Below, one piece after another: positions 1-64,000 of a stretch of 64,000 nucleotides of DNA. This stretch comes from a virus. How positions within the stretch are numbered: the first letter of the stretch is position 1; every line of letters begins with the position of its first letter. The position numbers were made by a program, and so were the translations under genes. The stretch is from the IMG/VR virus record IMGVR_UViG_3300036818_000127, positions 45,418-109,417 of that record; one strand, given 5' to 3'. The notes under the pieces were generated by a model that saw only the letters and a list, made by a program, of their open reading frames with translations, was not told where the DNA came from and did not search any database.

Positions 1-132
1 GTGGAAGCTGCCATACGAGGGGGAACCAATATCAAGACGCTCCAACAAGCGGGTGGCTGGTCAAGTCCCGCTATGCCACTGAGATACGCCGCAAAGGCTG
101 AAATTTCAAATGAAGGAGTAAAACTAGGATGA
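1..132 (+). CDS. 3' end of tyrosine recombinase/integrase (truncated by window edge)
   Basis: Frame 1 reads VEAAIRGGTNIKTLQQAGGWSSPAMPLRYAAKAEISNEGVKLG*. The GGW...M..RY box-II motif carries the catalytic Tyr. The stop overlaps the ATG at 129. Confidence 0.8.
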   Translation: MEAAIRGGTNIKTLQQAGGWSSPAMPLRYAAKAEISNEGVKLG

Positions 133-470
133 ACCAACCAAATGATGACCGCTTCAAGAAGATAGAGGAACGCATTGACAAACTGGAACAAGAGAATACA
201 AAGAGCATAGAAGCTGAGCGGCTCCTGCTCCGGCTATCAAGGATGCATGACGTGAACGTAAAGGAACTGCTCGCCCTTTGCGGAAGGATCGATCTTGATA
301 CAGGAGATGCACGCGAGCGATTTGACGTGATTGAGAGGACTCTTTTCGATCATGGGAATAAGCTTGACAGAATAGAGGAACACCAGTTCAAGCAAGATGA
401 CAGGCTTGGCAGGATAGAGGAATTGCTTGTACAGTTGGTTACTAGACTACCACAGCCAGAGGGGGAATAG
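129..470 (+). CDS. coiled-coil hypothetical protein
   Basis: 113 aa, heptad-like DRxxRIEE repeats, ATGA-coupled to the integrase. Confidence 0.65.
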   Translation: MNQPNDDRFKKIEERIDKLEQENTKSIEAERLLLRLSRMHDVNVKELLALCGRIDLDTGDARERFDVIERTLFDHGNKLDRIEEHQFKQDDRLGRIEELLVQLVTRLPQPEGE

Positions 471-588
471 GGAGATTGACAGACTATCTAGTCTAAAATA
501 TACTTTTATTATCAAACAAAAGTACAGGTCCACCTAGCTCTTGTTTTGCCGCCAGAGAGAAGGCGGCAAATTTCTTGAAAGGACAGCA

Positions 589-1095
589 ATGATTGATGAA
601 TTCCTAGAAAATGCTAAAAATGGAGAGCATGAGGCGCTGAGTGAGATCTATCGGCATTTCTTTCCTAAGATATTTCATTTTATCCTAAAAAGGGTGGGTT
701 TTCATGAAACAGCAGAAGATCTCACCTCAGAGGTTTTTATTCAAATGCTCAAACATATCCGTCTATTTAAATCAGAAAATGCTATGGCGTTTCACAAGTG
801 GCTTTATCAGATTGCGAGGGCAGTGATAGCAGAGCATTACAGAAAAAGAAAAGATATACTCTCACTTGAACAGAATGATGAGAGCATCTTCGATGAAATC
901 GCCCAGCATGAGGCATGGCTGGATCTTGTCCAAGGAATCAACAAGCTCCAAGACTCGCACCGTCAACTCATTATCGACCGCTTTATTTTAGGGTATAATC
1001 AGGCAACCATCGCAAGGCTTACAGGAAAGAAAGAGGGTACAATTAGAGTAACTGAATATCGTGCAACACAAAATCTACGAAAATTGATACGTTGA
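589..1095 (+). CDS. ECF (RpoE-like) sigma-70 factor
   Basis: Region 2 motifs (AEDLTSEVF, FHKWLYQIAR) and region 4 HTH (GYNQATIARLTGKKEGTIRVTEYRA). SD GAAAGGA lies before ATG 589. Confidence 0.9.
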   Translation: MIDEFLENAKNGEHEALSEIYRHFFPKIFHFILKRVGFHETAEDLTSEVFIQMLKHIRLFKSENAMAFHKWLYQIARAVIAEHYRKRKDILSLEQNDESIFDEIAQHEAWLDLVQGINKLQDSHRQLIIDRFILGYNQATIARLTGKKEGTIRVTEYRATQNLRKLIR

Positions 1096-1216
1096 GAAGG
1101 CGGGTTTTATTTTTTTGTTTCAAGAGAAAGCCGCTCGCAGGCAAAGTTGCCAGTACCACGAGCGGCCATATTGTGATCTCCCCAGACACAATAATATCAG
1201 GATACATTATAGCATA

Positions 1217-1360
1217 CTACCTTTTTAGGATGTCCTCTGGGATAGAGAACAGGCCGAGCTGGCCCCGACAGTAGATCTCAGGGTCTATCGGTCGGGCATT
1301 TTCCAGGACAAGCCCATAAGGGCCACAGAACCAAGGATCATCACTCTCTGTCACAGCAGT
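1217..1360 (-). pseudogene. ASCH-domain C-terminal fragment
   Basis: Minus frame reads VTESDDPWFCGPYGLVLENARPIDPEIYCRGQLGLF..*, typical of an ASCH C-terminus. No intact N-terminal half is in frame. Confidence 0.5.
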
Positions 1361-1405
1361 CGCACCACACAAGCTCTCGTACAATTTTTTCACAGATATC
1401 GCACT

Positions 1406-3850
1406 TCATAGTCCCTCACTTAGTACATTCTCTAGTACTAACTGTACTGCATTTTTCTTATCCCAGAGCTTCGCCAGCATACGGGCATGATCAGCTTTCT
1501 CTATAGCATCTGTCTCTTTTTGATAGAGACTCTCAACCCTCCTGATTTCATATTCATATACCCATAGCTGAGATCGAATAAGATCCTCTAATGAAAATGG
1601 CATTACTGTTTCCTCCATGCCAAGTCCCATTGTGTACTAAGAGTCTGCTTTACAAGATTATATGCATAGGGACTAGATCCGCCATAGACCCAGAACCTTG
1701 AAAAGTGTACTGGTACCCATCGGCCTTCTTCATGGTCCCGACCAGCTAAGAAGTTTACCTCTGTCCCATACTCATCTATATAGTGGTACTGAGCGGGGAG
1801 TAGATAGGTGGAACTAAATTTCCTAGCTGCTGCCTGGAAACTCAGATGGAATCCGAGAGTTTCCAGTAGTGCGGTCACCTCCCTGACTGGAGGACATGTT
1901 CCACAAAATGCATCCAGATTAGCAAGGGTTGCTGTTTTGATCATGGTACCTCCTATTCATCTCCGTGATAATCAGTTTCGTTGTAACATTCATAAGCACT
2001 AGACAAGTCACGTTCCCATGCTGCCTCATTAGCATCTTTCATATCCGCCAATGATACAGGACTTTCTGCTAGTTGCTCTTCTATTCTATGAGTCAGATAG
2101 CCCATGAGAGCGGAGTCTATATGAAAATCATGTTGACTTCCATGCAACTCATCGTCCTCGAAGTCCTCTGGGGAACCATTATAGTCATTATAACTCTTCA
2201 TGAGGGCACGACGGTCTTCTAGGGCGGGCACCGATTTCGTCAGATCAAAATCATTGCAACCGTGATTACTAAAGCTATCTGAAGCAAGCTTTAGGAGTTC
2301 TATGAGAAGCTTCGCCTCAGCATCGGTAAGTGTAATGTTATGCATTGCTTACTCCTGCCTCTCAAAAGACCCTGTTTCAACAAAGCTTTGGAGGTATGGC
2401 AAAAGTGCTGCAACCTGCTCTCGCGAAAAGTGGGTAAAGGGCGCATGGAGGCTAATGTTGTCCTCTTCTCTTATCGCACACCGTAAAGAGTCTTTTTGTG
2501 CAACTATAGTGAATTTCTCATTATAGTTGGCTATAAAGGAAATGTACTGATCCCCAGTGGGGGAAACGCCTGTTTCAATGTTCACTTTGTTTCTCTTTTC
2601 TTGAGCCGTGATCTTTTTCTCCTGTGGGGCTTGTTAGGCCCCACTACTAACTAACTATCCTCTAGCTAAAATCAGAAGCACTGTAACGATGTATGGAAGT
2701 TGAACTTTCACATTCAAAACAGTAGTAAGTGTCATCTCCTGGAACCATATACATCCCGTGAGAATTGGATTGATTGTTCATATCATCATTCCACTCGTCC
2801 CAATTCATAGCATGCCCACATTCAAACAGAACAGTACGATTGCCGAGTGGATTGCTCTCCCAAAACCTCCTGACTATGAGTCTCCCCTCTTCTATGCGGT
2901 CTAGCTCATTAGCAGTAAGTCTCATGCTGCTTGAGGATATCTCGCCCCGACTATCAGCACATACAATATGGATACCCTCTCGGGTAATCTCTGCAATGGT
3001 GGAGCTGACCTCCATAGTGCTCGTATTAAGGCTTTCACGAAGCCTCAAATACAAGATGCCTCTTTCAAAACTGATGATATGTCTCTCGTTCATTTGTTCC
3101 TACTTTCCTGTAAATTTCACATTATACACATGAGGGCTCAAGATATTGACCTTTTGCTCAAGCCCATCTCTATCTATGAAAACTACGATTTGAGTATCAT
3201 ATGCGCCAATCTTCACTTTTCCACCTAGAGAGAGGACTTTTCCACTCTCTTTGACATACCTTCCGGTCTGCGTGTATGATCCGTGTGTAATCCTCATTTT
3301 AGTTGCTCCCCTTATGACTCTCGAAGTGCTACTTCAATAGTCATCAAAGACTGAACCTGATGGTAGAGGTCCATACTTTTTGTATGTGCTGCTACCCATC
3401 CATTTTTGTTGATTAAAGAGTCTGTTAGATCTCGCTGAAGATCTAATGCTTTGTTCAATGCTGAGATTGTATTGAGCAAGGACAATCTCCCTACTCCTAT
3501 TGATGAATCTATCCTATAAAACATTGATTTTTCCTTTACTGTTTCCTAACTTACTGAATACGGGCAGAAAATCCGCGTTTCGCTGGGACATAGGTCAATG
3601 TCCATCCGCTTGAAGTAAAGAGATTTCTGATTGTCATATACTGACTTGCTGCTTCGCTAACTGTGAGATTGTATCTCTGAATGTAACTCTGATTTCCTCT
3701 CATAACCTCATGACAGATTGCTACCCAAGTGAGCCACTGCTGAAGATGTTTTTGACTCCAACTTCGTGTAAACTCTTTATGATCTTTTGCTACCTCATAC
3801 TCAAGCATTGATGTAACTGCTTCTTTGGTCCATGCTAATGGTGCTTTCAT
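1406..3850 (-). other. operon of small phage-like hypothetical ORFs (1406-1630, 1603-1944, 1953-2345, 2349-2585, 2662-3093, 3100-3297, 3312-3524, 3551-3850)
   Basis: Closely packed co-oriented ORFs with SD sites, downstream of the conserved promoter at 3904-3932. Confidence 0.7.
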
Positions 3851-3903
3851 TTTGTTTTTCCTTTGCTATTTAACTAACTTGATTAACTTCTTGATCTACT
3901 AGA

Positions 3904-3932
3904 AGTATATCATATCTTCCATAAACTGTCAA
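3904..3932 (-). promoter_or_regulatory. conserved early promoter, copy 1 (TTGACA-gtttatggaagatatga-TATACT)
   Basis: -35/-10 with 17-nt conserved spacer. An inverted partial copy lies at 3948-3964. Confidence 0.85.
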
Positions 3933-3967
3933 GGGTTTGAAGGGCAATTTATGGAAGATATGCTCTT

Positions 3968-6900
3968 TTACCATAAATTGGTTTGAACGGCTGCTGCTAC
4001 CTTTTTAGCTTTCCGTGTCCTCTTCAAGGCATCTCGCTTAGCCCTCAGAGCTGCCCAGGGGTCCTGAGTAAGTGCTACTGGTATGATTATCATGGGCTCA
4101 ACTGATCCCTTCAATGGCTCTGTGGTAATGTCTCCTGCAAGTGGTATCTCCATATCCTCCTGCTCAGGATCGGCATCGGCTGTGATGTATTCATTCCGTG
4201 CAAGGGCTGCTTCCTCAGATGCTTTGAATTGCCTCTGGAGTTCTTCGGCCTCGGCCATCAGGTCGGCTGTGTTATTTTTCCCGCTATCAAGGGCTTCCTT
4301 GACCTGTCGGGCAAGGGCAATTGAGAAGCTACTATCGCTGTCCCCTTCATCTACTCCAAAGGAGACAAGTCCCTCTCCTGGTAGCTGGCCCTCAACCATA
4401 AAGGCAGTTTCCATCTTCCGTGACATTAATAACAAGAGACGCTGCTCCATTGTCGGGTAGACTAATATGATGACCTTGGTGTGCTTTGTCTGCTTTGGTC
4501 TATGTATCCTTCTAAAGGATTGCCGCATCTGGGATGTCGATGTCGGGACCTCAGAACAGATAATCGTGTGGAAGTCTATTAGGTCGAGACCTACTTGGAC
4601 CAGGGCGCTATTGCAGATAAGAACATTGCATCCGTTCTCGACATGCTTCTTGAGTACTGCTTCCCTTCCTAATGTATTACCTGATCTCAGGATAGCAACC
4701 TGGGGGATGTTCCCATTGCGAGGGCGGACGTGAGTCTCTATCAGGGACTTATAGCGGGGCTGGATATCATGCTCCCCTGTATTTTCGCAGTAGATGATAA
4801 CCTTTCTGTCCTGCTCCAGCTCCCCTTGGATAATGTCAATTATCCTTTGCTCTTTGGGATAGATCTCTGACTCATCGAGCTTCCTAGCCGTTCCAAGAAT
4901 GTAGCCTGTCTTTTTGACTGAGCAGACAGTCTCTTCAAAGGGCATATTAGGGTAGCGCCTCAAACATTGGAACCAAGAACCTAATGCCCTCTTATCCCCT
5001 AGTACTAGCATTGCAGCTAACTCAGCAGTGATTGTACTCTCAAACGATTTATATGCTTCTTCCAGGGGTCCCGACATTGGAATGATGTCTACCTCTTCAG
5101 AGTAGGGAGGTAAGTACGGGGCCACATCTTTAAGCTCCAGGAAGGCAGATCGTTCAAACAAAGGCGGAAGGCCATTCGGTGAGAATGCGGCCATCTCATG
5201 TTCTTCTCCACGACCGCTGGACTTTTTCTTGCTTATAGCTCCATCTCCGCCGCTATCTAAGTCATCCTTCTTTTCCTTAATCACAGTTTTTCTGGCTCCG
5301 TACCGATCAACCCATTCCCTCATGCCATCATAAGAGAATTGCTGGCGGACATCTGGATTAATACTCCAGGCGAAGGGGAATAATGATGAGGCATACCCAT
5401 TACATAAGGTCCCCGTTAGACCTAAGTAGGATTCGCATGCTCCCATCAGGGAACGTCGGGCAAAGTCGAGGGCTGTCCCCTCCTTCCCTTGGTGGATCTC
5501 ATCGCTGATCAGGAGTTTGAAGAAACCTGAATGAAACTTTCTAATATAGTCGGCCACGCTGAACCGTCGAAAGCTGGTATCCTTGACAGTCTTAGGGAGA
5601 CTTCCAAGGCTGTCTGGAAGAGGGAGGGCAACTACTGCATCGCCACTTCTCAATACTGACTTAGGCTCAAAGTCCTTCCCTGTCGTGTACTGCCATAAGG
5701 GACCACCGCAGGAACCGCACCATCTCTTTTTGTGCTTTTTAGCACTGATCCACAATTCTTGTTCAGTGACGTAAGCTCCTTCATCCTCATCCATCTCTTC
5801 TTCTATTGAAGAGAGGGCTTTTCCATTTCGCTTCTTGCGTGCTATCTGATCCTTTTTTCTTTTGTAGTCAGGATTGCTTTTCATTAAGCGATCAATGCGT
5901 GCCTGATCCTTTACAGGAGCAAAACAGCTCGGGCAGCATGGTGTCAATCTAGGAAGTTTCGTTTCCTCGTCATGCTGTACTGCCACCTTTCCATTCGCAT
6001 CTAGTGTTCGCATTGGGGAAAGCCGATATGCCAACGTCCAGGCCATACTCAACTTGGCCGTCCCATTAGGGATAATGACTAGGTGACATGGCTTCTGAGG
6101 AAGTGGGCGACCATGCAATTTTGCTTCATCATATTGCTGCCGCCAGTCCTGGAGTTCATAGTCAATCCTTTTGATAACCCTCTCAATACATCCGACTGCC
6201 GACAGTTTCTCGCCTCTCCAGAATGGATCAAATTGCCTTAGCTCTCTTGACTTCTCAGGAGTATCAATTCTCTGAACAACAATCGCATGGACATTTGGGA
6301 TAGTATCCTCTGCCTCGCGTTTCCATTTGTACGCGATGATCTCTGGGACCATCACGACAGCTGGGGAAAGCTCAATCTTCTTAGCTGTTGAGGGAAGCAT
6401 GTCAGCACAGCCATTCAGGTCCATATCCCCTAAGAAGAGGGTGGATAGGGATAAGTAGGTCTTGCCAGTCGCCATCTCGGCGATCTCACCGACCCTATTC
6501 ATAGGAGCATGATCTTTCCCTCCGACCATTGCATTCACAATAGCAAGGATAAAGCCTTTCTGTCTACCGAGCGGTTGACGTAGCATCCGAGAGAAGGCGG
6601 CGTTGGCCCAGGGGACTTGAGACGGGCTGTGATAGAGCGGGGGATTGCTCTCTAACAGCTTCTCTGTTAGGGCTCCACCAAAGTTATCCAGGAAGGAACG
6701 AAGAGACATTGTTTCATGGGGAATGCTGAGCATCCCGACCATTGGCCCTGTTTCAATCCTGATAAGCTGACCGAGGGTATCACCTTCTGTCATATCGATA
6801 CACCAGAGGGATGACTCGAAGCTATCACGTTTCTCTGTGATGATATTCTCTTCATCTTCAGAGACCTTGGTCACTTTGCGCTTTCTTGAGAAGCCCTTTA

Positions 6901-7966
6901 CAACTACTGTACGGCCATCTTTACCTACAAGATAGGCCCCATTGACTATTCCAGCAGCAGCCATGATGGCCCGATGCCCATCTTTAAGTGGCTGGACGGG
7001 CCGACCAGAGGCATTGCCTCTATCTTGATCAGACGGCCAGTGAAGAGCCTTATATTGCAGTTTGCTATAGACCCCATTCGCTGGAAGGCTAGCACCCTGC
7101 GGAACTGCAAGGAGTGCAGCAGCCTCTTCTGGATCGAACCTGCTCGGAGACCAATACTTGATAGCAGATCTTGCTATGGGGATAGAATACTGTCCATATC
7201 CATCACTCCGTGAAGTCACAGCCTCGATGGGTGAAATGTCATCATGGGGGTTATCTGTTGTGCCAAGCTCAATGAGGACTTTCTCTGTAGACCGATCTGA
7301 TCGCTGGCCGAATCCCTTCTGGGCAATCACGACGACCTGATCAAACATCTCAAACATGGGGACAGGCTTCTCTTTGTTCTCTACCATCTCAGGCGTGGCA
7401 AAGGGAGTATCAGGGAACCGCAGCACCTTGATGTCGGTGTACCACTGAGAAAGATATGATGCCCCTTTCTCAACGATCCATTGTGGGACAATCCAAATCA
7501 GGACCCCGCCAGGACATAATTTCTTCGTAGTTCGTCTGAGGAAAGTCAATTCTAGCCGCTCGCCGCCGGACTCTTTGTCCCAATCATATGGCGGGTTTAC
7601 GAATGCCAACTGGAACCCGCCATCAAGAGAGTCCCCGCTAGAGATAAGAGACTGGAAGAATGATGCATGCAGGACATCATCTAGAACTTTCCTCGCAGCC
7701 TTTACCCGCGAGATATTGGGCTCGATGCCATGGGTGAGGACTTGAGGGAATGTGTGACAGTAGTGCCACATCTGCTGAATGTGCTCTCTGTATTCCTTGG
7801 CGAGAAGTTCTAAGGCTCTCCCCTTGCCTGCACATGGATCAAGAAACCTCATCTCTTGAGCATCCCCTGATGGGTAGCGGCAACTGAGGTATTGAGCTAT
7901 CATCGATATAACTGGCTCAGGGGTTGGGTAGTACAACCCTTTGACCTGTGATTCTGTCCTAGGCAT
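3968..7966 (-). CDS. N6-adenine methyltransferase (DUF6094-like) fused to SNF2/SF2 helicase
   Basis: N-term LYYPTP, FLDPCAGKG and NPPY; helicase motifs EMATGKT, DEIH, LTGT, QVGLDL, QSFRRIHR; CxxC pairs. Confidence 0.85.
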   Translation of the reverse strand: MPRTESQVKGLYYPTPEPVISMIAQYLSCRYPSGDAQEMRFLDPCAGKGRALELLAKEYREHIQQMWHYCHTFPQVLTHGIEPNISRVKAARKVLDDVLHASFFQSLISSGDSLDGGFQLAFVNPPYDWDKESGGERLELTFLRRTTKKLCPGGVLIWIVPQWIVEKGASYLSQWYTDIKVLRFPDTPFATPEMVENKEKPVPMFEMFDQVVVIAQKGFGQRSDRSTEKVLIELGTTDNPHDDISPIEAVTSRSDGYGQYSIPIARSAIKYWSPSRFDPEEAAALLAVPQGASLPANGVYSKLQYKALHWPSDQDRGNASGRPVQPLKDGHRAIMAAAGIVNGAYLVGKDGRTVVVKGFSRKRKVTKVSEDEENIITEKRDSFESSLWCIDMTEGDTLGQLIRIETGPMVGMLSIPHETMSLRSFLDNFGGALTEKLLESNPPLYHSPSQVPWANAAFSRMLRQPLGRQKGFILAIVNAMVGGKDHAPMNRVGEIAEMATGKTYLSLSTLFLGDMDLNGCADMLPSTAKKIELSPAVVMVPEIIAYKWKREAEDTIPNVHAIVVQRIDTPEKSRELRQFDPFWRGEKLSAVGCIERVIKRIDYELQDWRQQYDEAKLHGRPLPQKPCHLVIIPNGTAKLSMAWTLAYRLSPMRTLDANGKVAVQHDEETKLPRLTPCCPSCFAPVKDQARIDRLMKSNPDYKRKKDQIARKKRNGKALSSIEEEMDEDEGAYVTEQELWISAKKHKKRWCGSCGGPLWQYTTGKDFEPKSVLRSGDAVVALPLPDSLGSLPKTVKDTSFRRFSVADYIRKFHSGFFKLLISDEIHQGKEGTALDFARRSLMGACESYLGLTGTLCNGYASSLFPFAWSINPDVRQQFSYDGMREWVDRYGARKTVIKEKKDDLDSGGDGAISKKKSSGRGEEHEMAAFSPNGLPPLFERSAFLELKDVAPYLPPYSEEVDIIPMSGPLEEAYKSFESTITAELAAMLVLGDKRALGSWFQCLRRYPNMPFEETVCSVKKTGYILGTARKLDESEIYPKEQRIIDIIQGELEQDRKVIIYCENTGEHDIQPRYKSLIETHVRPRNGNIPQVAILRSGNTLGREAVLKKHVENGCNVLICNSALVQVGLDLIDFHTIICSEVPTSTSQMRQSFRRIHRPKQTKHTKVIILVYPTMEQRLLLLMSRKMETAFMVEGQLPGEGLVSFGVDEGDSDSSFSIALARQVKEALDSGKNNTADLMAEAEELQRQFKASEEAALARNEYITADADPEQEDMEIPLAGDITTEPLKGSVEPMIIIPVALTQDPWAALRAKRDALKRTRKAKKVAAAVQTNLW

Positions 7967-7978
7967 GACTTATACTCC

Positions 7979-8338
7979 TTATTTCACGCTGTATGTGTTT
8001 GAAACTGCATCAAAGGAAAATACTACAAATGACTGACGTGAGAACCTGACTATTTTGCTTATATGTTCCTGATAATCACTACCTGTATCGCCATCCCGTT
8101 GGACCCTATCAAGTGTCTGGCAAAGCTCATTAAGAGCATTCTTGAGATCTTTTATGGACCTTGCATACCATTGACGAAACCCCTTTGTAGTCTCTGGGAA
8201 TGTACAATAGCCGCTCTCTACAAGGCTCTTGCGGATACTCTCAATTGCACTTGATATTTCTCTGTTTGATCCTTTTCCGTACTGCTTTTCTAAGGCATTG
8301 ATCTCTTTTACCAGTTTTGCAACTTCTGTTTTATTCAT
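7979..8338 (-). CDS. hypothetical protein
   Basis: 119-aa ORF with SD, first gene after promoter 8389-8417. Confidence 0.65.
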   Translation of the reverse strand: MNKTEVAKLVKEINALEKQYGKGSNREISSAIESIRKSLVESGYCTFPETTKGFRQWYARSIKDLKNALNELCQTLDRVQRDGDTGSDYQEHISKIVRFSRQSFVVFSFDAVSNTYSVK

Positions 8339-8388
8339 TTTTGCTTGCTCCTTTGATACTAACTTGACTAACTTCTTGATCTACTAGT

Positions 8389-8417
8389 AGTATAGCATAT
8401 CTTCCATAAACTGTCAA
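8389..8417 (-). promoter_or_regulatory. conserved early promoter, copy 2
   Basis: TTGACA-gtttatggaagatatgc-TATACT on the minus strand. Confidence 0.85.
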
Positions 8418-8495
8418 GCATAAAAGAGGTATTTAGGGCAATGTTTGGAAATAAGAAAAACTGGAGCAAGTATCGAACCTGCTCCAGGATGGGGG

Positions 8496-9272
8496 TTATG
8501 CGGCGACTTCTTCCCTGCTTCCCTCTCTGATGTATAATGAGAGGTCTTTCATTATCTTCTCAAGATCTGGGAAGCAGAGATAGGCGGAAGCTACTAGTGA
8601 GCTGGTTCCATCTGGAGTAAAGGCCCAGACTTCCAGTTCCTCTATCTCTGGGGTTTTAAGGGCACGATCCCAAAGGAATGGTGCCCACTCATCAATCAGG
8701 GGAAATGGACATCTCTTGTCCAAATAGGAGAGGTGAAGCTTGCTGGCCTCTTCTCCTGGAGGGACCATCATAAAAAAGATCGGTCGGCGATCAATCACGC
8801 GGGCCACCTTCTCCGACATCTCGCCTTCCTTTGAAGCCACCTGCCGTAGCTTCTTACTGCCCCCATCTTGGGGAGTAACCTTCTTGACCTTGATAGCCTG
8901 CTGGGGGTCCCAAAGAGAAATGGCGTTGCTTTCAACTAGGGCATGGATTGCCTTGTTGGTCCCAAATTCCGCAAAAGAGCAGGACCAACTTGGAGACATC
9001 CCAGGCATGCGCCCACTTCGATGCATGAGAGCAACTGGCCCGAGATCTTCGATATAGATCTCTCTAATGGATGGCTGGCTCACCAATCCTGCAAAGATAG
9101 CATTCAGGCTTGATCCACTACCCTTCGGGCCAAACATTGAGAGGTAGTATAGCTCGTGCCTTCGTGTATCATCCTGCATGGTTTGCCTCTCCTTAGAGAA
9201 GATAGCCATATTAATGTATGCTTGAAATTGTGCTGACCCTTTATCGAATAGGGTGATCTGACGTACTGACAT
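8496..9272 (-). CDS. hypothetical mobile-element protein with N-terminal clamp-binding-like motif (QITLF)
   Basis: 258-aa ORF with GGAGG SD. Confidence 0.65.
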   Translation of the reverse strand: MSVRQITLFDKGSAQFQAYINMAIFSKERQTMQDDTRRHELYYLSMFGPKGSGSSLNAIFAGLVSQPSIREIYIEDLGPVALMHRSGRMPGMSPSWSCSFAEFGTNKAIHALVESNAISLWDPQQAIKVKKVTPQDGGSKKLRQVASKEGEMSEKVARVIDRRPIFFMMVPPGEEASKLHLSYLDKRCPFPLIDEWAPFLWDRALKTPEIEELEVWAFTPDGTSSLVASAYLCFPDLEKIMKDLSLYIREGSREEVAA

Positions 9273-9319
9273 GTGGTACCTCCTAGGGGTATCCTGAGAT
9301 ACCCCATCACATAAAGCAT

Positions 9320-9961
9320 TTAAGCCCCTTTACGGTTCGCTTGCACTCTCTTATTTAGTTCCGCTATAAGCTTTACCATATCCCCAAAAGACAATCCTTC
9401 TAAATCAACATCAGGTAAATTAAGCATCTGATGCAGCTTTTTTACGCTCGCAATCTGTTGAACCGTAGCTGGTGCTTCTGGATCATAGGAGGGCTTGCGT
9501 TCTTGACGTTGAACAGGAGCATCGGCCAGCCGCTCGCCTTCCTCTAACTCATCGCCGCAAAACTGAGTTCCATAGCCTAGCCCGACTAGAGCCCTGCCGA
9601 TGGCACCTGTCTCTGCCTTCTCTAGGTAGTCAGGGAAGCAGGCCGCATTCTCGGTTTTAGTGCCTGTTGAGCTACCTCCCTTGCCGTCGGTAACTATTGC
9701 CCTAAAGACTGCAACTCCACGGGCTTTCTTGATAACCTTGTCATAGCGGCGCTTCTCATCATTCCAGACACTAACCTCAGTCTCACACTCTTCCGAGCGA
9801 TTGAGATCGAGTAACTCAGTCGTGATTGTGCCCTCTGGACATTGCTCTCTAAACCATACCAATCGCCACGCAACGGGGAGGTAGTCCTTGGGTCCCTGCT
9901 GAGACTTGAGCTGAATGATATGAGAATTAGGGTTGAACACTTTATCAATGGTAGTATTCAT
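9320..9961 (-). CDS. Rad52/Sak-like single-strand annealing protein
   Basis: KDYLPVAWRLVWFRE...AVFRAIV...YLEKAETGAIGRALVGLGYG pattern of phage Rad52-fold recombinases. Confidence 0.7.
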   Translation of the reverse strand: MNTTIDKVFNPNSHIIQLKSQQGPKDYLPVAWRLVWFREQCPEGTITTELLDLNRSEECETEVSVWNDEKRRYDKVIKKARGVAVFRAIVTDGKGGSSTGTKTENAACFPDYLEKAETGAIGRALVGLGYGTQFCGDELEEGERLADAPVQRQERKPSYDPEAPATVQQIASVKKLHQMLNLPDVDLEGLSFGDMVKLIAELNKRVQANRKGA

Positions 9962-10390
9962 ATCGTCCTTTCTGGAGACCCATTCCCTTCAGGGATTGGG
10001 AGGAAAGAAACAGCCCGCAGGCTGGATCTATACTGTTCTGTTGCTAGTCCCTTGCGGGAGGGCCTTTTTAGGAGAAAGACCCAGAAAACTCTTGCTCGAT
10101 TGCGAGCCGCCGTGTCTAAGCACGGGTGATATGACCCTTCGAGATGGCAATACAGGCATAGGTCCGAGACCGTCTGCTTCGGCGTGGCAGGTAGTGGTTT
10201 AGACTAGGGTGGCATCCAAACATACTTTCGCTACTTCCACTAGCACATAAGCCTGTGGGTTCGCTATTTCTTAGCCCGTATCGCTGCTGCTTGTGCGGTG
10301 AGTTGCCTCTCCGACCAAGCCCTCTAGACAGGAACTTACGTTGCGCTAGCCGTTTCGCAAGCCCCTAGGATTTATCCAGGGGTTCTTGAC
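9962..10390 (-). mobile_element. non-autonomous IS200/IS605-family element carrying an IscB/IsrB-type omegaRNA, no ORF
   Basis: Minus strand starts GTCAAGAACCCCTGGATAAATCCTAGGGGCTTG (omegaRNA-type 5' hairpin). It ends ATCCAGCCTGCGGGCT..TTCTTTCCTCCCAA..AAGGGAATGGGT.TCCAGAAAGGA, nearly identical to the end of the element at 46982-47404. Confidence 0.7.
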
Positions 10391-10450
10391 TATTTTCTGA
10401 TCCTTCTCTTTGGGAGGGCTCTTTGACGAATCCTCCCGACAATATACTGC

Positions 10451-10867
10451 TTACTCTATTACTATTCCTTTTCCAGAGACCTCTTTCCCGATCCACTCAA
10501 AAGGTGTCTTGATCGAGAAGCCTTGAGTATCCGCGATGCCCCTGGAAAAGTAGAGAACCTTGTCATCAACTAGCCGCGTCACCTGCAGCCTCTGATTGAC
10601 AGGCAAACCATTTTTCCCATTTCGATAGCTAATCCACCGGATGTCCTCTACTTTATAGAGGATGCAGCCGACTTCTAGAATATCGCCGACTACTGCCTTG
10701 TAGATACTGCTGCAGGTCGGCTTTATTTTCTTCTGTCCTTTTGGGGCAATGATCATTAGTCCTGTGCCGCCGCATCCATAGCAGACAGTTCCATGCCTTA
10801 AGTTAAAACTGTATGATCCAGAGCCATGGCACCGTGTGCATTCTTTTGTGTTAATGGTAGCAATCAT
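10451..10867 (-). CDS. phage protein with DnaJ-type CxxCxGxG zinc finger
   Basis: CTRCHGSG...CYGCGGTG. Confidence 0.65.
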   Translation of the reverse strand: MIATINTKECTRCHGSGSYSFNLRHGTVCYGCGGTGLMIIAPKGQKKIKPTCSSIYKAVVGDILEVGCILYKVEDIRWISYRNGKNGLPVNQRLQVTRLVDDKVLYFSRGIADTQGFSIKTPFEWIGKEVSGKGIVIE

Positions 10868-10942
10868 TTTGTTTACTCCTTATGATATACTTCCTTCACT
10901 ATGGGAAGGTATGCTACTTATTTCTCTTGTTTACTAGTAGTA

Positions 10943-10971
10943 AGTATAGCATATCTTCCATAAACTGTCAA
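10943..10971 (-). promoter_or_regulatory. conserved early promoter, copy 3
   Basis: exact 29-mer consensus. Confidence 0.85.
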
Positions 10972-11037
10972 GTGTTTTAGGATGGATATCAGGCAATATT
11001 TTATTCTTTCACAAAACTGATGCAGGAACATCACGCC

Positions 11038-11092
11038 TTGACAAGGATACTATAACCAGCTAAACTTATACTATATCTTCCATAAACAGTCA
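11038..11092 (+). promoter_or_regulatory. promoter (TTGACA-17-TAAACT) with an operator-like copy of the conserved spacer motif over its start site
   Basis: ttgaca 11038-43, taaact 11061-66, then tatactatatcttccataaacagtca (inverted motif with a broken -35). Confidence 0.6.
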
Positions 11093-11112
11093 GGAGAGAG
11101 AGAAAAAAACAT

Positions 11113-11886
11113 ATGCAAGAAGAAATAGTTACACCCATCCCCAAGGACCATCTAGCACTACTGTCAGGTATGTCCTTGTCATGGATACGCATACTCATTG
11201 ACAGAGGAAGCCTTCCAGCACTGAAGCTTGTCCAGGATGAAGAGACATTAGAGAGTATCCTCGTGCCTTATACTCCGCGTGTCAAAAAGGCAAAGCCCCA
11301 AAGTTTATTCATCGCACCGGATGTGGCTGCGGAATATGTCCAGATACATCGGACAACAGCACATCATATAAAGCAAGGGGAAATGGTTACTCCAGTGCCG
11401 CTTTCCCATCTTTCAAAGCGTGTAGGGATTGGAGTAGAATCGCTCTATAATGCTATCGATCACGGGAACCTCCAGGCAGTAGAGTTTGTTTTCGATGCAG
11501 ATCTACTCTCTTCAAGTCTAGTGCTGTATGTACCCAATTCAGAATCTAGACAGGGGAAAGCACTGTATGTTCTACCTGCTGAAGCAAAGCGATTTGTTGA
11601 AGCAAAACAGCAGCAGCATGCCAAGTTTCTAGCATCCAGGCACACTGAGCCCATGGATATAAATCCTGGATTTGAGCAAGAAGTCCTGAAAGCAGCGCAG
11701 GCTGTGAAGCAAGAACATCCGCAGGGGATAGTTGAGAGGAAGAAAGTCCAGGAGAGGATGACGGTGCCCTCTTATGGAAAGGAACAGATAAAAGCTATTA
11801 AATATATCATGGATCAGCACCTTAATGAGTTTCCGCCACCGAGACGTGGGCCTTATACATTCCTGGCAAAGAAGGAGGGAGAATAG
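11113..11886 (+). CDS. putative regulator with two tandem MerR/Xis-like HTH domains
   Basis: Internal duplication VTPIPKDHLALLSGMSLSWIRILIDRGSLPA / VTPVPLSHLSKRVGIGVESLYNAIDHGNLQA. Confidence 0.6.
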   Translation: MQEEIVTPIPKDHLALLSGMSLSWIRILIDRGSLPALKLVQDEETLESILVPYTPRVKKAKPQSLFIAPDVAAEYVQIHRTTAHHIKQGEMVTPVPLSHLSKRVGIGVESLYNAIDHGNLQAVEFVFDADLLSSSLVLYVPNSESRQGKALYVLPAEAKRFVEAKQQQHAKFLASRHTEPMDINPGFEQEVLKAAQAVKQEHPQGIVERKKVQERMTVPSYGKEQIKAIKYIMDQHLNEFPPPRRGPYTFLAKKEGE

Positions 11887-12220
11887 GATGCCATTCTACG
11901 CCCCAGGTGGACTCAAAATTTACATCCAGGCTATTCTTCAAGAGGGCCTGGATTTTGAGACCGAGCTACCTATAAACTTCCCGCGAAACCTTGAGAGCCT
12001 AGAGGAGCTTCGCGTGATTCATTCTGCGATGATCAAGAAACAGAAAGAGGTCAGTAACCTCTATAACTACCTTATTCTCATTATCGACTCTCATAACCGA
12101 GGGGAGTATATCGGTTCTGTTATTGAGTATATACTTTCCACCAAGCATATCCAGGCAGTCAAGGAATATCTTGGAAAGCTTCAGCTCTGGACAAAAGAGC
12201 TAGAGGACAGAATTAGAATA

Positions 12221-12955
12221 CTAAAGAGCATGTAAATCCTGCTGGAGTGCTGCCCAATTGATAGCATTAGGGGCCACTCCATTTGCAAAGAAGTCTAGAG
12301 AGAGTACCCCATAGGACTCATCGCAATACTGGCCCCAGAAGCTCCAGGTCATCTTTTTAAGAGCACCCCAGGTAACTACCGTCAGATAATGAGAGTCCCA
12401 GGCCACCACGTTGCAACAATGTCCGCCCCAACTTCCAGGGGCTCCTCTTCCATGTGGTCCACCGCTAGGCACAGCCCAAATAGCCTGACTCTCTGCTGAG
12501 ATGGGGAGGGCAAGCCCGATGTATACGCCGCCAAACAAGTAGACTGCTGCCTTGATATGAGTATGATTGGTCGGCTCTAAGGCTACATATGAATCAATCT
12601 TGCGGCCAGCGATTCCTGTATGCCTCCAATAATTGAGCACATCTAAGCAGTATGCGCCATTGTCATTGGCACCTGTCTGGGGGTTGTAGCCGCTAACATC
12701 GGAGTAGGCTTTAATGATGTCGCTATCTGAGGGGATGATCTCAGTACTGGCGTTAGCAGTCCATGCCTCTTCCATGTGAGCACTAGAAGAAATTGTGCAG
12801 CAGCCCAGACGGTCATTGGCGAGCATGTTCCAGGTCGAAACCTTTGGGCTCCAGTCCTTTTGAGCAGGGATTGGAGGTAATGCCTCGGGGCGAAGGTAGT
12901 TAGCAAGCTGAAGAGTTCGGTGGTCGTGTTTCGTTGGAAGTTTTCCAAGTTTCAT
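12221..12955 (-). CDS. papain-like (C1/C39 clan) cysteine peptidase-like protein
   Basis: NDRLGCCT catalytic Cys region, WGGHC His motif, VVTWG. Confidence 0.7.
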   Translation of the reverse strand: MKLGKLPTKHDHRTLQLANYLRPEALPPIPAQKDWSPKVSTWNMLANDRLGCCTISSSAHMEEAWTANASTEIIPSDSDIIKAYSDVSGYNPQTGANDNGAYCLDVLNYWRHTGIAGRKIDSYVALEPTNHTHIKAAVYLFGGVYIGLALPISAESQAIWAVPSGGPHGRGAPGSWGGHCCNVVAWDSHYLTVVTWGALKKMTWSFWGQYCDESYGVLSLDFFANGVAPNAINWAALQQDLHAL

Positions 12956-14355
12956 CAAAATTCTCCTTAGATACAATGTTAGAACAAGTCATCCTAATTG
13001 TATCATGACTTGTTCTAACATGTCAGGGAGAAGGGATAAGCGCCTATGACATTTCTTCGTAGGCTTGCCACGCCTGATCAACTTGGATGCGGAGCAGACC
13101 AATGGAATATTCTACTTTTGCAATTTTTCGATTGAAGGGCTCCCAGGCAGCGCAGATAGCCTGAACCTTCTCATCAACAGAACCCTTACAAGTAATTCTT
13201 GCTGTCCTTGCAGCATCCTCACCAGCGATTTGAAGCCTCTTCATTTCTTCTTTAGCCATGCTCAAGGACTTAAGTGCTGTCTGGTATGCATAATAAAGTG
13301 TTGTTACGTTCATTTTTGTTTTCTCCTAAGAAAGAGGGAAGGGAATACCCTTCCCAGATGATTTTACTGATGTCTACGCTCATCGTTGTAGAGGATATCT
13401 TCAAGCTCGGACTCATCATAGTCAACACCCGTCCTTAAATCATACACAACATCCTCATCCTTCTCTTCTTCTCTTCTCAGAGAAATTACTGATCTCTCAA
13501 GTCCTGACTTTACAAAGATGTTCCAGTACTCATCGCTACCTTCAACAAGAACGGTATCAAAAACATTTTCGCCACCTACAGCGATCTTTCGTAGTTGCCC
13601 TGCTACCAATTCAGCAGTTTCTTGTGTGTGTCGTTTTACCATGATATTTTCTCCTTTTATGATTGCAGTCCTGCTGCAACTATTTCCATAGCCTGGATTT
13701 GATCCCTAAGCTTACTAGCCTCTACATAGGCTTCGATATACGCATCGCCTGTTGGATTTTCGATGAGCGACTGCTTTATCTTATTTTGATACTCTAAAGC
13801 CTTCCCTAAAATGCTGATCGAGTTCAGCAAAGATGCTAGGCTATGCTCGCGGAATGCAAGGACTCCGCGCTGTAGGTCGTCATTTTTCATAGTATTTTCT
13901 CCTTTATTTACTGCTCTAAACAATTCAAACAAAGCTCACGATTTTCATGGGATCTATAATGAAGGCTGCATTTTGAACACTGGCGGGCTGCACCATGTAT
14001 TCTTATCTGCAATTCCTCTGCCTTGGCTGCTTCGCGCTCTTTCGCGGCTTTCCTCGATGCCCTCATGGCTTTCTGCACTGCGGGGGACATTGAGTTTTCT
14101 GCCGCTTTTGCCTGACGGGCTGTTACTTGTTTACTCCTTCATGTGTACTTGATATTTACTGATTGTTTGATCTAGACAAATACATGTCTAGATATGCATC
14201 CATTGCATCGGACAACTCCTGCTGCAACTCTTCCAGTGTGAGCAGCCCCCATTCCCAAAGGTCCCAAGTGGTATAGGTGGTAACTGCATTATATGTAACT
14301 TCCATGATTGCTTACTCCTTGTTTACTAACTTGTTTAACTTCTTGATCTATAATA

Positions 14356-14384
14356 AGTATAGCATATCTTCCATAAACTGTCAA
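14356..14384 (-). promoter_or_regulatory. conserved early promoter, copy 4
   Basis: exact consensus, divergent from copy 5. Confidence 0.85.
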
Positions 14385-14501
14385 GCTTTTTATGGTGAAT
14401 ACTAGCCAGTTTCCTACTCCTATAGAATACTCACCTAAATGCATCAATTCTTCTTATTTTTAGCCTTCTATAGGAACAATTTTAAACTGGACCCAAAACC
14501 C

Positions 14502-14530
14502 TTGACAGTTTATGGAAGATATGCTATACT
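14502..14530 (+). promoter_or_regulatory. conserved early promoter, copy 5
   Basis: exact consensus. Confidence 0.85.
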
Positions 14531-14903
14531 TTCTATAGATCAAGAAGTTAAACAAGAAGTTCTAAAGGAGCAAACAATCATGGCAACCAATAAAACCATC
14601 AAAGTCGGAGAGATGTCGGATACCGGAATACTTGTAACAGCAGCACGCGAATTTGCAAAAACATATGGGCAAGTGAAAGAGGATTGGGAAAAAGTTGAAA
14701 ACCTGTATACTTTCTATAAAAAGGAAATTGCAGACAAGCTTATAAAAGAGCAGCTGGGAGAGGACTATCTCCTAGATATTGAAGAGTGTAGAGAGTACCT
14801 TGCAGGTGAAGAAGAATGGGATGCAGAACAAAGGAATAGAGAAGCAGAAAAAATGTATCATTCAGTATATGAGTCTCTTGGAGTGATTGAAGGCTAGGTT
14901 AGT

Positions 14904-14955
14904 AGACCAGAGGTACTAGGGAAACTTAGTACCTGGGGCTTGCTAAGTGAGCAAG
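14904..14955 (+). repeat. 52-bp direct repeat, copy 1 (copy 2 at 16170-16221)
   Basis: agaccagaggtactagggaaacttagtacctggggcttgctaagtgagcaag at both sites; contains a hairpin. Confidence 0.9.
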
Positions 14956-15355
14956 GATATCAAGAAGGGATTATACTTTTATGACTGGTCATGATTTAGC
15001 ACAGGTTATCATTTGTATTCAGGAATGTAAGTCCCAGGGCATACGATGTGAGGTTACTCCCTCACTCGTCTTTGGGATGGCGAGTGTTATTGATCCAACA
15101 GTTACGATGGAGCAGTGCAAGGAAGCTATTGAAGTATCAGTACACGGCCATGAAGCAGAGTGGGACAAAAAGGTAGACGACGCTGAAAAAGCTGAGTATC
15201 AATCTTGGCTTGATAGAGGCGAGGCTGAATACGACAATACAAGCTGGTGGCGATACAGCTAGCAGACAACTGCACCAGGAGCAATTCTTAGTACAAAGGC
15301 TACCTCATACTAAGAATTGCTAGGTAGGTAAGAACAAAAGAAAGAGAAGTCTTCG

Positions 15356-16129
15356 ATGAGTAATATCCCATACAAGCAATGCACAGGACCTTGCAGACAA
15401 GAATATCCTGCAACTACTGAATATTGGTATTCTGAAAAAAGGTCAAAGGATGGATTCAGAAACAGATGCAGAAAATGCATAAAATGGCATCAAAAAGAAT
15501 ACCAACAACAAACAGAAGTCCAGGAGCAAAAAAAAGATTATAACAAAGAGTACTATGGTAGACCAGAAGTTAAAGAACAGCGTAAGGAGTCCTTCAAGCA
15601 ATACAGCAAGGAGTATTATAGCCGTCCAAAAGTTAAAGAACAGCGTAAAAAATATTACAGCCGCCTAGAAGCAATAGAACAGCGCAAGGAGTATTATAGC
15701 CGTCCAAAAGTTAAACAACATAAAAAGGAGTACAACAATCGTCCAGAAGTACAAGAACGACATAAGGAGTTCTTTAAACAATACGGCAAAGAGTACCGTA
15801 ATCGTCCAGAAGTACAAGAACGTCTTCGTGTACATAGGATTAATCGTCGGGCACGCGAACATTCTGTTTTAGGAAAACATAGTCCTCAACAGATTAAAAA
15901 TCAACTTAGGCATCAAAAACATAAATGCTACTATTGTCATAAACGTTTACGGAGGACTAAGGGAAAGTATGTTTATCACATAGAACATACTTTCCCTTTA
16001 AGCAGGGTAGCAGGTACTACTATACCTGCTAACAGCATTGAGTACATAGTGTTAGCTTGCCCTGCTTGCAATTTAAACAAAGGAGACAAATTTCCATGGG
16101 AGTATCCAGAAGGGGGAAGACTACTATAA
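15356..16129 (+). CDS. HNH (homing-type) endonuclease with internal helical repeats
   Basis: CYYC...HIEHTFPLSR...NSIEYIVLACPACNLNKG; tandem YYSRPxVKEQRKE repeats; N-terminal Cys cluster. Confidence 0.9.
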   Translation: MSNIPYKQCTGPCRQEYPATTEYWYSEKRSKDGFRNRCRKCIKWHQKEYQQQTEVQEQKKDYNKEYYGRPEVKEQRKESFKQYSKEYYSRPKVKEQRKKYYSRLEAIEQRKEYYSRPKVKQHKKEYNNRPEVQERHKEFFKQYGKEYRNRPEVQERLRVHRINRRAREHSVLGKHSPQQIKNQLRHQKHKCYYCHKRLRRTKGKYVYHIEHTFPLSRVAGTTIPANSIEYIVLACPACNLNKGDKFPWEYPEGGRLL

Positions 16130-16169
16130 GGAAGATAACCAATAAATACAGAACAGGTAATCACTTATC

Positions 16170-16221
16170 AGACCAGAGGTACTAGGGAAACTTAGTACCT
16201 GGGGCTTGCTAAGTGAGCAAG
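16170..16221 (+). repeat. 52-bp direct repeat, copy 2
   Basis: identical to 14904-14955. Confidence 0.9.
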
Positions 16222-16248
16222 ATTATCTTACTTAAAGGAGCACAACCC

Positions 16249-16911
16249 ATGGCAACCGATACCAAACTAGTTCTCTCAAAAATCAAGAAGTTGCTGGCGC
16301 TATCAACCTCCAGCAACCCTAATGAAGCGGCAGCGGCAGCGGCGAAAGCCCAGGAGCTGCTCATGCTCCACAATCTTAGCATGAGTCAGATCCAGACACA
16401 AGAGCCATCTAGCTATGAACAGACATTCTTAAATCTAGGTAGGAGTATCTGGAAGCGAGTGCTGCTTTCAGTTATTGCACGAAATAATTTCTGTGAAGTA
16501 GTCTATACTCCCTCCAAGGCGGAGTCTGCTCTCATTGGTGAGGCGCACAATCGTGAGGTGGTGACCTACCTCTATCACTATCTCATCGGGCAATTAGAGC
16601 CAATGGCAATAGACGCCTATCACCGATCTCTTTCATCTATGCATGCCAAGAGCTGGCTTGATGCCTTCTATATGGGAGCTGCCACAAGTATCGACCATCG
16701 ATTGGAGGAACAGCAACGAGAAATGGAAGCCGCATCAAATGCATGCAAGGCTCTTATTATCAGCAAGGATGCAGAGTTAAAATCTGCAATGCGACATTTC
16801 TACCCACAAACTAAGAATGGAAGCTCGAAGCGGATAAGAAGCAAAGATGGCTACTATTCAGGCCAGGAGGCAGGCAGAAAAGTAGCACTCAACCGAGGGA
16901 TTGAGGCATAG
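16249..16911 (+). CDS. DUF2786-domain protein
   Basis: KIKKLLALSTSSNPNEAAAAAAKAQELLMLHNL signature. Confidence 0.8.
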   Translation: MATDTKLVLSKIKKLLALSTSSNPNEAAAAAAKAQELLMLHNLSMSQIQTQEPSSYEQTFLNLGRSIWKRVLLSVIARNNFCEVVYTPSKAESALIGEAHNREVVTYLYHYLIGQLEPMAIDAYHRSLSSMHAKSWLDAFYMGAATSIDHRLEEQQREMEAASNACKALIISKDAELKSAMRHFYPQTKNGSSKRIRSKDGYYSGQEAGRKVALNRGIEA

Positions 16912-17003
16912 CAAGAAGGCGATAAGACTTCTAGGTCTTCAGAGCACTCATAATGCTCATCGCCATTTAAAATTATTCAACGGAATATTCACCCATAAGG
17001 GGC

Positions 17004-17032
17004 TTGACAGTTTATGGAAGATATGATATACT
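17004..17032 (+). promoter_or_regulatory. conserved early promoter, copy 6
   Basis: TTGACA-gtttatggaagatatga-TATACT. Confidence 0.85.
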
Positions 17033-17075
17033 TACTAGTAGATAAGAGTACTACTAGTAAACAAGGAGATTTGAA

Positions 17076-17435
17076 ATGGCGATCAACTACTTCTATCAGT
17101 CAAGGGTGCTAAAGGAATTAGTCATAGATGAGGATGAAAAGGGCGTATTTATAACAATGCCCTCTGAAAGTGAAAAGGGTGTATTTCACATTGTTAGGTG
17201 TATAGAGGACGGCAGAGGAATGTATGTTGATAGATGCGACTGTACTGGCTACAAATACAAGAGATATTGCCAGCACTGCACGATTGTCTCAGAGTATTGG
17301 GAGGGCATCTACAAAAAGTCTTCTCCGGCCAAAGAAGAGAAGGTTGTTGGGCTGGAGGTAGTGGACAACAAATCAGAAGATTGGACAAAGGAAGCTCCAC
17401 TTGGAGGGACCAGAAAGTATAGCTTGCTTAGATAG
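17076..17435 (+). CDS. SWIM zinc-finger protein
   Basis: CDCTGYKYKRYCQH (CxC-x-CxH). Confidence 0.7.
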   Translation: MAINYFYQSRVLKELVIDEDEKGVFITMPSESEKGVFHIVRCIEDGRGMYVDRCDCTGYKYKRYCQHCTIVSEYWEGIYKKSSPAKEEKVVGLEVVDNKSEDWTKEAPLGGTRKYSLLR

Positions 17436-18522
17436 CAAGCTATAGAGGGAAAGGACACTTCAAAATGAAACAGTTACTTGGAGTTGGGCTGCTTAGCTGG
17501 CCCCGATATGAGCGAATGTCAGGAAGGTACGGGCTAGTGGCCCTATTCCGGCCTGGAACTGAGGGTGAAGATGGTCTGCAAGGGTATCCCTTGAATACAG
17601 AGACCATCGCCCTCATAGTAGGAAATCGCGGTTCTCTTATTGCAGTCCTGGATGGTCAAGAGATTGACCTTGGTTCAGGCAAGCTATTTACTGAGTTTCA
17701 GTATGACATCATCTATGTCGGATTGAAGCCTGATGAGCCTAGAGAAGAGAACTGGCTCAACGTCGATAACCTCTACAAAGTAGATGGGATCATGCATCAC
17801 CGAACAATAGAGCTATACTTCCAACCAAGATAAGCCATCTACTGAAAAATTGGAGCAGGGAAATTACATGTTCAAACACGTTATATGGCTTCTCACCATT
17901 GCAAAACGAGATGTAGCAAGAGAGTGGATCAAACACAATTTTGATGTATTCACGGACGAGGCTTTCGTCCTCTCGAAGATCTACACATTCTATACAGCCG
18001 CTTCTCTCAACGAGGAGCAAGTAGCCCAGATTTCAAACATCGTAGGGCTTGAAGAGCATTTCTTAAATGAAGAAATGTAAAGGAGCAACACATGTACATT
18101 GATTATAACGGCAGGGAAATCGAGGACTTGGAAATGGAAAACATGAGACGAGATGCAAGAGAGGAGCAAAAACAGGAGCAACACTCCACTATGATGTGTA
18201 ATGATGGGACACAGTTAACGTTTTACACCTCAAACGGCTTTTTAGTCATAGCACGCCACGATGGTGAATTGCTACTTAGTAGTTATACCATCACACTTGC
18301 AACTGACGAGATCAATGAGCTTCAAGTATTCCTGGCAAGTCTGGTAGAGACTGATCCAGAAGAGTCGGACCTGGAATACAAAGAACTAGTTGATCTTGAA
18401 GGCGGATGAGCCTAAGAACTACCTAGAGAATTAGTAATCTATACATCAACTGGAGCAGGCTTGCTACTTGCTCCAGTTTTTTGTTGCCTTCAAATATTGC
18501 CCTAAATACCCCTTATAGCTGC

Positions 18523-18551
18523 TTGACAGTTTATGGAAGATATGCTATACT
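18523..18551 (+). promoter_or_regulatory. conserved early promoter, copy 7
   Basis: Exact consensus, preceded by a terminator hairpin (18449-18482). The same module is found inverted at ~8345-8486. Confidence 0.85.
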
Positions 18552-20134
18552 TACAGTAGATCAAAAGTTAGTCAAGTTAGTATCAAAGGAGCAAATCAAA
18601 TGACAGTACTTACTACCCCAACTACTATTCAGCGCATGTGGGATACCAAAGTATCTCAGTGTCCACGAAACAAAACTACCATGATGGTAGCAATCCCCAG
18701 TCGTAACATCGCTAGCGGCGAGTATGTAAGCAGCTATGGATCTGGGCAGTCCCATAGTGATATCTTCTTCAAGTACATGAATTTCCGCAGGCAGCAGGAG
18801 GCGGAAATCACTACTCAGGTGGTGGTGGATAACATCATTATCACTGTCCACTATAAAGGAAAATTAGGGAAATATAACATGGAAGAAATCAATCTCTTCT
18901 GCCAGAAGGGGTTTATTAAGGATATATCCTACTAAAATTAATGAGGGGAGATTCATTTCTCCCCTCAAAAGGAGAAACAAAGTGAAATATAAAGTAATGT
19001 TCAGCTCAGTCGATGGGGCTGGCTACATCAATCAAGAGAACCGAGCACCAGGGGCTCCTGAGATCCCAAAGAAGTGGGATACGAAGGCGGAAGCGCAAGC
19101 AGTTGCTGCCCAGCATAATGAAGACTGCAAAAAGGATAATAACCCTTGGGGGTATAGATACTCAGTAAAAGAAGATCGGTATATTAGGTAGTCGGGGAAC
19201 CACAAATTCCCCTAGTCCCGCAAGGGAAGGAGTATTTAAAATGCCACGACGCGATAGAGAGCACAGAATGAGCTTATCTGAAGCCCAGCGTATTAGGACC
19301 CAGATGGTCCGAGACTCTGAGCAGATAGCGCGAGATCACAAAGAACAAGAGGAAAGAGAGCGAGAGCTAAAGGATTATGAGCTAGAGATTAGCATCTCTA
19401 CTCCCTATGACAGGATCGACGAAGAGATGGCCCGCTTCTATCCAAACATTTGCCCCGATCCCTACTGGTGCCTCGGCGCTGACAGCAACAACTATTATGA
19501 AGAGGATGAGGTACCAGAGGGCGGGTATATAGAGACTGAAGAGAGCATGCAGCAGATTGCGGAGGTGGGCAGCAAGGCCAATAAAGAATGGCAAGACCAC
19601 CTGGAGCAAATGAAAAAAGAGCCCTGGTTTAATGAGCTAGGGGATTTAGATGAGCACCCGTTCTAATTTTCAAGAAAGGCAAAAACTAATGCTACACATG
19701 GACAGATACATTAATCCTGAGCATAAAGACATCAATGATTTCATTGAACTTGAAGGTGGGCTTATCGCTCATCGTTACGACATCATTTCGACCAGCCGTG
19801 TATGTTATGCAGTCTATGAGCGATCTGCACTATTCGCAGGCAAGCATACTAGCTTCTTGAGTAACGAAAAGTACGGAGTAATGGGAGATATTACAACCCG
19901 AGAGCTGCCAGCAGAACTGGAAGCCATGCGTCCTGGAAGTCAGGAGAGGTGCCATGCAGTTAATGCTTGGCATCGAGAGCTAGAGGCTTTAGCTGAAAAG
20001 TGCATTCGCAGTGCATTTTCAGAAGATTTTATAGTAGGGACCTAACAACTCCCTTAGCACCGAAAGAGGGAAGATGAGCTGTTTTTCATCTTTCCTCTTC
20101 TTTTTGTTTGGCTTTTTTAAACTACCCTTTCCTA

Positions 20135-20339
20135 CTTCAATTTTTTTCTACTATTTCTAGATTTTTCTACAACTTTTTGGTTATAGAGCCCAGGAAGGGG
20201 GCATACACCTAAGAGAGGATAGATTACCCTAGTAGGCACTAAAACTTCCAAAATGGCACTACAGGCCCATCTGAAGCACATGCTGGTTTTGCCGCTCTTA
20301 TGCATCCCTTTCCTCTCAAAACAAGGTCAATTGTTCTAA
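20135..20339 (-). repeat. ~205-bp inverted duplicate of 34635-34840
   Basis: long shared runs such as gcataagagcggcaaaaccagcatgtgcttcagatgggcctgtagtgccatt and aaccaaaaagttgtagaaaaatctagaaatagtagaa. Confidence 0.85.
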
Positions 20340-20353
20340 ATTCCCCCTCACCA

Positions 20354-21235
20354 TTAGGATACATTGATGCGCAGCATCCGGCCAGCTCCAGACTCAACCT
20401 TCGAGACCTTTAGATACTCCCGCTCAGAAAAGATATCTCCAGTTTGTTTGGCTGACAGGATTACCAGACCAACATTCTGGAGCTGCCGCATGATTCCAAC
20501 AATCTGGCTTGGTCGAACACTATGGCCGTGGAGAGCAAGAAGACTACTCACCTCATGTAGCGTTATGCCCAGACCTTCAGAGGGTAGCATATGAAAAATA
20601 GTTTCTGCCATCTTGCGTTGCCCAGCATTGCTGCCTAGTTGATATACATCAGCAGTAGGGGACAGCCCCCACTTCCCTAGAAAATGAACATCAAACTGAC
20701 AATCATCATCTCCCTTCTGCATACAGGCTATCTCTTGGACAGCAACCACCTCACTATACTTCTTACCTGCACCTTCAATGGCACCATAGAGGATAGGGCA
20801 GAGATGACGATGGCTATCATAGATGATGTGGATACCGAGCCCAGTGAGAGGTTCATATTGAAAAAGGGGTGGAACAATCTCTGATGAGGCATGATTTAGC
20901 TGCTGATGGGCCATGCGCATCGTGAGGAGAAGATCTCTTGCACTATGAATGCCCTCTAGGAGATGAGAGCAAACATGGCTAGTAAAATTATTTGTAATAA
21001 AGTATTCTCCATACAGATACAAGAGAATACTAGGTGCAACCCCAGTTACTTTTGATGTGGCAGTAACTCCCTTCAACAATACCTCATCAGGATAGGTGCG
21101 AGTAACCAGCGGGATGTCCGCACCTGTCCCTGCTATTGAACTTCGATATATTCCAAGTGCAACCTCGCCGTACCTATCTGCTAGAAACTTCTCCCAGGTC
21201 GCAAAAATAAGACCATGCACGTCTGCTACCTCCAT
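20354..21235 (-). CDS. H-NOX (heme NO-binding) / V4R domain protein
   Basis: HGLIF..WEKFL..YG start, YPD, GEYF, candidate proximal His (MAHQQL), YxSxR motif (YDSHR), V4R-like CMQKGDDDCQF. Confidence 0.8.
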   Translation of the reverse strand: MEVADVHGLIFATWEKFLADRYGEVALGIYRSSIAGTGADIPLVTRTYPDEVLLKGVTATSKVTGVAPSILLYLYGEYFITNNFTSHVCSHLLEGIHSARDLLLTMRMAHQQLNHASSEIVPPLFQYEPLTGLGIHIIYDSHRHLCPILYGAIEGAGKKYSEVVAVQEIACMQKGDDDCQFDVHFLGKWGLSPTADVYQLGSNAGQRKMAETIFHMLPSEGLGITLHEVSSLLALHGHSVRPSQIVGIMRQLQNVGLVILSAKQTGDIFSEREYLKVSKVESGAGRMLRINVS

Positions 21236-21300
21236 TGGCTCATACTGCTAACAAAAACTATGTTACACAGGAATTATACACTCCTGTGTAAGCTATAGTA

Positions 21301-22371
21301 TCAGAGGATGTCAATACCTAGCTGATTGCTAGCCATTGAAGGACAGAAGAGCGGCAACGTAAAATAGAAGCTACTCCCTTCTCCCTCTATCCCGCTCGAT
21401 TCAACCCAGATTTGTCCGCCCATGTTTTCTACCATGCGGCGGCAGTTGTACAGGCCAAGTCCCGTCCCGTCAACATGCCTTTCATCATGCAGTCGTGAGA
21501 ACTTCTGGAAAAGCTGACTGGCCTTCTCTGGGTCAATTCCATATCCTTGATCTTTAATGCAGACACAGGCGGCACCTTCATTGATGCCAATCTTAACAGA
21601 AATAGGCGTCCCTTTGGCTGCATACTTGAATGCATTATGTAAGAGGTTACGTAGCACACGCTGGACCTGCGTAATATCGGCTAGGACTTCTACTCCTGTC
21701 GGGATATGAAGATCAACAAGGGGATGTTCAAAGGTGTAAATATATCGAAGCAGTTCTTTTACCACTTGGTCAAGATGGAATGCTTCTAGCTGAGGCGGGG
21801 ACACATCATCGATGGCAGTCATAGCATCTCGAATATTTGAAGTAAGCCGAGCAACCTCATCACAGCTATAACTTGCCTGATCAAGAAACATTTGCTGCTC
21901 AGGAGCAGAGAGCTTTGCCCCATACTCTCTCAAAATACCGATTGACCCAATTGCCGTCGTCAATGGTGTCCTCATGTCATGATTGAGGTTTGCTAGGAAC
22001 TGGTCCTTGATCTGGTGAAACTCCTGTAGTCGGTCCATGGCAGATCGAAATGCTCCAATGGAGATAACGAGGATGAGGTCCGTGACTGTCCCTGAAATGA
22101 AAACGGCCAGGACATGAATAGACCATCCCTGATATACGGTGAGCAATACTATATGTATCCACAGTAGTCCCCACTCAAGAGCCAGTGCTTCTTTCCAGCT
22201 AAAGACCCAGCAGATGAACAATCCAAGGATCAGTAAAATAGAGGAAAAACCCCAATCGTGAAGAGAAATAATAAATGCTTCTTCTATGATAAATATGAAG
22301 ATCGCACTGAAGAAGCGAACACATATAGGCAATTGACGCAAATATAGAACATGATTTCTAATGGCGTCCAT
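21301..22371 (-). CDS. membrane sensor histidine kinase
   Basis: N-terminal TM helices; H-box NHDMRTPLT, N-box NLLHNAFKY, G1 DQGYGI, G2 GTGLGL. Confidence 0.95.
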   Translation of the reverse strand: MDAIRNHVLYLRQLPICVRFFSAIFIFIIEEAFIISLHDWGFSSILLILGLFICWVFSWKEALALEWGLLWIHIVLLTVYQGWSIHVLAVFISGTVTDLILVISIGAFRSAMDRLQEFHQIKDQFLANLNHDMRTPLTTAIGSIGILREYGAKLSAPEQQMFLDQASYSCDEVARLTSNIRDAMTAIDDVSPPQLEAFHLDQVVKELLRYIYTFEHPLVDLHIPTGVEVLADITQVQRVLRNLLHNAFKYAAKGTPISVKIGINEGAACVCIKDQGYGIDPEKASQLFQKFSRLHDERHVDGTGLGLYNCRRMVENMGGQIWVESSGIEGEGSSFYFTLPLFCPSMASNQLGIDIL

Positions 22372-22587
22372 ACTACCTCCCTATTAAATTTCTTCTTGAA
22401 AAGTACCATTGTTCAGTATACTACAGATATGCAAATATAGAACTAATCTATGTATTGTTCAGCTTATCACTCCAGTTTTAATACTCCTATCTGCATCTAA
22501 AATCCCTTGATCATAAGTATACTATATATAGGCCCGAATTGGCCCTGTAGAAAGAGAGGCAATTCTTGTAGAGTAGCACCTATCGAC

Positions 22588-22824
22588 ATGAAGGATAGAT
22601 ACGTGCTAAAGATCCTTTTAGGCCAACGGATCAAGCAATTGCGAGAAGAGCGCCACATAACACAAGAAGACCTTGCTGACTTAATGAAAGTAGAGAGTGA
22701 TCGACAGGTCCGCAAGTGGGAAAGTGGAGAGAGATTTCCAAGTCCCACTCACCTTGTTGCGCTAACGAAAGTTTTTAAGATACGTGTCAGAGACCTCTTT
22801 GACTTCCCTGACTCGGACCTTTAG
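22588..22824 (+). CDS. XRE-family HTH regulator
   Basis: LGQRIKQLREERHITQEDLA...VRKWESGERFP. Confidence 0.85.
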   Translation: MKDRYVLKILLGQRIKQLREERHITQEDLADLMKVESDRQVRKWESGERFPSPTHLVALTKVFKIRVRDLFDFPDSDL

Positions 22825-23601
22825 ATGTGGCCCTACTACTGCAACTCTTTAATTCCCTTAATATTTAATTTGTCAGTATCCCTATACCTACGAATTGCAG
22901 CAGGCAAGTTTGGCTCCGTCCTAGGTGACGCAAGGGAGGAATCAGCACTACGCGGTAGGCGTCTTGGGGTATGATTAAATGTGCTAAAGGCAGCAACTGC
23001 CTTATTGACTGCATCTGGAGGTTGGTGCCCAGACAGTGCCCATAGCGCCTGGTACATCTCTTCAGTAAACACAGGCATCTCTAGTCCCTTCCACTCAAAA
23101 TACCTCTTGATTTCCTCATTATTATAATGCTCTTCAATAACGGAAATCCAGATATACGTCTGGATATAGCTTGGTCTCTGGACCCCTATAATGACACGTG
23201 ATACTGCCTGCTGGAGCATCGAACTTTGCTCCTCTTTCGGAAGAGTCCCTTCTTCCAGCATCTGCTCATATCGTTCTTTCCCATACTTCCTAATCATCAT
23301 CTCATTATACATTGATTGCCCTTTATCTGCTAACCACGGCTGATTCATGCCAGCCGCCTCACAGAATTGGCGCATAAGAGTACCAAACCTCGGAATTGGC
23401 TTTCCATTGATTAATTCGTGCAGATACCGAGGACCTTGGCTTTTTGATGTATCATCGCTCACTTTAATCTCATCCATTTCAGTTGGTCTAAAATTCTCTT
23501 GACAATAGAACCACTTAAATACTACAATGCGGAAACTTACACAGATGGTCTGTGTAGGGTGGCTCACATACGTTGATGGAATTATAGCATAATCGTCAAC
23601 G

Positions 23602-26600
23602 GTGCGTCTATTTTGTCGTGGACTTTGTGGGGTTGTTATGGTTACGTTTTTTGCCAAGCCCAAGCCGAGAATTGAAGATGATGATCTGCTCAGGGAAGTC
23701 ATCCGAGATATCTCAGGCACTACATACTTTGATCCGATCAGCGATCCGCCAACCCAGGAACTTCAGGCCATCTCGATAGGATTGCGTCACACGAACACAA
23801 CCCGATATCCTATCATCTCTAAAAGTCCTTGGCCGTTGGAACATATGTTTGCTGCTGTCTGTGCCCATATTCGACCACGAGCACCAGTCCCACGCTACAT
23901 CATACTCCCTGACGTGGCATACAGAAAACACCTGGAAGATGTCCTGACACCACGGCCTTTTGACGGTCTCTTTCTCTTTCAGATCTCAGGTATGAAGAGA
24001 CCCTTTCACATCTTAGTCTATAGAGATGTCGAACTGAATACAACCCTACCACCTAATGTTATTTTGTGTATCAGCTAACGGAAAGGAAAGATTGGAGATG
24101 TCTATACAGAGACCCGCGCCATTCAGTCACCTCGCAGAGCTAGAGAAGCTTGTAGAGAACAGGAATGAAAGGCCCACACGGGCCATGCCAGCAGTGACAG
24201 CAAAGAGACCTGCTCGTGCGCTTATTCCACCAGGATACTGCAACCCCACGCTGAGCCCCTATGTCTTGATCATTGCGGCCATCATTGAAAACAGACGATA
24301 CATGTATGGACCAGTCCTTCCGAAAGCCCTCTATGTTACGAGCGAGATCCTGGAGCAACTATCAAAGGACATAATGCATTGCACAGGCCAGGATTTTAAT
24401 GGGCATTCAATTCCATTTACCCTATTTGATGGGAAAATAGTACACATCCCTGTATTCTCCGCAAGGAAAGGGGATGGTGTTACTGTTCCGAAACATACAG
24501 TATGGTGTGCAAACTGATACAGAAAGAGGTAAAAAGTGCCTTGGTATTTTATAGCACTCTGCTCCTTTTTTATAGCTATTATACTAACTAATGCATGCAT
24601 ATGTATCTTTCATCCTTTTATAGAATACATGAGGGATGAGCTTGACATACAACAATTATTGCATGAGTGGAAGGATAGGGACTTATGAGGGAGATTTTGA
24701 GCATTCTCTTCGTTACAGCAATCTTTGCTGCTATCACTACAGCATGCATGATCTTGGTACATTAGGAAAGGGAAATAGCACAGGATGCTAGAACAGAAAA
24801 CAAGACAAGAACCAAATCTGTACAGGCCGACAGCATTGCGTATTTATTTACGGCTAGTTAGGCACATTGACTATGTACAGAGGTATCCATGCAACTACTG
24901 CTATGCTCGTGGGACTTCTCTTATCATTCAGGGAGATGCAGAGGCGCACATCCAAGAGATTGCAGGAAGAGACTTTGACCACATTCATTTCGAGACAGTC
25001 GTAAGGGACTTGGAACATTTCGGACTTATCATACATAGCAATATTCGGATGGGACTGCATGAGCTTGCACTCCTGTATAGCATGAGAGGAATGAGACATG
25101 GATGAGACCACTACCCAGCAAGAGAACAGCAACCTCTGCCAACAGTGCGGAGGGACGAGGCGCATCGTCTACACCATGGGATTTGAAGAGGGAAGACCCC
25201 GAGATCTACGAGCTGATCCTCCCACATTCCTTAAATTATGCCCAGGACATCCTGCCCAGACAGAAGATTCACAAGAAGAAACGCTAAGCAATGAGCAACG
25301 CTACTCTATCCTGAAGCTCAAACAGCGCATCGTTGACCACTTTCTTGCAGAAATAGAGGCATTCTATACAGTCCACCCAGGTCTACGAATAACATGGGAT
25401 TTTACTATAGATGCGTTCACCAGAGAAGAAAAGGGAGAAAAGGATAGCTAATGCAGCAGTTTACGAAAATGCCGCAGCACAATACCCACCCTAACTATGG
25501 AGACAATTTCCATATTAAGGATGAAACAACAGATACATCCATGCATTCTATGTCTGATTGGAAGCCACAGCAGCAGCCTATAGCACCTTATCCTGAGAAT
25601 TGGCACAAGCAAAATGCTGCATGGCAACCGCCCTATCCAGAGCACTGGAATAAGCAGGATACAAGTCCCATGCATCGGATTATTCTCCCTAGCATAAAGC
25701 ATTACCCAATCTTGCCGCCTGCGCCTACCCTAGTCGGCTATCTCGTTATCTGGGCATGCTGTGGGTATACCGTATTTATTATTTTCTGCCAGCTACTTCG
25801 AGCGTTTCCACAGGCTATCAAGTAGAAAGGATATTTCATGAGTAACAATGATATAACAGCAAGGTGCCATGCTGCACTCAATAGACTATCTAAATGGAAG
25901 TCAGTTTTTACAGGCTGGCAATTAGGGACGGTTCCGCTCGGGTATGCTCCAGGTGATGCTGTGCGAGACCACCGAGAGACAACGCTCTTACTGCGAGCAG
26001 AAAATTCAACACTCCTTGGACTATGCATTCGCAAGGGACTCTTTACAGAGGATGAGTACCACCTAGCTCTTGCTAAGGAAGCAGAACAGCTTTCAAAGGA
26101 CTATGAGAAGAAGTTTCCAGGGATGAAGGCAACAGACATTGGAATGCAATTCAACGCACAAGCAGTAGAGACGATGAAGGACTGGTTGCCGTAAGATGCT
26201 ATTCGATAAAGACAAGAAGGTCGTGATTGAGTATGAAGCTATCCGTGCTGCTATTGTGCTCGATGCCATCATGACCCGCATGGAAACCGTCATAGAGGAC
26301 ACATCGATAGAGGGTGTCTGCAAATATCTCATCCTAAGAGATTTAGGACAGGAGATAGTTGATCAGCTCGTGCCAAGGGGCGAGCAAGAAGCATTTCTAC
26401 GAGAGCTACTTCAAAATGAAACAATACTCTCCGCATTGAGGAAAGAAAGAGGGGAGAAAGGTGGAACATCTCAAGATTGAAATCAATGAGCAGTTCGCAC
26501 GGAAAAAGAACATATTTGACCTTGGGGACGGCATGAGCATCATCATCACCCCACTTGAGCTTGACGAGCATTATTGGATCTATCGCGTCAAGCTCTTTGA

Positions 26601-27647
26601 AGATCAGGCAATTATTGCTTTTCCCAAGTTCTCTACCGTCGCCATCGGTTTCGCCCAGGAGGCTGACTGGAATACCAATCTTCCTTATAGGTGCAATGCA
26701 GAGATGATCTACAGCCATATCAAGCATAACAAGAAGTATAAGGAGATCACAGACGGTGATTGTTTAGCAGCAATCAAGCTTATCCAGCGAACTATAGCGG
26801 CTATAGGAGAAGCAAAGGAGCACTATGAGCACAAAGATCCAGGTTATTAATCCCTTCTGGCAAGAAGTCCAAGCAAATCTTGCAGTTGCCCGTGAGTATG
26901 ACTACAGGTGGGTTATCAGCAACTCAGAACTGCGAGATAAGTGTTGCAGGATGTATGCCTGGGCTATTCCTGATCCTATGTCTGTCATCTTTGTTGCTCA
27001 ACAGCTTGGCCCGCGAGCTATTGAGATGGGGGCTGGCACTGGCTACTGGAGCTGGCAGATTTCCCAGCTCGGGGTTGATATCCTGGCCTATGACAAAGCA
27101 CCTCCGGACAAGATCCCAAATGACTTCTTTGCTCCCTATTCGGAGGTCCCATCCAAGAGCCTAGTCAAAACATGGCACCCTGTCCAGCTAGGAAGCATTG
27201 AAGTCCTGGCTGAGCATACTGATCGAACATTGCTTCTCTGTTGGCCGCCCTATGCAACTGATTTTGCACATCAGTGCCTCAAAGCCTACCAAGGCAATCG
27301 ACTTGTCTTCATCGGCGAAGGGTGCGGTGGGTGTACTGGAGATGATAATTTCTTTGCACTTCTAGACAGGGAGTGGGAAGAAGTAGCAGAGCATAGCATA
27401 CAGCAATGGAGATATATCCATGATGGCATCACAGTCTATGAGAGGGGAAAAGAAGAAAATGAGTAGTTATTGGATCGATGTAGCAGGAAAAGCTATTGTG
27501 GCTATAGGGTTTGTTTTCTGCGGAATTGGGGTACTATACAATGTTACTAAGTTGTTCATTGCATTAGTCCTAGAGGCTGTAGAAGGTACTGAAGAGGAAC
27601 CATGCCACGACGACGAAAAAAAGGATATATTCGCGGGAAGCCGCTAA
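23602..27647 (+). other. cluster of small hypothetical ORFs
   Basis: co-oriented ORFs with overlapping start/stop codons. Confidence 0.6.
26825..27466 (+). CDS. SAM-dependent methyltransferase-like phage protein
   Basis: IEMGAGTGYW motif I and LLLCWPPY motif IV. Confidence 0.75.
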   Translation: MSTKIQVINPFWQEVQANLAVAREYDYRWVISNSELRDKCCRMYAWAIPDPMSVIFVAQQLGPRAIEMGAGTGYWSWQISQLGVDILAYDKAPPDKIPNDFFAPYSEVPSKSLVKTWHPVQLGSIEVLAEHTDRTLLLCWPPYATDFAHQCLKAYQGNRLVFIGEGCGGCTGDDNFFALLDREWEEVAEHSIQQWRYIHDGITVYERGKEENE

Positions 27648-27904
27648 GCGAACGGGAAAAAGAAACAGTTGGATTGCTCGCACTTGGCCTGGAATATTCC
27701 CAGATTGCGAGAAGTATGCATGTTAGTACAAATACTATCAAAAATCACCTGTGGAGCATCCGGTGTAAGACGGGTATCCAGAGTCGAACACTCCTAGCAT
27801 TTTATGCCTATGCAAGCGGGATCGTGAGCAAAGATGAGATCAAAGGAGCAATGAGGTGGGAACGGAGGCTCAATCCTCTTGTGAGGAAAGAGAAGGAAGG
27901 GTGA
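27602..27904 (+). CDS. LuxR-type HTH regulator
   Basis: LSEREKETVGLLALGLEYSQIARSMHVSTNTIKNHLWSIRCK. Confidence 0.9.
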   Translation: MPRRRKKGYIRGKPLSEREKETVGLLALGLEYSQIARSMHVSTNTIKNHLWSIRCKTGIQSRTLLAFYAYASGIVSKDEIKGAMRWERRLNPLVRKEKEG

Positions 27905-28227
27905 CGAGAACAGCAATCGGACCATTATCATCACCCAGGTCCCTTGAGCACATTCAAAGATCATAGTGTGTGGATAGTAGCCATAGTATAACAAACTCAT
28001 GTATCGAAATCAAGATGTCAAGCGGGGCTAATCCCAAAGTACTAGAAGGAGCAAAGTGATGTATACAAATCTTTACACAAGAATAGCAATATCTAGGCAT
28101 TGCATAAAGCAAGTAGAAACTGGTCATATTAAGGCATCTAACCTATTGCAATTTTTGCAATTCTGTAGTATAATAGAATTATTAGAAACGTTGTACATAC
28201 TAGATAGACCAGAAGAAAGGGAAAGAG

Positions 28228-28440
28228 ATGGCGATAAACATGCAAGAAAAACTCTATACTCCAGAAGAGATTGGAGAGATGTTCCGAGTCTCGCCGGATA
28301 CTGTCATGCGGCTGCTGAGAGAGAAAAAGATGAAGGGTACCAAGTTTGGGGGACAGTGGCGTGTTGCCGAGAAGGACCTAGAAGCATATGTAGCAAAACA
28401 AGTCAACATTCAGGAAGAGGGTCAACAAGAGAACAAATAA
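28228..28440 (+). CDS. excisionase-like HTH_17 protein
   Basis: LYTPEEIGEMFRVSPDTVMRLLREKKMKGTKFGGQWRV. Confidence 0.85.
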   Translation: MAINMQEKLYTPEEIGEMFRVSPDTVMRLLREKKMKGTKFGGQWRVAEKDLEAYVAKQVNIQEEGQQENK

Positions 28441-28695
28441 AAAGAGCCGGAAAAATCCGGCATGTTACAACAAAAAGGTTATTAGCAACATTCAGTTTAT
28501 CCCCTAGACGGTCGGCAAAACTTATAAGGGATGAACCTGGGGGTACTTGACGCCCCGATGATCTTAGTATAACCACTCCATCCTAAAAAAGCAATGGTTT
28601 TACACAAGAAATCATCGGACTGCAAGAAAGAAAGAAAGTGTGTTTATGCATCTTAATCTCATAATGTATCAAAGTAGCATGAGAGGGTATAGTCA

Positions 28696-30066
28696 ATGGC
28701 TATAGGCAAGGATATGTCATCACCTTATGAAAACGCACCAATTATTGAACAGGCCATGCAGTGGATTCTTGATGATTTGCTCTCAAAGAATAGACAGCCC
28801 TCACCAGAAGACCTGGAAGCAATCCCACAAGGTGAGGGGACAGAGATCATTCAAGCGATCAGTGAGGCATTTGAAAAAAACCGAGAGATTGGTGCCCACA
28901 AGGTCTGGAATGCGCTGTGCAAAGACATTGATGAGAGGAATAAAGCAGCTAGCAAGAAGGGCAACTGGCTCAAAGAACTAAAAGCACGACCCGTCCCTCC
29001 AAGGGACGGGGATGAGACAGCAAGCCCGCCTGTAAAGGAACGTCAGTACCCACTACAGCCGCTTAGCTACTTCAAAAACAAGCCCAAGCGAGATTGGGGA
29101 GTTGATCAGATCATATTCAATCGCGGCTCATCGATTTTCATTGGAGACAGTGGGAGTGGAAAATCTACATTTGTACTGAACATGTTCCTAAGTCGCGCAT
29201 GTGATGTCTACTTCATTAGTCGTCCGACCAAACCAGCTTTTCTCGTCTGGATTGCAGGAGAGAGTGCCGATGAACTCTATCCTAGAGTGAAAGCCTTTTT
29301 AGCATGCCACAATATCCCAGAAGATGAACTAAAGAACTTCCTTGCATTAGATGGGCGCATGCCATTTAACAATGTTACTGAAGTCTTAACCTTCATAGAA
29401 GAAGTAAAAGAGCAGCTAGCAGAAATAGAAGTAACACCAGAAACACATTCCATTGTCTTCGTATTTGATACCTATGCAAAGTGTACGCCAGGGTCAGATG
29501 AGAACAATACCCAGGAAACAAAAATCATTACAGAGTCAATTGACTCCATTGTTAGAGAGTTTCAGTCACACGTAGCAATCATCCACCACGTAAATGCACA
29601 AGGTAAAATAAGAGGTAACGGTGCATTTAAAGCTTCTGTAGATACTGTCTGGCTCGTGACCAAAGACGGCGCAAATATGAAGCTTCACTGTGAAAAAATG
29701 CGAGGGACACGGGAGCCTGATGACTTCACGGTAGAGGTTCGCTCTATCCTTATCGATGAGAGTGCTATCAGTGCCCCTGATAGCACGGCACCTGTCATCT
29801 TTCCTAGCAATGCAAGTGCTGAGAGCTTTATCCCCAAAGCACAGATGCAGATGTTACACCTTCTTAACTCAAAATCACAACTCACAAGCGGGGAGTGGCA
29901 GAAACTTTGTGAAGATGAGCACACTATCTCACGTCCTACATTCCACAGACACTTGAAGCTTCTCTTAAAAGAAGAACTTATTAATGGTCCTGCTGAAGAA
30001 GATAAAGAACAAGGCAAGAAAGTATATTACTCTTTATCCCCGAAAGGAGTCTTACTGCTTGGATAA
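28696..30066 (+). CDS. RecA/AAA_25-family replicative helicase (RepA-like) with C-terminal wHTH
   Basis: Walker A GDSGSGKST, Walker B FVFDT, IIHH..K..RG..A motif. Confidence 0.85.
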   Translation: MAIGKDMSSPYENAPIIEQAMQWILDDLLSKNRQPSPEDLEAIPQGEGTEIIQAISEAFEKNREIGAHKVWNALCKDIDERNKAASKKGNWLKELKARPVPPRDGDETASPPVKERQYPLQPLSYFKNKPKRDWGVDQIIFNRGSSIFIGDSGSGKSTFVLNMFLSRACDVYFISRPTKPAFLVWIAGESADELYPRVKAFLACHNIPEDELKNFLALDGRMPFNNVTEVLTFIEEVKEQLAEIEVTPETHSIVFVFDTYAKCTPGSDENNTQETKIITESIDSIVREFQSHVAIIHHVNAQGKIRGNGAFKASVDTVWLVTKDGANMKLHCEKMRGTREPDDFTVEVRSILIDESAISAPDSTAPVIFPSNASAESFIPKAQMQMLHLLNSKSQLTSGEWQKLCEDEHTISRPTFHRHLKLLLKEELINGPAEEDKEQGKKVYYSLSPKGVLLLG

Positions 30067-30071
30067 TCTAG

Positions 30072-30415
30072 TATTAGTAGTCTCATTGTGGGATTTAGGA
30101 GTGAGACTAGTTTTCCGAAGCAATCAATATATGCATGGGGCTGGATGTCGTGTATTTTCGGTAACAGTAAATAAAAAGAGTATGGGCATAACTGTTAAAT
30201 CAAGTATAAAGGGTAGTAATGTACATGGAAAACTAGTCTCACTAGTATCAAAGTGGTCTCATGATACTAGTGAGACTGGCACCTACAAAACTAGTCTCAC
30301 TAGTATCACTACTACTAAGTAGTGATACTAGTGAGACTAGTTGGTCGGCAAGCTCAAATGAACAGAAAAACTAAGCTAAATTTGATTTTGAGAGTGAAAC
30401 TAGTGAGACTAGTTT
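30072..30415. repeat. putative replication origin: clustered direct and inverted TAGTGAGACTAG / CTAGTCTCACTA iterons
   Basis: multiple copies of (T)GAGACTAG/TGATACTAG in both orientations between the helicase and primase genes. Confidence 0.7.
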
Positions 30416-30434
30416 GTGAGAGAGGCAAAGACAG

Positions 30435-31664
30435 ATGGAATCTAATCTTCTTGCAGAGATGCAAAATGATGGGTACAGCGGAAAGCGTAAGGCAACAACG
30501 AGAGGTGGGGAATGGCATGGACCTTGTATCTTGCCAGGGTGCAGCGGACTCGGCAAGGATAGATTAAGGGTACAGCCTAATCACGGACCCTATGGGTTTT
30601 TTGAATGCAGAGTGTGTAGCGAGAGCGGCTCACTAGTGGACTACCTAATACTCAAGAGGGGACATACTAAGCACCAAGCCCTTGTACAGGCAGGTTGGAA
30701 GCCCAAGGATGGGAGTGAGCCGCAATTTCTTCTCCCTAAAAATGTGCTCACTGGTGATGCCTACCTAAGACATTTAGCGCCGCCTCTAGTATGGCAGGCA
30801 CAGGCAAAGGTCTTTGTTGAATACTGCACTAGTGTCCTCTGGGGGGATAAAGGACAACAAGCATTAGACTATCTGCGGGGACGTGGGCTAACAGACGAGA
30901 TCATCAAGATGGCACAGATAGGATACAATCCTGCAAGGTTACGCCAGTCGGCGGAAAAGTGGGGGCGCAAAGAGCATGGATTTCTGGCGGCAGGTATTAC
31001 GATCCCATGGTTTGTCGGGGAAGGTGAATTGTGGAGGGTGACTATCCGCGATGAGAAGATAGCAGATGGCGAGGGGCGCTACAAGCAAATAGCAGGCAGC
31101 TCTAATGGGCTCTATCTCTCTTTTACCCTCAGCTATGATCGACCCGTGGTATTAGTGGAAGGGGAAATCGATGCACTTTCTATTGCTCAGGAGTGTGGAC
31201 ATGATGTTTCAGTATGCGCAACTGGAGGAACCATCGGGAGTCACTCAGCTAGATGCCTCGGCGCACTTGCAGGGAAGGACCTTGTACTCATTGCATTTGA
31301 TGCTGAGGAAAGAGGCGATAAAGCATCAGATTGGTGGCTCAACCGACTAGAGAATGCGCAGCGGCTCCGACCGTTCTGGAAGGATGCCAATCAGATGTTG
31401 CAGGAGGGTGTGGACTTGCTAGAGGATTGGATACTGCCGAGACTTGAGTCTATTCTCTATGGTCCTAGTCCTATACCTACTCCCGAGAGCAGTGATGTAT
31501 GCAAAGGATGTGGGTGTCCTTTCCCGTCATTTGAGGGCTGGGAACCTGAGAATATTCCAATGGATGATGTTATGAACTTTGACCCTGAAGATGGTGAAAT
31601 GTACTGTGAAAAATGTAGGCCAGGCCTTTTTGAACAAGTATGCGAATTAGCACAAGCATCATAA
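30435..31664 (+). CDS. DNA primase (Zn-binding + TOPRIM)
   Basis: EWHGPC..C/CRVC zinc region, ALDYLRGRGL, VLVEGEIDAL, AFDAE, KDAN. Confidence 0.85.
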   Translation: MESNLLAEMQNDGYSGKRKATTRGGEWHGPCILPGCSGLGKDRLRVQPNHGPYGFFECRVCSESGSLVDYLILKRGHTKHQALVQAGWKPKDGSEPQFLLPKNVLTGDAYLRHLAPPLVWQAQAKVFVEYCTSVLWGDKGQQALDYLRGRGLTDEIIKMAQIGYNPARLRQSAEKWGRKEHGFLAAGITIPWFVGEGELWRVTIRDEKIADGEGRYKQIAGSSNGLYLSFTLSYDRPVVLVEGEIDALSIAQECGHDVSVCATGGTIGSHSARCLGALAGKDLVLIAFDAEERGDKASDWWLNRLENAQRLRPFWKDANQMLQEGVDLLEDWILPRLESILYGPSPIPTPESSDVCKGCGCPFPSFEGWEPENIPMDDVMNFDPEDGEMYCEKCRPGLFEQVCELAQAS

Positions 31665-32368
31665 GGAAAGAGCAAGATGAGCAAACGAAAGAATTTACAC
31701 CTTCTTAGGGTTGGAAAGATAAAACAATCCTTTACAGGGTTGATTGAGAGTATCTCTGATCAAGACCGCTTATGGTTTGAGCAACATCCTAGTAAAGATC
31801 AGTATGTGCGTGATTATAAGGCTGGAGAGTTTAAAGATCAGACACCCCCTATGAATACACAAGTTCTAGTCACAAAAGTTAGTGCAGATGTAAGAGTCCG
31901 CACAGTTATCCCCTATGATGTTGCGGATTTATCTCAGTCAGGTATGTACATATTCATACCTGAGGTAGAAGAAATAAGAGATAAGATGGGCCATATAAAG
32001 TTTGAAGAGTAGCGTGTCATATAGCCAAAGGATACAAGGAATTGATAACAAGAGAGCAAGCACTTAGTGCACTAGCGCAACACTATGATTTATCGTTAAT
32101 GTATGAATTAGAACCAAGTAGGACAGAGTTTCTAGTTGATTTAGCATTTGAGTGTATTGCAATGGAAGAGTCAAAACAGTCTGCTCTTGAAGGTCTCAAG
32201 ATGTATGCAACTCGACTCGTTGGCCGAAATGCTATATGCCCAGAGCTTCGGACAGCCGCATATGAGAGATTACTATATAGCTATCTCGACTGGTTGTTAT
32301 CACCTTCAGAGTTGGAGGGTATAGGTCAGGAGCAAGCCTCCTAGTGGAAATGTGTAGAGTATAGCTGC

Positions 32369-32397
32369 TTGACAGTTTATGGAAGATATGCTATACT
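32369..32397 (+). promoter_or_regulatory. conserved early promoter, copy 8 (before DNA polymerase)
   Basis: exact consensus. Confidence 0.85.
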
Positions 32398-32426
32398 TAA
32401 AAGAGAGATAAGAGAAAGGACTTCTG

Positions 32427-34442
32427 ATGATAACAAAAAAAGAGAAAGACCTCGAAAAACTGGCACTATGGAATAACCCGATGAGAGCAGCTTTTGAGCC
32501 ACGAACAGAACGTCATATTGTGGCGGCCCCCTCGAATGTCGAGACTACTGAAGAAGCTGTCAACCCTGCTGACCATCCTGTTATAGAATCGCACTCTTCT
32601 GTATGTGTCTCAACTCCAGAGCAGGTCCATGATATTGCACAGCAACTTCAAGGCAATGCTACCTATGTTATGGACCTGGAGACGACAGGGTTAAACCCTC
32701 GACAGAACAAGATCATTACCATAGCATTCGGTACTCCTGATCAGGTCTACATTATTGATGTGAGAAGGTTTCATTCAGCTTCAGAGAGTCTTCGAACTCT
32801 CTGGTGCGAGGCATTGCAGAGGCTCTTTCACCGAGAGGATATTGTGTGGGCTGGGCATAACCTGAAGTTCGACTGGTCTTTCGTGGCTGTCCAGTTCGGG
32901 GTACGGATGAGGCGGGTGTATGACACGATGATAGTAGAGAAGCTAATTCACAATGGCGCGAGGGTTTCTGCATCCCTCAAGAATGCCGCCGCTCGCTATG
33001 GTATTGCTGTCTCGAAGGAAGAGGTCAACTACTTCATTGGTCTGGACCAACGCCCGAAAGAGTGGTCAGCGCCAATCCCTCCTGCCCAGATCACCTATAT
33101 TGAACAGGACATCATTGTCCCCCACCAGCTTATAGCTTCCCAGCAGGTAGAAATAGATAGGCAGTCTTTGGGCCAAGTTATTGAACTTGAGAATGCTGCC
33201 CTCCCAGCAATAGCTTCTATTGAAGTCAATGGGCTACTAGTGGATGTTGCAAGGTGGCGCCATATCCTGGAGGCAAAGCTGGCCAGGAAAGAAAAGTTAG
33301 AAGGGGAATTGAAATCCGTCTTATCAAATGCTCTTGCAGATAAGGCAGAGCAGGATACTGACGGTAAACTTTTTTCAGTACGTCCCGACATCCATATCAA
33401 CCTAGGCTCGCGCGATCAGCTTCTCTCAGCACTGGCATGCCTTGGTGTACGGGTAGATGATACGAAAGCCGAGAGCCTAGAGGAAGTAAAGGGTCAACAT
33501 GATTCTGTGGGCCAGCTATTAGACTGGAAGAACCTTGAAAAGTTCATTACTGCTTTCGGAGACTCTGTTCTCGGGAAAGTTGAAGAGGATAGCCGCATCC
33601 ATGCCACCTTTGAACAGCTAGGAGCAGTGTCTGGTCGGATCATCTGCCGAGATCCAAACCTCCAGCAGATACCTAAGTCCAACAATCATGATGAGGATAT
33701 CCGTAGTTGCTTCGTGGCCCCATCTGGATACAAGTTCTTAGTAGCGGACCTCTCTAACATCGAACTGCGCATCCTGGCCGAGGTATCTGGTGACCCTACC
33801 ATGCTCCGCTTCTTTGATGAAGGAAAGGACCTTCATGCAGAAACAGCGAGGCTTATGTTCAAGCTTGGCCCTGATGTTGATACCAAGAAGCACTTGATCA
33901 ATGGGGTAAAGGCTAGGGATATTGCTAAGACCATCAACTTTGGGATTGCCTATGGTATGGGTCCTGGAGGGCTGGCGGCACGTATCGGAGTTGATCCCGA
34001 TGCAGCTAAGAAGCTTCTCTCAACATACAAAGAGACATACAAGGGAGTAGTCACATACCTAGACCAGTCATCACGGGAGGCAATTAATCAGAAGTATGTC
34101 ACCTCCCTCTCCGGCAGGCGCAGGACCTTTCTCCCAGAAACTCTTGCTGATAGGCAGTCACGCGGAGAGGCAGAGCGAGCTGCAAGAAACCACCCGATCC
34201 AGGGAGCCAATGCCGATATCCTTAAACGAGCATTGGCACTACTCTCTGAACAATTGCCAGAAGACGTGCATATAGTGCTTACTGTACATGATGAAATTTG
34301 TTTAGAGGCACCAGATATTAAAGTAGAGGAAGCAACCAACATCTTAAAAGAGTGCATGATGCAGGCATGTAGGAAGTTTTTACACAGGGTAGAGATACCA
34401 GAGATTGACGTATTAGTAGCAGGATACTGGATCAAGGGTTAA
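32427..34442 (+). CDS. polA: family A DNA polymerase (3'-5' exonuclease + polymerase)
   Basis: ExoI DLETTG, ExoII HNLKFD, motif A DLSNIELR, motif B AKTINFGIAYG, motif C TVHDEI. Confidence 0.95.
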   Translation: MITKKEKDLEKLALWNNPMRAAFEPRTERHIVAAPSNVETTEEAVNPADHPVIESHSSVCVSTPEQVHDIAQQLQGNATYVMDLETTGLNPRQNKIITIAFGTPDQVYIIDVRRFHSASESLRTLWCEALQRLFHREDIVWAGHNLKFDWSFVAVQFGVRMRRVYDTMIVEKLIHNGARVSASLKNAAARYGIAVSKEEVNYFIGLDQRPKEWSAPIPPAQITYIEQDIIVPHQLIASQQVEIDRQSLGQVIELENAALPAIASIEVNGLLVDVARWRHILEAKLARKEKLEGELKSVLSNALADKAEQDTDGKLFSVRPDIHINLGSRDQLLSALACLGVRVDDTKAESLEEVKGQHDSVGQLLDWKNLEKFITAFGDSVLGKVEEDSRIHATFEQLGAVSGRIICRDPNLQQIPKSNNHDEDIRSCFVAPSGYKFLVADLSNIELRILAEVSGDPTMLRFFDEGKDLHAETARLMFKLGPDVDTKKHLINGVKARDIAKTINFGIAYGMGPGGLAARIGVDPDAAKKLLSTYKETYKGVVTYLDQSSREAINQKYVTSLSGRRRTFLPETLADRQSRGEAERAARNHPIQGANADILKRALALLSEQLPEDVHIVLTVHDEICLEAPDIKVEEATNILKECMMQACRKFLHRVEIPEIDVLVAGYWIKG

Positions 34443-34451
34443 GTAGTAGAA

Positions 34452-34658
34452 ATGATCATTGAAGTCTTACGCGCACCAAAAAGAGTACTGTATCATCAGG
34501 AATGCTATGTAGAGCAGAAAGATGATACAGTATATGGTGTACTAAGACTTCGTGATGGGGGTAAGTGTGTAGCCTGCGGGAAGGTCATAGCAGCCGGCCC
34601 ACATTCTCGTAGGGAGGAAGAAATCCCCGCCAAGTTAGAACAATTGACCTTGTTTTGA
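34452..34658 (+). CDS. small protein ending in a clamp-binding-like motif (QLTLF)
   Basis: 68 aa, CxxC, C-terminal EQLTLF*. Confidence 0.55.
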   Translation: MIIEVLRAPKRVLYHQECYVEQKDDTVYGVLRLRDGGKCVACGKVIAAGPHSRREEEIPAKLEQLTLF

Positions 34659-34840
34659 GAGGAAAAGAGATGCATAAGAGCGGCAAAACCAGCATGTGCT
34701 TCAGATGGGCCTGTAGTGCCATTCTGGTGGTTTTATGGTCAAGTAGGGTAATCTATCCTTATCTGGGTGTATGGCCCACTCCTGGACTCTACAACCAAAA
34801 AGTTGTAGAAAAATCTAGAAATAGTAGAAGGAAATTGAAG
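34635..34840 (+). repeat. ~205-bp duplicated segment (inverted copy 20135-20339; partial copy ~52718-52760)
   Basis: direct sequence comparison. Confidence 0.85.
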
Positions 34841-34844
34841 GAAG

Positions 34845-35336
34845 GTGGCAATGACTAATAGTCAATTATCAGGGCGTGAAACTGAGGTACTGCAACTTGT
34901 AGCGCAAGGTCGTGATGACGATGACATTGCTAAGATCCTTGTGCTTAGCGCAAACACAGTACGGGCACATCTAATGAATATCCGAAAAAAGCTTGGATAC
35001 AAAAAGTGTTCGCATAAAGAAGCTGGATCAATACGCGTGAGATTGACTATCTATGCATTAGAATCTGGCATAGTGAAGCTGGAGGGAATTTCCATGGAAA
35101 AGAACTATACACCAGAAGAAGAGCAGCGTATTCGAGAACTAGTACAACAGATAGAAATGAACTTCAATGCCTTTGGTCCGATGCTCGAAGAGTTATTTAC
35201 CATCTATGAAGGCTATGAAGAGCATCATGTAAAGACACTGCAATTATTGCTAGAAGCGATGAATGAGGTAAACTTCGTAGAGATACAGCGAGGCATTAAA
35301 AAAAAGGAGAATTCGCAAGATGACCGTTTATGTTGA
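34845..35336 (+). CDS. LuxR-type HTH regulator
   Basis: LSGRETEVLQLVAQGRDDDDIAKILVLSANTVRAHLMNIRKKLG. Confidence 0.9.
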   Translation: MAMTNSQLSGRETEVLQLVAQGRDDDDIAKILVLSANTVRAHLMNIRKKLGYKKCSHKEAGSIRVRLTIYALESGIVKLEGISMEKNYTPEEEQRIRELVQQIEMNFNAFGPMLEELFTIYEGYEEHHVKTLQLLLEAMNEVNFVEIQRGIKKKENSQDDRLC

Positions 35337-35637
35337 TGAACTGATGAGCTGTCTGCCTACTAGAAAATGGCCCTACAAGAAAGCATGCCATATGCGAGCA
35401 GACACAGAAGATGAATTGCATACCTTTGCTGCAAAGATAGGATTGAAGAGAGAATGGTATCAGAACCATCACCGAAATCCTGTTATGTGGCATTATGACC
35501 TTAATGCAGGGAAGCGAAAGGAGGCCATACAAAAGGGAGCCAGGGCTATCACGTGGCGTGAAATGGCGGCGATGATTACTGGAAAACCTCCATACAATCC
35601 AGATCTAGAGACAAAAGAGAAAGGGGGAACTCCGTGA
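35320..35637 (+). CDS. DUF4031-family protein
   Basis: MTVYVD...CHMRADTEDELHTFAAKIGLKREWYQ...HYDL. Confidence 0.8.
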   Translation: MTVYVDELMSCLPTRKWPYKKACHMRADTEDELHTFAAKIGLKREWYQNHHRNPVMWHYDLNAGKRKEAIQKGARAITWREMAAMITGKPPYNPDLETKEKGGTP

Positions 35638-36347
35638 CACCAGCAGCAGTTATTGCTCGCATCAAAAAGTCAGGACTGCTCAATATCAGCTACATGCGAT
35701 ACAATCCGCCGCTTGTTGTAGATGATGTGGCATATCAGTGCTCATTTGGAGTAAGTCTCCATGTCGAAAAGAAATTTGGCACGAGAATCCAATGTGATGC
35801 GATCCTCGTAGAAGCTCTAGGATCGATGTCAGGGCGTCAAGCCCAGCAGAAGATAGACGTATGCAAGAACCGCATGGAAACGGCAGCTATGACCGATCAG
35901 GGCTCTCTTAACTATGGTGTAAGAGAGAAGGTCAGTAGTCCTGCTGGGAAGGCGGTAAAGAAAGCCGACCCAACTGAGGTTCAATTGAAGAAGATGCGGA
36001 AGCGCGGCCAGCAACTTGCTAAGACAATCCAGTATCCTGCGAGATGAAAGAGGTGAGATATGAGCGAACAAAACAAGCCACTTTTGATGAATAGCCGTCT
36101 TGAAATCCCATTTGGCATTCCCGATCATAAAGGAGATGTCGTCCTATCAAGAAAAGCGGCAGAGGAATTAGTACAGAGGTTCAAAGAAACAAGGGAGATA
36201 GACATCGAGCATGGCGGGACGTTCAAAATACTGAATGTTTTTCTTGAGTACAACCTCAATGACCAGGACATAGGTGAGATCGTGGTGTCTGGAGAGTTCC
36301 CGATCATGCTGCCGAGGGTTGACGAAGGGGAGTTCTAATGGTGAGGC

Positions 36348-36385
36348 AAAAAGGAGGGATAGCATCTAAACTATCCCTCCTTTTT
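36348..36385. terminator. bidirectional intrinsic terminator closing the CRISPR array
   Basis: aaaaaggagggatag-catctaaa-ctatccctccttttt. Confidence 0.85.
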
Positions 36386-36396
36386 ATGCATCAAAA

Positions 36397-36655
36397 ATTG
36401 CAGTACCCTCAAGGCGGGTCGATGGATTGCAACTCGACAGGAATGCGCGGCCAGGTCTCTAGCATGATCAATTGCAGTACCCTCAAGGCGGGTCGATGGA
36501 TTGCAACTGGAATATCCTCTCCAGTAGATATCAACATACATCGGATTGCAGTACCCTCAAGGCGGGTCGATGGATTGCAACTTAGAAAGTCATTCGAGAG
36601 ACACTTCCCTGATTTTGTATTGCAGTACCCTCAAGGCGGGTCGATGGATTGCAAC
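36397..36655 (-). CRISPR. CRISPR mini-array: 4 identical 37-bp repeats, 3 spacers of 37 nt
   Basis: ATTGCAGTACCCTCAAGGCGGGTCGATGGATTGCAAC at 36397, 36471, 36545 and 36619. Minus orientation is inferred from the leader-like region with TTGACA on the right and the terminator on the left. Confidence 0.95.
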
Positions 36656-36826
36656 TGCCGCAGCATATAAATCTTGAAAGACCCTACCACTCAACTTTTA
36701 TCGCATGAGCCCTCTCTTGATCTTCTCAGCGCGGTGATTTCTTTTGTTTTGCTAAGGAAAAGCATACCAGATCTGTCAAGTTTCGCAAATTGGTTTTTGT
36801 TAAAATATGGCGTCGATTTGCGAGGA

Positions 36827-37264
36827 TCAATATCCCCTATGTTCCTTGTATTCTAGATACTGCCTCTTAACCTCATTGACTATGTTTTGTTTGACCTCAT
36901 CATCAGTTACATTTTTCTCTCTAATGATCTTTTCTGTCATTACTTTTACTTCTATTTGCCCCAAAGCATCAAGGTCACTAAACCCCCACTTTACAGCATA
37001 ATCGCTAAAAACCTGCTCCCGCTCCTGTTTTTCCTTTGCGAAGACATTTTCTGAAGGCATAGTAGCCTTTTTTGTCTGGATGATCTTATTGTATGTCATC
37101 ACCTCAATTTTATCAAGACGCTGTTCTACTCCCGTCAGACGGTCTTCCTGTTCTACAGCCTTGTACCCTTGAAGATAGCGATATTCTTCTTCGTGATCCA
37201 TAGTTTTCTCCTTTGTGTATACAAAAAACCCACAGAACCCTAGTATACTCCCACTGATCAACAT
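36827..37264 (-). CDS. hypothetical protein between the two CRISPR-like arrays
   Basis: ORF; likely start at MDHEEEY after the GGAG SD. Confidence 0.55.
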   Translation of the reverse strand: MLISGSILGFCGFFVYTKEKTMDHEEEYRYLQGYKAVEQEDRLTGVEQRLDKIEVMTYNKIIQTKKATMPSENVFAKEKQEREQVFSDYAVKWGFSDLDALGQIEVKVMTEKIIREKNVTDDEVKQNIVNEVKRQYLEYKEHRGY

Positions 37265-37304
37265 CGAAATTCTTGGCAGTGAGTTCTGAGGGTAGGGTAA
37301 AAAG

Positions 37305-37336
37305 AAAGAGGGATAGTGTAGATGCTATCCCTCTTT
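37305..37336. terminator. intrinsic terminator, paralogous to 36348-36385
   Basis: aaagagggatag-tgtagatg-ctatccctcttt. Confidence 0.75.
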
Positions 37337-37337
37337 A

Positions 37338-37600
37338 AATATACCCTCAGATGGATCGATGGAAATGAAAAGTATTAGTCACCTAATTCAGTTGCAGTAT
37401 CCTCAGATGGATCGAAAAGTAAATCTGAACTATCGACTAAAGTAGTTGCAGTACCCTACCAACGGGTCGAATTGGTTAAAGTAGAGAGTATACCCCTATA
37501 CAGTTGCAGTACCCTCTAACGGGTCTAAGTGCAGAAAGCGAGTATCAAACATATGAATACCGTTGCAGTATCCTAGCTCGGATCAACAGAGCTAGGATAC
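37338..37600 (-). CRISPR. degenerate CRISPR-like array: ~5 diverged repeats with short spacers
   Basis: GTTGCAGTA(C/T)CCT...GG(A/G)TC at 37391, 37445, 37503 and 37562, plus a remnant at ~37341. Period is 54-59 nt versus 74 nt in the canonical array. Confidence 0.75.
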
Positions 37601-39575
37601 CAGCACTCCCTCTATCTGTCAAGTCGGATTCTATAGTTCCTCTTCATAGGCAGTTCGCAATGGCTGCAATGACTCCTCATACTGAGAACGTAATTCCTGC
37701 TCAGCATCCTCTCGTGTCTTGAATGGCCCTTGGTCTTCTCCCTCGGAATAGAGGCCATCCTTAGTCCCTCGCTGGTAGCCGTACCATCCATCATCCTGCT
37801 GAAATGTCACCATCTCAATCCCGTCTTGCCCACCACCCCAGCTTAGCGGACCAGGGATACCTACAGGGGCTTTCTCACTCAGTTGAACAATTTCTAAGGT
37901 CTGCTTTCTCATCTCTTCATTTGCCATGATTCTTTTCGCTTTCTTTCTAAAACTAAAACTACCTAGCTACTATTCTACTCAGGAATCCCGCAGGGAATGC
38001 GGTTTTTTCTGTGACTTTTTGTTTCCCTCTTCGATGCGTACTCCATCCTCATCGAAGAGGTCCCAGGGATATGTATTTTCAGAGACACTAAGAGGTGTAG
38101 GTTTGAGCATCGATACGTTTCGCTCATGCCATGCTTTTGCCTTTGCGATATCCTCTTCTGTGGCAGGTGCTAAATCCTCGCTCTCGTATTCATAGGTACC
38201 GCCTGTGTGCAGCAAGGTTGCGAAGATCTTCTTATCCTGGATACGCTCTACTCTAGCGCAAACAGTACCACCAATAGCATCAACGATTTTAACAATTCGT
38301 CCGATTTGATAGGTTATTTCTGACATGTTACCTCCTATATCTTATGCAATCGATAATCTCAAACAGTATAAATACTCCTACTACAGCAAGAGCAGCTATC
38401 GTCCCTAATTGTCCCATTTGTGCTATCTCCTCTGCAAAACTGTCTAGGAATATTCCAAAAATATTCCTGGACCAATTCCCAAGCTCATCCAATATCCGTC
38501 AGCAGATCATCGAAGTAGCGGAAATGGGTACCGAGCCTTTGGAGTATTTCCTGATCACCTTCGACCTCTTGGTAGAGATCATACTCTGGACTGTCGAGCA
38601 TATCAAGCACTCGTTGTGGACAGGAAGTATGTAGTTGTTCAGTTTGCTTCTGGCAAAGCCTGTACCGACATCCAAGTTTTGGATGTTTCTCTACAACTCC
38701 AGCATCAATTAGCTCTTTGAGGGCATCATCATACTGTGTCCCTGGGATGCGACAGTCAAGCTGCCCTCTATCAACTCCAAGCTTATCGCAGATCGTCCAC
38801 CCTGCAATATAGGAGCCTTTCGGTGGCATCGTACTTGAGACGATAACCCCTAACATGTTCTGGGCAATAGGACTAAATTGTTCGCTCATTTCTGGAAAAC
38901 CCTTTCTTGTAGTGATAGAGCAGCAAAGAGACCCTCTGCCTCTTCAATAATTATCTGCTGGAATTCCGACGATTCCCCTGCTTCATCGCAGGTAGCGCGA
39001 AAATCAGTGCCTATATCAAAGAAGTGCATCGTTGCTGGCGATTGGCGCATCCAGATTGGATACCTAGAAAGATCTTCTTTAGGCACTTCTTTACCTAAAA
39101 GATCGATAAGATTATTGTCACTCATTCCTTTTCCTTTATACCTTCTACCTGCATTCAGCTTCCTTGCTCTGTGCAATAGATATAGCCTTTTGCACCTTTT
39201 TATTAAGGGTACGGTATCGGCTAACTTCCTTTTGCCATGTTTTAACGGGCCAAGCTTCTTTACTCCCCTTGGTTGATTGAATAGAGGGTATGAGGCCGCT
39301 ATGCATTTGAGCATATAAAGCTCGGATATGCTCAGGAGCATAACCAATACTGCCAAAATACTTATCATGGTCACCGATGATCTCGAATGCTTGCAATGCT
39401 AGGACTTCATATTCCTGTTCACATTTGCCAAATTCATCTATGGCATCTACAATCTCTTCATATGCATATCGTGTCAATCCTGCTGCAAGAAATCGAGCAT
39501 GAACATCTCTCTCAGGGACCTGTACGGCCATTTAGTTTCCTCTTTCTTTACTAGTAGCCTTCTTGATCTATCCTA

Positions 39576-39604
39576 GGTATAGCATATCTTCCATAAACTG
39601 TCAA
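39576..39604 (-). promoter_or_regulatory. conserved early promoter, copy 9 (-10 TATACC)
   Basis: consensus with one change, divergent from copy 10. Confidence 0.8.
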
Positions 39605-39712
39605 TACTTTTCACTATGAATATTCCCTCATTTCAAAATATCCCTAAAACTGCCTATAGCATACCAGGCAGGTCCAGTTTTGTGTAGCACTAAATATTCA
39701 CCCTCAAACCTA

Positions 39713-39741
39713 TTGACAGTTTATGGAAGATATGCTATACT
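39713..39741 (+). promoter_or_regulatory. conserved early promoter, copy 10
   Basis: exact consensus. Confidence 0.85.
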
Positions 39742-41901
39742 TAGGATAGATAAGAGAGTACTACTAGTAAAGAAAGAGGAAACCAAATGACACAGTTACT
39801 TACCGAGCAAGAAGTTGAAGTCATGAGTGAAGAGCTTAAAATTATCGCCCTTATCTTCACCGAAGACTATTGGGGAAAAGATCCAGAAAAAACAAAGTGG
39901 TATGAAAGCGATCCCGAATATAAGGGGTACATCGCCCAGCATGCTGAAATATATCGAACACTCCTACATGATGGCAATAGAAAGGAAGAGATTAGAAGGG
40001 AGAATAAAAGGAAAGAAAAGAGAGAAAGTAGAAAAGAGTATATAAAAGGTATTCATGCCCTAGGCTTGACAGTTGCAGAGGTTGAGCATCCATACAGTCA
40101 GGCAGCGAGGGATGCCTCTCTAAGGAGAGAAATCCGAAGCGAAGCATATGCAAACAGGTACTAAAATTAGTACCTAGAAAGGAGCAACAAAATGCCACAG
40201 AAACAGAAAAACCCTCTTATAGGTGAAAACATTCTTTTCATTAGCGCAGCACTTCACAAAGGATGCGTAAATGATAAGGAAGAGGGTATTGAGATTTGGA
40301 CAGCAGATGGAGAGTACCTTGTATGTGTAGATAATATTGTAACACATGTTGTGAGTGACCGTAGGGATGCATTGGCTTACTACGGTGAGTACTTCGGATA
40401 AGGAGGTAGATCTTGAGAAAGCTACAAGTAAGTACTGAGTACCAGTACAAGTCTAACGGGAAAGAGTACTACAAGGTTTACATGAGTAGGGCTGATGGAT
40501 CAATGGTAAAAGGCACTCGAACACTTGGTGCCTTTACTGGATCAAAATTGAAGCAAGTCCAGAAGGATATGCAAGATAACATCAACCGTGGCGCTTGGAG
40601 CAATAGGGAGTAAGGAGTTTTGTTCTTATCTATCCCTTATCTGCTATAATTCTATATAATTTCCATATCTCGAACTGATTCTGGGAATGCTTACACCGCA
40701 AGAACGGGCACAGTTCGAGAGTGAGTTACAAGTCAGCATCAATCACTGGCTTGCTAAGAAGGCGATGTAATATGCTGAATGACAGAGAAGAAGTTACGCC
40801 AGCAAAGGCATTAGATTATATCCTCCTTCTCATGGATCGAGTAAGGAAAGCACTTGACCTTCCTCAGCCTGAACGAATGATGGTCCTAGCAATCATGAAT
40901 GACTGGATGAAAGAGGCTGTTGCGATGCTTGAAGCAGCAGTAGAACAGGAGAATAGTGATAGAGATGATAGCGCAAAATCGTGAAGAAGGTGGAAGGCTT
41001 GTTCGGCTGGCTTGGATACGCTGGGCCAAGCAGCAGCCTGACCCCAAGTTTTCCTGGCTCGTTGAGTGGGATGATCCTCGATTTCCAGAGGCAGACAGGG
41101 AGGCTGATCGACAGATTTGGGATGCAATTGTTGCCCCATACAATGAATCAGTTGTAGCTCTCATAGCTGAGAATCAGCAGCTACGAAAGGACCTTGATAA
41201 AGCAATAGAAGCTCAGTATAGGCTAGAAAGATTGCTAGAGGAAAAGGATCAAGCATGAGAGATGAGATAATCCTTGCACTAGCAGGGTCTCTTGTGCTAG
41301 CAGCTCTCTCAATGCTAGCACTTTTCTCGCCAAAAGTGCAAAGCTACAAGTATATTAATCAGTGTTTAGTAGCAATGATAGTCTATATTATCATTGCTAC
41401 TTTTGTCATGGTTTATGCATGGTATACAGTAAAAGCCTAAAGAGTAGGGAGGATAAAAATGGATTGCTCTTGTGCCACTTGGTGTGGAAGTCCTTGTTAT
41501 TATCTGAAACTAGGAGACATAAAAGAACTGCCTGAACTTGCTGCGTCAATCCACATGCGCCACGTGATCCTGTGGACAAATGGCATGTGTATGGTATTTG
41601 ATGATAGGGGTGAGCAGATGCCGTATTACCAAGGCAGATTTGATAATAGGGCACAGCGCATCAATAATGTATTTCGTGGCGAGTGGGAGTATGGAGACTG
41701 GAATAGGGGTATCTTGAGTGGTGTGCCATTAGAGCTAAAGGCATAAGTCTATCTAGAGAAGAAACTGCTAATCTTGCAATGGAGATTAGCAGTTTCTTCG
41801 TTTTTGGCACACTTGTTCGTTGACTTGCTGATGAGGTAATGGTAGGTTGATGAGTAGATGCGTGCACGCATGCATGCATACTTTAATAGATGGAGGATTA
41901 A

Positions 41902-42726
41902 ATGCCTGTTAAAAAAAGAACAAGAGTATGGACGTTCCTAATCCGCAAAGGGGGTTCGGGCAAAACAACATCTGCTGTGAACTTTGCGACAATACTTGCA
42001 TGTATGCATAATCGCAAAGTCTGCTTAATCGACTTAGATCCACAGGGTAATTCCACTACCCACCTTGGGATTAACCCAGAGATACTTCCTACCTCAGTAA
42101 ATACCCTCTTTACAGAGATTGGAGTTGACCCCCATTCTGTCGTGCAGCCTGTTTTGTTTACCGTCAGCAACAAGGGCTATTCAATTGGTGTCATTCCTGC
42201 CAAGCGGGACCTAGATGAGACTGACCTCAGTATGAAGGCAACGCAGGTAGGGTTACTCAAGCCAATCATCGATGCACTCTCTGAAGATTGTGATGATATC
42301 GTGATTGATACGCGACCCACGCGGAGCATGCTGACTATTAGTGCTCTCATTCCAGCTACCCATGCCATCATCCCTATGGAAGCTGGCGTTTTTGCCCTAG
42401 ATGCGCTCAAGGACACTGAGCAGGATATCAATAATGTGAGGCAAGGGCTTAATCCAGGATTGAAGCTCGTAGGTATTCTACCGACGCGGGTACGTGAGAG
42501 CACAAATCTATCTAGGGTTATCTTAGGAGAGGCTGCGAAGGGATTTGATCATCTACTCATGCGCTACCAAGAGAAGGGAGAATCGCGGTTACTCCTGATC
42601 CATGATAGCGTTCGTCTCGGTGAAGCTCCAGCCTATGGACTTCCTGGAATAGCCTACGACCCCAAGAGTCCAGCTGTGCAGGATTACATCAAGTTCACGG
42701 AGGTACTCCATGCCCAAGAAACCTGA
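41902..42726 (+). CDS. parA: ParA/Soj partition ATPase
   Basis: deviant Walker A KGGSGKTT, LIDLDPQGN, IVIDTRP. Confidence 0.95.
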   Translation: MPVKKRTRVWTFLIRKGGSGKTTSAVNFATILACMHNRKVCLIDLDPQGNSTTHLGINPEILPTSVNTLFTEIGVDPHSVVQPVLFTVSNKGYSIGVIPAKRDLDETDLSMKATQVGLLKPIIDALSEDCDDIVIDTRPTRSMLTISALIPATHAIIPMEAGVFALDALKDTEQDINNVRQGLNPGLKLVGILPTRVRESTNLSRVILGEAAKGFDHLLMRYQEKGESRLLLIHDSVRLGEAPAYGLPGIAYDPKSPAVQDYIKFTEVLHAQET

Positions 42727-43315
42727 CCTCAGTAAGGCATTCGGCGAGCGATTTAAGACAGAGGAGAAAGTAGACGTGCAGGACCCTATAGCTGCTGCCA
42801 TGCAGGCAACAAAGGATGCAGAGAAGGATGCAATCCTTCTGGCTGGGTTGCCTGAAAACAAGGATGCACGCATGCATGCGTACACGTCAGATGTGATACC
42901 TGAAAGCATGAATGTATCCATAAATGAAGGCCCGCCAGCAGGGAGGCAGGCAAGAAGGAAAGTACCTACGCCAGCACGTGAGCAAGCAAGCAAGACTGAA
43001 AGCAAACCTACACGGAAGCCTGCTAACCAACAGGAAAGCAAGGATGAAAACGAGCAAGCAGACATAGATAAAGGAGTACTAGTAGACATGCTGTATGATC
43101 AGATCCAGCAGAAGAAACACTTATCTAATGGATCATTTCGCTATCGAGCAGATGAGCTGGAGAAGCTAGAGGCTATCTATCGGGACCTTGATAGGGCAAA
43201 GCCTGGTCGCATTAGCAAGAATGATATTGCGCGGCTGGCACTTATCGCCTTCTATGAGGACTATGAGCAGAATGGGGATGAGAGCATACTGGCACAGGTA
43301 TTTAAACGCATGTAA
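42710..43315 (+). CDS. ParA partner (ParG/ribbon-helix-helix-like centromere-binding protein)
   Basis: Overlaps parA; disordered N-terminus, C-terminal SFRY..ELEKL...ISKNDIARLAL. Confidence 0.6.
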   Translation: MPKKPDLSKAFGERFKTEEKVDVQDPIAAAMQATKDAEKDAILLAGLPENKDARMHAYTSDVIPESMNVSINEGPPAGRQARRKVPTPAREQASKTESKPTRKPANQQESKDENEQADIDKGVLVDMLYDQIQQKKHLSNGSFRYRADELEKLEAIYRDLDRAKPGRISKNDIARLALIAFYEDYEQNGDESILAQVFKRM

Positions 43316-44085
43316 GCATGCATGCATACTAGAAAGGGTACTAACCTACATGAATATCCTCCAATTTGGTATTGACCTGGGCCATACCATTGCCCACACT
43401 GATTGCCCAAATCCTAATGACCTCCGTGAGAAAGCACGGAAGATCATCGAAGCTCTTGGGCTCACCTTGAATGTTGATGAAGATCCTACATTCTTAATTG
43501 GGCTGGGCGTTGGACTTGCAGATCGACATAGGGAACCACTCGGTGAGGTTGCGCTAGATCTGATGGGAGAGTCTGGGCTACAAAATGGAGATGACTCTCT
43601 TTAGAAAGGAAGTATGTATGCCAGAACTTATTCGTACCAAGTGTAATACAGGCCAACTGGTTATCACTGACAAAGCCATTCGTCTTGAGACCAAATGGAT
43701 AGGACAGTCAACACGTATGCTAGCTCGTGAAAGGATTATTGGTGTCGATATTATGCCCTATCCGAAAGTGCTTGGACTTGGTGGAAAGAAGGCAGACTTG
43801 ACGTTCTACGGACAGGGAAATGAAACCATTAAAGTTCAGATTGTTGATATTAAAGTTGCGAGGCAGATCGTAGAATTGCTTGGGTACTGAGGTAGGGGAC
43901 AGACAGGCTTGCAGTAAGCCCTATCCTTGTTGTAGAGTATGAGGGATGCCTATCGTGAATAGTTTTTTGAAAGGAGAGAGTCATTATTTGATCTGAGGGG
44001 AAACAGAGTTTCGTTGATCAAGCCTGGAAGAAACCCATCTCTTCCAGGCTTCGCTTTTGTTATGGGTGCTGGGCTTGCCACTCTC

Positions 44086-44718
44086 TTAGAGCTTGTTTAC
44101 AGGGCTGTTGACCATGGCATCATACTTTACTCCATCAAGGATACCAAGTTCGCGCTGAGGATCATAACGACCAGCTCTTGCAATTCCATGATCATCCGTG
44201 TAAGAAATTAATATCCGTGTTCCTCTAGGCTCTACACCATTTATCTTATATGGTGGGTATGACCCACTGCTTATGTAGTCACCAGGAATTACCTGACTTG
44301 CTAGTTTCATGATCAAGCAAGCCTCTACTAGCCTCAAAGTCTCTTCTCTTTTCTGAGTGTCTTTGCCTATGGATACAACGTGAGAAGTAGGCGGTGCAAG
44401 CATGCTAACCGGATTGCAAGGAGTTAGTTGGATATTGAGTAGCTGACATCCTTGATCGAGATAATACTGCACCCAATACTTCTCACGTGTATATGCGGCA
44501 TTCTTGCCATCATACACAATCTCTATGATCTCAAAAAGAGGTTCTAGTTCTAAAGCGGCAAGTTCCCGCATCCACGCATCTTTGCCCTGGTTAGTCCCAT
44601 CTAAAATCTTGTGCCGATCAAACCTTGCATTAGGATTATTTGTCATCCCAACATACCTTGTGCACAGGACTATATCTGAGTTACGGGGGTCTTTCCATCG
44701 GTAGATGAAGTGTATCAT
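44086..44718 (-). CDS. GIY-YIG nuclease domain protein
   Basis: FIYRWKDPR...RYVGMTNNPNARFDRH...REKYWV...LLN. Confidence 0.8.
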   Translation of the reverse strand: MIHFIYRWKDPRNSDIVLCTRYVGMTNNPNARFDRHKILDGTNQGKDAWMRELAALELEPLFEIIEIVYDGKNAAYTREKYWVQYYLDQGCQLLNIQLTPCNPVSMLAPPTSHVVSIGKDTQKREETLRLVEACLIMKLASQVIPGDYISSGSYPPYKINGVEPRGTRILISYTDDHGIARAGRYDPQRELGILDGVKYDAMVNSPVNKL

Positions 44719-44741
44719 GTGTTTCTCCTGCTCTATGTCTG

Positions 44742-45554
44742 CTAGGCTTGCGCTTCTCGCAGAGCATCTTTATGATCCATTGCAAAATCTAATCCTGACA
44801 TCTTTACATCAATGATAAAGTTGATATTCCCGCCTCCAGGTTCGATTTCAGTAAATCCAATGTGGCGCATTAGTCCGATCCCGTCTTTTGTATCAGATCT
44901 TGCTGCTAGCATGTTAACAGGTATGCCTCTTTGCCCGAGATTGACAATGTGTCTAAACATTCCTCGAATAAGGATACTTCCCCATTTTCTTCTATTTGCT
45001 TTTGCTAACCCGATATCATTAGATGCCAAACCAAGCAACCATAAGTTAGCAGCCTTGCCTGTCTCAAAGGGAAGTACATCTTCAACATCAATCACTCCAA
45101 AGTTTTGACTTCTGTCCAGTTTAAGTAACCACCACATCTTCTCTTCTGTAATATTCAGGATGAAAATGCATCCTCTTACTTTTCCGCGACTATGTACGAC
45201 AAAACATGATTCTGGATTTCTCTCCAGCCAAGCATTTCTTTTTGCTGAAGTATCATCCCCTCCCCATATTTTTCTAAGCAAGGCAACAATTTCAGGCATA
45301 TCCTCTGGAGTTGCGGGGCGGAAAAGAGTAGGAAGGGCTTGATCTTCTGATTTCCGTTTCTCATCATTCCACTCTTTGATGAGCTTGTCGATATCATCTA
45401 TCTTGTAGAAACCTTGCTTCTCTCCAGGTTCTACAAGACGCTCAATTTTCCCCTCTTTAACAAGGCCGCGAAGCCTACTATCATTGATGTTTCCAAGTTT
45501 TCTTAGGGCTACGGCGGCTCTGCAATAGCCTTTGGGAGGTAGTCCTCTAGTCAT
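44742..45554 (-). CDS. HTH + GNAT-like regulator (repressor-like, divergent from XRE gene)
   Basis: N-terminal HTH, FRPATPEDMPEI GNAT start, GIGLMRHIGF C-terminal motif. Confidence 0.65.
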   Translation of the reverse strand: MTRGLPPKGYCRAAVALRKLGNINDSRLRGLVKEGKIERLVEPGEKQGFYKIDDIDKLIKEWNDEKRKSEDQALPTLFRPATPEDMPEIVALLRKIWGGDDTSAKRNAWLERNPESCFVVHSRGKVRGCIFILNITEEKMWWLLKLDRSQNFGVIDVEDVLPFETGKAANLWLLGLASNDIGLAKANRRKWGSILIRGMFRHIVNLGQRGIPVNMLAARSDTKDGIGLMRHIGFTEIEPGGGNINFIIDVKMSGLDFAMDHKDALREAQA

Positions 45555-45652
45555 TAGTGTGGCCGATCCTTTCTATGTATTAGCCCAATTGTACTTTAAA
45601 ATTTGCAAGAAAGCAATCAATGAAGACTTGAAAAAATGAAAGATTGAAACCC

Positions 45653-45681
45653 TTGACAAACCTGATCCTATAAAGTATAAT
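45653..45681 (+). promoter_or_regulatory. consensus sigma70 promoter
   Basis: TTGACA-17-TATAAT. Confidence 0.85.
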
Positions 45682-45740
45682 AATTTTGTAGTTAAGGATT
45701 TTAAATAAAAGTCTTGTTTGAAAGTAAGGAGGCGATTTGT

Positions 45741-45971
45741 ATGGCAGTTGTAATGAACAGCCAGTTGCTCCTGCTTAGGAAGCAGTTGAAAGTATCAAGA
45801 GAAAAATTAGCACGGAGGACTGAATCGGTATCTTCTGGAACAATCAGAAATGCTGAGGAAGGTAAAAGGATAGTGGTCTCGAATGCTAATCAGATACACC
45901 AAGCAATAAATGAGCTGCTTCAAGAAGCTGGCATGCAAAAAGTGGACACTTTAGGTTTATCTTTGTACTAA
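45741..45971 (+). CDS. XRE/Cro-like HTH protein
   Basis: LRKQLKVSREKLARRTESVSSGTIRNAEEG; AAGGAGG SD. Confidence 0.75.
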   Translation: MAVVMNSQLLLLRKQLKVSREKLARRTESVSSGTIRNAEEGKRIVVSNANQIHQAINELLQEAGMQKVDTLGLSLY

Positions 45972-46146
45972 TGTTCTTGTTAGCTAGTAGGCATAGTTCT
46001 ACTGAGTAGTGAATATTTACAACTGAATAGTGCAGCTCTCAGCAGTCCTACTAAGGTATATCCCTACAATGCTCGACCCAGTTAGCAGCGAGACACGACT
46101 TGTCCTGGTGAAAAGGTTCGGATTAAGAGAGAGAAGCACAAAACAT

Positions 46147-46243
46147 GGGGATGATTGGTTTGACAAGCATGAACAGGGCCAACCGTGTCACGGCGCTATC
46201 TAGAATTGCTTGACGGGGAGTTCAATTCTCTCCCATCTCCACC
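46147..46243 (+). ncRNA. reduced tmRNA-like RNA (tRNA-like domain only)
   Basis: 5' GGGGATGATTGGTTTGAC; acceptor stem GGGGATG/CATCTCC with G3.U; T-arm with TTCAATT loop; 3' ACC; helix-2 pair CAAGCA/TGCTTG. Confidence 0.75.
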
Positions 46244-46981
46244 GATGACAATGTTATGTCATCAATACTTATAGTGAGCAGAAAGGTACAATATATGCCT
46301 GCCAATTATTCTGAATATTCTGCTGAGGTACGTATTGCAGCTCGTGGCCTTGCAGATGGCAAATTCAATGTGGCATTCTCGCAAGACCCCAATGCCTTTA
46401 CATTAGCTGAAGCTGAGTATGATCGTCTCATGCAGGATTATATTCAGCACGGCGAAAACTCTGATCTGGCTAAGGCTGCCAGAGAGAGAAATATCGAATT
46501 GTAGTGCATCATTTAGTAACAAAGCATCCAGGAGCATTAATGTATCCTAAAATACACAAGCGTATCTTTTACGCCATTCTCGTAGCTTTTGTATGTGAGA
46601 TGGCTGGACGTACAGGTAGGGTTGTATCTGTAGTTTCTCGTTTAGGTAGTATCGTCAAAAGTAGAGTGTAGTGTAAGACGGCCTGCTCATTGCCAAAGGA
46701 GTCCAAGCCGGAGCAATGAGCAGGTTTTTCACCCATACAAGTATAGGCTATTCCTAGAATACCACAGCCCGGAAAGGACTTCTTATGAAGTGCCACATAT
46801 GCCTGCGAGAGCAAGGCATCATCCCATCTCAACATGACAATGACCAGCACACCCTATGTGATGAGCATAGAAATGAGGCAGCATCAACCTTTTATGTCGG
46901 CAAGCTTGCAAGAGAGCAGGCAGGTCGCTTATATGCAGGACATCACGATCTGAATAGGCTACTTCGATTGGTGGGTAGACA

Positions 46982-47404
46982 GTCAGGGACCTGATCCCTT
47001 AAAAGGGATGGGCTTGTAGAGATGGGGGTAGTTTTTGCCCGTCTTCTCTCTAGCTTCACCTGACCAGACCCAGCCAGGGCTGTTCCTAGAAGGCTCATAG
47101 AGAGCGGGAAACAGCTATCGGGCTACGTTAGAGGCGAAATTAGGTACCATAGGATGCGAGGGCCAGTCCGATGCTCTACGGTTGCAGGTTAAACAGGTTT
47201 ACGAGGGTTAGTGCCAGTGCTTGCAACGACAAACCGCTTTCTAACTTCGTCGAGGCCCCCATTACCTGGGAAACCAGTGGGGTTTAGCCGTTCCGTCATA
47301 AAACGGCTCCCCGCAAGGGGATTACTCCTAAACTAATCCAGCCTGCGGGCTACTTCTTTCCTCCCAACCACTAAAAGGGAATGGGTTTCCAGAAAGGATA
47401 ACTG
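46982..47404 (+). mobile_element. non-autonomous IS200/IS605-family element with IscB-type omegaRNA (HEARO-like), no iscB ORF
   Basis: GTCAGGGACC..CCCTTAAAAGGG..GGCTTG, TGACCAGAC, CTACGTT, GGATGC..CCAGTCC, TTAAACAG, AAACC..TAAC..GTCGAGGC..ATTACC; terminal hairpin shared with 9962-10390. Confidence 0.85.
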
Positions 47405-48240
47405 ATGAGAAAGTTTTTAGCATGGGTCATCCATAGATTATCAGATAGGTGCGGTACTTGTGACTACTACGAATGTTCATATTGTTCTGCATGCCATAAT
47501 CCTGATTGCTCATCGTATAGGGAGTGCTTTTACCGATGAGCCAACAACAAGAGCCTCTCCAAGAGGGGGATACCGTTGAGGTTTTCGGAGATCGCCGCAC
47601 GTGGCTTAACGGCCTTCAAGGGAGGGTCTTTGATATTATCGGAGACCGCATACACATCTACTTTGAAGGTGCGATCGCTGCTGAGAAGCAGGTAGTTGTC
47701 CTTCGCAAGAATGTCAGGAAGGTAAAACGTGAACTTTGAGCTAATGACAAATGATGAGATTAGGGATCTCATCATTGATACCATCGATGCAGGGGAATAT
47801 CGGAAGCGCCAGGAATTATGGGCACCGTTGATGCTAGATGAAATGCCTCCGCTGCCTCAACATATAAACAAGGCAATGGAAAGGCGCGAGCAGATTGGGA
47901 ACATCGCTCGCGGGATCTACCGTCAGACGGGGATTACCCCGACAAATGAGGATATTCAGAAAGCTGTAGCGCGTGGCATGGCATTGATTGAAAAGCTAGA
48001 GAGGTAGCAGAATGGGAAAAGAGATATTCCCTACTATGAATGAAATCCCCCAAAGCATGCAGGACACGCTGGAAATAGCATGCAAGGCTATCGAGTGGGA
48101 CGAGAAGGAAGTGACATCGGAGGCTGTAGCGCAGCATATACGTCAGCACTTGTGGCACCGTGAGCAACCACTTCCTTCCCTTATTAAGGTTTTTGTAGAC
48201 AATTGGCATAGCCCAGCAACTATATAGAACAATAGGAGAA

Positions 48241-48954
48241 TTGAACATGAGCGCAAAGTTTCGGAATGTCGGCCCTGAGTCGGCAATGCCTGGAGGAGGC
48301 TCTGAGAATGGTCATTTTGACCCACGAGCCACCCACAAATTTACTGTAGATGAAGAGGAGGGCACCCTGGACAACATGGCCTATGAGGGTGCTGCTGCCC
48401 AAAATCCGATGGTGAAACTGGTCATCGGATTTGCTCAGGTCATATGGGGATGTATCTCGAACTGTATTCAGGTTGCCACATCCAGTATGGCATGGCTGTC
48501 TATGATCACGGCACAGCCTGCATTTAATAACATCCCTGACTTTCTCATGTCTCCGTTTGCATGGAAAGTCACAATTGCACTTGTGATGGGCATTGCACCT
48601 CAAGTGTTGTTGCATATGCACAGCCAGCCTATCACGGATACCTGGATGCGACTGAAAAACATGCAGAATTTTCGGGTTAAGGCATTCAGTAGCAAGATAG
48701 AAGTCAAGAAGGTGCTTAATGCGCGAGCATTCCTGGGCTATGTTGGTCTCGGAGCGGATGTAGTGAGTGATGCCACATTCGTCAATCTCTTCACGGAAAA
48801 CATTCTTGCGATCATCTTCTGGATGTTTGTCCTTACTGGATGCAGCACCATCTGTATGTACGACGGTGCGAATAAGGTATGGGGCGCATTCGAGGATTAC
48901 AGGGATTATAAGCATTATCATAATATGCATGATCCTAAGAAGGAGAAGCAATAA
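48241..48954 (+). CDS. multi-pass membrane protein (transfer-module associated)
   Basis: several hydrophobic helices, directly upstream of the ATPase. Confidence 0.65.
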   Translation: MNMSAKFRNVGPESAMPGGGSENGHFDPRATHKFTVDEEEGTLDNMAYEGAAAQNPMVKLVIGFAQVIWGCISNCIQVATSSMAWLSMITAQPAFNNIPDFLMSPFAWKVTIALVMGIAPQVLLHMHSQPITDTWMRLKNMQNFRVKAFSSKIEVKKVLNARAFLGYVGLGADVVSDATFVNLFTENILAIIFWMFVLTGCSTICMYDGANKVWGAFEDYRDYKHYHNMHDPKKEKQ

Positions 48955-48955
48955 G

Positions 48956-50704
48956 ATGCATCAAGGAGGCTCAACTAAATCATACATCTCTTTCGGTTTG
49001 TTTGTTTTACTTGTTGGTATTCTGTCCTCTGTTTTTGCAAGAAAGGGGACAAATGCCGTTGCTTGGCTCGTGATTGTGATACTTGCAGTTGTGTTTATTA
49101 CACCAATTGTTTTCAAACACACGAGAAAACACTGGAATAGAGCGATCACGAGTAGGCCTTCTAAGCTTGATTTTGCTTTGGCCCCAAGCGGCCATAGGCG
49201 TGCTCGCTACCTAGAGACCAATGAAGAGTACGCTGCACAAACAGTTGTTATCCCGACTCCAAACAGGCCCTTAATCCCTGATACGGTTGAAGTCCCTGAT
49301 CAGAGAACACTTGCTGCTGCTTACCAGTCTACGGTATCGGCTCCATACTCTCGTAGCAAGCAACTCTATGAAATGACCCAAGGTGGTAGTCCTAGTCCGT
49401 CGAGGGCAATGGTCCCTGTAAAATCCCAATCTGTCGAATCTATTCAACAGAGGGATAACCCTAAGCTGCATCTTGCGCCGAACTGTACACCTTATATTGA
49501 CGATATTCTTGGACATGCCATTCTCGGCGTCGGAATGAGAGGAAGTGGAAAAAGCTCACTAGCCGCACTAATCATCGAGGAAGTATGCCAGCATCACATT
49601 CCTGCGCTCGTGTGTGATCCAGAAGAAGAGTACGTCACATTACCATCAGTCCTTCGAGAACGGTGTGTGATCGCTGGCCCCCCGACCTGGGGTGAAAAGT
49701 GGCGATATCAAGATCTATATTGGGAAGTTACCGAAGAAAATGCGGCAGAGGTTGGGTACCTGATCTTAGATGAAGGATGGCAAGTTGTTCTGCAAGTCGG
49801 TGCATATGAAACACTTGAGCTTGCAGCAACAATCATGGTCAGTGTGATTAAAGGGATGTTTGCATGGGCAGATGATCATGATCCATGCAAACGGGTGCCT
49901 TGCCTTATCTTCCTGGATGAGGCGCAGTACTTCCTTCCACAGAATGAAACAGTCTCTTCTATTGCAAAAGAAGAAGCAAATAGCTTGCTCAAGATTTTTA
50001 TGGATGTGAATGCGCGTGGGCGCAAACGTGGGCTGACTCCAGCCATCTTCACACAGCGAATAGCGCAAGTCAGGAAAGAAGTCATTGCTGGCTCGGAGAT
50101 TTACTTTCTCGGCAGGCAGACTATGGACAATGATGTCAACCGATATATAGACATTGTAGGAAAAGGAAAACTTGATCCTTCAGTAGTGCAGACATTGCCA
50201 CAAGGAGACTTTGCGGTGTTTGAAGGTGGCGAAGTGTTCATTACCCATATGAACAAACGAAAATCAGAGCACCGGAGCAATACCCCCAAGCATGCACAAG
50301 CTATTGAGAGGTATGCAAACAAGCCAGTTGCCACGAAAAAGTTTCGCTCGGTCCAGACGACATTGCTTGATGAGTATGAAGGCACTGATCCCAGGGATGA
50401 AGACATTAACGAGAATGAAGGCTATCCCTTCTCTCCAAGTAGAGACACTGGTACAGGTGAAAACAAAATCAGCGGACAACCGAAGACACCCGATCTTATT
50501 GTGCTAGGCAAGGACCCCATATCAGGTAACCCTGTGCACACGACCAGACAAGGATTTAATGTTGCTGTCAAGCTACGCAAGGCAGGGACCTTCAAAGGCT
50601 ACCGAGATCTCATGGAACCATTTGATCTCTCTGAGCACCATGCGAAGGCGCTAAACAAATTAGTCCTAGTAGAACTTGGGCTGCGAGACAGCGAGAGTGA
50701 TTGA
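48956..50704 (+). CDS. membrane-anchored HerA/FtsK-superfamily (DUF87/VirB4-like) ATPase
   Basis: 2 N-terminal TM helices; Walker A GMRGSGKS, Walker B IFLDEAQ, RGRKRG, FTQR. Confidence 0.8.
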   Translation: MHQGGSTKSYISFGLFVLLVGILSSVFARKGTNAVAWLVIVILAVVFITPIVFKHTRKHWNRAITSRPSKLDFALAPSGHRRARYLETNEEYAAQTVVIPTPNRPLIPDTVEVPDQRTLAAAYQSTVSAPYSRSKQLYEMTQGGSPSPSRAMVPVKSQSVESIQQRDNPKLHLAPNCTPYIDDILGHAILGVGMRGSGKSSLAALIIEEVCQHHIPALVCDPEEEYVTLPSVLRERCVIAGPPTWGEKWRYQDLYWEVTEENAAEVGYLILDEGWQVVLQVGAYETLELAATIMVSVIKGMFAWADDHDPCKRVPCLIFLDEAQYFLPQNETVSSIAKEEANSLLKIFMDVNARGRKRGLTPAIFTQRIAQVRKEVIAGSEIYFLGRQTMDNDVNRYIDIVGKGKLDPSVVQTLPQGDFAVFEGGEVFITHMNKRKSEHRSNTPKHAQAIERYANKPVATKKFRSVQTTLLDEYEGTDPRDEDINENEGYPFSPSRDTGTGENKISGQPKTPDLIVLGKDPISGNPVHTTRQGFNVAVKLRKAGTFKGYRDLMEPFDLSEHHAKALNKLVLVELGLRDSESD

Positions 50705-51277
50705 GGAAGAGAGTGAGGGACAGACCCCTAAGCTCAGGGACAGGGGGTGGGTATCGGCTCTCGCAGTCTCTCACTAGAAGACACCGATTAGAAAAGGAAA
50801 AGACAATGCCAACAAGACGACCAAGTCAGCCACGACATGAGGAACAGAAGACACTCACACTCTGGGGACATAGAGGATGGCACAATCCAGATACTAGGGA
50901 CTATAACACAGGTTCAATTAATCGCGGCCACATCCATCTTAATAAGGCCATACAAGACATTGCTAATCAAGTGACTGTCCATAGTGTAAGTCATTCAAGT
51001 ATTGTTATCCCTTTAGAGGGTAGCAATGTCCAGCTACTCTATATGTCGGCTACCATTTTGTATTCTGGCGATTGGGATACGAGTGATGGTACGGTTTTTG
51101 AAGTCCAAATGTAGATCAGACTTTGGGAGACTTTCAAACCAATGTCTCCCAAAGTCTGACGATGTCGAGCCACTATCTCTCAACGAAAAGTGATGTCTTT
51201 CCCCGCAGACATTCACACAAAACTTCCACAAAACTTCCACAAAATCCCGACAAAAAGTCAGGGAGAAAGGCACAAAC

Positions 51278-52426
51278 ATGTTCGGTTTTTCTCGAAAAAA
51301 AGAGGGCAAAAAAGTCGATGAAAAGCAGCATCAAAACATGAATAGTTTCATCGCAAAAGCCCACCGTTTACAGCGAAAAAGTATCGGTTTAATCGTTGCT
51401 TCAGGCGGCGTTTTAGCCTTCATACTTTCCTTCCTTTTGATCGTTGCTGGTATTGTTATGACGGCGCTGATTCATCCGCCGACAGACAACATTATCGGGC
51501 TGATCCTCTACATCATTGTCCTGATATTTGCCTCTTTGATGATCGGCATTTTGATCGAGCGACTTACAGCTACAAACAGCACAAAACTTCGATTAATGGG
51601 AGAAGCTGTTGAGGAAGCTGAAGCAAGATTTTCCCAGATCAAAGGACCCCCCGCAGCGGCGGCAACGGCAGAATATGAGAAGCAAAAAATAGCTGCCCAA
51701 AAAGGCAAGCGGGTGATTATCTTTTTGATCACTCTGGGCACTAGTTTATCGATGCTTTGTGAGTCATTTTGCATCCACTTCTTATTCACTTCTTGGGACC
51801 TGTATGTAGGATGGATTGCAAGTTTTTTCCTCTCGGGATTAGTATCCTACACGCTGATTTCCTCAGAGCTTCACAAGAAGCATGAGGCTGCGATAATCCT
51901 TGACTCTCTTGATACAGACAATTTCTTGGGAGTGGCAGCTCATGCCACAATCAAGGATAGGGTCCATGAGAGGATGCTTACACAGTCTACCGTCAAAGTG
52001 GATGAAATCGCCAACTCAGCAGTCATGCTCCAGGCAATCGATCAGGCGGTAATTCAGCATGTCGATGAGGTCATGCACGGTGGAGGCGAGATTGTCGAAC
52101 GGATCACAGATGAGCGCGAGCAGAGACGCCTTGCAGAAGTGCAAGAGCGTGAGCGGACACGCCAGCAGCTTACCATCATCCATGGTGGGCGTGGAGATGA
52201 GGACACATCAACCTCTACTGTTGTTGCTTCCTTTGATAACCCGAAACCAGTGAAGAGTAAGAACCACCAGGAGATTGAAGAGTTGTATCGCAAGTTCGGT
52301 GAGGTCCACTTCTCTTCACGGACAAAGAACAGGTTATCCAGCCGAATGAACGTGACCGTTCGGCACATTGACCGGATACTCAATCAGATCAAGGAAGAGA
52401 TGAAATCATCTCAGAGGGAAGCATGA
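51278..52426 (+). CDS. 4-TM + coiled-coil protein with C-terminal HTH (Spd-like)
   Basis: four hydrophobic segments, charged coiled coil, C-terminal LSSRMNVTVRHIDRIL. Confidence 0.55.
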   Translation: MFGFSRKKEGKKVDEKQHQNMNSFIAKAHRLQRKSIGLIVASGGVLAFILSFLLIVAGIVMTALIHPPTDNIIGLILYIIVLIFASLMIGILIERLTATNSTKLRLMGEAVEEAEARFSQIKGPPAAAATAEYEKQKIAAQKGKRVIIFLITLGTSLSMLCESFCIHFLFTSWDLYVGWIASFFLSGLVSYTLISSELHKKHEAAIILDSLDTDNFLGVAAHATIKDRVHERMLTQSTVKVDEIANSAVMLQAIDQAVIQHVDEVMHGGGEIVERITDEREQRRLAEVQERERTRQQLTIIHGGRGDEDTSTSTVVASFDNPKPVKSKNHQEIEELYRKFGEVHFSSRTKNRLSSRMNVTVRHIDRILNQIKEEMKSSQREA

Positions 52427-52859
52427 ACAACACAGTACTGGTGTACCTCTTTTTGCTTGCCATTGGAGCATGGGTAACTAGCCTGCGGCTTCTCATAAGG
52501 AGTATCCGGCGAGGGGATTTTAGCAGGAACATGCTCATCCTCATCCTGTTCATGCAGATCTCATCCTATGGTCTATCTGCACTACTTTTCTTTCGCTAGA
52601 AACGGGCAATTCCAGCATATGCTTCACAATGCTCTACAATCCCATTCTGGTAGAGCATACGGCTAGTAGTACTATCTATCCCCGCAAGCCTGTAAGGGAC
52701 CCTGACGGGGTACATAAACAAAAAGTTGTAGAGTTTTCTACAAATAGTAGAAGGAAATTCAATCATGATTGATTTGTCTCTCTCTCTCCTGTCTTTGGTG
52801 ATAGCTATCATTGTCCCTCTAGCCCTCTTTGCAGCTGGAAGCTTCATAGGAGGTAGGTT

Positions 52860-53528
52860 GTGAAGAGGGCTGTTGCTGTCCTAGGATTGTTTCTTATCGT
52901 GCTCATACTTAGTGGATGTGGTGACATGACCACCGGACTTAATTACCTCGCAACAGGTGACACATCGATGCCTTCATCTGGTCTAAGTAGTTTTTCCCTC
53001 TCCTTTCCCAGCTTTGGATCGGGACCTAGTAACACACAATCATCCTCACAACCCCCACCGTCCACGGGTGATTCAGTAGTCGGAGGTCCCTCACTCAGTG
53101 CCGACTTCATCAACCAAGTACTCTCTACTGCGGGGTCGCCAGCAGTAGGCACAGGTGATACCTTCTATTCAATGTCGTCCAAGTACAACATCGATGATGC
53201 CTGGGCGCTGGCCTTCTTCAAGCATGAGAGTACTTATGGGCACTATGGAGTAGCTAATTCCAGTCTTTCTATAGGGAACATCCGATGTGTGTATAAGGGG
53301 TATGAGGACCTTGGCCCATGGTGCCAGGACAACTTCACGCACTGGCCGTCCTGGCAAGCTGGGATAGAGGCATGGTATCGTTTAATCCGTAATGTGTATG
53401 TCAACTCGTGGGGATACTCCACTATCGAAAGCATCATTCCACACTATGCACCTAATGCCGACCACAATAACGAGGCAGTCTATATCTCGTCTGTTGAGGG
53501 CTCGGTAGCAGGATGGAGACAATCATGA
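52860..53528 (+). CDS. lipoprotein peptidoglycan hydrolase (glucosaminidase/lysozyme-like)
   Basis: lipobox LSGC, Ser/Pro linker, KYNID..WALAFFKHESTYG, IIPHYAP. Confidence 0.75.
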   Translation: MKRAVAVLGLFLIVLILSGCGDMTTGLNYLATGDTSMPSSGLSSFSLSFPSFGSGPSNTQSSSQPPPSTGDSVVGGPSLSADFINQVLSTAGSPAVGTGDTFYSMSSKYNIDDAWALAFFKHESTYGHYGVANSSLSIGNIRCVYKGYEDLGPWCQDNFTHWPSWQAGIEAWYRLIRNVYVNSWGYSTIESIIPHYAPNADHNNEAVYISSVEGSVAGWRQS

Positions 53529-54549
53529 CACCACATCCAACGTGTCAACGTACATTTTCCGTTATAGAGTATCTTCACAGTAAAGGTAAGGATAGCTCAA
53601 CAGAGGCTTTATTGAAGATATTGCCATATCGTGAAAAAGACATACTAGCATATATCCTGAAACTGGTACATGATGGATGTATTGAGATGGATGACAATCG
53701 TATGTGGTACCCAAGTAAACAAGTTGGAGAAACGGATGAATCATGAAGACTATCTTACCTTCTTAGAGAGAAGAAGGAAATTGAGCAATTCACATCTTTA
53801 TCCAGATGAGCTGCTTACTGTGCCGCTAGAAGCATTCCTAGAAGATGTCACGTATGAAGTTATTGAGCCGACGGTCCTCAAGATAACCTTTACTGAGGAT
53901 GAAGAGGACCACAAGCTCTGGTGTATGTACTATATGCTTTCAGTTCTTTTTAGAGCATATGGAACAGGGCCAGCCAAGTGTGGATGTTATGGCACGCTTG
54001 GCCCTGACTATCAGAGCTATGGATTCCGCAGTCAAGATGATCTAGAGAGAGCGCGGTCGATCTTTCATTTTCCAGAGGGCTTCATTGCAGGTCCACCGAT
54101 CTATATCGGTCCACAGCCATAAGAGGGGAGGGGAATACTTTGATTAGATTATTAGTAGGAATGCTGGCCGGACTTGGGTTCGCACTCCAGTACAACAGAC
54201 AGTATGCCTTCGTTGCGCTCGGAATTATCGGCTTTATCCTGCTTGTCTTTCTCGTTGAGAGATGGATAAGCGGCGGGAGCCGGACACCAGATTATGACCA
54301 GCCTACAAAGAGGCTCACACTTAGAAGGAGAAACTGACATAAAACGATATCAGGATATTATTGCAGCATCTTCACGTGACAACCGTGAGGCTAGGAGGAT
54401 TGCAAGTGGATTGTGTGAGAAAGAGTATCCTCCAGGACGAGGATACCTCGGTCACTTCTCGGTCGCAGGTCTGGTCCATGAAGGACCAAGGCGTGGTTCT
54501 GACGGTGAGTTCTACAACCTCATCATAGAACCTGTATAGTCTAGGACCC

Positions 54550-54584
54550 TTGACAGGTAGCAATGGTTATGCTATGCTACCTGT
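54550..54584 (+). promoter_or_regulatory. promoter with overlapping inverted-repeat operator
   Basis: TTGACA(54550)-17-TATGCT; perfect inverted repeat acaggtagca (54553-62) / tgctacctgt (54575-84). Confidence 0.7.
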
Positions 54585-54775
54585 ACAGCCCGTCTGGGAT
54601 TGAAAATCTCTGATCTCTACTACTCCGATAGGAGCCTATACATCCCGCTAGCGGGATTGAAACATTTCATCAATTGGTCAGAAATGACCAAGTTAAAACG
54701 GCGTGCCGTCTTGAAACACCTGCCAGTCTCCTTTTGACTGGCAGTCTTTTTGTACCCGATTAGAAGGATTGAAAC
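54583..54775 (+). CRISPR. degenerate CRISPR-repeat-like units ending (GGA)TTGAAAC with hairpin spacers
   Basis: Four units ending at ~54605, 54663, 54717 and 54775 (period 54-58 nt), e.g. ATCCCGCTAGCGGGATTGAAAC. Confidence 0.6.
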
Positions 54776-55339
54776 ATGTATTGCACAAAAATTGACATCT
54801 TTCGGTGTCCAAAGTATCCCCTCGTACTCGGTGCGATCTATGAAAAGATCGCTGAGCATCCCCGACTTCCAGATCTTCGCACGATTCAGAAGAGTGCGAA
54901 GGAAGATGTAACATGGCCGGATAGGTCATACAACCGTCTGGAGGTCTACTACCTTGATAATTTAGTAGAGGCCAATCGTCGTGAACTCTTCCAATTGCGA
55001 TTTAGCACAGCCCCTAATTCACGTGAGCTGACTTCACTCTTTCTTTCAATTGAAGAGAGTCAGGTAGTCAGTATTTCTATTCAGTTCCCTGGAAAGACGG
55101 GGCAAATGGCTGCTAGTCACGTGATTGGCGCAATCAAAAGCACCGTGCATGAGCTGAAGATTAGCCCAGATGATCTCTATCTAGAGGTCCAAGCTTTCCC
55201 TGAACAAGGGAGTGCGAGCTATATCAGTGAGCATAGGCTATCGGCTTTTGTCTGGATTAATGGACTTGATCGCTACCTCCATGTCCGCGAAGATCCGCAA
55301 GGTGTCCGCATGGTTCGGACAGGTAAGATCAAGCTCTAA
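54776..55339 (+). CDS. hypothetical protein directly after the repeat units
   Basis: 187-aa ORF; ATG abuts the last GAAAC. Confidence 0.5.
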   Translation: MYCTKIDIFRCPKYPLVLGAIYEKIAEHPRLPDLRTIQKSAKEDVTWPDRSYNRLEVYYLDNLVEANRRELFQLRFSTAPNSRELTSLFLSIEESQVVSISIQFPGKTGQMAASHVIGAIKSTVHELKISPDDLYLEVQAFPEQGSASYISEHRLSAFVWINGLDRYLHVREDPQGVRMVRTGKIKL

Positions 55340-55638
55340 CTTTAAAAGGAGTAGTCAATGCCAGATGAGATAACGGCAACCATTCAATGTGAGAACTGTC
55401 ATCGTCTTGCAATGAATGAAACTGCTATATCAGATGGATCTAAAATCAAGATCCGCTCAGATCAGTGCAGCCATTGCTACATTACTGGCTCTCTTGTTGT
55501 GAAAATATCTGTGTCACAACAAGAGAGCCACTTGGAGCATGAGAATGATTTGTCTCCAGAAGAGATTGCGGAGGAATGTGCAATCATTCACCCTAACCTG
55601 ACACATGAAGAGTATGAGATTTCCAGAAAGGGAACAAC

Positions 55639-56190
55639 ATGACAATAGGAATTGACATTTCAGTATATGAATTATTTCTCACTGATTTGGATGGAACTTT
55701 AGTGCTGCCAGTCCGTGGAAAGACCTTCCCTGAAACAGTAGGTGATCGCCGGATTATGTCAGACAGGCATTCAGTACTTGATGAGCTGCATGCACAAGGT
55801 AAAAAGGTCTGCATCATCACCAACCAGGGTGGCCGTGCCTGGGATATCTTCAGCAATACTGAGTTTGAAGCATGGATGGATCAGTTCTGTGCCCGCTATA
55901 ACATTGATGGGTATCAGGTCTGCTATCATGATACGGGTAAGGCGTCTCAGTTATATCCTGAGAAAATTGTCCTAGGTCTCGGCGGTCCTGATCTTACTCC
56001 TGACGGATTTGAACGGCGCAAGCCTGGACCTGGAATGTTGATCCAGGCAATGCAACATTTCGGGGTTTCAAAGGAACGAACATTAATGATCGGTGACAGG
56101 CATGAGGATGAGGGCGCTGCTGCTGCTGCGGGCGTACTCTATGTTCCTGCTTGGAAGTTTTTCGGAGACCCCGAGCCAAGTCCTTTCTAG
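55639..56190 (+). CDS. HAD-IIIA phosphatase (GmhB/PNKP-like)
   Basis: DLDGTL, ITNQGG, RRKPGPGML, MIGDRHED. Confidence 0.9.
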   Translation: MTIGIDISVYELFLTDLDGTLVLPVRGKTFPETVGDRRIMSDRHSVLDELHAQGKKVCIITNQGGRAWDIFSNTEFEAWMDQFCARYNIDGYQVCYHDTGKASQLYPEKIVLGLGGPDLTPDGFERRKPGPGMLIQAMQHFGVSKERTLMIGDRHEDEGAAAAAGVLYVPAWKFFGDPEPSPF

Positions 56191-56242
56191 GGAGGAAACT
56201 AAAGCCCTTTAGAGATTAGATAAAAACTGGTCTCTAAAGGGC

Positions 56243-56271
56243 TTGACAGTTTATGGAAGATATGCTATACT
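56243..56271 (+). promoter_or_regulatory. conserved early promoter, copy 11
   Basis: exact consensus. Confidence 0.85.
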
Positions 56272-56306
56272 TAGGATAGATAAGAAACACACGGAGGAAT
56301 CGAGAA

Positions 56307-58588
56307 ATGAAACAAGTCACTTTCTGGGACATCACCGACTTAGACCGCAACGAGGTCTACTACCATGCGGTACATGGCAACGTGTTCGGAATGCTTCAGA
56401 ACCAAGCTGAAGACGGTGAGATTATTCTCTGGGGTCGCAATGAGGATGAGGATAAAGAGTGGAGAGAGCGAGGAAAGGGCGAAGTTTCATGCAGTTCCTT
56501 CGATACAATGCAGGTGTCAATCGACAATTTCTTCGATGAGAATGGGATGATTTTCATCCTGGCAGGTGAGAACCCACGCCAGTACAAAGAGTATGAATAT
56601 CTCATCACCACTCCAGAGTGGAAGATTGTCGGGGGACTTCGCCCAACTGAAGACCCAGAAGTGTTTCAGTTGTACACAATAGAAGAAATGGTGGGATTGT
56701 AGTATGCCTGGATCGTTACGCCTACCTCCTGAGCTAGAGGCAGAATGCGCCATGCTCTATCCAGGACTCACACATGAGGAATATGGGGCATCGAAGAAAG
56801 GACTAAAAAACGTGGAAAACATCACTATCACAGCGGACGTTGTAAAAATCATGAGAGGCCATCATCAGGACCTCGTTCAGGATGGTAATACTATCTCGTT
56901 CAAGGTAAAGGATAAAGCCCAATTTGGCCCAATCAGAGCTTGGTACTACCTCTTACCTGATAATACAATTGTAGAGCATATTGACCCACCCAAAGCACTG
57001 CCTGGGCTAATATCGACAATCCAGAGCTTTCTAGGGATGTTCTGGAAAGAGCTTCAGCAAATAGAAGCAAAGAGAGTATCCAAGTAGCCGAGGGCAATCT
57101 CAGAAAGGACGATATGAAACATTGGATAGCGACAGACCCAAAGGATGAGGAATGTTTGAAGTTCCTCTTGCAGCATCCTCTCCTCAACAACGAGGACTGC
57201 TACGATTTTGAGCAGGAATCGGAGAAGGGCAACATTACCCTCTACTTCGCGACCAAACAGCCTCTTGATGAGGAAGATCAGCATAATCTCGGTAGCCCGA
57301 AAGGCGTACTTAATTTCAGTTTCAACGAAGAGTAGCCACCAGACGGGTGGCAGGACCAACAGTAGTCAGCACGCCTGATGTTCAGGCAGTGCTCTAGCAC
57401 AAGAAAGGGAACAGAAAATGGCATGTAAAGAAATCGGGTGTAATACCCAGTGGACATTTGCAGACGGGCTATGTGAGGTCTGCTACTTCCGTAAGCAAAA
57501 CAGCAGCAGTACTACAAAGAAGCCCAGAAGCGGGCATACGATGCAGACGCTTGAAAGCGTCTATCATGGCAACTCGGATGTACGCAAGGTGCGTCTTGAG
57601 AAGTAGTAGTCCCCCAAATTGAAGAGGACTCGAGCCATACACGCACGAGTCCTCCAGCTTCACGGCTCAATGTGTGGGCTGTAGTGAGTTGATATAGCAC
57701 AAAATCGTGAGGGCCACGGTCCTCTAGTCGAGAAAGAAGGTATCACATGAGACAGGAAAGAATTAGAAAAGAGCATCCAGCCAGTGAGACTGCAAAGCAT
57801 GAAGGCGTCCCCTGCAGCCATGAAGAGCTGTATAATTATGCTCAGCAAGAGATAGCGCAGCATAGCGCACAAGCCGCTGAGAGCGCCCGTCGTCTCCAAG
57901 AGTGGGATGATGAGCAGCATCGAATTGCACGGGAGTCAAAATGAGCTGGAACATTAGTCGTGCGAAGGCTTTTCTTCCCACTCTGTTAGGTATTCATGAT
58001 CAGCATCCCGATTTCTTCGATGCTGATCTCACCTACAACAATGTGAGGTCTCGTCTGCAAGCAGCGGGATGGGACTTCATCACAAAGCCCCTATTCTGGG
58101 ATTCGGGAGTGGAAAAAGACCAATATAAGTATCTCGTAAATGAACAGCCCCATGCAGACATCCTCGTGATGAATTTGCACGGCTACCACGATCTAGAAGG
58201 CGTAGATGCATGGCTAAGAGGTAGAGGAAAGTAGCCCACCGCACAAACACTCAACCGGCTTCCACCACGGAGCCGGTTGAGTGTTGTGTGGGCTGTGGTG
58301 AGTTGATATAGTTAGGGCATAAGCCCTAGAAAGAGAAAGTAAATGAAGCATTCAACAAGTTTAAATTTCTTCGATGGCACAGCAGATCGAGCTGCTGAAA
58401 TTATCCGTAAGGATTTCCCAGGTGTCGAGGTGAGCACAGACAAGCATGGTAATCTCGATATCGAGCATAATTTCTACATCGGGCGTCATCTCAACGATAA
58501 ATATAATCCCTGTCCAAGTATCGGCAGTCGGCCTGTGCATCCTGCTTTTGAAAATTGTAGTGTGACGTTCCACGACGAAGAGAATTAG
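56307..58588 (+). other. operon of small hypothetical ORFs separated by palindromic spacers
   Basis: co-oriented ORFs with SD sites, terminator at ~58607-58642. Confidence 0.65.
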
Positions 58589-58667
58589 CCCACACAACAA
58601 TAATCAAGCCTGCTTCCACAACGGAAAGCAGGCTCTTTTTTTATACCCACAAATGGCTCAATACTTC

Positions 58668-58958
58668 CTACTTTTTCATCTTTACATACAACCTCATCCA
58701 ATATCTTCTACTCTGTTCAATTAGCTCATCTTTCCTTGACTCAACATCTTCGAGCTGCTTTGGGTGGATCTTCCAACGTCCACCACGCCCTCTACTATTG
58801 AGCTTCCTTTCCCTGTCTGCCTGTAACCATCCCTTTCTACACCAAGTACATGCAGTCGCCAGTGATACGTGATATATCTCGCTTACTTGTCTTGTTGTGT
58901 AGTAGTCATGTTCTACACGTAAATTACTAAGAGTCTGCTGATGATACTCTGTTGCCAT
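58668..58958 (-). CDS. HTH_17/MerR-like DNA-binding protein
   Basis: YYTTRQVSEIYHVSLATACTWCRKGWLQA...GGRWKI. Confidence 0.8.
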   Translation of the reverse strand: MATEYHQQTLSNLRVEHDYYTTRQVSEIYHVSLATACTWCRKGWLQADRERKLNSRGRGGRWKIHPKQLEDVESRKDELIEQSRRYWMRLYVKMKK

Positions 58959-59227
58959 AGTGCGGTCCTCCTTCTAAAATAGCTTTACATCTATAAGACG
59001 ATAGAAAGATACAAAAATAACACAGACCATATGTTCTAATAGTATTGCCATCTATGTTATACAAGAAGTTCCTTTGCAGACTACTTGACATGAGAGATAT
59101 AATGCTATCTATGCATCTATTTAGAGGTATGAAATAGGAGCTGGCTAGGCCAATACCTAACTCATACTATGATACTCATTCCTTGTCTCTTACTTGTTTA
59201 CCTCGCTTTGCTGTTATGCGGTTCTGT

Positions 59228-59270
59228 AAAAAGAGGCTTACTCATTGGGGGAGTAAGCCTCTTTTTTTTA
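59228..59270. terminator. bidirectional terminator after the cas12-like/wHTH operon
   Basis: aaaagaggcttactc-loop-gagtaagcctctttttt. Confidence 0.8.
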
Positions 59271-59594
59271 CGCATTGTATCTCTCTCTACTTGGGAGAAG
59301 CACATATCCATAATCTTGCACGCAATATACATAAAAGCCGGTCCATATGATTTTGCGTCGAATACGGTTGATATGCTTTTCCATCATTACCCTCGCATTC
59401 CTGTCAGCATCGCGGTTATAGACAATGCGTGCAAGATCATCATAAGTAACCGGAGTGCCATTCCTCAGGGGATAGATCAATCGGTACTCAGTCGGCGTGA
59501 AAGGTATGCCTCTACCCTCTGAGACAAGCGCATACCTTTGACTGCTCCACGGTACTCCCTTGGCCCCAGCGAGCTTCTTAAACTCTATTTGCAT
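59268..59594 (-). CDS. stand-alone OmpR/PhoB-type winged-helix (Trans_reg_C) protein
   Basis: FTPTEYRLIYPL..GTPVTYDDLARIVY...MEKHINRIRRKI...VQDYGY; starts 12 nt after the Cas12-like stop. Confidence 0.8.
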   Translation of the reverse strand: MQIEFKKLAGAKGVPWSSQRYALVSEGRGIPFTPTEYRLIYPLRNGTPVTYDDLARIVYNRDADRNARVMMEKHINRIRRKIIWTGFYVYCVQDYGYVLLPSRERYNA

Positions 59595-59606
59595 CTTCTT
59601 CTTTAC

Positions 59607-61298
59607 TCATGCTTTAAATCCTCGTGCAAACTCTTCCCATGTTGTCCGCTCTGCTTCTGGTATCTCCTTTTGCTTCTGCTTCGATCTGAGCTGTAAGAAG
59701 GGAAGCTTGCGCACAATATTGATACCACTCTGCTGTCCTACATCTGTTGTGTACCCACATTCAATGCAATGAAAGAGGTTCTTATCTTCTTTGTCGAAGT
59801 TCTCTTTGCTCACACAGCCACATTGCGAACAAGTGGAAGCCGTGTAAGCACTGCTGACTTTACGGAGTGGTGTTAGACCAGCAATGTCTAGTTTGGTCGC
59901 TAGGAGGTCCTGGAGCTTCTGATATTGCCTTCTCTGGAGTATACGGTTGAAGGCTTTCCCCTTCCCTCCAACACGCTTTTTCGGGGCAATGTAGCTTAGA
60001 TCTTCTACGATCACCTGGGACTGATGTGTACGGGCCATCTCGACAATACTATTAGCTACTTGGTGGACATGGCGGTCTGCAATCCGTGCGCGTCTCCTAT
60101 CCCCTTTCGTTGTTTTTCCCTTTTTCTGCTTGATAGCTATATTCTTTTCAATCGCACCAATTAATCCGTTTAATTCATCGGTACTAACATTGAAAGTTTC
60201 AATGACTTCCTTCCCGTCCAGGGAAACGACAGCCCCAGATGCTAAATAAGAAATAGATCGGTCAATACCTAGGTAGGTCGCTGGCTTTATTCGCTCAGGT
60301 CTGGGGAACTGGAAGGCGACATGGAGCTGGTACTTATCTCCATATTTCATCAGTTTAGCAGACACAGGCCAAGCAGGCTTTACACTAGTATCGCCTGACC
60401 TCTGCGGAAGGAAGGCATGTTTAGTAAAACGTAGCATGTTCTCATGCCACCTTCCCATTTCTAGAGGGACAAGAATGGAGCGAGTCCCATTTCCAAAGGA
60501 CCTGACCTCCTGATACCTGCCCATTCCAAGATGGTAATCCCCCAAGATAGTGTGAGTACTTGTACTGTACCGCTTCAGTCCTGTTTTATGTTCCTGGAAA
60601 CCTTTGTTCCGCATGTAAATATTCTCAGGTTCACGGATATCGATGTATTGTCCATCTATATCGATCCTTCTTCCATGATTGGACAATTCTCCGATAACAT
60701 ACAGTCTCACATAGAATGTGCGCGTCTCTGGATTGTAGAAAATACGGAATCCCTGATCAGGCATGCTATTCCCGAAAGATAAGGGCACCAGCCCTCGCTG
60801 TCGTGTGCGGAGCAGTTGGTCGCGGAGTGTATTCTCTTCTTCTAGGTCATCTGAGATAGTCCGCAGACCTTCTAGTGCGGCCTCTCGCTTTGCATCACGG
60901 TTATCTTCTTCAACCCTGTTAGGGTAGGATGGCTTCTGCTTTTCTGTCAATGACAGTTCAGCGAAACTCAAGAGGGTGCTAGCAATATCTGACTTCATCG
61001 ATGCACGCAGCCGGGCCTCTAGAGGTTCAAGTAACTGGTCCAGATCTGGTATCTTGTTCGTTCGGAAAAGAGCAGTTTCTAATGTCCTAGCATTCGTTAG
61101 CTCTTCTCCATTGCTCTCGCGTACTGCAAATACAGCCATTGCATGCAATTCCTCTGCTGTATAGCTAGAGAAGAAATCAAGGATTGATGTGTAGGCTCTT
61201 GTGTAATTCTGCAATGCCTCATCAAGCACTGCTCTGATGTGTTTCGTGGGGTTGTGGATGGTGAACACTGCTGTTCGGTGAATGTGTTTTCCTGGCAT
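59607..61298 (-). CDS. Cas12/TnpB-family RNA-guided protein (563 aa, Cas12f-like size), RuvC-III apparently degenerate
   Basis: RuvC-I YLGIDRSI, bridge helix, RuvC-II VIVEDL, AYTASTCSQCG..FHCIECGY zinc finger, RuvC-III TDVGQQSGINI. Confidence 0.9.
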   Translation of the reverse strand: MPGKHIHRTAVFTIHNPTKHIRAVLDEALQNYTRAYTSILDFFSSYTAEELHAMAVFAVRESNGEELTNARTLETALFRTNKIPDLDQLLEPLEARLRASMKSDIASTLLSFAELSLTEKQKPSYPNRVEEDNRDAKREAALEGLRTISDDLEEENTLRDQLLRTRQRGLVPLSFGNSMPDQGFRIFYNPETRTFYVRLYVIGELSNHGRRIDIDGQYIDIREPENIYMRNKGFQEHKTGLKRYSTSTHTILGDYHLGMGRYQEVRSFGNGTRSILVPLEMGRWHENMLRFTKHAFLPQRSGDTSVKPAWPVSAKLMKYGDKYQLHVAFQFPRPERIKPATYLGIDRSISYLASGAVVSLDGKEVIETFNVSTDELNGLIGAIEKNIAIKQKKGKTTKGDRRRARIADRHVHQVANSIVEMARTHQSQVIVEDLSYIAPKKRVGGKGKAFNRILQRRQYQKLQDLLATKLDIAGLTPLRKVSSAYTASTCSQCGCVSKENFDKEDKNLFHCIECGYTTDVGQQSGINIVRKLPFLQLRSKQKQKEIPEAERTTWEEFARGFKA

Positions 61299-61386
61299 GG
61301 CATGCCCTCCTTCAATCTGGTTAGCATCTATAATACCCTATCTTTTACGTCGGAACATGAAAAATTGTTCATAATTGGATTAGGTA

Positions 61387-61415
61387 TTGACAACTTGATT
61401 AGCGGCTATTATACT
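61387..61415 (+). promoter_or_regulatory. sigma70 promoter for the ncRNA/array, divergent from the cas12-like gene
   Basis: TTGACA(61387-92)-17 nt-TATACT(61410-15). Confidence 0.85.
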
Positions 61416-61421
61416 CTGCTC

Positions 61422-61925
61422 TGTAATCTTCGGATTGCTTGGGCTCGTGAGCTACGGCTCGGTAGTTGCAGGCCCAATCCCTGGGAGAGTGCCGTATGAC
61501 TTCTGATTCCCTGTTGAGGGATAAGAAGCGAGTCATGGTCATATAGGGTACATTCGTGTGCCTTGTGACTATGCCTTCTCTGATTCCCGATATCGGGAAA
61601 AGGAAGCTTGACACCTTCTGGAGAGAACAACGCCACAAAACCGGAAACGGTACTCGCTTCGCGGTGGCTCCCTTTGGGCCAACTCTCATGTGCAGCACGA
61701 TGAATGAGCAGGGGATGTTGCAACTCTGCTAATCTACTGATGCTTTGATGGGATACACTGCTACAGCCTGGCAGTGGGACGGCTCACTCTCATGTTGCAT
61801 TAGAACTTGTTGAGACGCTCCTTTACAACTGAAGGAATGAAGCCTTTCAGTATTTGTTGCATTATGCTGAAATGCGGTTCTACCTGCTCATAGCTAGTTG
61901 TTGCATAGTTGATGAGCAGGTAGGT
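61422..61925 (+). ncRNA. structured tracr/scout-like RNA leader
   Basis: Dense hairpins with UUCG and GAAA tetraloops (gtaatc-ttcg-gattgc, agggtaca-ttcg-tgtgcctt, accg-gaaa-cggt); four hairpins with UGUUGCA loops; no credible ORF. Confidence 0.75.
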
Positions 61926-61939
61926 GTCTATAAGAGAGT

Positions 61940-64000
61940 CTGTGCAGCTATGTAAGAGGATATATAGCGCAGCATTGCTTGTAACCAATAAGGATAGATG
62001 ACAACATAGAGTATAGGCTGTCGACTGCAACCCGTTACTTGATATGTCAGAGTGTAACTTAGATGGATCTATGCAACCACGGGCTTTTATTTGCAATTGC
62101 AGCAAGCAATATGGCAAGATGCAACAAATGGACAATTTATATGATCCTGCAACCATCAGACAGGGCTACAGCCTGCTCGCTAACCATGCAACCTTGGGAG
62201 AGTTCTGATCGCAATACTGAAGTAGTAGGTGATAATTGCAAGAGGCTGACTGGAAGAGGGAGGGCGCAGCTAGTGCAACCTCAAGCAGTATCAGGGATGC
62301 AACTGATGTGATTGGAGAGGAATGCAGCAACTAGGCACTCCCATCGAGATGCAATACTGGCGATCTATCCATGTAACCATCTTCGTCGGTCCTGCATGCA
62401 ACGTTCTTGACCCTTACTGCAACAAGCAGTTCGCAATCGCAACTTGTATGGTTTAGGCTAGTATTATCCATGTAACTATTGAACGCTGTCCGGCAATGAT
62501 GAGCAACGGTGAAAGGCAAAGTCTAGTGTGCTGCAACTATCTTATAGTCTAGACTAAATGCAATGAATATCAAGGTAAGCCTCGCAACCATTTCAATGCA
62601 ACTAAGAGAAGTATAGGTAGTATAGTGCAACTCACAAATGACGGCAACATCAAGAAGTCACAGTATGCAACCAAGCTACGCGGGACCTTGCAACAACGGG
62701 CAATAGCTATATGCAACAAGAATGTCATATTGGACAGTGCAACAACGAGTAGAAGATTTGCATGCAGCACAAATGAAATACTACATAGCAACATATGGAC
62801 CAGCGATCAAGGGAACTGCAACAAGAGGGCGTTGTCTGGAGGATGTAACACAAGGAGCTAGATAGCGATTGCAACTTTCATAGAGTCACGCAACTGTAGT
62901 AGATGCAATGGTACAAGCTCGTTCACAACTAACATGACACTGCAACAAGCAAGAGACACTGCAACAAAAAGGATATAGGGACAATTGCAATAATCTACGA
63001 TGGCCCCATGCAACCTGATAGAGGAAGATATTCAATAATTGTAACTGAAACCTCCGCAACTATAGAATATGCATTCTAGACTAAGAATTATGCAACTAGT
63101 TGGTTGCTAAGGCATAATGCAGCTATCAGCGGCTAGATATGCAACTTACTTTCAACACACTCTTGCAACATCCATCTCGACATCTCAATTCTATCAATGC
63201 AGCGACTTTGATGTTCCTTACATGCAATGAGTAGAGAAAATGCAACAGCAAAAGAGTGAAGAACGCAACTATCATTGACCAGCTATGCAACTATGGTTCT
63301 CATATCATAATAGTTTATACGCAACTTCTGTAGAGGCATCATGCAACATGTATTGAAAGCATTGCAACCTCATCTGACAGCATCCTGATGCAACATGATT
63401 TCTCTTTGTACATGCATCTCGCAACAACTGGCAATGACATCTACAACGGTAGAGGAATGGGGCATAGCATGCAACTCAGGCAAGTTATCACTGCAACATG
63501 GGGAAGTCTTGCGATATCAATGCAACCAGTGTTCACATACGTGGAAGGAATGCAACATGTTCAATAATATGCAGCCTCAATGGATTTTATGCAACTATTA
63601 GGTAAATAGAGAGCTATGCAACTGATTAACCCTATTCACTCAATATGCAACAAATAGGTGGTACTGCAACACTGATGAGGGTTTTGCATCATCATACCCA
63701 AGATGCAACTATGGCTTTTTGAGGCAACTACGAACATGTCAAATATATGTAACGATCAAGAGAGAACCTAGTGCAACCATGGGCGGGCATGCAATGAGTA
63801 GACATAGCAACAACTGAGTGCAACATTCTTGATCGAGAGAAATGCAACATAAGGGTTATCATAGCAATAGCCAAGCATGAATGATGCAACCATGACAGAG
63901 CAAGCAACACACATGTGGTACATTGCAGCATTGGAAAGCAACTAGAGGGGAAATAAGCAGCAGGTAAACGGAATAATAGATGCAACAATATCTGTAGGAC
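61940..64000 (+). repeat. mini-repeat guide-like array: (A)TGCAAC every ~20-30 nt with unique spacers; runs off the window end
   Basis: About 43 exact TGCAAC plus ~40 single-variant copies by eye, all on the + strand, period not a multiple of 3, no long ORF. Confidence 0.85.

Follow-up and report, generated by a model that had tools for sequence, protein, structure and literature searches.

Do three guide-RNA arrays that lie in one phage genome represent successive stages in the erosion of a single CRISPR repeat, or do they belong to separate systems? The question is raised by a 64-kb stretch of DNA (the window) that forms the end of a complete 109-kb phage genome, the contig of which has a 127-nt terminal repeat. 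According to the original prediction, a full repeat at 36.4 kb, a degenerate array at 37.4 kb and a terminal TGCAAC mini-repeat form one erosion series that might serve the same effector. All three arrays are present at the positions given, the remainder of the span 36397-64000 is made up of ordinary phage genes, and the unit period drops as described, from 74 nt (36.4 kb) to 54-59 nt (37.4 kb) and a median of 23.5 nt (TGCAAC field). The notion that a full repeat can shrink to a few spacer-adjacent bases was upheld, whereas descent from the 36.4-kb repeat was not: the three arrays do not represent a single lineage in decay. The explanation favored here, with rather more confidence than doubt, is that two separate guide-RNA systems coexist in one phage, each in a full and a compact form, and overlap only in the last six bases of their repeats.

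Type I-like arrays at 36.4 and 37.4 kb

The first of these arrays (36397-36655, minus strand) is a type I-like mini-CRISPR array composed of four identical 37-nt repeats (36397-36433, 36471-36507, 36545-36581 and 36619-36655; period exactly 74) and three 37-nt spacers. In minus-strand orientation, the 3' end of the repeat is GGGTACTGCAAT, and the 8-nt handle ACTGCAAT comes after a 4-bp hairpin (ACCC/GGGT). A hairpin between an A-run and a T-run (36346-36385), terminator-like in both directions on direct reading and unflagged by the consensus scan, lies directly after the array on the minus strand and directly after the last plus-strand gene.

The compact array (37338-37586, minus strand) contains five shortened repeats, the last without the handle, and spacers of 34, 32, 29 and 31 nt. 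Four of the repeats have their minus-strand ends at 37562, 37503, 37445 and 37391 (periods 59, 58 and 54) and finish with G(G/A)TACTGCAAC, and the fifth is a partial copy at about 37338-37359. Only the 4-bp hairpin and ACTGCAAC are retained in these repeats; the stem is paired in 7/7 aligned sequences (100%), including one compensatory C-G to U-A change. A promoter-like site (TTGACA, 17 nt, TG-TATCCT; 37594-37622, minus strand), which matches 10/12 consensus positions and carries an extended -10 TG, is found in front of the array, and an intrinsic terminator-like hairpin of 12 pairs plus a T-run, detected by the consensus scan (37305-37336, minus strand), ends it. The minus-strand orientation proposed earlier for both arrays agrees with the terminator after each of them and with the promoter at 37622-37594. 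In the transcribed sense the 36.4-kb repeats end in TGCAAT and those at 37.4 kb in TGCAAC.

A scan of about 185,000 species genomes for the hairpin plus handle yielded arrays in one genome only, a Chloroflexia MAG with >200 repeats (periods 72-75), one array of which is located directly 3' of genes for a Cas3 helicase-HD, Cas7 (DevR) and Cas6. Apart from one deleted base, the second unit of the compact array is identical to the 26 nt at the 3' end of the MAG repeat. In an interior-shuffle test, in which the 8-nt repeat ends were kept fixed and the interior of the 36.4-kb repeat was compared with other repeats, the interior matched the MAG type I repeat (score 17 vs. null 4, z about 9, minus orientation only) and did not match the full-length repeats attached to the Cas12f-like locus described below (|z| at most 2.4). 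The 36.4-kb repeat and the MAG repeat have identical blocks of 13 nt and 6 nt in common and an identity of about 70% over 37 nt (manual count). Since its interior matches only the host type I repeat and none of the repeats of the Cas12f-like locus, the 36.4-kb repeat was discarded as the parent of the mini-repeat. That the nearest host repeat is only about 70% identical and the exact host was not found counts against the two-system explanation; no identical repeat, with <=3 mismatches allowed, occurred in 401 sampled Chloroflexota genomes.

No matches to the Cas1 and Cas6 families, which made up the class 1 search, were detected in the complete phage genome. Because the phage is devoid of Cas1 and Cas6 in this search and the Cas6-type hairpin is conserved, the 36.4- and 37.4-kb arrays most likely borrow the type I machinery of the host. 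Under the proposed mechanism, both arrays would be copies of a host type I repeat of the Cas6-cut kind, transcribed on the minus strand; the 36.4-kb array would be an ordinary virus-borne mini-array, the 37.4-kb array would retain just the parts required by Cas6 and Cascade (a hairpin and an 8-nt 5' handle), and the RNAs of both would be processed and loaded by host proteins, presumably as weapons against rival elements or as a means of occupying or redirecting the host CRISPR machinery. Protospacers for the seven long spacers of the two arrays were found in none of INPHARED, IMG/VR (searched with 24-nt seed ends for the three 36.4-kb spacers), the related loci, the phage's own genome and the MAG cas region, a further point against the two-system explanation, and the 211 MAG spacers gave chance matches only (15 nt or less) to the phage.

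In mimicking a host class 1 repeat within a phage without Cas1 or Cas6, both arrays resemble the virus-borne mini-CRISPR arrays, Racr RNAs and Cracr arrays through which viruses exploit host Cas proteins (PMC10651486; bioRxiv 10.1101/2024.10.29.618823; review PMC11656645). It is conceivable, albeit doubtful, that the 37.4-kb array acts as an RNA anti-CRISPR, either soaking up Cas6/Cascade subunits as Racrs do or redirecting Cascade onto host cas or toxin genes in the manner of Cracrs. Its repeats are shortened and mutually different, yet the hairpin and handle are kept in each of the four, i.e., the pseudo-repeat trait of Racrs and Cracrs (Cas6 hairpin and 5' handle kept) is present; its spacers measure 29-34 nt vs. 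37 nt in the neighboring standard array, and the array is multiplexed, with a promoter and a terminator of its own. Viral Cracr arrays have been described with such traits (bioRxiv 10.1101/2024.10.29.618823), and Racrs have been described as well (PMC10651486). Published Cracr arrays, however, have two or three spacers and target types I-B, I-C, I-E and I-F, whereas the compact array has four spacers and a Chloroflexota type I-like repeat, and in contrast to these virus-borne systems no target was found for any phage spacer. Against this possibility, none of the compact-array spacers matches the 20.7-kb surroundings of the cas operon in the MAG, which may not be the host (best ungapped 17-19 of 29-34 nt, no 10-nt seed matches).

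The Cas12f-like locus and its TGCAAC array

A 563-aa Cas12f-like protein is encoded at 59607-61298 (minus strand) and carries the Pfam Cas12f1-like TNB domain PF07282 (E 1.6e-8; 35 bits vs. a cut-off of 26.3). Its sequence matches in the PDB are CasX, TnpB and Cas12f, over residues 334-553; the protein resembles solved Cas12f structures in sequence only weakly (E 1e-4 to 5e-3) and only in its C-terminal part. Alignment with CasX indicated that RuvC-I D346 and RuvC-II E432 are kept, whereas the RuvC-III Asp is replaced by G521, leaving the catalytic triad (D, E, D) incomplete. The family alignment (A1) has the RuvC-III consensus HAD, with G or Y in the four closest members and the Asp kept in more distant homologues. 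As the RuvC-III aspartate is missing, the protein probably binds DNA rather than cutting it. No relatives were confirmed in IMG/VR or the species-genome collection; five related metagenomic loci (protein identity 66-70%) have the same layout of gene, divergent tracr-like RNA and TGCAAC array.

Divergent from the gene and directed at the array, a promoter-like site (TTGACA, 17 nt, TATACT; 61387-61415, plus strand) was recognized by direct reading, its -10 box being conserved in the related loci. It is followed by a tracr-like scaffold RNA (61422-61680, plus strand; alignments A2 and A3, consensus fold of five sequences), in which GTAGTTGCA (61462-61470) is invariant between co-varying stems. 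A homologous copy of this RNA is located at contig positions 32,914-33,103, and the tracr motif was not found in IMG/VR. Four GTTGCA motifs, three of which read TGTTGCAT, occur between the scaffold RNA and the array (61700-61910, plus strand); such motifs recur at the same place in two of the related loci, L006 and L008.

The handle-only guide array itself, (A)TGCAAC plus about 13-24 nt of unique sequence, occupies 62026-64000 on the plus strand and runs on over the contig junction to about contig position 800. TGCAAC occurs 86 times in the whole window on both strands, vs. an expectation of 33 and a maximum of 48 over 100 shuffles; the complete field holds 103 units in 2.7 kb (52 exact and 51 one-letter variants), with a median period of 23.5 (interquartile range 20-27), from which a guide length of about 17-18 nt was derived. 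At this locus the handle measures only 6-7 nt and full-length direct repeats are absent. Unit length does not change systematically along this array (rho -0.11), and in four candidate host genomes the mini-array spacers gave only matches with E above 1. The array was not reported by Tandem Repeats Finder, which bears on annotation, as repeat finders miss handle-only arrays.

Pairing of the TGCAAC hexamer with GUUGCA of the tracr-like RNA is supported by the spectrum of variants: when the 18 one-letter variants are counted over five arrays, the four commonest (34, 26, 20 and 18 occurrences) prove to be the four compatible with G.U wobble, and the 11 that break an internal pair amount to 26 occurrences together. 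Beyond 6 bp, tracr-repeat pairing is at chance level (RNAduplex, three scaffold regions vs. seven repeats; z -2.2 to +1.7). The TGCAAC field would thus serve as guide array for the Cas12f-like protein that the phage itself encodes, with the hexamer paired to GUUGCA of the tracr-like RNA and roughly 18 nt after it acting as the guide.

Full-length repeats of 36-38 nt beside the tracr gene are found only in the second locus of the phage (locus 2) and in relatives, and locus 2 and L006 each contain the transition from full to mini units in cis. In L006 (rho -0.44) and L008 (rho -0.34), units farther from the tracr gene tend to have a shorter period. These 36-38-nt repeats are the likely parent of the mini-units, which would replace them in the direction of transcription; shrinkage from repeat to handle would have taken place inside the Cas12f-like system, the 36.4-kb repeat not being the parent.

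The bases upstream of the hexamer had been expected to retain traces of the canonical repeat, and did so in small part. At position -1 the mini-units have mainly A (58-64%), whereas the canonical repeat has C; ACTGCAAC stands in front of 8/52 exact TGCAAC units, GGTACTGCAAC was confirmed at 63660-63670, and the mini-arrays show a slight excess over base composition of ACTGCAAC (12/79 units) and GTACTGCAAC (2/79; z 2.3-2.6). A minor share of type I-like units may therefore be present in the mini-arrays, and the fact that both motifs are somewhat commoner than composition predicts speaks against a strict separation of the two systems. So does GATGGATTGCAAC at the plus-strand end of the 36.4-kb repeat, which resembles GATGATTGCAAC, the conserved end of the locus 2 repeats. 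A plus-strand reading of the 36.4-kb array as one of Cas12f type was rejected because of its type I-like interior and the terminator upstream of it on that strand.

Readings of the shared hexamer

The two-system explanation offers no account of the hexamer common to both. It seems unlikely that this identity is more than coincidence; if it were, it would let the host type I and the phage Cas12f-type systems share RNA or machinery by one of two routes: addition by host Cas1-Cas2 of full repeat-spacer units that subsequently erode to handle plus guide, or entry of ACUGCAAC-starting RNAs from the compact or host arrays into the Cas12f-like complex via GUUGCA. The corresponding scenario as a whole, in which the hexamer is functional, host type I adaptation adds full units (a route already suggested for type V-K arrays and type I-D) or Cas6-cut RNAs starting with ACUGCAAC reach the Cas12f-like complex, and older units erode, is judged improbable. 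The full units of the Cas12f-like loci are sized as those of the host type I system (36-38-nt repeat, 33-40-nt spacer) and are tracr-proximal in locus 2 and L006, the phage is without Cas1, array turnover is suggested because few spacers are common to the phage and a relative with 67% protein identity, and cross-class sharing has a precedent (bioRxiv 10.1101/2021.02.06.429022). The repeat interiors of the Cas12f loci, however, are unlike both one another and the host-type repeat, the full repeats of L008 (three identical copies) are not tracr-proximal, and the end ATGCAAC exists already in Un1Cas12f1, from an unrelated source, so the hexamer may be ancestral to the family.

Just as improbable is the scenario in which one repeat is the ancestor of all three arrays and each array supplies guides to the Cas12f-like protein. 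Judging from the sequences, shared use would be chemically compatible, because all transcribed-sense ends are TGCAAC or TGCAAT: the 36.4-kb TGCAAT and the 37.4-kb TGCAAC ends could both pair with the tracr GUUGCA, TGCAAT being a tolerated wobble variant, and the locus's own full repeats show no pairing past the hexamer, so nothing else seems required. A weak excess of AC and GTAC in front of the mini-array hexamer points in the same direction. Common ancestry is nevertheless at odds with the 36.4-kb interior, whose homology is to a type I repeat instead of the repeats of the Cas12f-like loci, and with the -1 position, which is A in the mini-units and not C. The hairpin is kept with a compensatory change, though the mini-arrays show that the Cas12f-like system needs none; the spacers measure 29-37 nt vs. 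about 18 nt in the mini-array, and the two type I-like arrays lie 24 kb from the tracr gene with promoter and terminator signals of their own.

It is very unlikely that the TGCAAC field is an RNA sponge of handle mimics titrating host type I handle-binding proteins instead of a guide array: although the unit consensus ATGCAAC equals 7/8 bases of the host-type handle ACTGCAAC, the variant spectrum tracks RNA-RNA wobble pairing with GUUGCA, the array always adjoins the Cas12f-like gene and scaffold RNA in relatives, and the unit length suits a Cas12f guide.

Relation to known guide-RNA systems

Taken as two systems, the arrays have counterparts among natural and engineered ones. Type V-F Un1Cas12f1/Cas14a1 likewise combines a miniature RuvC and zinc-ribbon effector with a separate scaffold RNA, a short internal motif of which pairs with the spacer-proximal repeat end, and the repeat-end word is the same (GGAATGCAAC in published scaffolds). 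In guide RNAs engineered for Un1Cas12f1, the scaffold finishes with GGAATGCAAC ahead of a 20-nt guide, and in one version these 10 bases are all that is left of the repeat (bioRxiv 10.1101/2022.10.20.513037); the repeat comparison is based on the 10-nt motif quoted in that work. In the phage, by contrast, the short handle is natural and exists in about 100 tandem copies, the protein has no RuvC-III aspartate (G521) and is only weakly similar to solved Cas12f structures, and adaptation genes are absent in a search that covered Cas1.

Nuclease-dead Cas12f homologues beside CRISPR arrays (Hoffmann et al., Nature 2026, PMC13472631) share with the phage protein a damaged RuvC, adjacent guide arrays and predicted DNA binding. 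They lose part of RuvC by C-terminal truncation, whereas a single catalytic residue is replaced in the phage protein, and the passages that describe them make no mention of handle-only arrays of about 100 units or of phage carriage.

In type V-K (Cas12k) transposons the guide unit consists of the tracr-pairing part of the repeat and a 17-bp spacer (Hsieh and Peters, bioRxiv 10.1101/2021.02.06.429022), and Cas12k is a naturally non-cutting, tracrRNA-dependent type V effector, as proposed for the phage protein. The phage unit, a tracr-complementary hexamer plus a guide of about 17-18 nt, is similar in design and not by descent, the effector being Cas12f-like and not Cas12k. Type V-K arrays also have features in common with the host type I system (bioRxiv 10.1101/2021.02.06.429022). 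Type V-K elements usually have a single special unit beside a normal array, whereas in the phage nearly the whole array is of this form, 6-7 nt are retained and the carrier is a phage.

The phage arrays illustrate how far natural CRISPR-type arrays may be reduced without an adaptation machinery that keeps repeats uniform. In class 1 and class 2 settings alike, the survivors appear to be the bases needed by the effector: a hairpin and an 8-nt handle for Cas6/Cascade, and six bases for a tracr-dependent Cas12f-like protein. The coexistence of host-mimicking arrays with the phage's own, probably non-cutting, RNA-guided binder and a common hexamer raises the question of guide-RNA cross-talk between host and phage. 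The handle-only layout accommodates about 100 guides in 2.7 kb, a natural mirror of the engineered short Cas12f guide scaffolds.

The 36.4-kb and 37.4-kb arrays and a host type I repeat

The window covers bases 45,418-109,417 of a virus record of 109,417 bp that has 127-nt direct terminal repeats and is rated complete, and scripted analyses could draw on the whole genome. At 36.4 kb, four identical repeats of 37 nt recur exactly every 74 nt, separated by three spacers of 37 nt. The compact array at 37.4 kb is made up of four shortened repeats, at periods of 59, 58 and 54, plus a partial fifth; its spacers measure 29-34 nt. The minus strand gives the best reading of both arrays, because the flanking genes on that side lie on this strand, a strong hairpin with a T-run occurs on it directly 3' of each array, and the compact array is preceded by a promoter-like sequence (TTGACA, 17 nt, TG-TATCCT). 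The two terminating hairpins (36346-36385 and 37305-37336) are near-identical and share the core GAGGGATAG ... CTATCCCTC; it looks as though the array cassette had been duplicated with its terminator. In the minus sense the repeats of both arrays terminate in a 4-bp hairpin followed by the 8-nt tail ACTGCAAT or ACTGCAAC; a terminal hairpin with an 8-nt tail is the layout of Cas6-cut repeats of type I and III systems.

A species-genome collection was scanned for this hairpin and tail with the loop left free, and such arrays were found in one genome only, a Chloroflexia MAG whose repeats number more than 200 and recur at periods of 72-75. One of the MAG arrays lies directly downstream of genes for a Cas3 helicase-HD, Cas7 (DevR family) and Cas6, a type I assemblage. 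Against a null in which the 8-nt ends were fixed and the interior was shuffled, the 36.4-kb repeat scored 17 with the MAG repeat (4.0 +/- 1.4 for the shuffles), in the minus orientation only, and the same test gave no match in either orientation to the full-length repeats of the Cas12f-like loci. The shortened repeats at 37.4 kb are equivalent to the 3'-terminal 25-27 nt of the MAG repeat, the second unit being this 3' stretch minus one base. The repeat stem is paired in 7 of 7 aligned sequences, with a C-G to U-A double change in two units, which in so small a sample is modest evidence. On these sequence comparisons the 36.4-kb array is read as a virus-borne mini-array and the 37.4-kb array as its compacted companion, both of which would depend on host type I proteins because neither Cas1 nor Cas6 was found in the complete phage genome. 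The two arrays may guide interference against rivals, or may counteract the CRISPR system of the host, a role modelled on the published Racr and Cracr RNAs; a search for targets of their spacers found none.

The TGCAAC field and its scaffold RNA

From 62026 to the end of the window the hexamer TGCAAC occurs again and again, always on the plus strand; the window as a whole contains 86 matches versus 33 expected, and none of the shuffles reached 86. The array runs over the contig junction and stops near contig position 800. Its 2.7 kb comprise 103 units, of which 52 are exact and 51 differ by one letter, and the median period is 23.5. The 127-nt terminal repeat (window 63874-64000, identical to contig 1-127) falls within it, and the array thus spans both ends of the assembled genome. 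The particulars quoted in the original prediction proved correct, among them the longer remnants GGTACTGCAAC (63660) and ACTGCAAC (several units). Four further plus-strand TGCAAC occur within 360 nt at 2143-2504, inside a minus-strand coding sequence, and this cluster is probably due to chance.

The field is adjoined on the minus strand by a gene for a 563-aa protein that has a Cas12f1-like TNB domain and whose sequence matches solved CasX, TnpB and Cas12f chains weakly but consistently. Aligned to catalytically dead CasX chains, its residues D346 and E432 occupy the first two RuvC positions and the third is G521; the family consensus at this position is HAD, and G or Y occurs in the four closest members. 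From these residues, the protein probably binds without cutting, in which it would resemble the dead Cas12f homologues encoded beside CRISPR arrays, for which action by DNA binding is predicted.

In the interval separating this gene from the array, a consensus promoter is directed at the array and is followed by about 260 nt conserved at a second site of the same genome (locus 2) and in five metagenomic relatives, all five of which (66-70% protein identity) share the order of gene, divergent scaffold RNA and TGCAAC array. The word GTAGTTGCA of the scaffold RNA is constant at all sites but locus 2 (GTAGTTACA), and the surrounding stems co-vary. The strongest single result comes from the spectrum of hexamer variants counted over 8.6 kb of TGCAAC-type arrays: the four substitutions that preserve pairing with GUUGCA via a G.U wobble are the four commonest of 18 (TGCAGC 34, TGCAAT 26, TGCGAC 20 and TGTAAC 18), first-base substitutions rank next (12, 11 and 5), and the 11 internal pair-breaking substitutions occur 0-5 times each. 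The pattern is strand-specific and supports RNA pairing of the hexamer with GUUGCA as well as a plus-strand sense for the array. Pairing longer than six bases between the scaffold RNA and the repeats was found for none of the repeats. Published Un1Cas12f1 guide scaffolds end in GGAATGCAAC followed by a 20-nt guide, and one engineered version keeps just those ten repeat bases; a handle of such word and size is therefore known to be sufficient for a Cas12f. The interval between scaffold RNA and array (61700-61910) contains four plus-strand GTTGCA, three of them as TGTTGCAT, which is exactly complementary to ATGCAACA; such motifs also occur at the equivalent place in the relatives L006 and L008, and they could be additional anti-repeats or reversed units.

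Repeat reduction and the relationship among the arrays

The idea that a CRISPR repeat had been reduced to its 3' handle was borne out, the transitions being seen within the Cas12f-like loci themselves. Locus 2 (contig 31,400-33,110, equivalent to L003 2400-4110; outside the window) contains a scaffold-RNA gene and an array without an adjoining effector gene. Downstream of the scaffold gene are six 36-38-nt repeats, alike only in a conserved 3' part that ends in (A/G)ATGATTGCAAC; a unit retaining 12 of the conserved bases follows, and after it a run of about 39 handle-only units. The anti-repeat here is GTTACA, not GTTGCA, and the units are still mostly TGCAAC (27 exact, 5 TGTAAC). In L006, seven 37-nt repeats immediately 3' of the scaffold RNA give way to a decayed repeat and then to handle-only units, and in L008 (reverse complement of 1-4438) three identical 37-nt repeats ending ACGATGCAAC, of a sequence different from those of the other loci, stand amid a handle-only array about 840-1010 from the gene start; TGCAAC is present within one 35-nt spacer between them. 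The unit period declines away from the scaffold gene in L006 and L008 (rho -0.44 and -0.34, p below 0.001 in both), and no such fall was found in the array of the window. Among more distant relatives, L012 has a regular 37-nt array, L009 a regular 32-nt array and L010 a decayed one in which the common 3' end alone is kept. The last two (L009 3398-3552 and L010 2446-3184; 34% protein identity) belong to a different repeat family ending GGGATGAGG, regular in L009 with a period of 61-62 and variably spaced in L010, and look like a parallel case. Loss of all but the spacer-proximal repeat end is therefore a trend seen repeatedly in this protein family, and it fits the lack of adaptation genes.

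The proposed pedigree, with the 36.4-kb repeat as parent, was unsupported: besides the missing match to the repeats of Cas12f-like loci, the enrichment upstream of the hexamers is much weaker than expected from common origin. Upstream of 79 exact hexamers from the two arrays of the phage, A at -1 alone stands out clearly (58% and 64%), with a weaker A at -2. A slight similarity to the type I repeat end did appear, the eight upstream bases narrowly outscoring those at random positions (z 2.6 and 2.3), an excess that comes from AC in 12 units and GTAC in two; for the other candidate parent ends the similarity was not significant. This leaves room for a few captured type I-like units in the mini-arrays.

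A single effector serving all three arrays, as the original prediction also suggested, is possible in so far as the transcribed-sense end is TGCAAC or TGCAAT in each, so that pairing with the scaffold RNA could occur throughout. However, the 36.4-kb and 37.4-kb arrays conserve a hairpin for which the Cas12f-like system evidently has no need, the length of their spacers is that of type I, and the transcription signals are their own and lie 24 kb from the scaffold gene; one shared effector thus found no support. The hexamer is nevertheless the same in both systems. A type V array having repeat features in common with a host type I system has a precedent in the Cas12k transposons, which also carry truncated repeat-spacer units with 17-bp spacers.

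Spacer content of the mini-arrays

One mini-array spacer (window 62243-62273) matches the phage's own genome at 5607-5630 in 23 of 24 bases, within a minus-strand gene for a 1332-aa helicase-like protein, whose mRNA the guide would complement; the match is preceded on its 5' side by CTTCCA. Among 121 spacers the sole other self-hit (16 nt, one mismatch) is at chance level. Just three spacers are common to the phage arrays and that of L006 (for instance, the unit after window 63704), and guide content therefore turns over despite no adaptation gene being present.

Follow-up and report, generated by a model that had tools for sequence, protein, structure and literature searches.

A phage-borne, type V-F-like CRISPR locus with putative guide arrays reduced to a 5-6-nt repeat

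Comparison with described systems

In scoutRNA systems a non-coding RNA recognises the crRNA by a few base pairs adjoining the spacer (review PMC11127173). The exapted, RuvC-defective effectors dCas12f-sigmaE, TldR and Cas12m are thought or have been shown to bind DNA without cutting it; CRISPR arrays occur close to some dCas12f genes, and an HTH gene often adjoins such effectors (PMC13472631; PMC10691335). The locus described here lies at the end of a 64,000-nt window (the whole stretch of DNA analysed) of a complete 109-kb genome of a soil phage, and comprises the following features:

59231..59268, strand not assigned: GC-rich hairpin between A and T runs
59268..59594, minus strand: stand-alone winged-helix (wHTH) gene of the OmpR/PhoB type, 108 aa
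59607..61298, minus strand: Cas12f-like effector gene, 563 aa
61387..61415, plus strand: σ70-type promoter, TTGACA-17-TATACT
61420..61681, plus strand: tracrRNA-like scaffold
61682..61989, plus strand: transition zone
61990..64000, plus strand: mini-repeat array

The preliminary description of this DNA proposed a new RNA-guided system. We instead favour, with moderate confidence, a derived CRISPR system of the type V-F-like (Cas12f-like) kind, carried by the phage, in which the arrays have been reduced to the tracrRNA-pairing part of the repeat; they open with ordinary 36-37-nt repeats. As in type V-F (Cas12f/Cas14) systems, the effector is small, TnpB-like in fold and equipped with a zinc ribbon (Foldseek match to AsCas12f at E 1e-16), a structured tracr-like RNA is encoded separately, and each guide follows the handle on its 3' side; the canonical repeats of 36-37 nt start with GTTGCA and end with TGCAAC, as does the Cas14a1 repeat. 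Unlike in those systems, most of the array studied keeps only 5-6 nt of repeat, with irregular spacers of 12-24 nt, and both the third RuvC aspartate and cas1 are missing.

The 5-6-bp GUUGC(A):(U)GCAAC pairing predicted here from covariation resembles that of the scoutRNA systems (Cas12c/Cas12d, V-C/V-D). The effector, however, is Cas12f-like, with best matches to Cas12f and Cas12e rather than to Cas12c/d, and scoutRNA systems still have regular repeats of full length and are active nucleases. With dCas12f-sigmaE, TldR and Cas12m the locus shares a RuvC-defective effector, predicted to be non-cutting, and a nearby HTH gene and array. The guide RNAs of those systems are single-piece molecules (85-105 nt), one or a few per system, or come from omega-RNA-like arrays whose repeats exceed 60 bp, and the effectors show C-terminal truncations and linkage to sigma factors or target genes; the present locus instead has a separate scaffold, a 6-nt repeat and ~140 units, and its effector retains the zinc ribbon and the C-terminus. 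An RNA-guided transcription factor of the TldR/dCas12f-sigmaE type was rejected on the separate scaffold with its ~100 units, the absence of a sigma factor adjoining the locus, the non-conserved wHTH gene and the lack of matches to the phage's own promoters.

Phage mini-CRISPR arrays, solitary repeat units and RNA anti-CRISPRs are likewise virus-carried, CRISPR-derived repeats without adaptation genes. Their full repeats, one or a few in number, depend on host Cas proteins or sabotage them, whereas the arrays studied are far longer and are accompanied in the phage genome by a cognate effector and scaffold; with these partners next to the arrays, a solitary-repeat RNA anti-CRISPR lacking a cognate phage effector was also rejected. 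Non-canonical tandem guide arrays in phages are known from TIGR-Tas as well (PMC12045711); the regular 36-nt units with dual spacers and the Nop-domain Tas protein of those systems are all absent here.

The effector and its operon

The 563-aa gene of the Cas12/TnpB family reported earlier on the minus strand is indeed present: the ORF encodes a CxxC...CxxC zinc ribbon and matches the Pfam domain Cas12f1-like_TNB (PF07282, E 1.6e-8). An AlphaFold model (pLDDT 86) gave AsCas12f, OsCas12f and CasX as best Foldseek matches (E 1e-16 to 1e-13). Identity to solved Cas12f proteins is only ~12-14%, and the closest protein by sequence in the RuvC/TNB region is CasX (Cas12e). The RuvC domain, which had been called degenerate, is so in motif III, where the column of the third catalytic aspartate holds G521 (Y in P0002-P0004), but D346 and E432 are intact. 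The system is thus predicted to be probably non-cutting.

It is unlikely, in our estimate, that the same RNA architecture serves an effector that still cuts or nicks, through takeover by D519 or through partial activity, and so provides interference against rival phages or plasmids with shortened repeats. D346 and E432 are retained and D519 lies two residues ahead of the lost aspartate, but its position is occupied by N in P0002 and P0004, so that no acidic residue is conserved in the subclade. The D-E-D triad is present in most of the wider superfamily (81/111), whereas sister clades have independently lost other catalytic residues, and the column lost here aligns with the aspartate mutated to obtain dCasX. 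Type V systems encoded by phages and directed at rival elements do provide a precedent (bioRxiv 10.64898/2026.04.20.719267); against this reading stands the failure to find protospacers in related or other phages.

The wHTH ORF starts 12 nt past the effector stop and matches Pfam Trans_reg_C with an E-value of 1e-5 and 26.0 bits, just below the cut-off of 26.2. This gene does lie on the minus strand as had been described, but tblastn found no match to it in L003, L004 and L005, the three related loci with downstream sequence, and by this comparison it is an accessory confined to the genome studied and not a conserved component of the system. The hairpin at 59231..59268 marks the end of the effector-wHTH operon, and its plus-strand side scored as terminator-like. 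A search of the complete 109-kb genome for Cas1 yielded no match, while controls matched as expected; many V-F and phage loci can do without adaptation genes (cas1, cas2, cas4).

Scaffold RNA, arrays and predicted handle pairing

The promoter, divergent from the effector gene as first described, agrees with the consensus at 11/12 positions, and the same hexamers are present in L003-L006 and L009. The ~500 nt of structured RNA reported to follow it resolved into two parts. The first, ~260 nt long, is supported as a scaffold by alignments and by a consensus fold with compensatory changes, and the sequence 61420-61681 itself folds with an MFE z of -4.4; it contains a lineage-specific insertion of ~76 nt, its core of ~160 nt is conserved among relatives, and it matched no Rfam family. 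Its 5' part forms a UUCG hairpin and then a stem around an inner hairpin and the unpaired segment GGUAGUUGCA, in which the anti-handle GUUGCA occupies 61465-61470; 3' of this stem follow a long-range stem, more hairpins and a CCCUUUGGG hairpin. The remaining ~300 nt make up the transition zone, with a half repeat, GGGGATGTTGCAAC, at 61711-61724, the one element that could serve as a fused first guide, a terminator-like hairpin (61828-61851) and four GTTGCA motifs (61717, 61794, 61856 and 61900) that look like the 5' halves of decayed full repeats. The transition zone of L006 contains five GTTGCA and zero TGCAAC.

The punctuation by a short motif noticed earlier is real and strand-biased: GCAAC occurs 58 times on the plus strand of 62001-64000, compared with 0-6 per 2-kb bin elsewhere (~2.5 per 2 kb), and once on the minus strand. 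Within the window the array counts 78 handles, that is, GCAAC or G·U-compatible variants. It had been described up to the window's edge but does not end there, since it spans the circular contig junction (a 127-nt assembly overlap) and continues to position ~790 of the genome, for a full length of ~2.7 kb and 98 handles with a median spacer of 19 nt. A second homologous scaffold and array lie beyond the window, at ~33.1-31.4 kb of the genome on the minus strand; the ~36-nt repeats at the head of this array decay to GCAAC, and a terminator hairpin of 15 bp (z = -5.5) closes it. The arrays contain ~140 units. A further array was found within the window:

36396..36657, plus strand: canonical array of four 37-nt repeats and 37-nt spacers, the repeats ending in the same handle (...GGATTGCAAC)

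The effector and scaffold described above probably served it too. Regular repeats of 36-37 nt are found in this array, at the head of the second array and in L004, L006 and L010, whereas the unit repeated in the mini-array is only 5-6 nt long and irregularly spaced.

The search for homologs with the same flanking architecture, suggested in the preliminary description, was successful. Five soil-metagenome loci, whose effectors are 66-70% identical, share the layout of promoter, scaffold, few (6-7) 37-nt repeats and then a TGCAAC field; their canonical 37-nt repeats end in ...ATTGCAAC. Effector, scaffold and array remain linked across loci, and in L006 synteny extends past the array. Across diverged phages the arrays, 1.5-3 kb long, share one position in the genome but differ in content.

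The handle (T)GCAAC is complementary over 5-6 bp to an unpaired scaffold hexamer located after (G/C)UA. In the clade with the UGCAAC handle this hexamer is GUUGCA; in L007 and L008 it is CCCUCA and the repeats end in UGAGGG; in L010 it is GUCACA and the repeats end in UGUGAC. The scaffold hexamer thus covaries with the array handle in three clades, as do the stems enclosing it, which supports a function at the RNA level. The spectrum of handle variants points the same way: the G·U-compatible TGCGAC, TGTAAC, TGCAGC and TGCAAT were seen 84 times in total where 8 were expected, compared with 5 versus 2 for the sole non-wobble transition in the handle core (G2 to A), and transversions were not enriched. 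Each of the four wobble variants is a transition as well, so that mutational bias contributes to this pattern. Spacers of 12-24 nt numbered 168/268, against 57 expected from random placement, and those of <10 nt 25/268, against 114; this length peak likewise suggests an RNA-level function. Together with the layout of the relatives, these in silico results bear out the arrangement proposed at the outset, one scaffold followed by many units of handle and spacer.

We considered whether TGCAAC could instead be a protein-bound DNA site, for example of the wHTH protein, so that the field would be a DNA-level element, such as a set of iterons or a site used for partition, for packaging or as a decoy. 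A DNA-binding gene adjoins the locus, and OmpR-type domains bind direct repeats. Relatives, however, have the arrays but no wHTH gene, the motif is the 3' end of CRISPR repeats and complementary to the covarying unpaired hexamer, and the tolerated variants obey G·U pairing on one strand only, all of which makes a DNA site highly improbable. Slightly less improbable, though still poorly compatible with the data, is that the phage once captured ordinary CRISPR arrays and that the field is what is left of them, decaying and without function. Full repeats open each array, the arrays look progressively eroded, spacing is irregular and there is no adaptation module. Units of 74 nt, however, cannot erode into units of ~25 nt; TGCAAC was seen 160 times over four such arrays where 2.3 were expected, which places the handle at 70 times expectation, with variation confined to pair-preserving changes; the arrays hold one slot in diverged phages with differing contents; and promoter and terminator are intact.

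The units could also act as RNA decoys. As an anti-CRISPR sponge, the ~140 handles, possibly with the dead effector, would titrate Cas12f or tracrRNA of the host and disarm its type V-F system, and the segments between handles would be filler. Camara-Wilpert et al. reportedly described in 2023 phage RNA anti-CRISPRs built from solitary repeats, and a sponge would fit with the absence of cas1, with handle-only units, with the ~10% of spacers (<10 nt) that are too short for guiding and with the lack of detected targets. We nevertheless regard it as doubtful, a little more so than a cutting effector: the phage system is complete in itself, its scaffold and handle covary in three clades, and effector, scaffold and array stay linked; the spacer optimum is 12-24 nt whereas a sponge would favour the minimum; and some spacers recur in diverged phages (7 pairs differing at <=2 of the first 12 nt, versus 1.8 in column shuffles).

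Candidate mode of action and search for targets

Under the favoured reading, a derived type V-F-like system, the strong promoter would drive a single long RNA composed of the ~160-nt scaffold core, few repeat remnants and ~100 units of the form (A/G)A-UGCAAC followed by a spacer of 12-24 nt. The unpaired GUUGC(A) of the scaffold would pair with the GCAAC handle immediately 5' of each spacer, an anti-repeat of 5-6 bp like those of scoutRNA systems and of the Cas12f pseudoknot; because this pairing is available to each spacer, every unit could be taken up by effector and scaffold and serve as a guide some 14-20 nt in length. As the third RuvC aspartate has been lost, the complex would most likely occupy matching DNA without cleaving it, acting as a multiplexed roadblock or repressor on the DNA of the host or of rival elements. 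Transcription, processing, RNP assembly, DNA binding, loss of cleavage and the identity of targets are parts of this scheme that we infer. More tentatively, this lytic-size soil phage might use its dead Cas12f-like protein, one scaffold and ~140 guides (5-6-nt handle, 14-20-nt spacer) to bind many host or rival sites at once, in an RNA-guided, genome-wide takeover or exclusion, with arrays built and turned over independently of Cas1/Cas2.

The search for spacer matches, which the preliminary description had called for, revealed no targets. Nothing beyond one 22/23 match was found in the phage's own genome, and no guide matched its promoters. There were no matches in the related loci or in cultured phages, none in 401 sampled genomes from the phylum of a Chloroflexota MAG (the top 2 matches per genome being scored), and none in IMG/VR for three canonical spacers.

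No natural guide-RNA array described so far seems to be as compact as that of this locus. If the units are real guides, the 5-6 nt kept here would be, to our knowledge, the shortest natural CRISPR repeat, and the array, with a guide every ~25 nt and ~100 guides within 2.7 kb, would be among the densest natural guide arrays. It would then follow that a tracr- or scout-type RNA can trim the repeat down to the anti-repeat footprint and that such loci systematically escape repeat-based CRISPR finders; the question of how spacers originate without Cas1-Cas2 would arise, and miniature effectors would have a natural template for highly multiplexed CRISPRi-type guide arrays. The same premise would tie the loss of nuclease activity to the loss of array regularity: in a correlation over 4-5 loci, D-E-D effectors accompany canonical arrays in L010 and in Salinibacter phages, and a substituted RuvC accompanies shortened, irregular repeats in L008 and in the clade of the phage studied.

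Array 1 and related arrays

The virus record is 109,417 bp long, the window being its final 64 kb; in IMG/VR its ends are classed as direct terminal repeats, with a CheckV completeness of 100%. The ends overlap by 127 nt, the size expected from a k = 127 assembler, and the genome was therefore taken as circular or circularly permuted. On the + strand, GCAAC occurred 58 times in window positions 62001–64000 and 0–6 times in other 2-kb bins, with 1 copy on the opposite strand of the same bin. Array 1 runs past the window end and on to contig position ~790, for a total of ~2.7 kb, 98 handles (the (T)GCAAC, or a G·U-compatible variant of it, preceding each spacer; 78 lie within the window) and a median spacer length of 19 nt. 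Both the mini-repeat array and the consensus promoter proposed in a preliminary description of this DNA were borne out.

Features of the locus and of the other arrays in the genome
61387–61415, + strand: promoter TTGACA-17-TATACT
61990 to genome ~790 across the contig junction, + strand: array 1
59607–61298, − strand: effector ORF, 563 aa; Pfam Cas12f1-like TNB domain, E 1.6e-8
59268–59594, − strand: winged-helix (wHTH) ORF, 108 aa; Pfam OmpR-type Trans_reg_C, E 1e-5, just below the curated cut-off
Genome ~33.1–31.4 kb (31400–33150; L002:5400–7150), − strand, outside the window: array 2
36396–36657: third array, fully regular, with four 37-nt repeats ending ...GGATTGCAAC and 37-nt spacers

Array 1 was rejected as a coding or recoded gene, because the spacings of its units (handle plus spacer) are not multiples of 3 and long ORFs are absent, and as a tandem duplication, none being detected by TRF. 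Its final ~150 nt extend into a 229-aa ORF that is convergent with it (L001:636–1325, −), overlapping that ORF at its 3′ end; a homologue of the ORF flanks the array in the related locus L006. The transition zone ahead of the array (window 61682–61989; L006:3960–4235) contains 4–5 copies of GTTGCA(T/A)T, the handle complement, and almost no TGCAAC; the array beyond it contains 43 TGCAAC and zero GTTGCA. These GTTGCA copies may represent either decayed repeats of which the 5′ half survives or additional anti-handles, hexamers able to pair with the handle.

Array 2 has a leader/scaffold 74% identical to window 61380–61760, with GUUACA as its anti-handle. It opens with approximately six full 36-nt repeats separated by ~35-nt spacers, after which the repeat shrinks in steps, from GGGGAATGATTGCAAC to ATGCAAC to GCAAC; ~40 GCAAC units follow, and the array terminates in a 15-bp terminator hairpin with a U run (z = −5.5). 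The repeats of the third array share the TGCAAC end with the mini-array handle. About 700 nt beyond it, degenerate half repeats occur, four or five in all (GTTGCAGTAYCCT..., window 37330–37600), and no scaffold copy adjoins either the third array or these half repeats. Across the whole genome there are only two scaffold copies and a single Cas12-like gene, and cas1 was not found in the complete sequence.

Scaffold, handle and spacers

A metagenome scan for effector-bearing loci returned eight loci. The close relatives (L003–L006 and L009) encode effectors 66–70% identical to this one and represent two distinct arrays; a search for homologues with matching flanks, as the preliminary description had suggested, found the same layout in 5/5 of them: a divergent consensus promoter, a conserved scaffold, full repeats and then a TGCAAC field of 40–50 irregularly spaced copies. 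One array (L004/L005/L009) begins with six or seven full 37-nt repeats (GTTGCAAT...ATTGCAAC) and ~36-nt spacers, the other (L003/L006) with three full 37-nt repeats (GTAGCGGC...GATGCAAC) and ~35-nt spacers. On the array's far side, synteny holds between L006 and this genome, showing that the array occupies the same genomic slot with different content. The L004 and L005 contigs are 98.5% identical, and all 59 differences fall within ~330 nt at the beginning of the alignment, covering the effector 5′ end, promoter and first scaffold hairpins; the remaining scaffold, array and TnpB are the same, which places a sharp recombination boundary at the scaffold start. Since the arrays are identical past this boundary, their comparison gave no microevolution signal. 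Directly past the array end in L004 (101–1378, −), and also in L005, is the TnpB gene, which is of ordinary IS type, encodes 425 aa and has an upstream region of its own.

All five close scaffolds begin with a 5′ UUCG hairpin and share a 7-bp stem, within which lie a second hairpin and the unpaired stretch GGUAGUUGCA; a long-range stem comes next, then GCCGUAUGA, more hairpins and CCCUUUGGG. The stems vary in sequence between loci with pairing kept, as in the versions of the 7-bp stem (UUGGGCU/GGCCCAA, CUCGGCU/GGCCGAG, CAGGGUG/CGCCCUG and UAGGAGU/GCUCCUA). Folding of the array 1 scaffold beat 200/200 shuffles (z = −4.4), and together with these pairing-preserving changes this upholds the structured scaffold proposed earlier; it matched no Rfam family. 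In each clade, the array handle has its reverse complement in an unpaired hexamer of the scaffold.

Scaffold hexamers and the array sequences they match
This genome, L004–L006: scaffold hexamer GUUGCA; handle UGCAAC
L007, L008: scaffold hexamer CCCUCA; repeat 3′ end UGAGGG
L010: scaffold hexamer GUCACA; repeat 3′ end UGUGAC; scaffold divergent, with a second GTCAC in the 290-nt intergenic region

This correspondence marks the scaffold out as a tracr-like RNA, with an unpaired hexamer predicted to read the handle. Handle variation was analyzed across four loci, in mini-arrays amounting to 7.6 kb, where TGCAAC occurred 160 times against 2.3 expected. Among single-base variants of the core (positions 2–6), the strongly enriched ones were TGCGAC (24×), TGTAAC (19×), TGCAGC (12×) and TGCAAT (6×), exactly those that still pair with GUUGC(A) via G·U; these four summed to 84 observed versus 8 expected. 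The remaining core transition, G2 to A, which would make an A·C mismatch, was found 5 times versus 2 expected, whereas equal frequency among the five core transitions would predict ~18, and transversions in the core stayed at background level. Constraint is weaker at the first base, T (CGCAAC, 12 versus 0.9 expected). A mutational bias towards transitions adds to this pattern but leaves the G2 deficit unexplained, and judged by its variants the handle appears to behave as a paired RNA element.

Nothing in L003, L004 or L005 corresponds to the wHTH gene, which the preliminary description listed as a component of the system and which was dropped as a conserved partner. Its absence from relatives, together with the wobble pattern of handle variation, makes it extremely improbable that the array serves as a binding array at the DNA level. 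That the array is a dead remnant is very unlikely, as the handle is maintained 70-fold and promoter and terminator are both intact.

Spacers of 12–24 nt were over-represented (168/268, versus 57 expected under random handle placement) and those under 10 nt were depleted (25 versus 114 expected under the same model). Spacer composition is A-rich, with G rare directly after the handle. This optimum in length argues against the array being an RNA decoy directed at a host V-F system, as do a scaffold, handle and effector that are self-contained and co-varying, and we regard such a decoy as quite unlikely. Spacers common to diverged phages start immediately 3′ of the handle: GCAAC-CAAGAATGAACTGCG is shared by array 2 and L004, GCAAC-TAYGGCTTTTTGAGG by array 1 and L004, and a family beginning ATGTTCAAT... 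is present in all three lineages. Seven spacer pairs had ≤2 mismatches in their first 12 nt, versus 1.8 when columns were shuffled (at most 5 in any of 300 shuffles). The shared spacers offer modest evidence of selection on spacer sequence or of retained homologous units.

The Cas12f-like effector

The AlphaFold model of the effector (mean pLDDT 86) best matched AsCas12f and OsCas12f (E 1e-16 to 1e-13), with CasX, CasPi, TnpB and dCas12f next. Sequence matches to solved chains were confined to the RuvC/TNB part, dCasX being the best; D346 and E432 align with positions mutated in dCasX, and G521 aligns with the third catalytic position (T-T-D-V-G, versus H-A-D in CasX). The earlier label "RuvC-degenerate" therefore applies to motif III alone, where Gly replaces Asp, and fails for the motifs in which D346 and E432 are kept. 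In a family alignment of 24 sequences, the third site is mostly H-A-D; the four closest relatives (P0001–4) have D/N-V-G/Y there. RuvC-I carries N or H in the clade P0021–24 and N in P0014, and G occupies RuvC-II in P0015. A wider search of 1.84 billion representatives gave a compact core family of ~20 at E < 1e-100 inside a broader group of 177 (E < 1e-30). The broader group is mostly D-E-D (81/111 full-length sequences), and the clade with N or H at RuvC-I turned up again in it. The alignments indicate that catalytic residues were lost several times within the family.

We favor, as reasonably probable on comparative sequence evidence, a guide-loading scaffold/handle system with a DNA-binding, non-cutting Cas12f-like effector. 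A single promoter would yield one transcript comprising scaffold and array, and scaffold GUUGC(A) would base-pair with the GCAAC immediately 5′ of each spacer; because the scaffold could pair with every handle, each unit would be open to loading by the protein. The effector, its third RuvC Asp being lost, would bind DNA and leave it uncut. That the nuclease is still active, the RNA logic being unchanged, we consider unlikely.

Compared with Cas12f, the favored system would have its tracrRNA:crRNA pair cut down to a short complementarity of the scoutRNA type (PMC11127173). It runs parallel to the Cas12f exaptation series, in which RuvC-III loss is followed by array minimisation and omega-RNA-like arrays with repeats >60 bp (PMC10691335), and to dCas12f-sigmaE and TldR (PMC13472631). 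Its direction is the reverse, however: the repeat here has shrunk to 6 nt, the scaffold has stayed separate and the array has grown to ~100 units. Literature searches, which were not exhaustive, found no description of arrays of such 6-nt repeats. Of the new RNA-guided system proposed at first, the layout of one scaffold followed by many handle-and-spacer units is supported by the sequence comparisons, and we regard the system as a variation within known RNA-guided systems, on the Cas12f tracrRNA:crRNA theme, not a new kind.

Targets, host and distant homologues

Mapping of spacers, proposed at the outset as a check, revealed no targets in related phage loci and only chance-level matches in cultured phages (INPHARED); three canonical spacers searched as 24-mers had 0 matches in IMG/VR. 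A self-targeting regulator was rejected, exact k-mer matches in the phage's own genome being no commoner than in shuffles. The sole blastn-short self-match joins unit 62243–62265 (variant handle TTGCAAG) to 5607–5629 (22/23, E 0.001), within a 1332-aa DUF6094-methyltransferase/helicase ORF, with the unit antisense to the mRNA. Against 401 sampled genomes sharing a phylum with a MAG titled Chloroflexota, the array gave chance-level matches, in a test that is weak because only two matches were scored per genome. Four of these genomes are unpublished, and no conclusion here draws on them. Recurrent matches fell in one conserved, rRNA-like locus (94–96% identical over 2 kb in several Chloroflexota genomes), which window 62085–62105 matches at 20/21; the locus is probably rRNA, and we read the match as a chance one multiplied by locus conservation. 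The scaffold pattern gave only chance matches in IMG/VR and GTDB genomes, all without an effector or TGCAAC field, and 201 genomes of one Chloroflexota class contained generic TnpB only. The sole host hint came from two homologues in MAGs labelled Ktedonobacter or Ktedonobacteraceae.

More distant homologues are varied. The array of L010 (28% identity, D-E-D intact) is regular and contains nine 37-nt repeats, and the repeats of L007 are 32 nt long. In L008 (34% identity, N at RuvC-I), a homologous scaffold lies upstream of ~25 degenerate 18-nt repeats (GGGCGYGTGGRATGAGGR) with spacers of 13–37 nt, followed by a terminator. A 24%-identical D-E-D homologue, annotated as hypothetical, is encoded by 182 cultured phages of Salinibacter ruber (M8) and could provide a tractable cultured relative. 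It adjoins a regular array of ~7 repeats (30-nt repeat GTCGAACTATACCCTTTGGGGTGCTGAAAG) in an unannotated gap, as in Salinibacter phage 4_12 (L133, OR896275.1; 3860–6400).

Follow-up and report, generated by a model that had tools for sequence, protein, structure and literature searches.

A predicted cleavage-deficient Cas12f/CasX-like effector encoded by a phage beside a conserved structured RNA and a mini-repeat array

The window analysed here is a 64,000-nucleotide stretch that covers positions 45,418 to 109,417 of the viral record IMGVR_UViG_3300036818_000127. The complete phage record spans 109,417 bp, with direct terminal repeats, a 127-bp terminal overlap and a CheckV completeness estimate of 100%. 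Toward the end of the window lies a gene, present in one copy in the phage genome, for a compact effector protein that we designate P0001. Two small genes follow it on the same strand, and a promoter, a structured RNA and an array of very short repeats are arranged divergently from it, at the following window positions:

58606-58635, terminator-like hairpin after the HTH_17 gene
58668..58958, minus strand, 96-aa HTH_17 gene, also found downstream of the effector in the related phage contig L002
59268..59594, minus strand, 108-aa Trans_reg_C winged-helix gene, immediately downstream of the effector on its strand
59607..61298, minus strand, effector gene P0001, a 563-aa ORF, Cas12f/CasX-like type V, predicted to be cleavage-deficient
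61387..61415, plus strand, sigma-70-type promoter TTGACA-17-TATACT, divergent from the effector, with hexamers invariant in three lineages
61418..61700, plus strand, conserved core of a structured, putative scaffold (tracr-like) RNA, with an invariant GGTAGTTGCA segment
62026..64000, plus strand, array of (A)TGCAAC mini-repeats with a unique segment after each, ~72 units, reaching past the circular junction as far as genome position ~700

The sole Pfam domain detected in P0001 is Cas12f1-like_TNB (PF07282, 35 bits, cut-off 26.3). The protein falls well short of the NCBIfam cut-offs for Cas12e/CasX (NF045604, 59.2 bits, cut-off 200), for Cas12f2, which is the only Cas12f model to match (69.1 bits, cut-off 450), and for TnpB (NF040570, 70.8 bits, cut-off 100; NF038281, 15.9 bits, cut-off 425). 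An AF2 model computed from the family alignment (mean pLDDT 86) predicts the bilobed WED/REC, split RuvC and TNB fold of Cas12 and TnpB proteins. Foldseek ranked AsCas12f and PlmCasX at the top of the matches to this model (E 1e-16 to 1e-15); whole-length matches comprised AsCas12f, PlmCasX, OsCas12f, CasPi, Cas12g and TnpB, and the Foldseek probability was 1.00 against Cas12f, CasX, TnpB and Cas12g. Profile searches likewise returned CasX/Cas12e and Cas12f as the nearest solved relatives of the family by sequence, and the terminal residues, the four zinc-binding cysteines and the C-terminal helix of P0001 are conserved in the family alignment.

An exhaustive profile search assigned at least 177 clusters (50% identity, E <= 1e-30) to the P0001 family, and the relatives of P0001 stem from Ktedonobacteria-type metagenome bins. 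Among GenBank phages, the only hits were TnpB-like genes about 24% identical to P0001, in Salinibacter phages, and a search for loci related to P0001 in genome contigs and viral contigs found none. Two relatives connect the family to CRISPR: L008, in which the catalytic triad is intact, carries a regular array of 37-nt repeats ending TTGCAAC on the reverse strand, and in L005 an array with a 61-nt period adjoins a family member. Since the family is CRISPR-associated, we file P0001 as an unclassified (V-U-like) type V effector that stands outside Cas12e, Cas12f and TnpB proper.

The residues of the RuvC active site and of the zinc ribbon map to the following codons:

59736..59738, minus strand, GGA codon of Gly521, at the RuvC-III catalytic Asp column according to alignments
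59742..59744, minus strand, Asp519 (the 'TTD' Asp), two residues before the catalytic column; D, N, D, N and D in the five members of the clade described below
59757..59831, minus strand, CxxC...CxxC zinc ribbon (C490, C493, C511 and C514), family-invariant
59796..59798, minus strand, Phe501, replacing the zinc-ribbon (TNB) Arg (R501F), fixed in the clade
60003..60005, minus strand, RuvC-II Glu432 (IVEDL), kept according to alignment
60261..60263, minus strand, RuvC-I Asp346 (GIDRS), kept according to alignment

A preliminary description of this DNA had proposed that the third RuvC Asp is replaced by Gly, within a range (59716-59759) that runs from C514 to I528 and is accurate within one base. 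Four kinds of alignment bear out this assignment by placing G521, which lies in the segment CIECGYTTDVGQQSGINIVRK (residues 511-531), in the catalytic column. First, phmmer pairs G521 with the Asp-to-Ala position of four dead CasX/Cas12e structures. Second, the phmmer alignment with CnCas12f1 sets the D of NAD in the G521 column. Third, Asp occupies this column in 20 of the 24 members of the family alignment. Fourth, when the family profile is aligned to OsCas12f, its 'adad' consensus falls on NAD, which supports G521 as the catalytic column. The RuvC-I Asp and the RuvC-II Glu are retained, as the same description had stated: D346 and E432 align with CasX D672 and E769. P0001 is therefore without a complete D-E-D triad, as D346 and E432 are followed by Gly521 at the third position. 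The description had further reported that NAA is replaced by QSG and that RuvC-I reads GIDRS instead of GIDRG/GIDLG. The C-terminal consensus of the family is HADxQAGxNIARK and its canonical motif is thus QAG rather than NAA, so that QSG departs from the norm by one Ala-to-Ser residue only, whereas the change from GIDRG to GIDRS is truly clade-specific in the family alignment.

The catalytic Asp is missing from a clade of five proteins that are 65-77% identical and have G, Y, Y, Y and H in its column; the His belongs to P0041, a fragment that is the fifth member and shares 77% identity with P0001. In a maximum-likelihood tree, P0001-P0004 are monophyletic (support 100/100) and nested among Asp-bearing members. 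The Asp is ancestral in the family, with Asp in 20 of 24 core members and D-E-D in 109 of 151 wider-family members, and was lost in one monophyletic clade. The varied composition of the column suggests that constraint on it has relaxed, and not that one particular residue has taken over catalysis. Further changes fixed in the clade around the active site are G348S, A354S, A520V, A529V and W534F, and E513, in the zinc ribbon, is the only clade-specific acidic residue within the RuvC half.

Catalytic residues have been lost repeatedly in the P0001 family. In the wider family (n = 151; raw member counts in which kinship is ignored), 109 members have D-E-D and 42 (28%) are without the canonical triad; variants seen in the family include NED, HED, DEY, DEG, DEH and DGD. 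The RuvC-I residue is N in P0014 and N or H in the P0021-P0024 clade, and the RuvC-II residue is G in P0015. Inactivation of TnpB and Cas12 proteins was found to be widespread in a published survey (PMC10691335).

The TNB arginine shows a related pattern. Arg occupies column 501 in all 14 of the intact-triad core-family members and in 97 of the 109 D-E-D members of the wider family, and in only ~49% of the wider-family members with an altered triad, again by raw counts. Arg in this column goes along with an intact triad, its share among D-E-D members being put at 92%. The Phe501 column of P0001 aligns to the Arg of the OsCas12f KANR motif and, from this alignment and the spacing, we infer that R501 of the family corresponds to R490 of Un1Cas12f, an active-site residue that is essential for cleavage and whose substitution abolishes cutting (PMC8053092).

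We interpret these changes as a probable loss of dsDNA cutting in P0001. The preliminary description had suggested a DNase-dead or attenuated protein, and this view gains support from the ancestral state of the Asp, its clade-wide loss, R501F and the purifying selection described below. The persistence of two of the three acidic RuvC residues counts against inactivation. A third-Asp mutant of FnCas12a reportedly showed reduced rather than abolished cleavage (Zetsche et al. 2015), so that residual or nicking activity of P0001 is possible.

A nuclease that is attenuated or re-wired would rely on D346, E432 and a substitute residue (D519, or His in P0041) for RuvC activity that is weak, nicking, or directed at ssDNA or RNA, as in those TnpB branches where RuvC-III has been rearranged. 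Conservation of D346 and E432 is strict in the clade, the model sets D519 next to the site, at the predicted end of the strand before the catalytic helix, and RuvC-III branches with an Asp-to-His change have been proposed to be still active (PMC10691335). Nevertheless, the replacement varies between G, Y and H with no single residue taking over, the TNB Arg is also lost, and the RuvC half has gained no clade-specific acidic residue other than E513 of the zinc ribbon. The nearby TTD Asp, which the preliminary description had named, is disfavoured as a substitute catalytic residue because its position is N in two of the five clade members. On this balance, we regard a re-wired nuclease as unlikely. 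The preliminary description had also considered that the protein might still process RNA. RuvC-dependent RNA processing by P0001 appears unlikely by analogy, because in Cas12c and Cas12j the processing of pre-crRNA by RuvC requires an intact site.

The effector gene is maintained. Five lineages carry a full-length ORF, and comparison of the window with the effector genes of L001-L003 yielded pN values of 0.19-0.20 at a saturated pS of ~0.82. L002 and L003 are the closest pair, with a dN/dS of 0.17. These values are a clear sign that the gene is under purifying selection despite the predicted catalytic loss, and a pseudogene reading was rejected on the L002-L003 ratio. A decaying remnant of a formerly active nuclease, without present function, would account for the loss of catalytic residues and for the share of the wider family that is without the canonical triad. 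It is hard to reconcile with strong purifying selection on an ORF that is full length in five lineages, and with the joint conservation of both protein termini, the zinc ribbon, and the adjacent promoter and RNA; we consider it highly improbable. In the L002-L003 pair, the C-terminal halves of the effector genes are near-identical (pS 0.007) and the N-terminal part has diverged, for a pS of 0.23 overall, a pattern that suggests recent recombination inside the gene.

Divergently from the effector, neither promoter hexamer varies among three lineages that have reached saturation at synonymous sites. In the adjoining scaffold RNA, 20 of 48 predicted pairs are maintained via two-sided changes among three lineages, and a search of Rfam with this RNA matched no family. 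The promoter, the covarying RNA and the mini-repeat array are kept in L001-L004 and in L007, and mini-repeat arrays adjoin the effector gene at the loci of all five close homologues; in L002, L003 and L007, seven complete 37-nt repeats are preserved beside the gene as well. Together with the regular arrays of L008 and L005, this gives P0001 the conserved linkage to CRISPR arrays or guide-encoding loci that marks type V effectors. The adaptation module Cas1/Cas2 is optional in type V-U-like systems, and a search for Cas1 (PF01867) in the complete 109-kb virus record gave no match.

A second mini-repeat array lies on the opposite strand at genome positions 31429-33000, before the window start. 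Degenerate full repeats (~36 nt) and a 26-nt exact copy of scaffold sequence (from window position 61649) come ahead of this array, and no effector gene lies beside it. Both arrays together hold ~100 units consisting of ATGCAAC plus a candidate guide. Those units that are common to different phages begin exactly at TGCAAC and run 15-16 nt in the 3' direction, which fixes the reading direction of the array on the plus strand and suggests a guide length of ~15-16 nt. Reading of the array on the effector strand (as GTTGCAT) was rejected in view of the divergent invariant promoter and of the shared units, which begin with TGCAAC on the plus strand. The unique segments of the array at 62026-64000 are C-poor on the plus strand (~15-20% C), an asymmetry that is consistent with a transcribed non-coding array.

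When array segments were compared with their own phage genome at up to two mismatches, 9 matches were obtained, against 6 in a reversed control. This is no excess, and any guide targets would therefore lie outside the phage genome. These comparisons yielded no guide target, a point against the DNA-binder reading proposed below. Such an arrangement could also serve as an anti-defence decoy, in which the dead effector and ~100 handle RNAs would act as competitors or poisons for a host Cas12 that belongs to the same family (with repeats ending TTGCAAC), either by sequestering scaffold RNA or crRNAs or through inactive mixed dimers. The intact-triad relative L008, whose repeats have this ending, sits in a chromosomal context (a nucleoside phosphorylase-like ORF, recognised from its translation only, adjoins it); an inactivated Cas9 encoded by a phage has been suggested to be an anti-CRISPR (PMC12669027), and Cas12f enzymes function as dimers (PMC8053092). 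We nonetheless hold the decoy to be rather improbable, as the 15-16-nt guide segments are conserved between diverged phages, which favours sequence-specific targeting over a simple sponge.

Repeats related to the mini-repeats also occur elsewhere. At 36390-36657 of the window (plus strand), a regular CRISPR array comprises four 37-nt repeats ending GGATTGCAAC and 37-nt spacers; the 3' end of its repeats is identical to the mini-repeats, and the array may be used by the P0001 effector or by a host relative. About 700 bp beyond it, four shortened GTTGCAGTA(C/T)CCT units are found at 37380-37600. At L006 2446-3184, irregularly spaced partial repeats (core GGGCGYGTGGGATGAGG, spacing 47-160 nt) come after a distant family member with N at RuvC-I; L005, a relative of L006, has a similar repeat in its regular array. 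Nuclease loss may thus have gone together with repeat shrinkage on more than one occasion. When IMG/VR was scanned for three spaced ATGCAAC motifs, most of the matches listed were chance occurrences. The densest of the matches listed, L051, L052 and L076, were rejected as guide arrays, being tandem repeats in coding sequence whose periods are multiples of three, and no P0001 family member was found in the four searchable records from the matches listed. A limited literature search found no published description of mini-repeat guide arrays.

Two further elements are linked to RNA-guided systems of other kinds. The window contains a full-length match to the Rfam family HEARO (IscB omega-RNA) at 46982-47265 on the plus strand (102.9 bits, E 4.5e-20); no ORF of at least 100 aa follows it on the plus strand, and it looks like an orphan omega-type RNA. 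The related phage contig L002 encodes, at the far end of its mini-repeat array (101-1378, minus strand), a canonical IS605-type TnpB that is unrelated to the putatively dead effector. This TnpB is 425 aa long, its DRDTNAAINI motif is intact, and its domains are OrfB_IS605 and TNB.

We propose that P0001, with fair probability, binds DNA under RNA guidance, is naturally deficient in cleavage and serves the phage in silencing. In this mechanism, a phage-borne compact Cas12-like protein would have lost its cleaving site and kept its RNA- and DNA-binding architecture. It would load short guides of ~15-16 nt, each located after a 7-nt ATGCAAC handle, and this handle would pair with GUUGCA segments of the scaffold RNA. 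The resulting complex would bind complementary DNA of the host or of competing elements, rather than of the phage itself, and would act there as a roadblock or repressor instead of a nuclease, like Cas12m, Cas12k and TldR.

A more specific reading, which we put forward tentatively, is that the phage carries a multiplexed natural 'CRISPRi' device. It would combine a dead Cas12, a scaffold RNA transcribed separately from a divergent promoter and ~100 guides in two arrays, with the repeat shrunk to the 7-nt ATGCAAC plus a ~15-16-nt guide; the arrays would be maintained without Cas1/Cas2, some guides would be phage-conserved, and many host or rival loci could be silenced at once. If this reading is true, loss of the catalytic Asp would represent the step from an immune nuclease family to a binder.

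Inactivated Cas12 and TnpB proteins are already known as a kind, and the Asp-to-Gly change alone would be one more case of a documented phenomenon; the interest comes from the surrounding system. Each of the naturally dead Cas12 and TnpB proteins described so far (Cas12k, Cas12m, TldR and dCas12f-sigmaE) exposed a new use of RNA guidance. What is new is that P0001, from an uncharacterised CasX/Cas12f-like family, is phage-borne, has no adaptation module and is tied to mini-repeat arrays. Since intact and inactivated relatives coexist, the family forms a natural series for the changes that lead from cutter to binder. At 563 aa, P0001 itself may represent a compact scaffold for DNA binding whose guide handles are very short.

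Among known systems, Cas12e/CasX comes first: of all solved structures it matches the family profile best by sequence (E 3e-20). It shares with the P0001 family the C-terminal CG...HAD.QA..NIAR motif followed by a (W)LFL helix and, like the P0001 locus, it has a separate scaffold RNA beside the array. The two differ in length (~980 aa for CasX, 563 aa for P0001), and P0001 is without the large CasX insertions and without the catalytic Asp. Cas12f (Cas14) and IS605 TnpB are similar to P0001 in size and in their CxxC..CxxC TNB, AsCas12f being the best whole-fold match (E 1e-16), and they have in common with intact-triad members of the family the conserved TNB Arg. By contrast, both the Asp and the Arg are lost in the P0001 clade, and the Cas12f2 and TnpB scores are below threshold. 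The locus also departs from IS200/IS605 TnpB in that its conserved RNA is divergent and upstream instead of being a 3' omega RNA, and no TnpA was seen.

TldR guides are short. P0001 appears to have the inactivated RuvC that defines TldR proteins, and TldR and dCas12f-sigmaE resemble it as naturally nuclease-dead TnpB/Cas12 descendants that bind DNA, some of which are reportedly phage-encoded (PMC13622181). However, each TldR or dCas12f-sigmaE gene has a single guide and adjoins a fixed regulon (fliC, opp, sigmaE), whereas the P0001 locus has ~100 guides in arrays and its neighbours are the wHTH and HTH_17 genes, with no regulon partners; the combination of a single guide with linkage to a fliC/oppF regulon is thus not seen at this locus.

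Cas12k of type V-K CAST is, like P0001 as predicted here, a naturally inactive RuvC effector, and it uses a long tracrRNA. Unlike Cas12k, P0001 has no Tn7-like genes visible beside it; the fold similarity is weak (rank 44), and a PDB sequence search with P0001 or with the family profile gave no match to Cas12k.

Cas12m is related only remotely: the profile match to UnCas12m4a (E 1e-4) extends over ~60 C-terminal residues, Cas12m2 ranks 28th in the Foldseek comparison with the P0001 model, and Cas12m loci have ordinary CRISPR arrays, unlike the P0001 locus. Cas12m nevertheless parallels the P0001 family as a set of compact effectors whose RuvC triad varies among clades (HEK, HDD, NED, DND and others) and which silence by binding DNA without cutting it (PMC10442227; PMC11013384); Cas12m2, with its non-canonical triad, binds but does not cut (PMC10442227).

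Follow-up and report, generated by a model that had tools for sequence, protein, structure and literature searches.

Scaffold hexamer, repeat ends and extra GUUGCA copies at a Cas12f-like locus with a mini-repeat guide array in a soil phage

The scoutRNA of Cas12c and Cas12d pairs, as a helper RNA, with the repeat of the crRNA, and a very short anti-repeat complementarity suffices for this pairing. A guide-proximal pseudoknot, described with the structure of ISDra2 TnpB, is said there to be conserved in all Cas12 guide RNAs; it joins a segment at the 5′ end of the scaffold to about 5 nt directly upstream of the guide (PMC10097598). The type V-K CASTs contain truncated units, in which the repeat is reduced to the part that pairs with the tracrRNA and the spacer measures 17 bp (bioRxiv 10.1101/2021.02.06.429022). 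Pseudoknot pairing, Cas12f-like effectors and truncated repeats are each already known. Here we describe a soil phage that carries a mini-Cas12 locus together with a guide array, in which only the last 6 nt (UGCAAC) of a CRISPR repeat are kept. We infer the RNA–RNA pairings, the guide function and the nuclease inactivity at this locus from sequence.

We analysed a stretch of 64,000 nt (hereafter referred to as the window), which corresponds to bases 45418–109417 of an IMG/VR phage record; this record is complete at 109,417 bp and carries a terminal repeat of 127 bp. Positions are those of the window unless record bases are named; the features of the locus are collected in Table 1.

Table 1. 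Positions of the effector gene, the scaffold RNA, the junction elements and the guide array
Feature	Position	Strand	Remarks
Effector gene P0001	59607–61298	−	563 aa; Cas12f/TnpB-like by Pfam, PDB profile, AlphaFold and Foldseek
Sigma-70-type promoter, divergent from effector gene	61387–61415	+	TTGACA-17-TATACT; 11/12 consensus matches
tracrRNA/omegaRNA-like scaffold	61422–61724	+	about 300 nt; closes with repeat half GGGGAUG-UUGCAAC
GGUA and GUUGCA hexamer, internal loop	61461–61470	+	covarying anti-repeat, putative pseudoknot partner; hexamer at 61465–61470
GTTGCA copies 1, 2, 3 and 4	61717–61722, 61794–61799, 61856–61861, 61900–61905	+	
Hairpin H1	61707–61730	+	−9.9 kcal/mol, z −2.5; loop GAUGUUGCAA, copy 1
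Interspersed hairpin	61756–61776		z −2.3
Hairpin candidate H2	61783–61814	+	−5.0 kcal/mol, z +0.8; 156/200 shuffles fold as well
Conserved 15-mer CUCUCAUGUUGCAUU	61787–61801	+	copy 2; identical in L007 leader; not in a hairpin
R*, degenerate full-length repeat GUUGCAUU...UUUACAAC	61794–61829	+	36 nt, the full-repeat length; copy 2 at start
Interspersed hairpin	61816–61838		z −3.3
Hairpin H3	61845–61872	+	−11.0 kcal/mol, z −3.1; loop UUGUUGCAUU, copy 3
Hairpin H4, directly before array	61880–61923	+	−25.9 kcal/mol, z −6.0; copy 4 in loop
(a)AUGCAAC mini-repeat array	61940–64000, onward over the record ends to record base about 640	+	
Guide unit shared with L007	about 63980–64000		29 nt at 93%
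Guide unit shared with L007	record about 31545–31565		21 nt at 100%

The effector gene, the scaffold RNA and the guide arrays

The predicted effector P0001 contains the Cas12f1-like_TNB domain of Pfam (PF07282; 1.6e-8), and the profile of its family matched the RuvC regions of CasX and Cas12f in the PDB with an E-value of about 1e-19. Its AlphaFold model (pLDDT 85) had AsCas12f, OsCas12f and CasX as the best Foldseek matches over the whole chain (E 1e-15, TM 0.65 on the target), at an identity of only 12–16%. Thus, P0001 has the RuvC-like fold, the TNB zinc finger and the WED/REC architecture of type V effectors; its N-terminal 280 aa gave no sequence match. The sole Cas12c match to the profile was a zero-stretch (E 0.53), and none was among the Foldseek matches listed. 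The family is small, with 29 proteins among 5.8 billion, several of them named from Ktedonobacteria. The D-E-D triad of the RuvC domain is not intact: P0001 keeps the RuvC-I Asp and the RuvC-II Glu, but the HAD motif of RuvC-III is replaced by TDVG, DNVY, TDVY and ANVY in P0001–P0004, respectively (alignment A1), leaving G, Y, Y and Y in the Asp column of this closest clade (65–67% identity). The more distant homologues P0005–P0013 and P0015–P0018 retain H-A-D. P0001 probably does not cut DNA, and the likely output of this apparently nuclease-dead, RNA-guided protein would be DNA binding or silencing.

P0001 is the sole TNB-domain gene of the phage, in which no second TnpB/Cas12 gene was found. 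A search across the complete 109-kb record gave no match to Cas1; cas1 and cas2 are also missing from many V-F and V-U systems (PMC10691335). Downstream of the effector gene come a stand-alone OmpR-type winged-helix gene (59268–59594), which scored 26.0 bits for Trans_reg_C where the cut-off is 26.2, and then an HTH_17 gene (58668–58958). The phage of the related contig L007 has no ORF of at least 80 aa after its effector, so that the winged-helix gene appears to be absent there, and the HTH_17 gene is present. The same contig (L007:1–1700, on the plus strand of the locus) also has a second, ordinary IS605-type TnpB-like ORF just beyond its mini-repeat array. An Rfam scan of the window returned a HEARO RNA, the IscB-type omegaRNA, at 46982–47265 (102.9 bits), and nothing else; no tRNAs were found.

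The promoter recurs in five metagenome contigs (L006–L009 and L012), which represent two further lineages at 66–70% protein identity; these contigs also have a conserved ~190-nt scaffold and an array of this kind. Their arrays open with a few full repeats of 36–37 nt that start GTTGCAAT and end ATTGCAAC. The comparison within the clade with the repeat end UGCAAC covers only three independent lineages and one paralogue. A related-locus search of the viral and genome contig collections found no relatives, and a scan of these contigs with the scaffold pattern gave 0 matches; with a relaxed pattern there were 43, of which 0 had a UGCAAC array, and all were taken as chance. In the 5′ domain of the scaffold, compensatory changes were observed in 15 of the 30 predicted pairs (five sequences), and the 526-nt segment 61420–61945 folded with a z-score of −5.3 against shuffles. 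The 3′ module GGUACUCGCUUCGCGGUGGCUCCC, common to the scaffolds of the window and of the paralogue, ends at 61674.

The array comprises 103 units in 2.6 kb, most of them spaced 19–31 nt (mode 22), with exact TGCAAC in 52 and the extended consensus (c)AATGCAAC(a) (cAAUGCAACa), which has A at −2 and −3. GTTGCA never occurs inside it. The 127-bp ‘direct terminal repeat’ of the record (window 63874–64000 and record bases 1–127) falls within the mini-repeat array, so that the array crosses the join of the circular assembly. The array spacers matched the phage's own genome no better than shuffles did, and no target was found for the ‘spacers’ of the region between scaffold and array. Only two guide units are common to this phage and the L007 phage, and the other spacers all differ. 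Beside P0001 there are only mini-repeats of 6–9 nt, whereas the arrays of L007, L009 and the paralogue mix full repeats of 36–37 nt with mini units.

The paralogue (G000:C1:31400–33130, minus strand; L003/L004) consists of a scaffold at record 32.9–33.1 kb and a hybrid array, with no adjoining effector. Five or six full 36-nt repeats, beginning (G/A)TTGCAA and ending ATTGCAAC, follow directly after the scaffold and are followed in turn by about 36 mini-repeat units. Elsewhere in the window (36397–36655) is a canonical CRISPR array of four 37-nt repeats ATTGCAGTACCCTCAAGGCGGGTCGATGGATTGCAAC, also ending ATTGCAAC, with 37-nt spacers and no adjacent cas genes; its spacers had no self match in the phage, nor did the IMG/VR viral contigs contain an exact match to either of the two 24-nt cores searched. 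Four truncated repeat-like units with a period of 56–59 nt lie at 37386–37590. On the plus strand they read as the 5′ part of the repeat (GTTGCAGTACCC, a loop and GGGTCGA) and on the minus strand as a hairpin followed by ACTGCAAC; with either reading they are intermediates between the full-length and the minimal form of the repeat.

Covariation of the scaffold hexamer with the repeat end

In three distant homologue loci, L010, L011 and L013 (28–34% protein identity), the scaffold and array lie downstream of the gene. A common scaffold module was found in the window, its paralogue and L007–L011: an outer GC-rich stem, an inner hairpin, and a 3′-side internal loop with (G)GUA followed by a hexamer. 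The module GGUACUCGCUUCGCGG of the scaffold recurs in L010 and L011; in L013 the inner hairpin is missing and the module is reduced. In three clades the hexamer is exactly complementary to the 6 nt with which the local repeat ends, namely GUUGCA with the repeat end UGCAAC in the window, L007, L008 and L009, CCCUCA with UGAGGG in L010 and L011, and GUCACA with UGUGAC in L013. The locus thus has a helper RNA with a repeat-complementary anti-repeat, as tracrRNA-using type V systems do, and its hexamer covaries in three clades. As a counter-point, the scaffold hexamer of the paralogue, GUUACA, mismatches most of its own UGCAAC units.

The hexamer at 61465–61470 is a fifth plus-strand copy of GTTGCA; it stands at +44 of the scaffold, ~250 bases upstream of the four copies that the first-pass annotation had marked. 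GGUA and the hexamer are invariant in four of the five UGCAAC-clade scaffolds, and GGUAGUUG is unpaired in the alignment-based consensus structure of the scaffold 5′ domain. The hexamer is free only in this consensus; the single-sequence fold of the window pairs it locally.

Judged by covariation only, the arrangement of hexamer and repeat end matches the guide-proximal pseudoknot of Cas12 guide RNAs and of the TnpB omegaRNA. The match would make the mini-repeat the repeat-side strand of that pseudoknot. The annotation had taken GUUGCA for an anti-repeat of minimal guide units, acting through a pairing as short as that of the scoutRNA, and these parts of its proposal are supported. It had also expected loop and mini-repeat to change together across homologous loci: a different copy, the scaffold hexamer, does so. 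The hexamer at 61465–61470, which covaries with the repeat end, has a better claim than the marked loops to a docking role in guide loading.

We then considered the variants of the mini-repeat, which had been described as G·U-compatible with GUUGCA, with the caveat that they are also ordinary transition mutations. Counted in four arrays with no selection of variants by eye, transitions at repeat positions 3–6, which keep wobble pairing with GUUGCA, numbered 84 against 6.4 expected, a 13-fold enrichment. G2 to A, the sole internal transition that breaks pairing, stayed near background (5 against 2.9 expected; P about 2e-11 under equal enrichment), as did transversions at positions 3–6 (12 against 14.6 expected). 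The compatibility therefore holds, and the variant spectrum favours RNA pairing over plain mutation bias. The common repeat variants of L011, UGAGGA and UGAAGG, are not wobble-compatible with CCCUCA; taken as a general rule, the wobble argument is weakened by this. The arrays of L010 and L013 are regular. In L011, the 34%-identity homologue, an irregular array at 2440–3200 keeps only (A/C)TGAGG in 18 units 11–84 nt apart. It is an independent instance, so that reduction to the putative pseudoknot strand occurred more than once in this effector family.

The GUUGCA copies between scaffold and array

The segment 61707–61923 is the junction between the ~300-nt scaffold and the ~100-unit guide array. 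It holds four plus-strand GTTGCA copies in 217 nt (Poisson P about 3e-7), and the ORFs overlapping it had no Pfam match. The first-pass annotation had read it as four tandem hairpins that display the anti-repeat in their loops. The coordinates and sequences of the hairpins were as it gave them, and the two interspersed hairpins that it had placed among them are also predicted by the fold; its suggestion that their CAGCC and CAAC loops could kiss the GUUG loops is unsupported. Of the four proposed motif-displaying hairpins, H1, H3 and H4 stand out against shuffles but H2 does not (Table 1); the motif of copy 2 is fully paired elsewhere in the 530-nt fold. The loop of H3 has an unpaired probability of 0.7–1.0. 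In H4, which has a perfect outer stem of 12 bp, two weak inner pairs occupy the G and C of the motif, and GUU and the final A are free. A thermodynamic fold of 61422–62330 gave no informative long-range pairing of loops with repeats, pseudoknots being outside the reach of such folds.

Several features of the junction point to full-length repeats as the source of the copies. The first loop reads GTTGCAAC, which means, as a correction to the earlier reading, that sense UGCAAC is also present there (61719–61724). This sense repeat end, overlapped by copy 1, probably closes the scaffold as its pseudoknot strand in cis. The sequence GGGGATG-TTGCAAC (61710–61724), which starts about 35 nt past the end of the scaffold 3′ module, aligns to GGAATGATTGCAAT of the paralogous array and resembles the 3′ end of its repeat, GGGGGATGATTGCAAC. 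Copy 2 opens R*, whose ends are common to L007 (GTTGCATTG...TTTTACAAT), where the preceding CUCUCAU also recurs; in the paralogous array, the 11-mer CTCATGTTGCA spans the end of a spacer and the start of a full-length repeat. The motif of copy 3 aligns to TGTTGCACTT in L007. At the place aligned to H4, L007 has a strong hairpin with an unrelated stem sequence and a loop without GUUGCA. Local alignment of the junction zone gave a z-score of 7.1 with the leader of L007 (0/300 shuffles) and 4.0 with L009, and a weak alignment with the paralogue (z 2.1; 12/300 shuffles). Beyond the ends, alignment of units 1–4 with the interiors of full-length repeats revealed no significant similarity.

The extra copies in the junction zone number five in L009 and two in L007. 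The leaders of L010, L011 and L013 contain exactly one copy each of the anti-repeat hexamer, and the paralogue has no GUUGCA-bearing hairpins between scaffold and array, every GUUGC there starting or sitting in a full-length repeat. On this evidence the extra copies are peculiar to the UGCAAC clade. Conservation of the loops, which the annotation had made a test of its proposal, was only partial: copies 2 and 3 are kept in the related phage L007, copy 2 lies outside any hairpin, and copy 4 is lineage-specific. The heptamer TGTTGCA is intact four times, and the interiors of the former repeats are unrecognisable. The form GTTGCAT occurs in 8 of 11 leader copies from three lineages, and full-length repeats begin GTTGCAA or GTTGCAG. 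GTTGCAT is complementary to the extended mini-repeat consensus, with which it would form a 9-bp duplex of about −10 kcal/mol. By these comparisons the four copies are heterogeneous, partly conserved and, it appears, derived from leader-proximal repeats.

We tentatively favour, with somewhat less than even confidence, a joint reading in which the scaffold hexamer is the pseudoknot partner and the junction copies are repeat-derived extras, probably auxiliary or insulating. The ~300-nt scaffold and the ~100-unit array would both serve the phage-encoded Cas12f-like protein. The last 6 nt of each repeat, beside the guide, would pair with the hexamer in the internal loop of the scaffold 5′ domain, so that the mini-repeat UGCAAC would be the guide-proximal pseudoknot strand and nothing more. 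The four junction copies would descend from leader-proximal full-length repeats, which in the UGCAAC clade begin GUUGCA and end UGCAAC. Copy 1 would overlap the scaffold-closing sense repeat end, R* would begin with copy 2, and copies 3 and 4 would be the starts of further decayed units, now in hairpin loops. This descent is suggested by the match of GGGGATG-TTGCAAC to the paralogue repeat end, by the length and ends of R*, and by the junction alignments to L007 and L009. Within their own transcript, copies 2 and 3 probably continue to pair with the sense ends of repeats, given their retention across lineages and their match to the extended consensus of the mini-repeat; residual pairing of this kind appears likely also for the copies in general, in view of the four intact heptamers, the prevalence of GTTGCAT and the 9-bp complementarity. 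The pairing copies would then act as auxiliary or insulating anti-repeats that shape the junction. Against descent, a primary function would also be in keeping with copies 2 and 3 being conserved and with copies 1, 3 and 4 lying cleanly in loops.

A working role of the copies in guide handling could take two forms, both of which we consider unlikely on present evidence. In the first, the 15-mer and the GUUGCA loops are working auxiliary anti-repeats, and the multi-copy leader captures, orders or gates the units of the 100-guide transcript for a nuclease-dead Cas12f-like protein; if true, this would be a multi-anti-repeat handling of guides with no described counterpart. The second, rather doubtful for its part, is the proposal of the first-pass annotation itself, in which the loops form a multi-armed anti-repeat platform where minimal crRNAs dock or are processed before or during effector loading. 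Three stable hairpins do present the motif unpaired, and the loop geometry (GUUGCA on the 3′ side, 0–2 nt, closing stem) resembles the anti-repeat module of the scaffold and the single-hairpin version in L013. The complementarity of the loops to the extended mini-repeat consensus, the persistence of copies 2 and 3 in L007 and the extra copies in the same zone of L009 and L007 are also as a platform would have them. However, loop display is conserved in neither L007 nor L009, the best conserved copy is the one outside any hairpin, copy 4 is confined to one lineage, and the paralogous array and the relatives with CCCUCA and GUCACA work without extra copies. A docking or processing platform of four hairpins is therefore unsupported.

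The copies might instead be functionless relics, namely 5′ ends of what were once full-length repeats, now in decay; the hairpins would then be incidental. The homology to the full-length-repeat zone of the paralogue, the retention of repeat length and both ends in R*, and the lack of extra copies in other clades agree with this idea, but mere decay would hardly have kept TGTTGCA exact four times among unrecognisable repeat interiors, left the 15-mer identical between phages whose effectors are only 67% identical, or made the distinct GTTGCAT form recur in three lineages. We regard relics without function as improbable. Somewhat more improbable still is an attenuator or processing element, in which the hairpin cluster, above all H4 and a terminator-like site at 61828–61851, sets the ratio of stop to readthrough or marks cleavage, and the motif is secondary. 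With one scaffold per ~100 guides in the transcript, an excess of scaffold would presumably need termination or processing, and both the window and L007 have a strong pre-array hairpin despite unrelated stem sequences. H4, however, is not followed by a proper U-tract, the terminator scan was little above shuffles (8 found against 3.5 expected in 5 kb), and the presence of GUUGCA in the loops would be left unexplained.

It is very unlikely that the copies are inverted mini-repeat units, that is, minus-strand (a)ATGCAACa elements of a short inverted stretch of array or of a guide set in antisense: although the minus-strand sequences TAATGCAACAAA, TAATGCAACATG, CTATGCAACAAC and AGTTGCAACATC fit the unit consensus and three L009 copies are 18–19 nt apart, there is no minus-strand promoter or scaffold to serve them, their spacing in the window (44–77 nt) is unlike that of the array, and the homology with the plus-strand repeats of the paralogue is collinear. 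We give almost no credence to an RNA anti-CRISPR decoy unrelated to the neighbouring gene, in which UGCAAC units or GUUGCA loops mimic or oppose the 8-nt handle of a host class 1 system, since a scaffold is always linked to the array, as the effector gene is in three lineages, the hexamer of the scaffold changes together with the repeat end and the mini-repeats lack a Cas6-type stem-loop, even though the canonical CRISPR repeat of the phage has the end ATTGCAAC, which we take to resemble the ATTGAAAC-type 8-nt handles of class 1 repeats.

Comparison with known RNA-guided systems

Three known kinds of system were considered and rejected as identities of the locus. A few-nucleotide anti-repeat like that of the scoutRNA is found here in the covarying 6-nt complementarity, but the effector is a ~560-aa Cas12f-like protein rather than Cas12c or Cas12d, and the helper RNA is ~300 nt long and co-transcribed with the array, not short and stand-alone. 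An RNA anti-CRISPR (Racr) does not fit mini-repeats that lack a Cas6-binding stem-loop and are tied to a scaffold and an effector in three lineages. VIPR (vrRNA) consists of tandem 5-nt GGYNN units (bioRxiv 10.64898/2026.10.15.759431), in contrast to units of mostly 19–31 nt with a UGCAAC core.

With Cas12f (type V-F) and the tracrRNA-using Cas12e/CasX, the locus shares the whole fold, the RuvC and TNB profile and a long structured scaffold by the array. It is unlike them in that the RuvC-III Asp is missing in the P0001 clade, the scaffold and array lie upstream of the gene and diverge from it, and there is no Cas1. TldR (bioRxiv 10.1101/2023.11.30.569447) and dCas12f-sigmaE (PMC13472631) are, like this effector, phage-borne, TnpB-derived, apparently nuclease-dead and RNA-guided, but they use one or a few fixed guides in place of a 100-unit array, and there is no sequence relationship beyond the superfamily.

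Compared with the TnpB/Cas12 pseudoknot, the scaffold strand here is a hexamer, and all that is left of the repeat is the strand on its side, which occurs in ~100 tandem units. The two strands would pair in trans or at long range in cis, and the junction zone holds additional copies of the scaffold-side strand, for which an auxiliary pairing role is possible. The literature searched contained no ~100-unit array that keeps only a 6-nt pseudoknot strand with a scaffold hexamer tracking it across clades. These observations suggest a rule for the minimal CRISPR repeat: in this Cas12f-like family the 6-nt pseudoknot strand appears to be enough to mark a guide, and the scaffold hexamer changes alongside. 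Such a rule would explain 100-unit arrays that standard CRISPR finders would miss, and it suggests very compact multiplex guide arrays for small Cas12/TnpB tools. Single loci, and one phage by itself, also offer a natural series that passes from full repeats through truncated ones to units with the repeat end only.

The truncated repeat-spacer unit of type V-K is the closest published parallel to the mini-repeat units. In both, tracrRNA-pairing sequence is all that remains of the repeat and the spacer is short, and both go with a nuclease-inactive Cas12, which in type V-K is Cas12k and here would be P0001. The present locus differs in its retained repeat of 6–9 nt and in having no transposon; and whereas in type V-K one or a few truncated units lie beside a normal array, here ~100 such units form the array itself.

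Follow-up and report, generated by a model that had tools for sequence, protein, structure and literature searches.

A phage array of handle-sized TGCAAC units beside a Cas12f-like gene: a candidate type V-F-derived guide array

In the Un1Cas12f1 complex, stem 3 of the tracrRNA has a 6-nt loop that base-pairs with the guide-adjacent part of the repeat (AR:R 1), a short repeat:anti-repeat duplex of this kind positions the guide in solved Cas12f complexes, and deletion of the second, longer duplex lowers activity only moderately (PMC8053092). Cas12 tracrRNAs in general form a pseudoknot with the last bases of the repeat (bioRxiv 10.1101/2025.01.20.633832). Cas12k elements carry truncated repeat-spacer units with 17-bp spacers at or beyond the end of the array, and the truncated unit serves a nuclease-dead Cas12 (bioRxiv 10.1101/2021.02.06.429022); for a natural dead Cas12f, a 14-nt guide works best (PMC13472631). 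Here we analyse a 64,000-nt stretch (the window) of a 109-kb phage genome from soil, in which an array of very short units lies beside a gene for a Cas12f-like protein. On balance, we consider it probable that this is a guide array derived from type V-F, with a repeat cut down to the pseudoknot-forming handle, that is, to its last 6-8 nt.

The mini-repeat array and the genes beside it

In the array (array A; Table 1), units of the consensus (A/G)AUGCAAC(A/U) alternate with unique stretches whose median length is 18 nt. A preliminary description had counted about 43 exact copies of TGCAAC by eye, and 43 were recovered on the plus strand between 62026 and 63986, where it had placed them; its estimate of ~85-90 units agrees with the 85 found in the window at one mismatch or fewer (61943 to 63981). 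Its end point at 64000 did not hold, because the record is a circular assembly whose ends share an identical 127-base overlap, and the array extends past the window end to genome position ~640. Over its whole length of ~2.59 kb, array A comprises ~106 units, 52 with the exact motif and 54 variants, compared with 0.65 exact and ~12 one-mismatch copies expected from composition. About a quarter (~12) of the variant units may be chance matches, and since around half of all units depart from the exact motif, some of the array may be dead. As had been proposed, the units all lie on one strand (GTTGCA occurs 0 times and TGCAAC 52 times in the whole array).

Table 1. Features of the locus and of the remainder of the window (window coordinates).
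Feature	Position	Strand	Remarks
Protospacer-like match	5607..5629	+	22/23 bases of the spacer at 62243, from the first spacer base
Canonical CRISPR array, four 37-nt repeats, period 74	36398..36655	ambiguous	
Four shortened repeat units, period 54-59	37386..37590	-	Short hairpin + ACUGCAAC on the minus strand
HTH_17 gene, downstream of effector	58668..58958	-	Pfam 2.3e-6
Winged-helix (Trans_reg_C-like) gene	59268..59594	-	Pfam 1e-5, just under cut-off
Cas12f-like effector gene, 563 aa (P0001)	59607..61298	-	Pfam Cas12f1-like TNB domain 1.6e-8
Sigma-70-type promoter (TTGACA, 17 nt, TATACT)	61387..61415	+	11/12 consensus positions; divergent from effector gene
tracrRNA-like scaffold RNA (predicted)	61420..61700	+	Homologous leaders before array B, L009 and L011
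Four more (U)GUUGCA(UU) copies	61700..61925	+	GTTGCA at 61717, 61794, 61856 and 61900
Mini-repeat array (array A)	61943..64000	+	85 units in window, then ~640 bases past the circular junction

The spacing, described beforehand as quasi-regular, is not strictly periodic (mean 24.4, sd 8.6, CV 0.35), and it is far more even than chance would give: when units were placed at random (2000 trials), the mean CV was 0.97 and no trial gave one under 0.73, and 76% of the intervals measure 15-32 nt, compared with 30% under random placement. Spacer length (unit minus 6) has an interquartile range of 13-22 nt, and the range of 13-25 nt suggested earlier takes in 68% of the spacers, leaving the remainder outside it. 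The spacers are unique (5 shared 9-mers versus 4.0 expected), and the array RNA is less well folded than 20 of 20 shuffles (z = +2.3), as expected if the guides are single-stranded. Array finders define direct repeats of ~23-55 nt, whereas the conserved unit here measures 6-8 nt; the unique spacers of similar length, which are looser in length than those of canonical arrays, the neighbouring cas effector gene and the promoter-bearing leader are all present. The absence of an open reading frame was borne out by 29-49 stops in each of the six frames; with stops in every frame and tblastx between arrays yielding no meaningful similarity, a coding function was rejected. An Rfam scan of the window returned no match in the array region and only a HEARO RNA elsewhere. 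Further TGCAAC copies at 2143-2499 lie inside coding sequence and look coincidental.

The effector gene, the sole gene of such type in the phage, lies ~650 bases from the start of the array in divergent orientation. An AlphaFold2 model of P0001 (pLDDT 84.5) has its best Foldseek matches among AsCas12f, OsCas12f, Un1Cas12f1 and CasX (E down to 2.7e-16; TM up to 0.66 on target), and the predicted structure indicates the Cas12f architecture of the ~400-700 aa class, with WED/REC, RuvC and zinc-ribbon TNB domains. The best PADLOC and NCBIfam profiles are Cas12f, Cas14b and Cas12f2, all far under their curated cut-offs; NCBIfam Cas12f2 gives 69 bits against a cut-off of 450 and matches the C-terminal half alone, the N-terminal 320 residues having no match in either profile set. 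In the family alignment (A1), P0001 keeps the RuvC-I Asp, the RuvC-II Glu and the zinc-ribbon CxxC pairs, while the RuvC-III Asp is replaced by Gly, leaving the D, E, D triad incomplete. This Asp, part of an HAD motif kept in most homologs, is Tyr in P0002-P0004, and in dead PlmCasX the mutated Asp occupies the equivalent alignment position. Genes for Cas1, Cas2 and Cas4 were found nowhere in the phage, no tnsB, tnsC or tniQ gene is visible near the locus, and no sigma-factor partner is visible at it.

Predicted scaffold RNA and its proposed pairing with the repeat motif

The hexamers of the promoter recur unchanged, at corresponding positions, in L009 and L011, two further loci among a set of related soil contigs (L008-L014). 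RNAalifold of the predicted scaffold downstream gave 40 base pairs, 21 of them with compensatory changes, and left GGUAGUUGCA single-stranded, with GUUGCA at 61465-61470 unpaired within a covarying stem; leader B, before the second array of the phage, reads GUUACA at this place. The scaffold thus appears to hold an unpaired segment complementary to the 3' end of the repeat, and the UGCAAC:GUUGCA duplex is predicted to comprise six base pairs at -6.1 kcal/mol. The segment with the four additional copies also folds (z = -3.46 overall); two of these copies sit in 10-nt hairpin loops, and the loops of the hairpins at 61707-61730 and 61845-61872 are exposed. In L009 and L011, 2-7 additional copies are present without clear hairpins. 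A scan of the viral contig collection for the conserved scaffold motif returned nothing.

The variants of the motif bear directly on this pairing. Across the four mini-arrays (7.0 kb), TGCAAC is found 158 times, compared with 2.4 expected. Four core variants are enriched, TGTAAC (16), TGCGAC (13), TGCAGC (29) and TGCAAT (24), and these are precisely the ones in which G·U wobbles preserve all six pairs with GUUGCA. TACAAC, the remaining one of the five core transitions, has 5 copies, and no core transversion is enriched. Since G·U matters for RNA and not for duplex DNA, this wobble-limited spectrum argues for RNA pairing, and it indicates ongoing selection for that pairing, not neutral decay. 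Furthermore, more distant homologs carry other motifs on both sides: L012 and L013 have CCCUCA at the homologous scaffold position and repeats ending in UGAGGG, and L015, whose repeats end in CUGUGAC, has GUCACAG just once, in the loop of a hairpin located between gene and array. Compared in this way, the candidate anti-repeat covaries with the 3' end of the repeat.

The same data speak against an array of double-stranded DNA sites, serving as a centromere, origin or packaging region for a winged-helix or HTH protein and having no role as RNA, which had been offered beforehand as an alternative and which we regard as very improbable. Partition and replication regions can indeed contain one-strand arrays of short motifs, the effector gene has two small HTH genes as neighbours, and in the assembly the array spans the circular junction. 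However, the 127-base end overlap looks like the k-mer overlap of an assembler rather than a mapped genome terminus, and the winged-helix gene, which had been named as the binding partner, gave no tblastn match in L008-L015, including homologous loci that bear the array, and is apparently not a conserved part of the system. Among the neighbours, HTH_17 is the one gene shared, and this is limited to L009 and L010, where it lies beside the homologous effector (tblastn, 72% identity). DNA sites would also leave several features unaccounted for: a conserved promoter and a covarying RNA with the exact complement of the motif precede the array, the variants follow G·U rules, and the motif changes along with the scaffold loop in the distant homologs.

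Related arrays, spacers and possible targets

The effectors of L009 (with the near-copies L010 and L014) and L011 (with the redundant contig L008) are 66-67% identical to P0001. Both loci are ordered as promoter, ~290-nt leader, 6-7 canonical 37-nt repeats and ~60 handle-only units, and array B, which has ~54 units and lies outside the window, shows the same layout, with the canonical repeats beside the leader and the mini units distal. Some units of array B are intermediate and retain GGGGAUUGAUGCAAC. The shortened units at 37386-37590 are likewise intermediate between full repeat and handle-only unit; the strand of the canonical array at 36398-36655 is ambiguous because its repeat ends are near-palindromic (TTGCAG... 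/ ...TTGCAAC). The canonical repeats of L009 and L011 end in AUUGCAAC, whereas the consensus of the mini-repeats is AAUGCAAC, which implies that the mini units are not plain remnants of the present-day repeats.

This layout invites the explanation that the mini units are the worn-out tail of a CRISPR array, having lost most of the repeat and part of the spacer by deletion and now being unused, with the motif persisting as the slowest-decaying or most often homogenised part. In array B and L009 the mini units occupy the distal position of the oldest units, the intermediates just described supply the expected steps, and every second unit or so has a variant of the motif. Nevertheless, wear alone would hardly account for a motif that is still exact in 158 copies over 7 kb, confined to one strand throughout and varied only by wobble-compatible changes, and neutral decay would not yield a regular 18 nt from ~36-nt spacers in >250 units of four arrays. 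In addition, array A is without canonical repeats of any kind, and ~4 kb of such sequence is kept in a 109-kb phage, and at the same place in related phages despite differing spacers. We therefore judge a worn-out tail to be unlikely.

When the first 9 spacer nt were compared at one mismatch or fewer, array B and L009 shared 3 spacers versus 0.37 expected (p ~0.01) and array A and L009 shared 3 versus 1.1 (p ~0.09); sharing between the remaining pairs was at chance, and sharing was rare overall. In support of the guide array that we favour, one unit common to array B and L009 is identical over TGCAAC + 15 nt and then diverges, which places the conserved stretch on the 3' side of the motif, the polarity known from type V crRNAs. 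The arrays of L009 and L010 are identical, offering no view of unit gain or loss.

Compared with the phage and the related contigs, just one of the ~160 mini-spacers gave a convincing match, and with a recognisable match for one spacer only, no PAM could be derived. This self-match (blastn-short E = 8.9e-6; Table 1) falls within a gene for a methyltransferase-helicase (3968-7966, minus strand; Pfam DUF6094 + Helicase_C). An exact search of the viral contig collection with the same 23-nt spacer gave no match, the canonical spacers had no meaningful match to GenBank phages, and no attachment-site match was found among the mini-spacers. Viral contigs were also scanned for three consecutive ATGCAAC at guide spacing, and among the matches listed nearly all were coding tandem repeats; a scan of genome contigs for such repeats gave mostly single chance matches and none in Ktedonobacteria. 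Also among the matches listed for the viral contigs, L088 carries AATGCAACC at irregular spacing.

Relatives of P0001 number ~20 in metagenomes and include members with an intact active site, some of them binned with Ktedonobacteria. Such members favour a further explanation, the RNA sponge for host CRISPR effectors that had also been offered beforehand: the ~100 handles would be an RNA anti-CRISPR, a decoy that absorbs the tracrRNA or the effector of a related Cas12 with an active nuclease, whether the host or a competing phage supplies it, and leaves that effector loaded with short guides of no use. A sponge would be well served by so many copies and so little structure, and two preprints describe phage RNAs that inhibit CRISPR effectors by mimicking repeats or whole guide RNAs (10.64898/2026.06.03.729762, 10.64898/2026.06.01.729453). 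A decoy, however, needs neither effector nor scaffold, and wherever the array occurs it accompanies an effector gene and a scaffold of its own, under one promoter; nor would a decoy gain from unique guide-length spacers or from a shared spacer anchored at the handle. Moreover, protein-based scans of the viral contig and genome contig collections found no relatives, and 401 sampled Chloroflexota genomes held no full-length member of the family, only ordinary TnpB-size matches to the C-terminal half, so that a host system of this effector family is hypothetical. We accordingly give the decoy little credence.

Proposed mode of action and comparison with known systems

Under the guide-array reading, a single promoter would drive transcription of the tracrRNA-like scaffold and then of the array, from which single units of UGCAAC + ~15-20 nt of unique sequence would be released. 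UGCAAC would pair with the unpaired GUUGCA of the scaffold, forming the short repeat:anti-repeat duplex (pseudoknot) on the loaded protein, and the unique stretch 3' of the handle would act as the guide. Because the effector is without the third RuvC aspartate, it has presumably lost cleavage, and the complexes would most likely bind and block DNA without cutting it, possibly in competing phages or in host genes. The preliminary description had likewise proposed a strand-specific, guide-like array suited to binding without cleavage; the linkage of array and effector, the scaffold and the recurrence of both fit this reading, under which binding would be the probable outcome. Some features sit uneasily with such a mechanism. 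Six pairs are weak for an interaction in trans, to which solved systems add a longer duplex or a covalent link; one scaffold per ~100 units is an odd stoichiometry; and no processing site or nuclease is evident. The GUUACA of leader B, the recognisable match of one spacer only, the variant motifs, the lack of Cas1, Cas2 and Cas4 genes and the difference between the mini-repeat consensus and the canonical repeat end likewise count against it. That the locus is a working CRISPR-type array, with a 6-nt handle and >100 guides of ~18 nt on one transcript, read by a nuclease-impaired Cas12f-like protein with a separate scaffold, is accordingly a tentative proposal, one that we hold to be possible but rather less probable than the derivation from type V-F.

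If the units are used, the natural lower limit of a CRISPR repeat would be the few tracrRNA-pairing bases beside the guide, and the format, at ~24 bases per guide, would be the most compact natural multiplex one known, of practical interest for Cas12f-based CRISPR interference. Its invisibility to array finders would be explained, and handle-only arrays may be widely overlooked in phages. Such use would be relevant to the route that links full CRISPR arrays with truncated Cas12k units and with TnpB guide RNAs (scaffold + guide). It would also call for an explanation of how a unit whose repeat measures 6 nt arises and is processed; we know of no mechanism that adds such units. The phage would then possess a massively multiplexed DNA-binding (silencing) system, with crRNA biogenesis that dispenses with the repeat hairpin and the long tracrRNA duplex, and with unit gain that does not copy a full repeat.

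Several described systems share features with this locus. The pseudoknot motif of Cas12p (the 'Cas12 hacker'), AAAC:UUUG, differs from the one here, a comparison made by motif alone. Harrington et al. reportedly found in 2020 that the scoutRNA of Cas12c and Cas12d recognises the crRNA repeat through a few complementary bases. The predicted helper RNA here would resemble it in having only few bases complementary to the repeat, but scoutRNA systems keep full-length repeats, and their large effectors do not compare with P0001 in size. Racrs and solitary phage repeat units are, like the array, phage-borne, repeat-derived RNA elements without adaptation genes; Racrs, however, retain the hairpin of the repeat and target Cas proteins of the host, whereas here the handle stands alone, with no repeat hairpin, and every locus has its own effector and scaffold. 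TldR and dCas12f-sigmaE, nuclease-dead TnpB/Cas12f derivatives with a role in regulating transcription, share a compact, RuvC-impaired effector and short guides (14 nt optimal for dCas12f; PMC13472631), and some of them are phage-encoded. Their single guide RNAs number one or a few and address known targets in the host, in contrast to the separate scaffold and huge multi-guide array found here.

The att-crRNA ('delocalised crRNA') of type V-K provides a closer parallel for the units, as all it retains of the repeat is the tracrRNA-pairing part, joined to a ~17-bp spacer, distal to the normal array; in array B and L009, too, handle-only units with a median spacer of 18 nt follow canonical repeats. 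Type V-K elements have one such unit each, in which more of the repeat survives and whose self target is known to be a tRNA gene, while the phage has >100 tandem units with a 6-8-nt remnant and no transposon genes, and the best structural matches of P0001 are Cas12f and CasX, not Cas12k.

Type V-F (Un1Cas12f1/Cas14a, AsCas12f) differs in that the repeat here is only 6-8 nt long, so that the second, longer repeat:anti-repeat duplex is absent, in that ~18-nt spacers in >100 units take the place of spacers of ~36 nt, and in that the RuvC-III aspartate is lost, adaptation genes are missing and profile scores lie far under the Cas12f cut-offs. With type V-F the locus nonetheless shares the Cas12f fold, a long structured tracrRNA (here predicted) and last repeat bases that are apparently complementary to an unpaired, guide-adjacent tracrRNA segment. 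The phage genome also holds canonical 37-nt repeats with GTTGCA.../...TGCAAC ends, and the repeat of Cas14a1 likewise ends in ...GGAATGCAAC.

Extent and composition of the mini-repeat array

The strand-specific TGCAAC array proposed in the preliminary description was recovered by a formal count, revealing 43 exact copies on the plus strand (window 62026-63986) and 85 units at one mismatch or fewer (window 61943-63981). The array does not stop at window position 64000, as first described: the window is the final 64 kb of a phage record of 109,417 bases whose first 127 bases are identical to its last 127, which we infer to be the assembler's k-mer overlap of a circular assembly, and the array runs across this junction to genome position ~640, giving a total of 106 units in 2.59 kb (array A). 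Over this whole length, exact TGCAAC occurred 52 times and the reverse complement GTTGCA not once; composition predicts 0.65 exact and ~12 one-mismatch copies, so part of the 'variant' units are chance hits. The quasi-regular spacing noted at first holds (mean 24.4, CV 0.35; in 2000 trials of random placement the CV averaged 0.97 and was at least 0.73), though it is not strictly periodic. As had been noted by eye, the spacers are unique and an ORF is absent, with stops abundant in 6/6 frames. The extended mini-repeat consensus is (A/G)AUGCAAC(A/U), and predicted folding of the array RNA was poorer than that of 20/20 shuffles.

Array B, the second leader-plus-array copy in this phage, comprises approximately six 36-nt repeats with ~35-nt spacers followed by ~45 handle-only units, in which the repeat is cut to UGCAAC; some of these mini units retain GGGGAUUGAUGCAAC. 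Shortened units also lie ~740 bases beyond the canonical 4-repeat array (see table), and canonical array, shortened units and mini-arrays constitute a graded series of repeat lengths within one genome. A HEARO RNA (IscB-type omega RNA) was detected at window 46982-47265 (+) with 102.9 bits, above the gathering score of 83, showing that the phage also has an IscB-type RNA-guided element. Separately, an unrelated viral contig (IMG/VR 2728369220_000001; L088:5800-6300, +) carries ~15 copies of AATGCAACC, all on one strand and separated by irregular intervals (9-66 nt) that do not keep to multiples of three, possibly another short-motif array.

Features of the phage genome associated with the arrays
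Feature	Position	Strand	Remarks
DUF6094 methyltransferase + helicase C-terminal domain fusion, 1332 aa	window 3968-7966	minus	holds sole protospacer-like match
Canonical CRISPR array	window 36398-36655		four 37-nt repeats, period 74
Four shortened repeat units	window 37386-37590	minus-strand reading	short covarying hairpin + ACUGCAAC; period 54-59
563-aa ORF	window 59607-61298	minus	Cas12f1-like TNB domain
Predicted promoter	window 61387-61415		11/12 consensus positions matched
Array B	genome 32,880-31,430	minus	leader + ~54 units, outside window

The adjacent effector gene and related loci

The 563-aa ORF, the single Cas12f-like gene of a phage with no Cas1, Cas2 or Cas4 gene, lies ~650 bases from the first unit of array A and is oriented away from it. 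Its top profiles were Cas12f, Cas14b and Cas12f2, with scores far under the curated cut-offs and covering only the C-terminal half; a confident AlphaFold2 model (pLDDT 84.5) matched AsCas12f, OsCas12f, Un1Cas12f1 and CasX best. In an alignment of 23 family members, the phage protein retains RuvC-I Asp and RuvC-II Glu. The HAD-motif Asp, kept in most members, is replaced by Gly in the phage protein; its three closest relatives have Tyr there. Because dead PlmCasX carries its engineered Asp-to-Ala at the equivalent alignment position, the phage effector has likely lost DNA cleavage.

The family has 29 members in a collection of 5.8 billion proteins, some carrying names of Ktedonobacter MAGs; searches of the virus and genome collections yielded none, and 401 sampled Chloroflexota genomes gave no full-length gene. 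Eight metagenome contigs were recovered. L009, with L010 and L014 as near-copies, and L011, with L008, form two lineages whose effectors share 66-67% identity with that of the phage; their loci run in the order promoter, scaffold (a tracrRNA-like RNA), 6-7 canonical 37-nt repeats with ~36-nt spacers (5' start GUUGCAAU, 3' end AUUGCAAC) and ~60 mini units, each (A)UGCAAC followed by 13-25 nt, the same canonical-first layout as array B. Synteny with the phage extends to the flanking genes (64-72% DNA identity); the arrays are not alignable. L009 and L010 differ at 59 positions, all within L009 3630-3876 (promoter, scaffold 5' end and effector N-terminus), in what looks like a recombination patch; elsewhere they are 98-100% identical, with identical arrays. 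Directly past the L009 mini-array end is an ordinary TnpB-type ORF of 425 aa (L009:101-1378, -; N-terminus of AYKYRIYP type).

A small number of units recur in more than one locus. The clearest case, common to array B and L009, consists of TGCAAC and 15 identical bases with divergence beyond; by our own arithmetic, the chance of such an anchored match over 46 x 59 unit pairs is ~2.5e-6. This anchoring at the motif indicates a conserved, presumably functional part 3' of it, the arrangement known from type V crRNAs. Both this handle-anchored conserved spacer and the obligatory linkage to the phage's own effector and scaffold would be left unexplained if the array served as an RNA decoy against a related system of the host, a reading we regard as unlikely.

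Leader RNA and pairing of the handle

About 280 nt 3' of the promoter are homologous to three other leaders, that of array B and those of the two metagenome lineages. In the RNAalifold prediction from the four sequences, compensatory changes occur at 21 of 40 pairs, and GGUAGUUGCA stays single-stranded, flanked by an inner hairpin and by the 3' strand of a covarying stem; the array B scaffold is paralogous, with the anti-repeat GUUACA. Four additional (U)GUUGCA(UU) copies occur between scaffold and array A, two of them in 10-nt hairpin loops, and L009 and L011 carry 2-7 further copies without clear hairpins. The (U)GUUGCA(UU) copies match the complement of the extended mini-repeat consensus exactly, with 9 pairs at -9.7 kcal/mol.

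Across 7.0 kb of mini-arrays, exact TGCAAC was found 158 times versus 2.4 expected, and the only enriched core variants were TGTAAC (16), TGCGAC (13), TGCAGC (29) and TGCAAT (24), the four changes for which G·U wobble keeps all six positions paired to GUUGCA; the fifth core transition, TACAAC, had 5 copies and the ten core transversions were at background level. RNA pairing is favoured because a mutational bias towards transitions would not by itself spare G-to-A, and wobble rules are irrelevant to duplex DNA sites. The partners also covary between lineages: L012 and L013 (effectors 34% identical) have GUA-CCCUCA at the homologous scaffold position and repeat 3' ends of UGAGGG, and the more distant L015 has GUCACAG once in the whole contig, in a predicted hairpin loop between gene and array, with repeats terminating in CUGUGAC. 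Variant spectrum and covariation thus point to action of the motif by RNA pairing with the scaffold. They oppose the DNA site array for a winged-helix protein suggested at first inspection, whose gene is moreover missing from the homologous loci, leaving that reading highly improbable.

A functionless, worn-out tail of ordinary CRISPR arrays would account for the intermediate repeat forms and for mini units lying distally, but the restriction of variants to wobble-compatible changes, the regular shortening of spacers and the retention of ~4 kb of such sequence in a phage make this doubtful. In L013 (2160-3100, +), scaffold and array lie 3' of the effector gene, and the array is irregular, with ~17-nt repeats ending GAUGAGG, spacers of ~12-30 nt and some long gaps; array shrinking may therefore be a habit of the effector family.

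Proposed guide function and precedents

Most likely, the array units are minimal crRNAs for a RuvC-impaired, DNA-binding effector: the UGCAAC handle would pair with scaffold GUUGCA, the 15-20 nt 3' of it would serve as guide, and the effector would bind DNA without cutting. Within the phage and the related contigs, a convincing protospacer-like match was found for one spacer only (window 62243), 22/23 bases of which match window 5607-5629, inside the phage's own methyltransferase-helicase gene, from the spacer's first base, with the mismatch at guide position 7; in this one case, the site could be self-regulatory, or the spacer directed against the homologous gene of rival phages. The exact 23-nt spacer had no match in IMG/VR, and the canonical spacers had no meaningful match in GenBank phages.

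The minimal-crRNA reading draws on several precedents. Structures of Un1Cas12f1 complexes show guide-adjacent repeat bases paired to a 6-nt loop in stem 3 of the tracrRNA, a contact that positions the guide; when the second, longer repeat:anti-repeat duplex is deleted, activity drops only moderately (PMC8053092). According to a Cas12 hacker preprint, Cas12 tracrRNAs in general form a pseudoknot with the final bases of the repeat (bioRxiv 10.1101/2025.01.20.633832). Cas12k transposons use truncated repeat-spacer units, located at or past the array end, in which only the tracrRNA-pairing repeat part and a 17-bp spacer are left (bioRxiv 10.1101/2021.02.06.429022), and a natural dead Cas12f has an optimum guide length of 14 nt (PMC13472631). 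Arrays of handle-only repeats were not found described in the literature searched; the nearest described counterparts are found in Cas12k elements, with their single truncated units, and in Cas12f guide RNAs, with their pseudoknot duplex.
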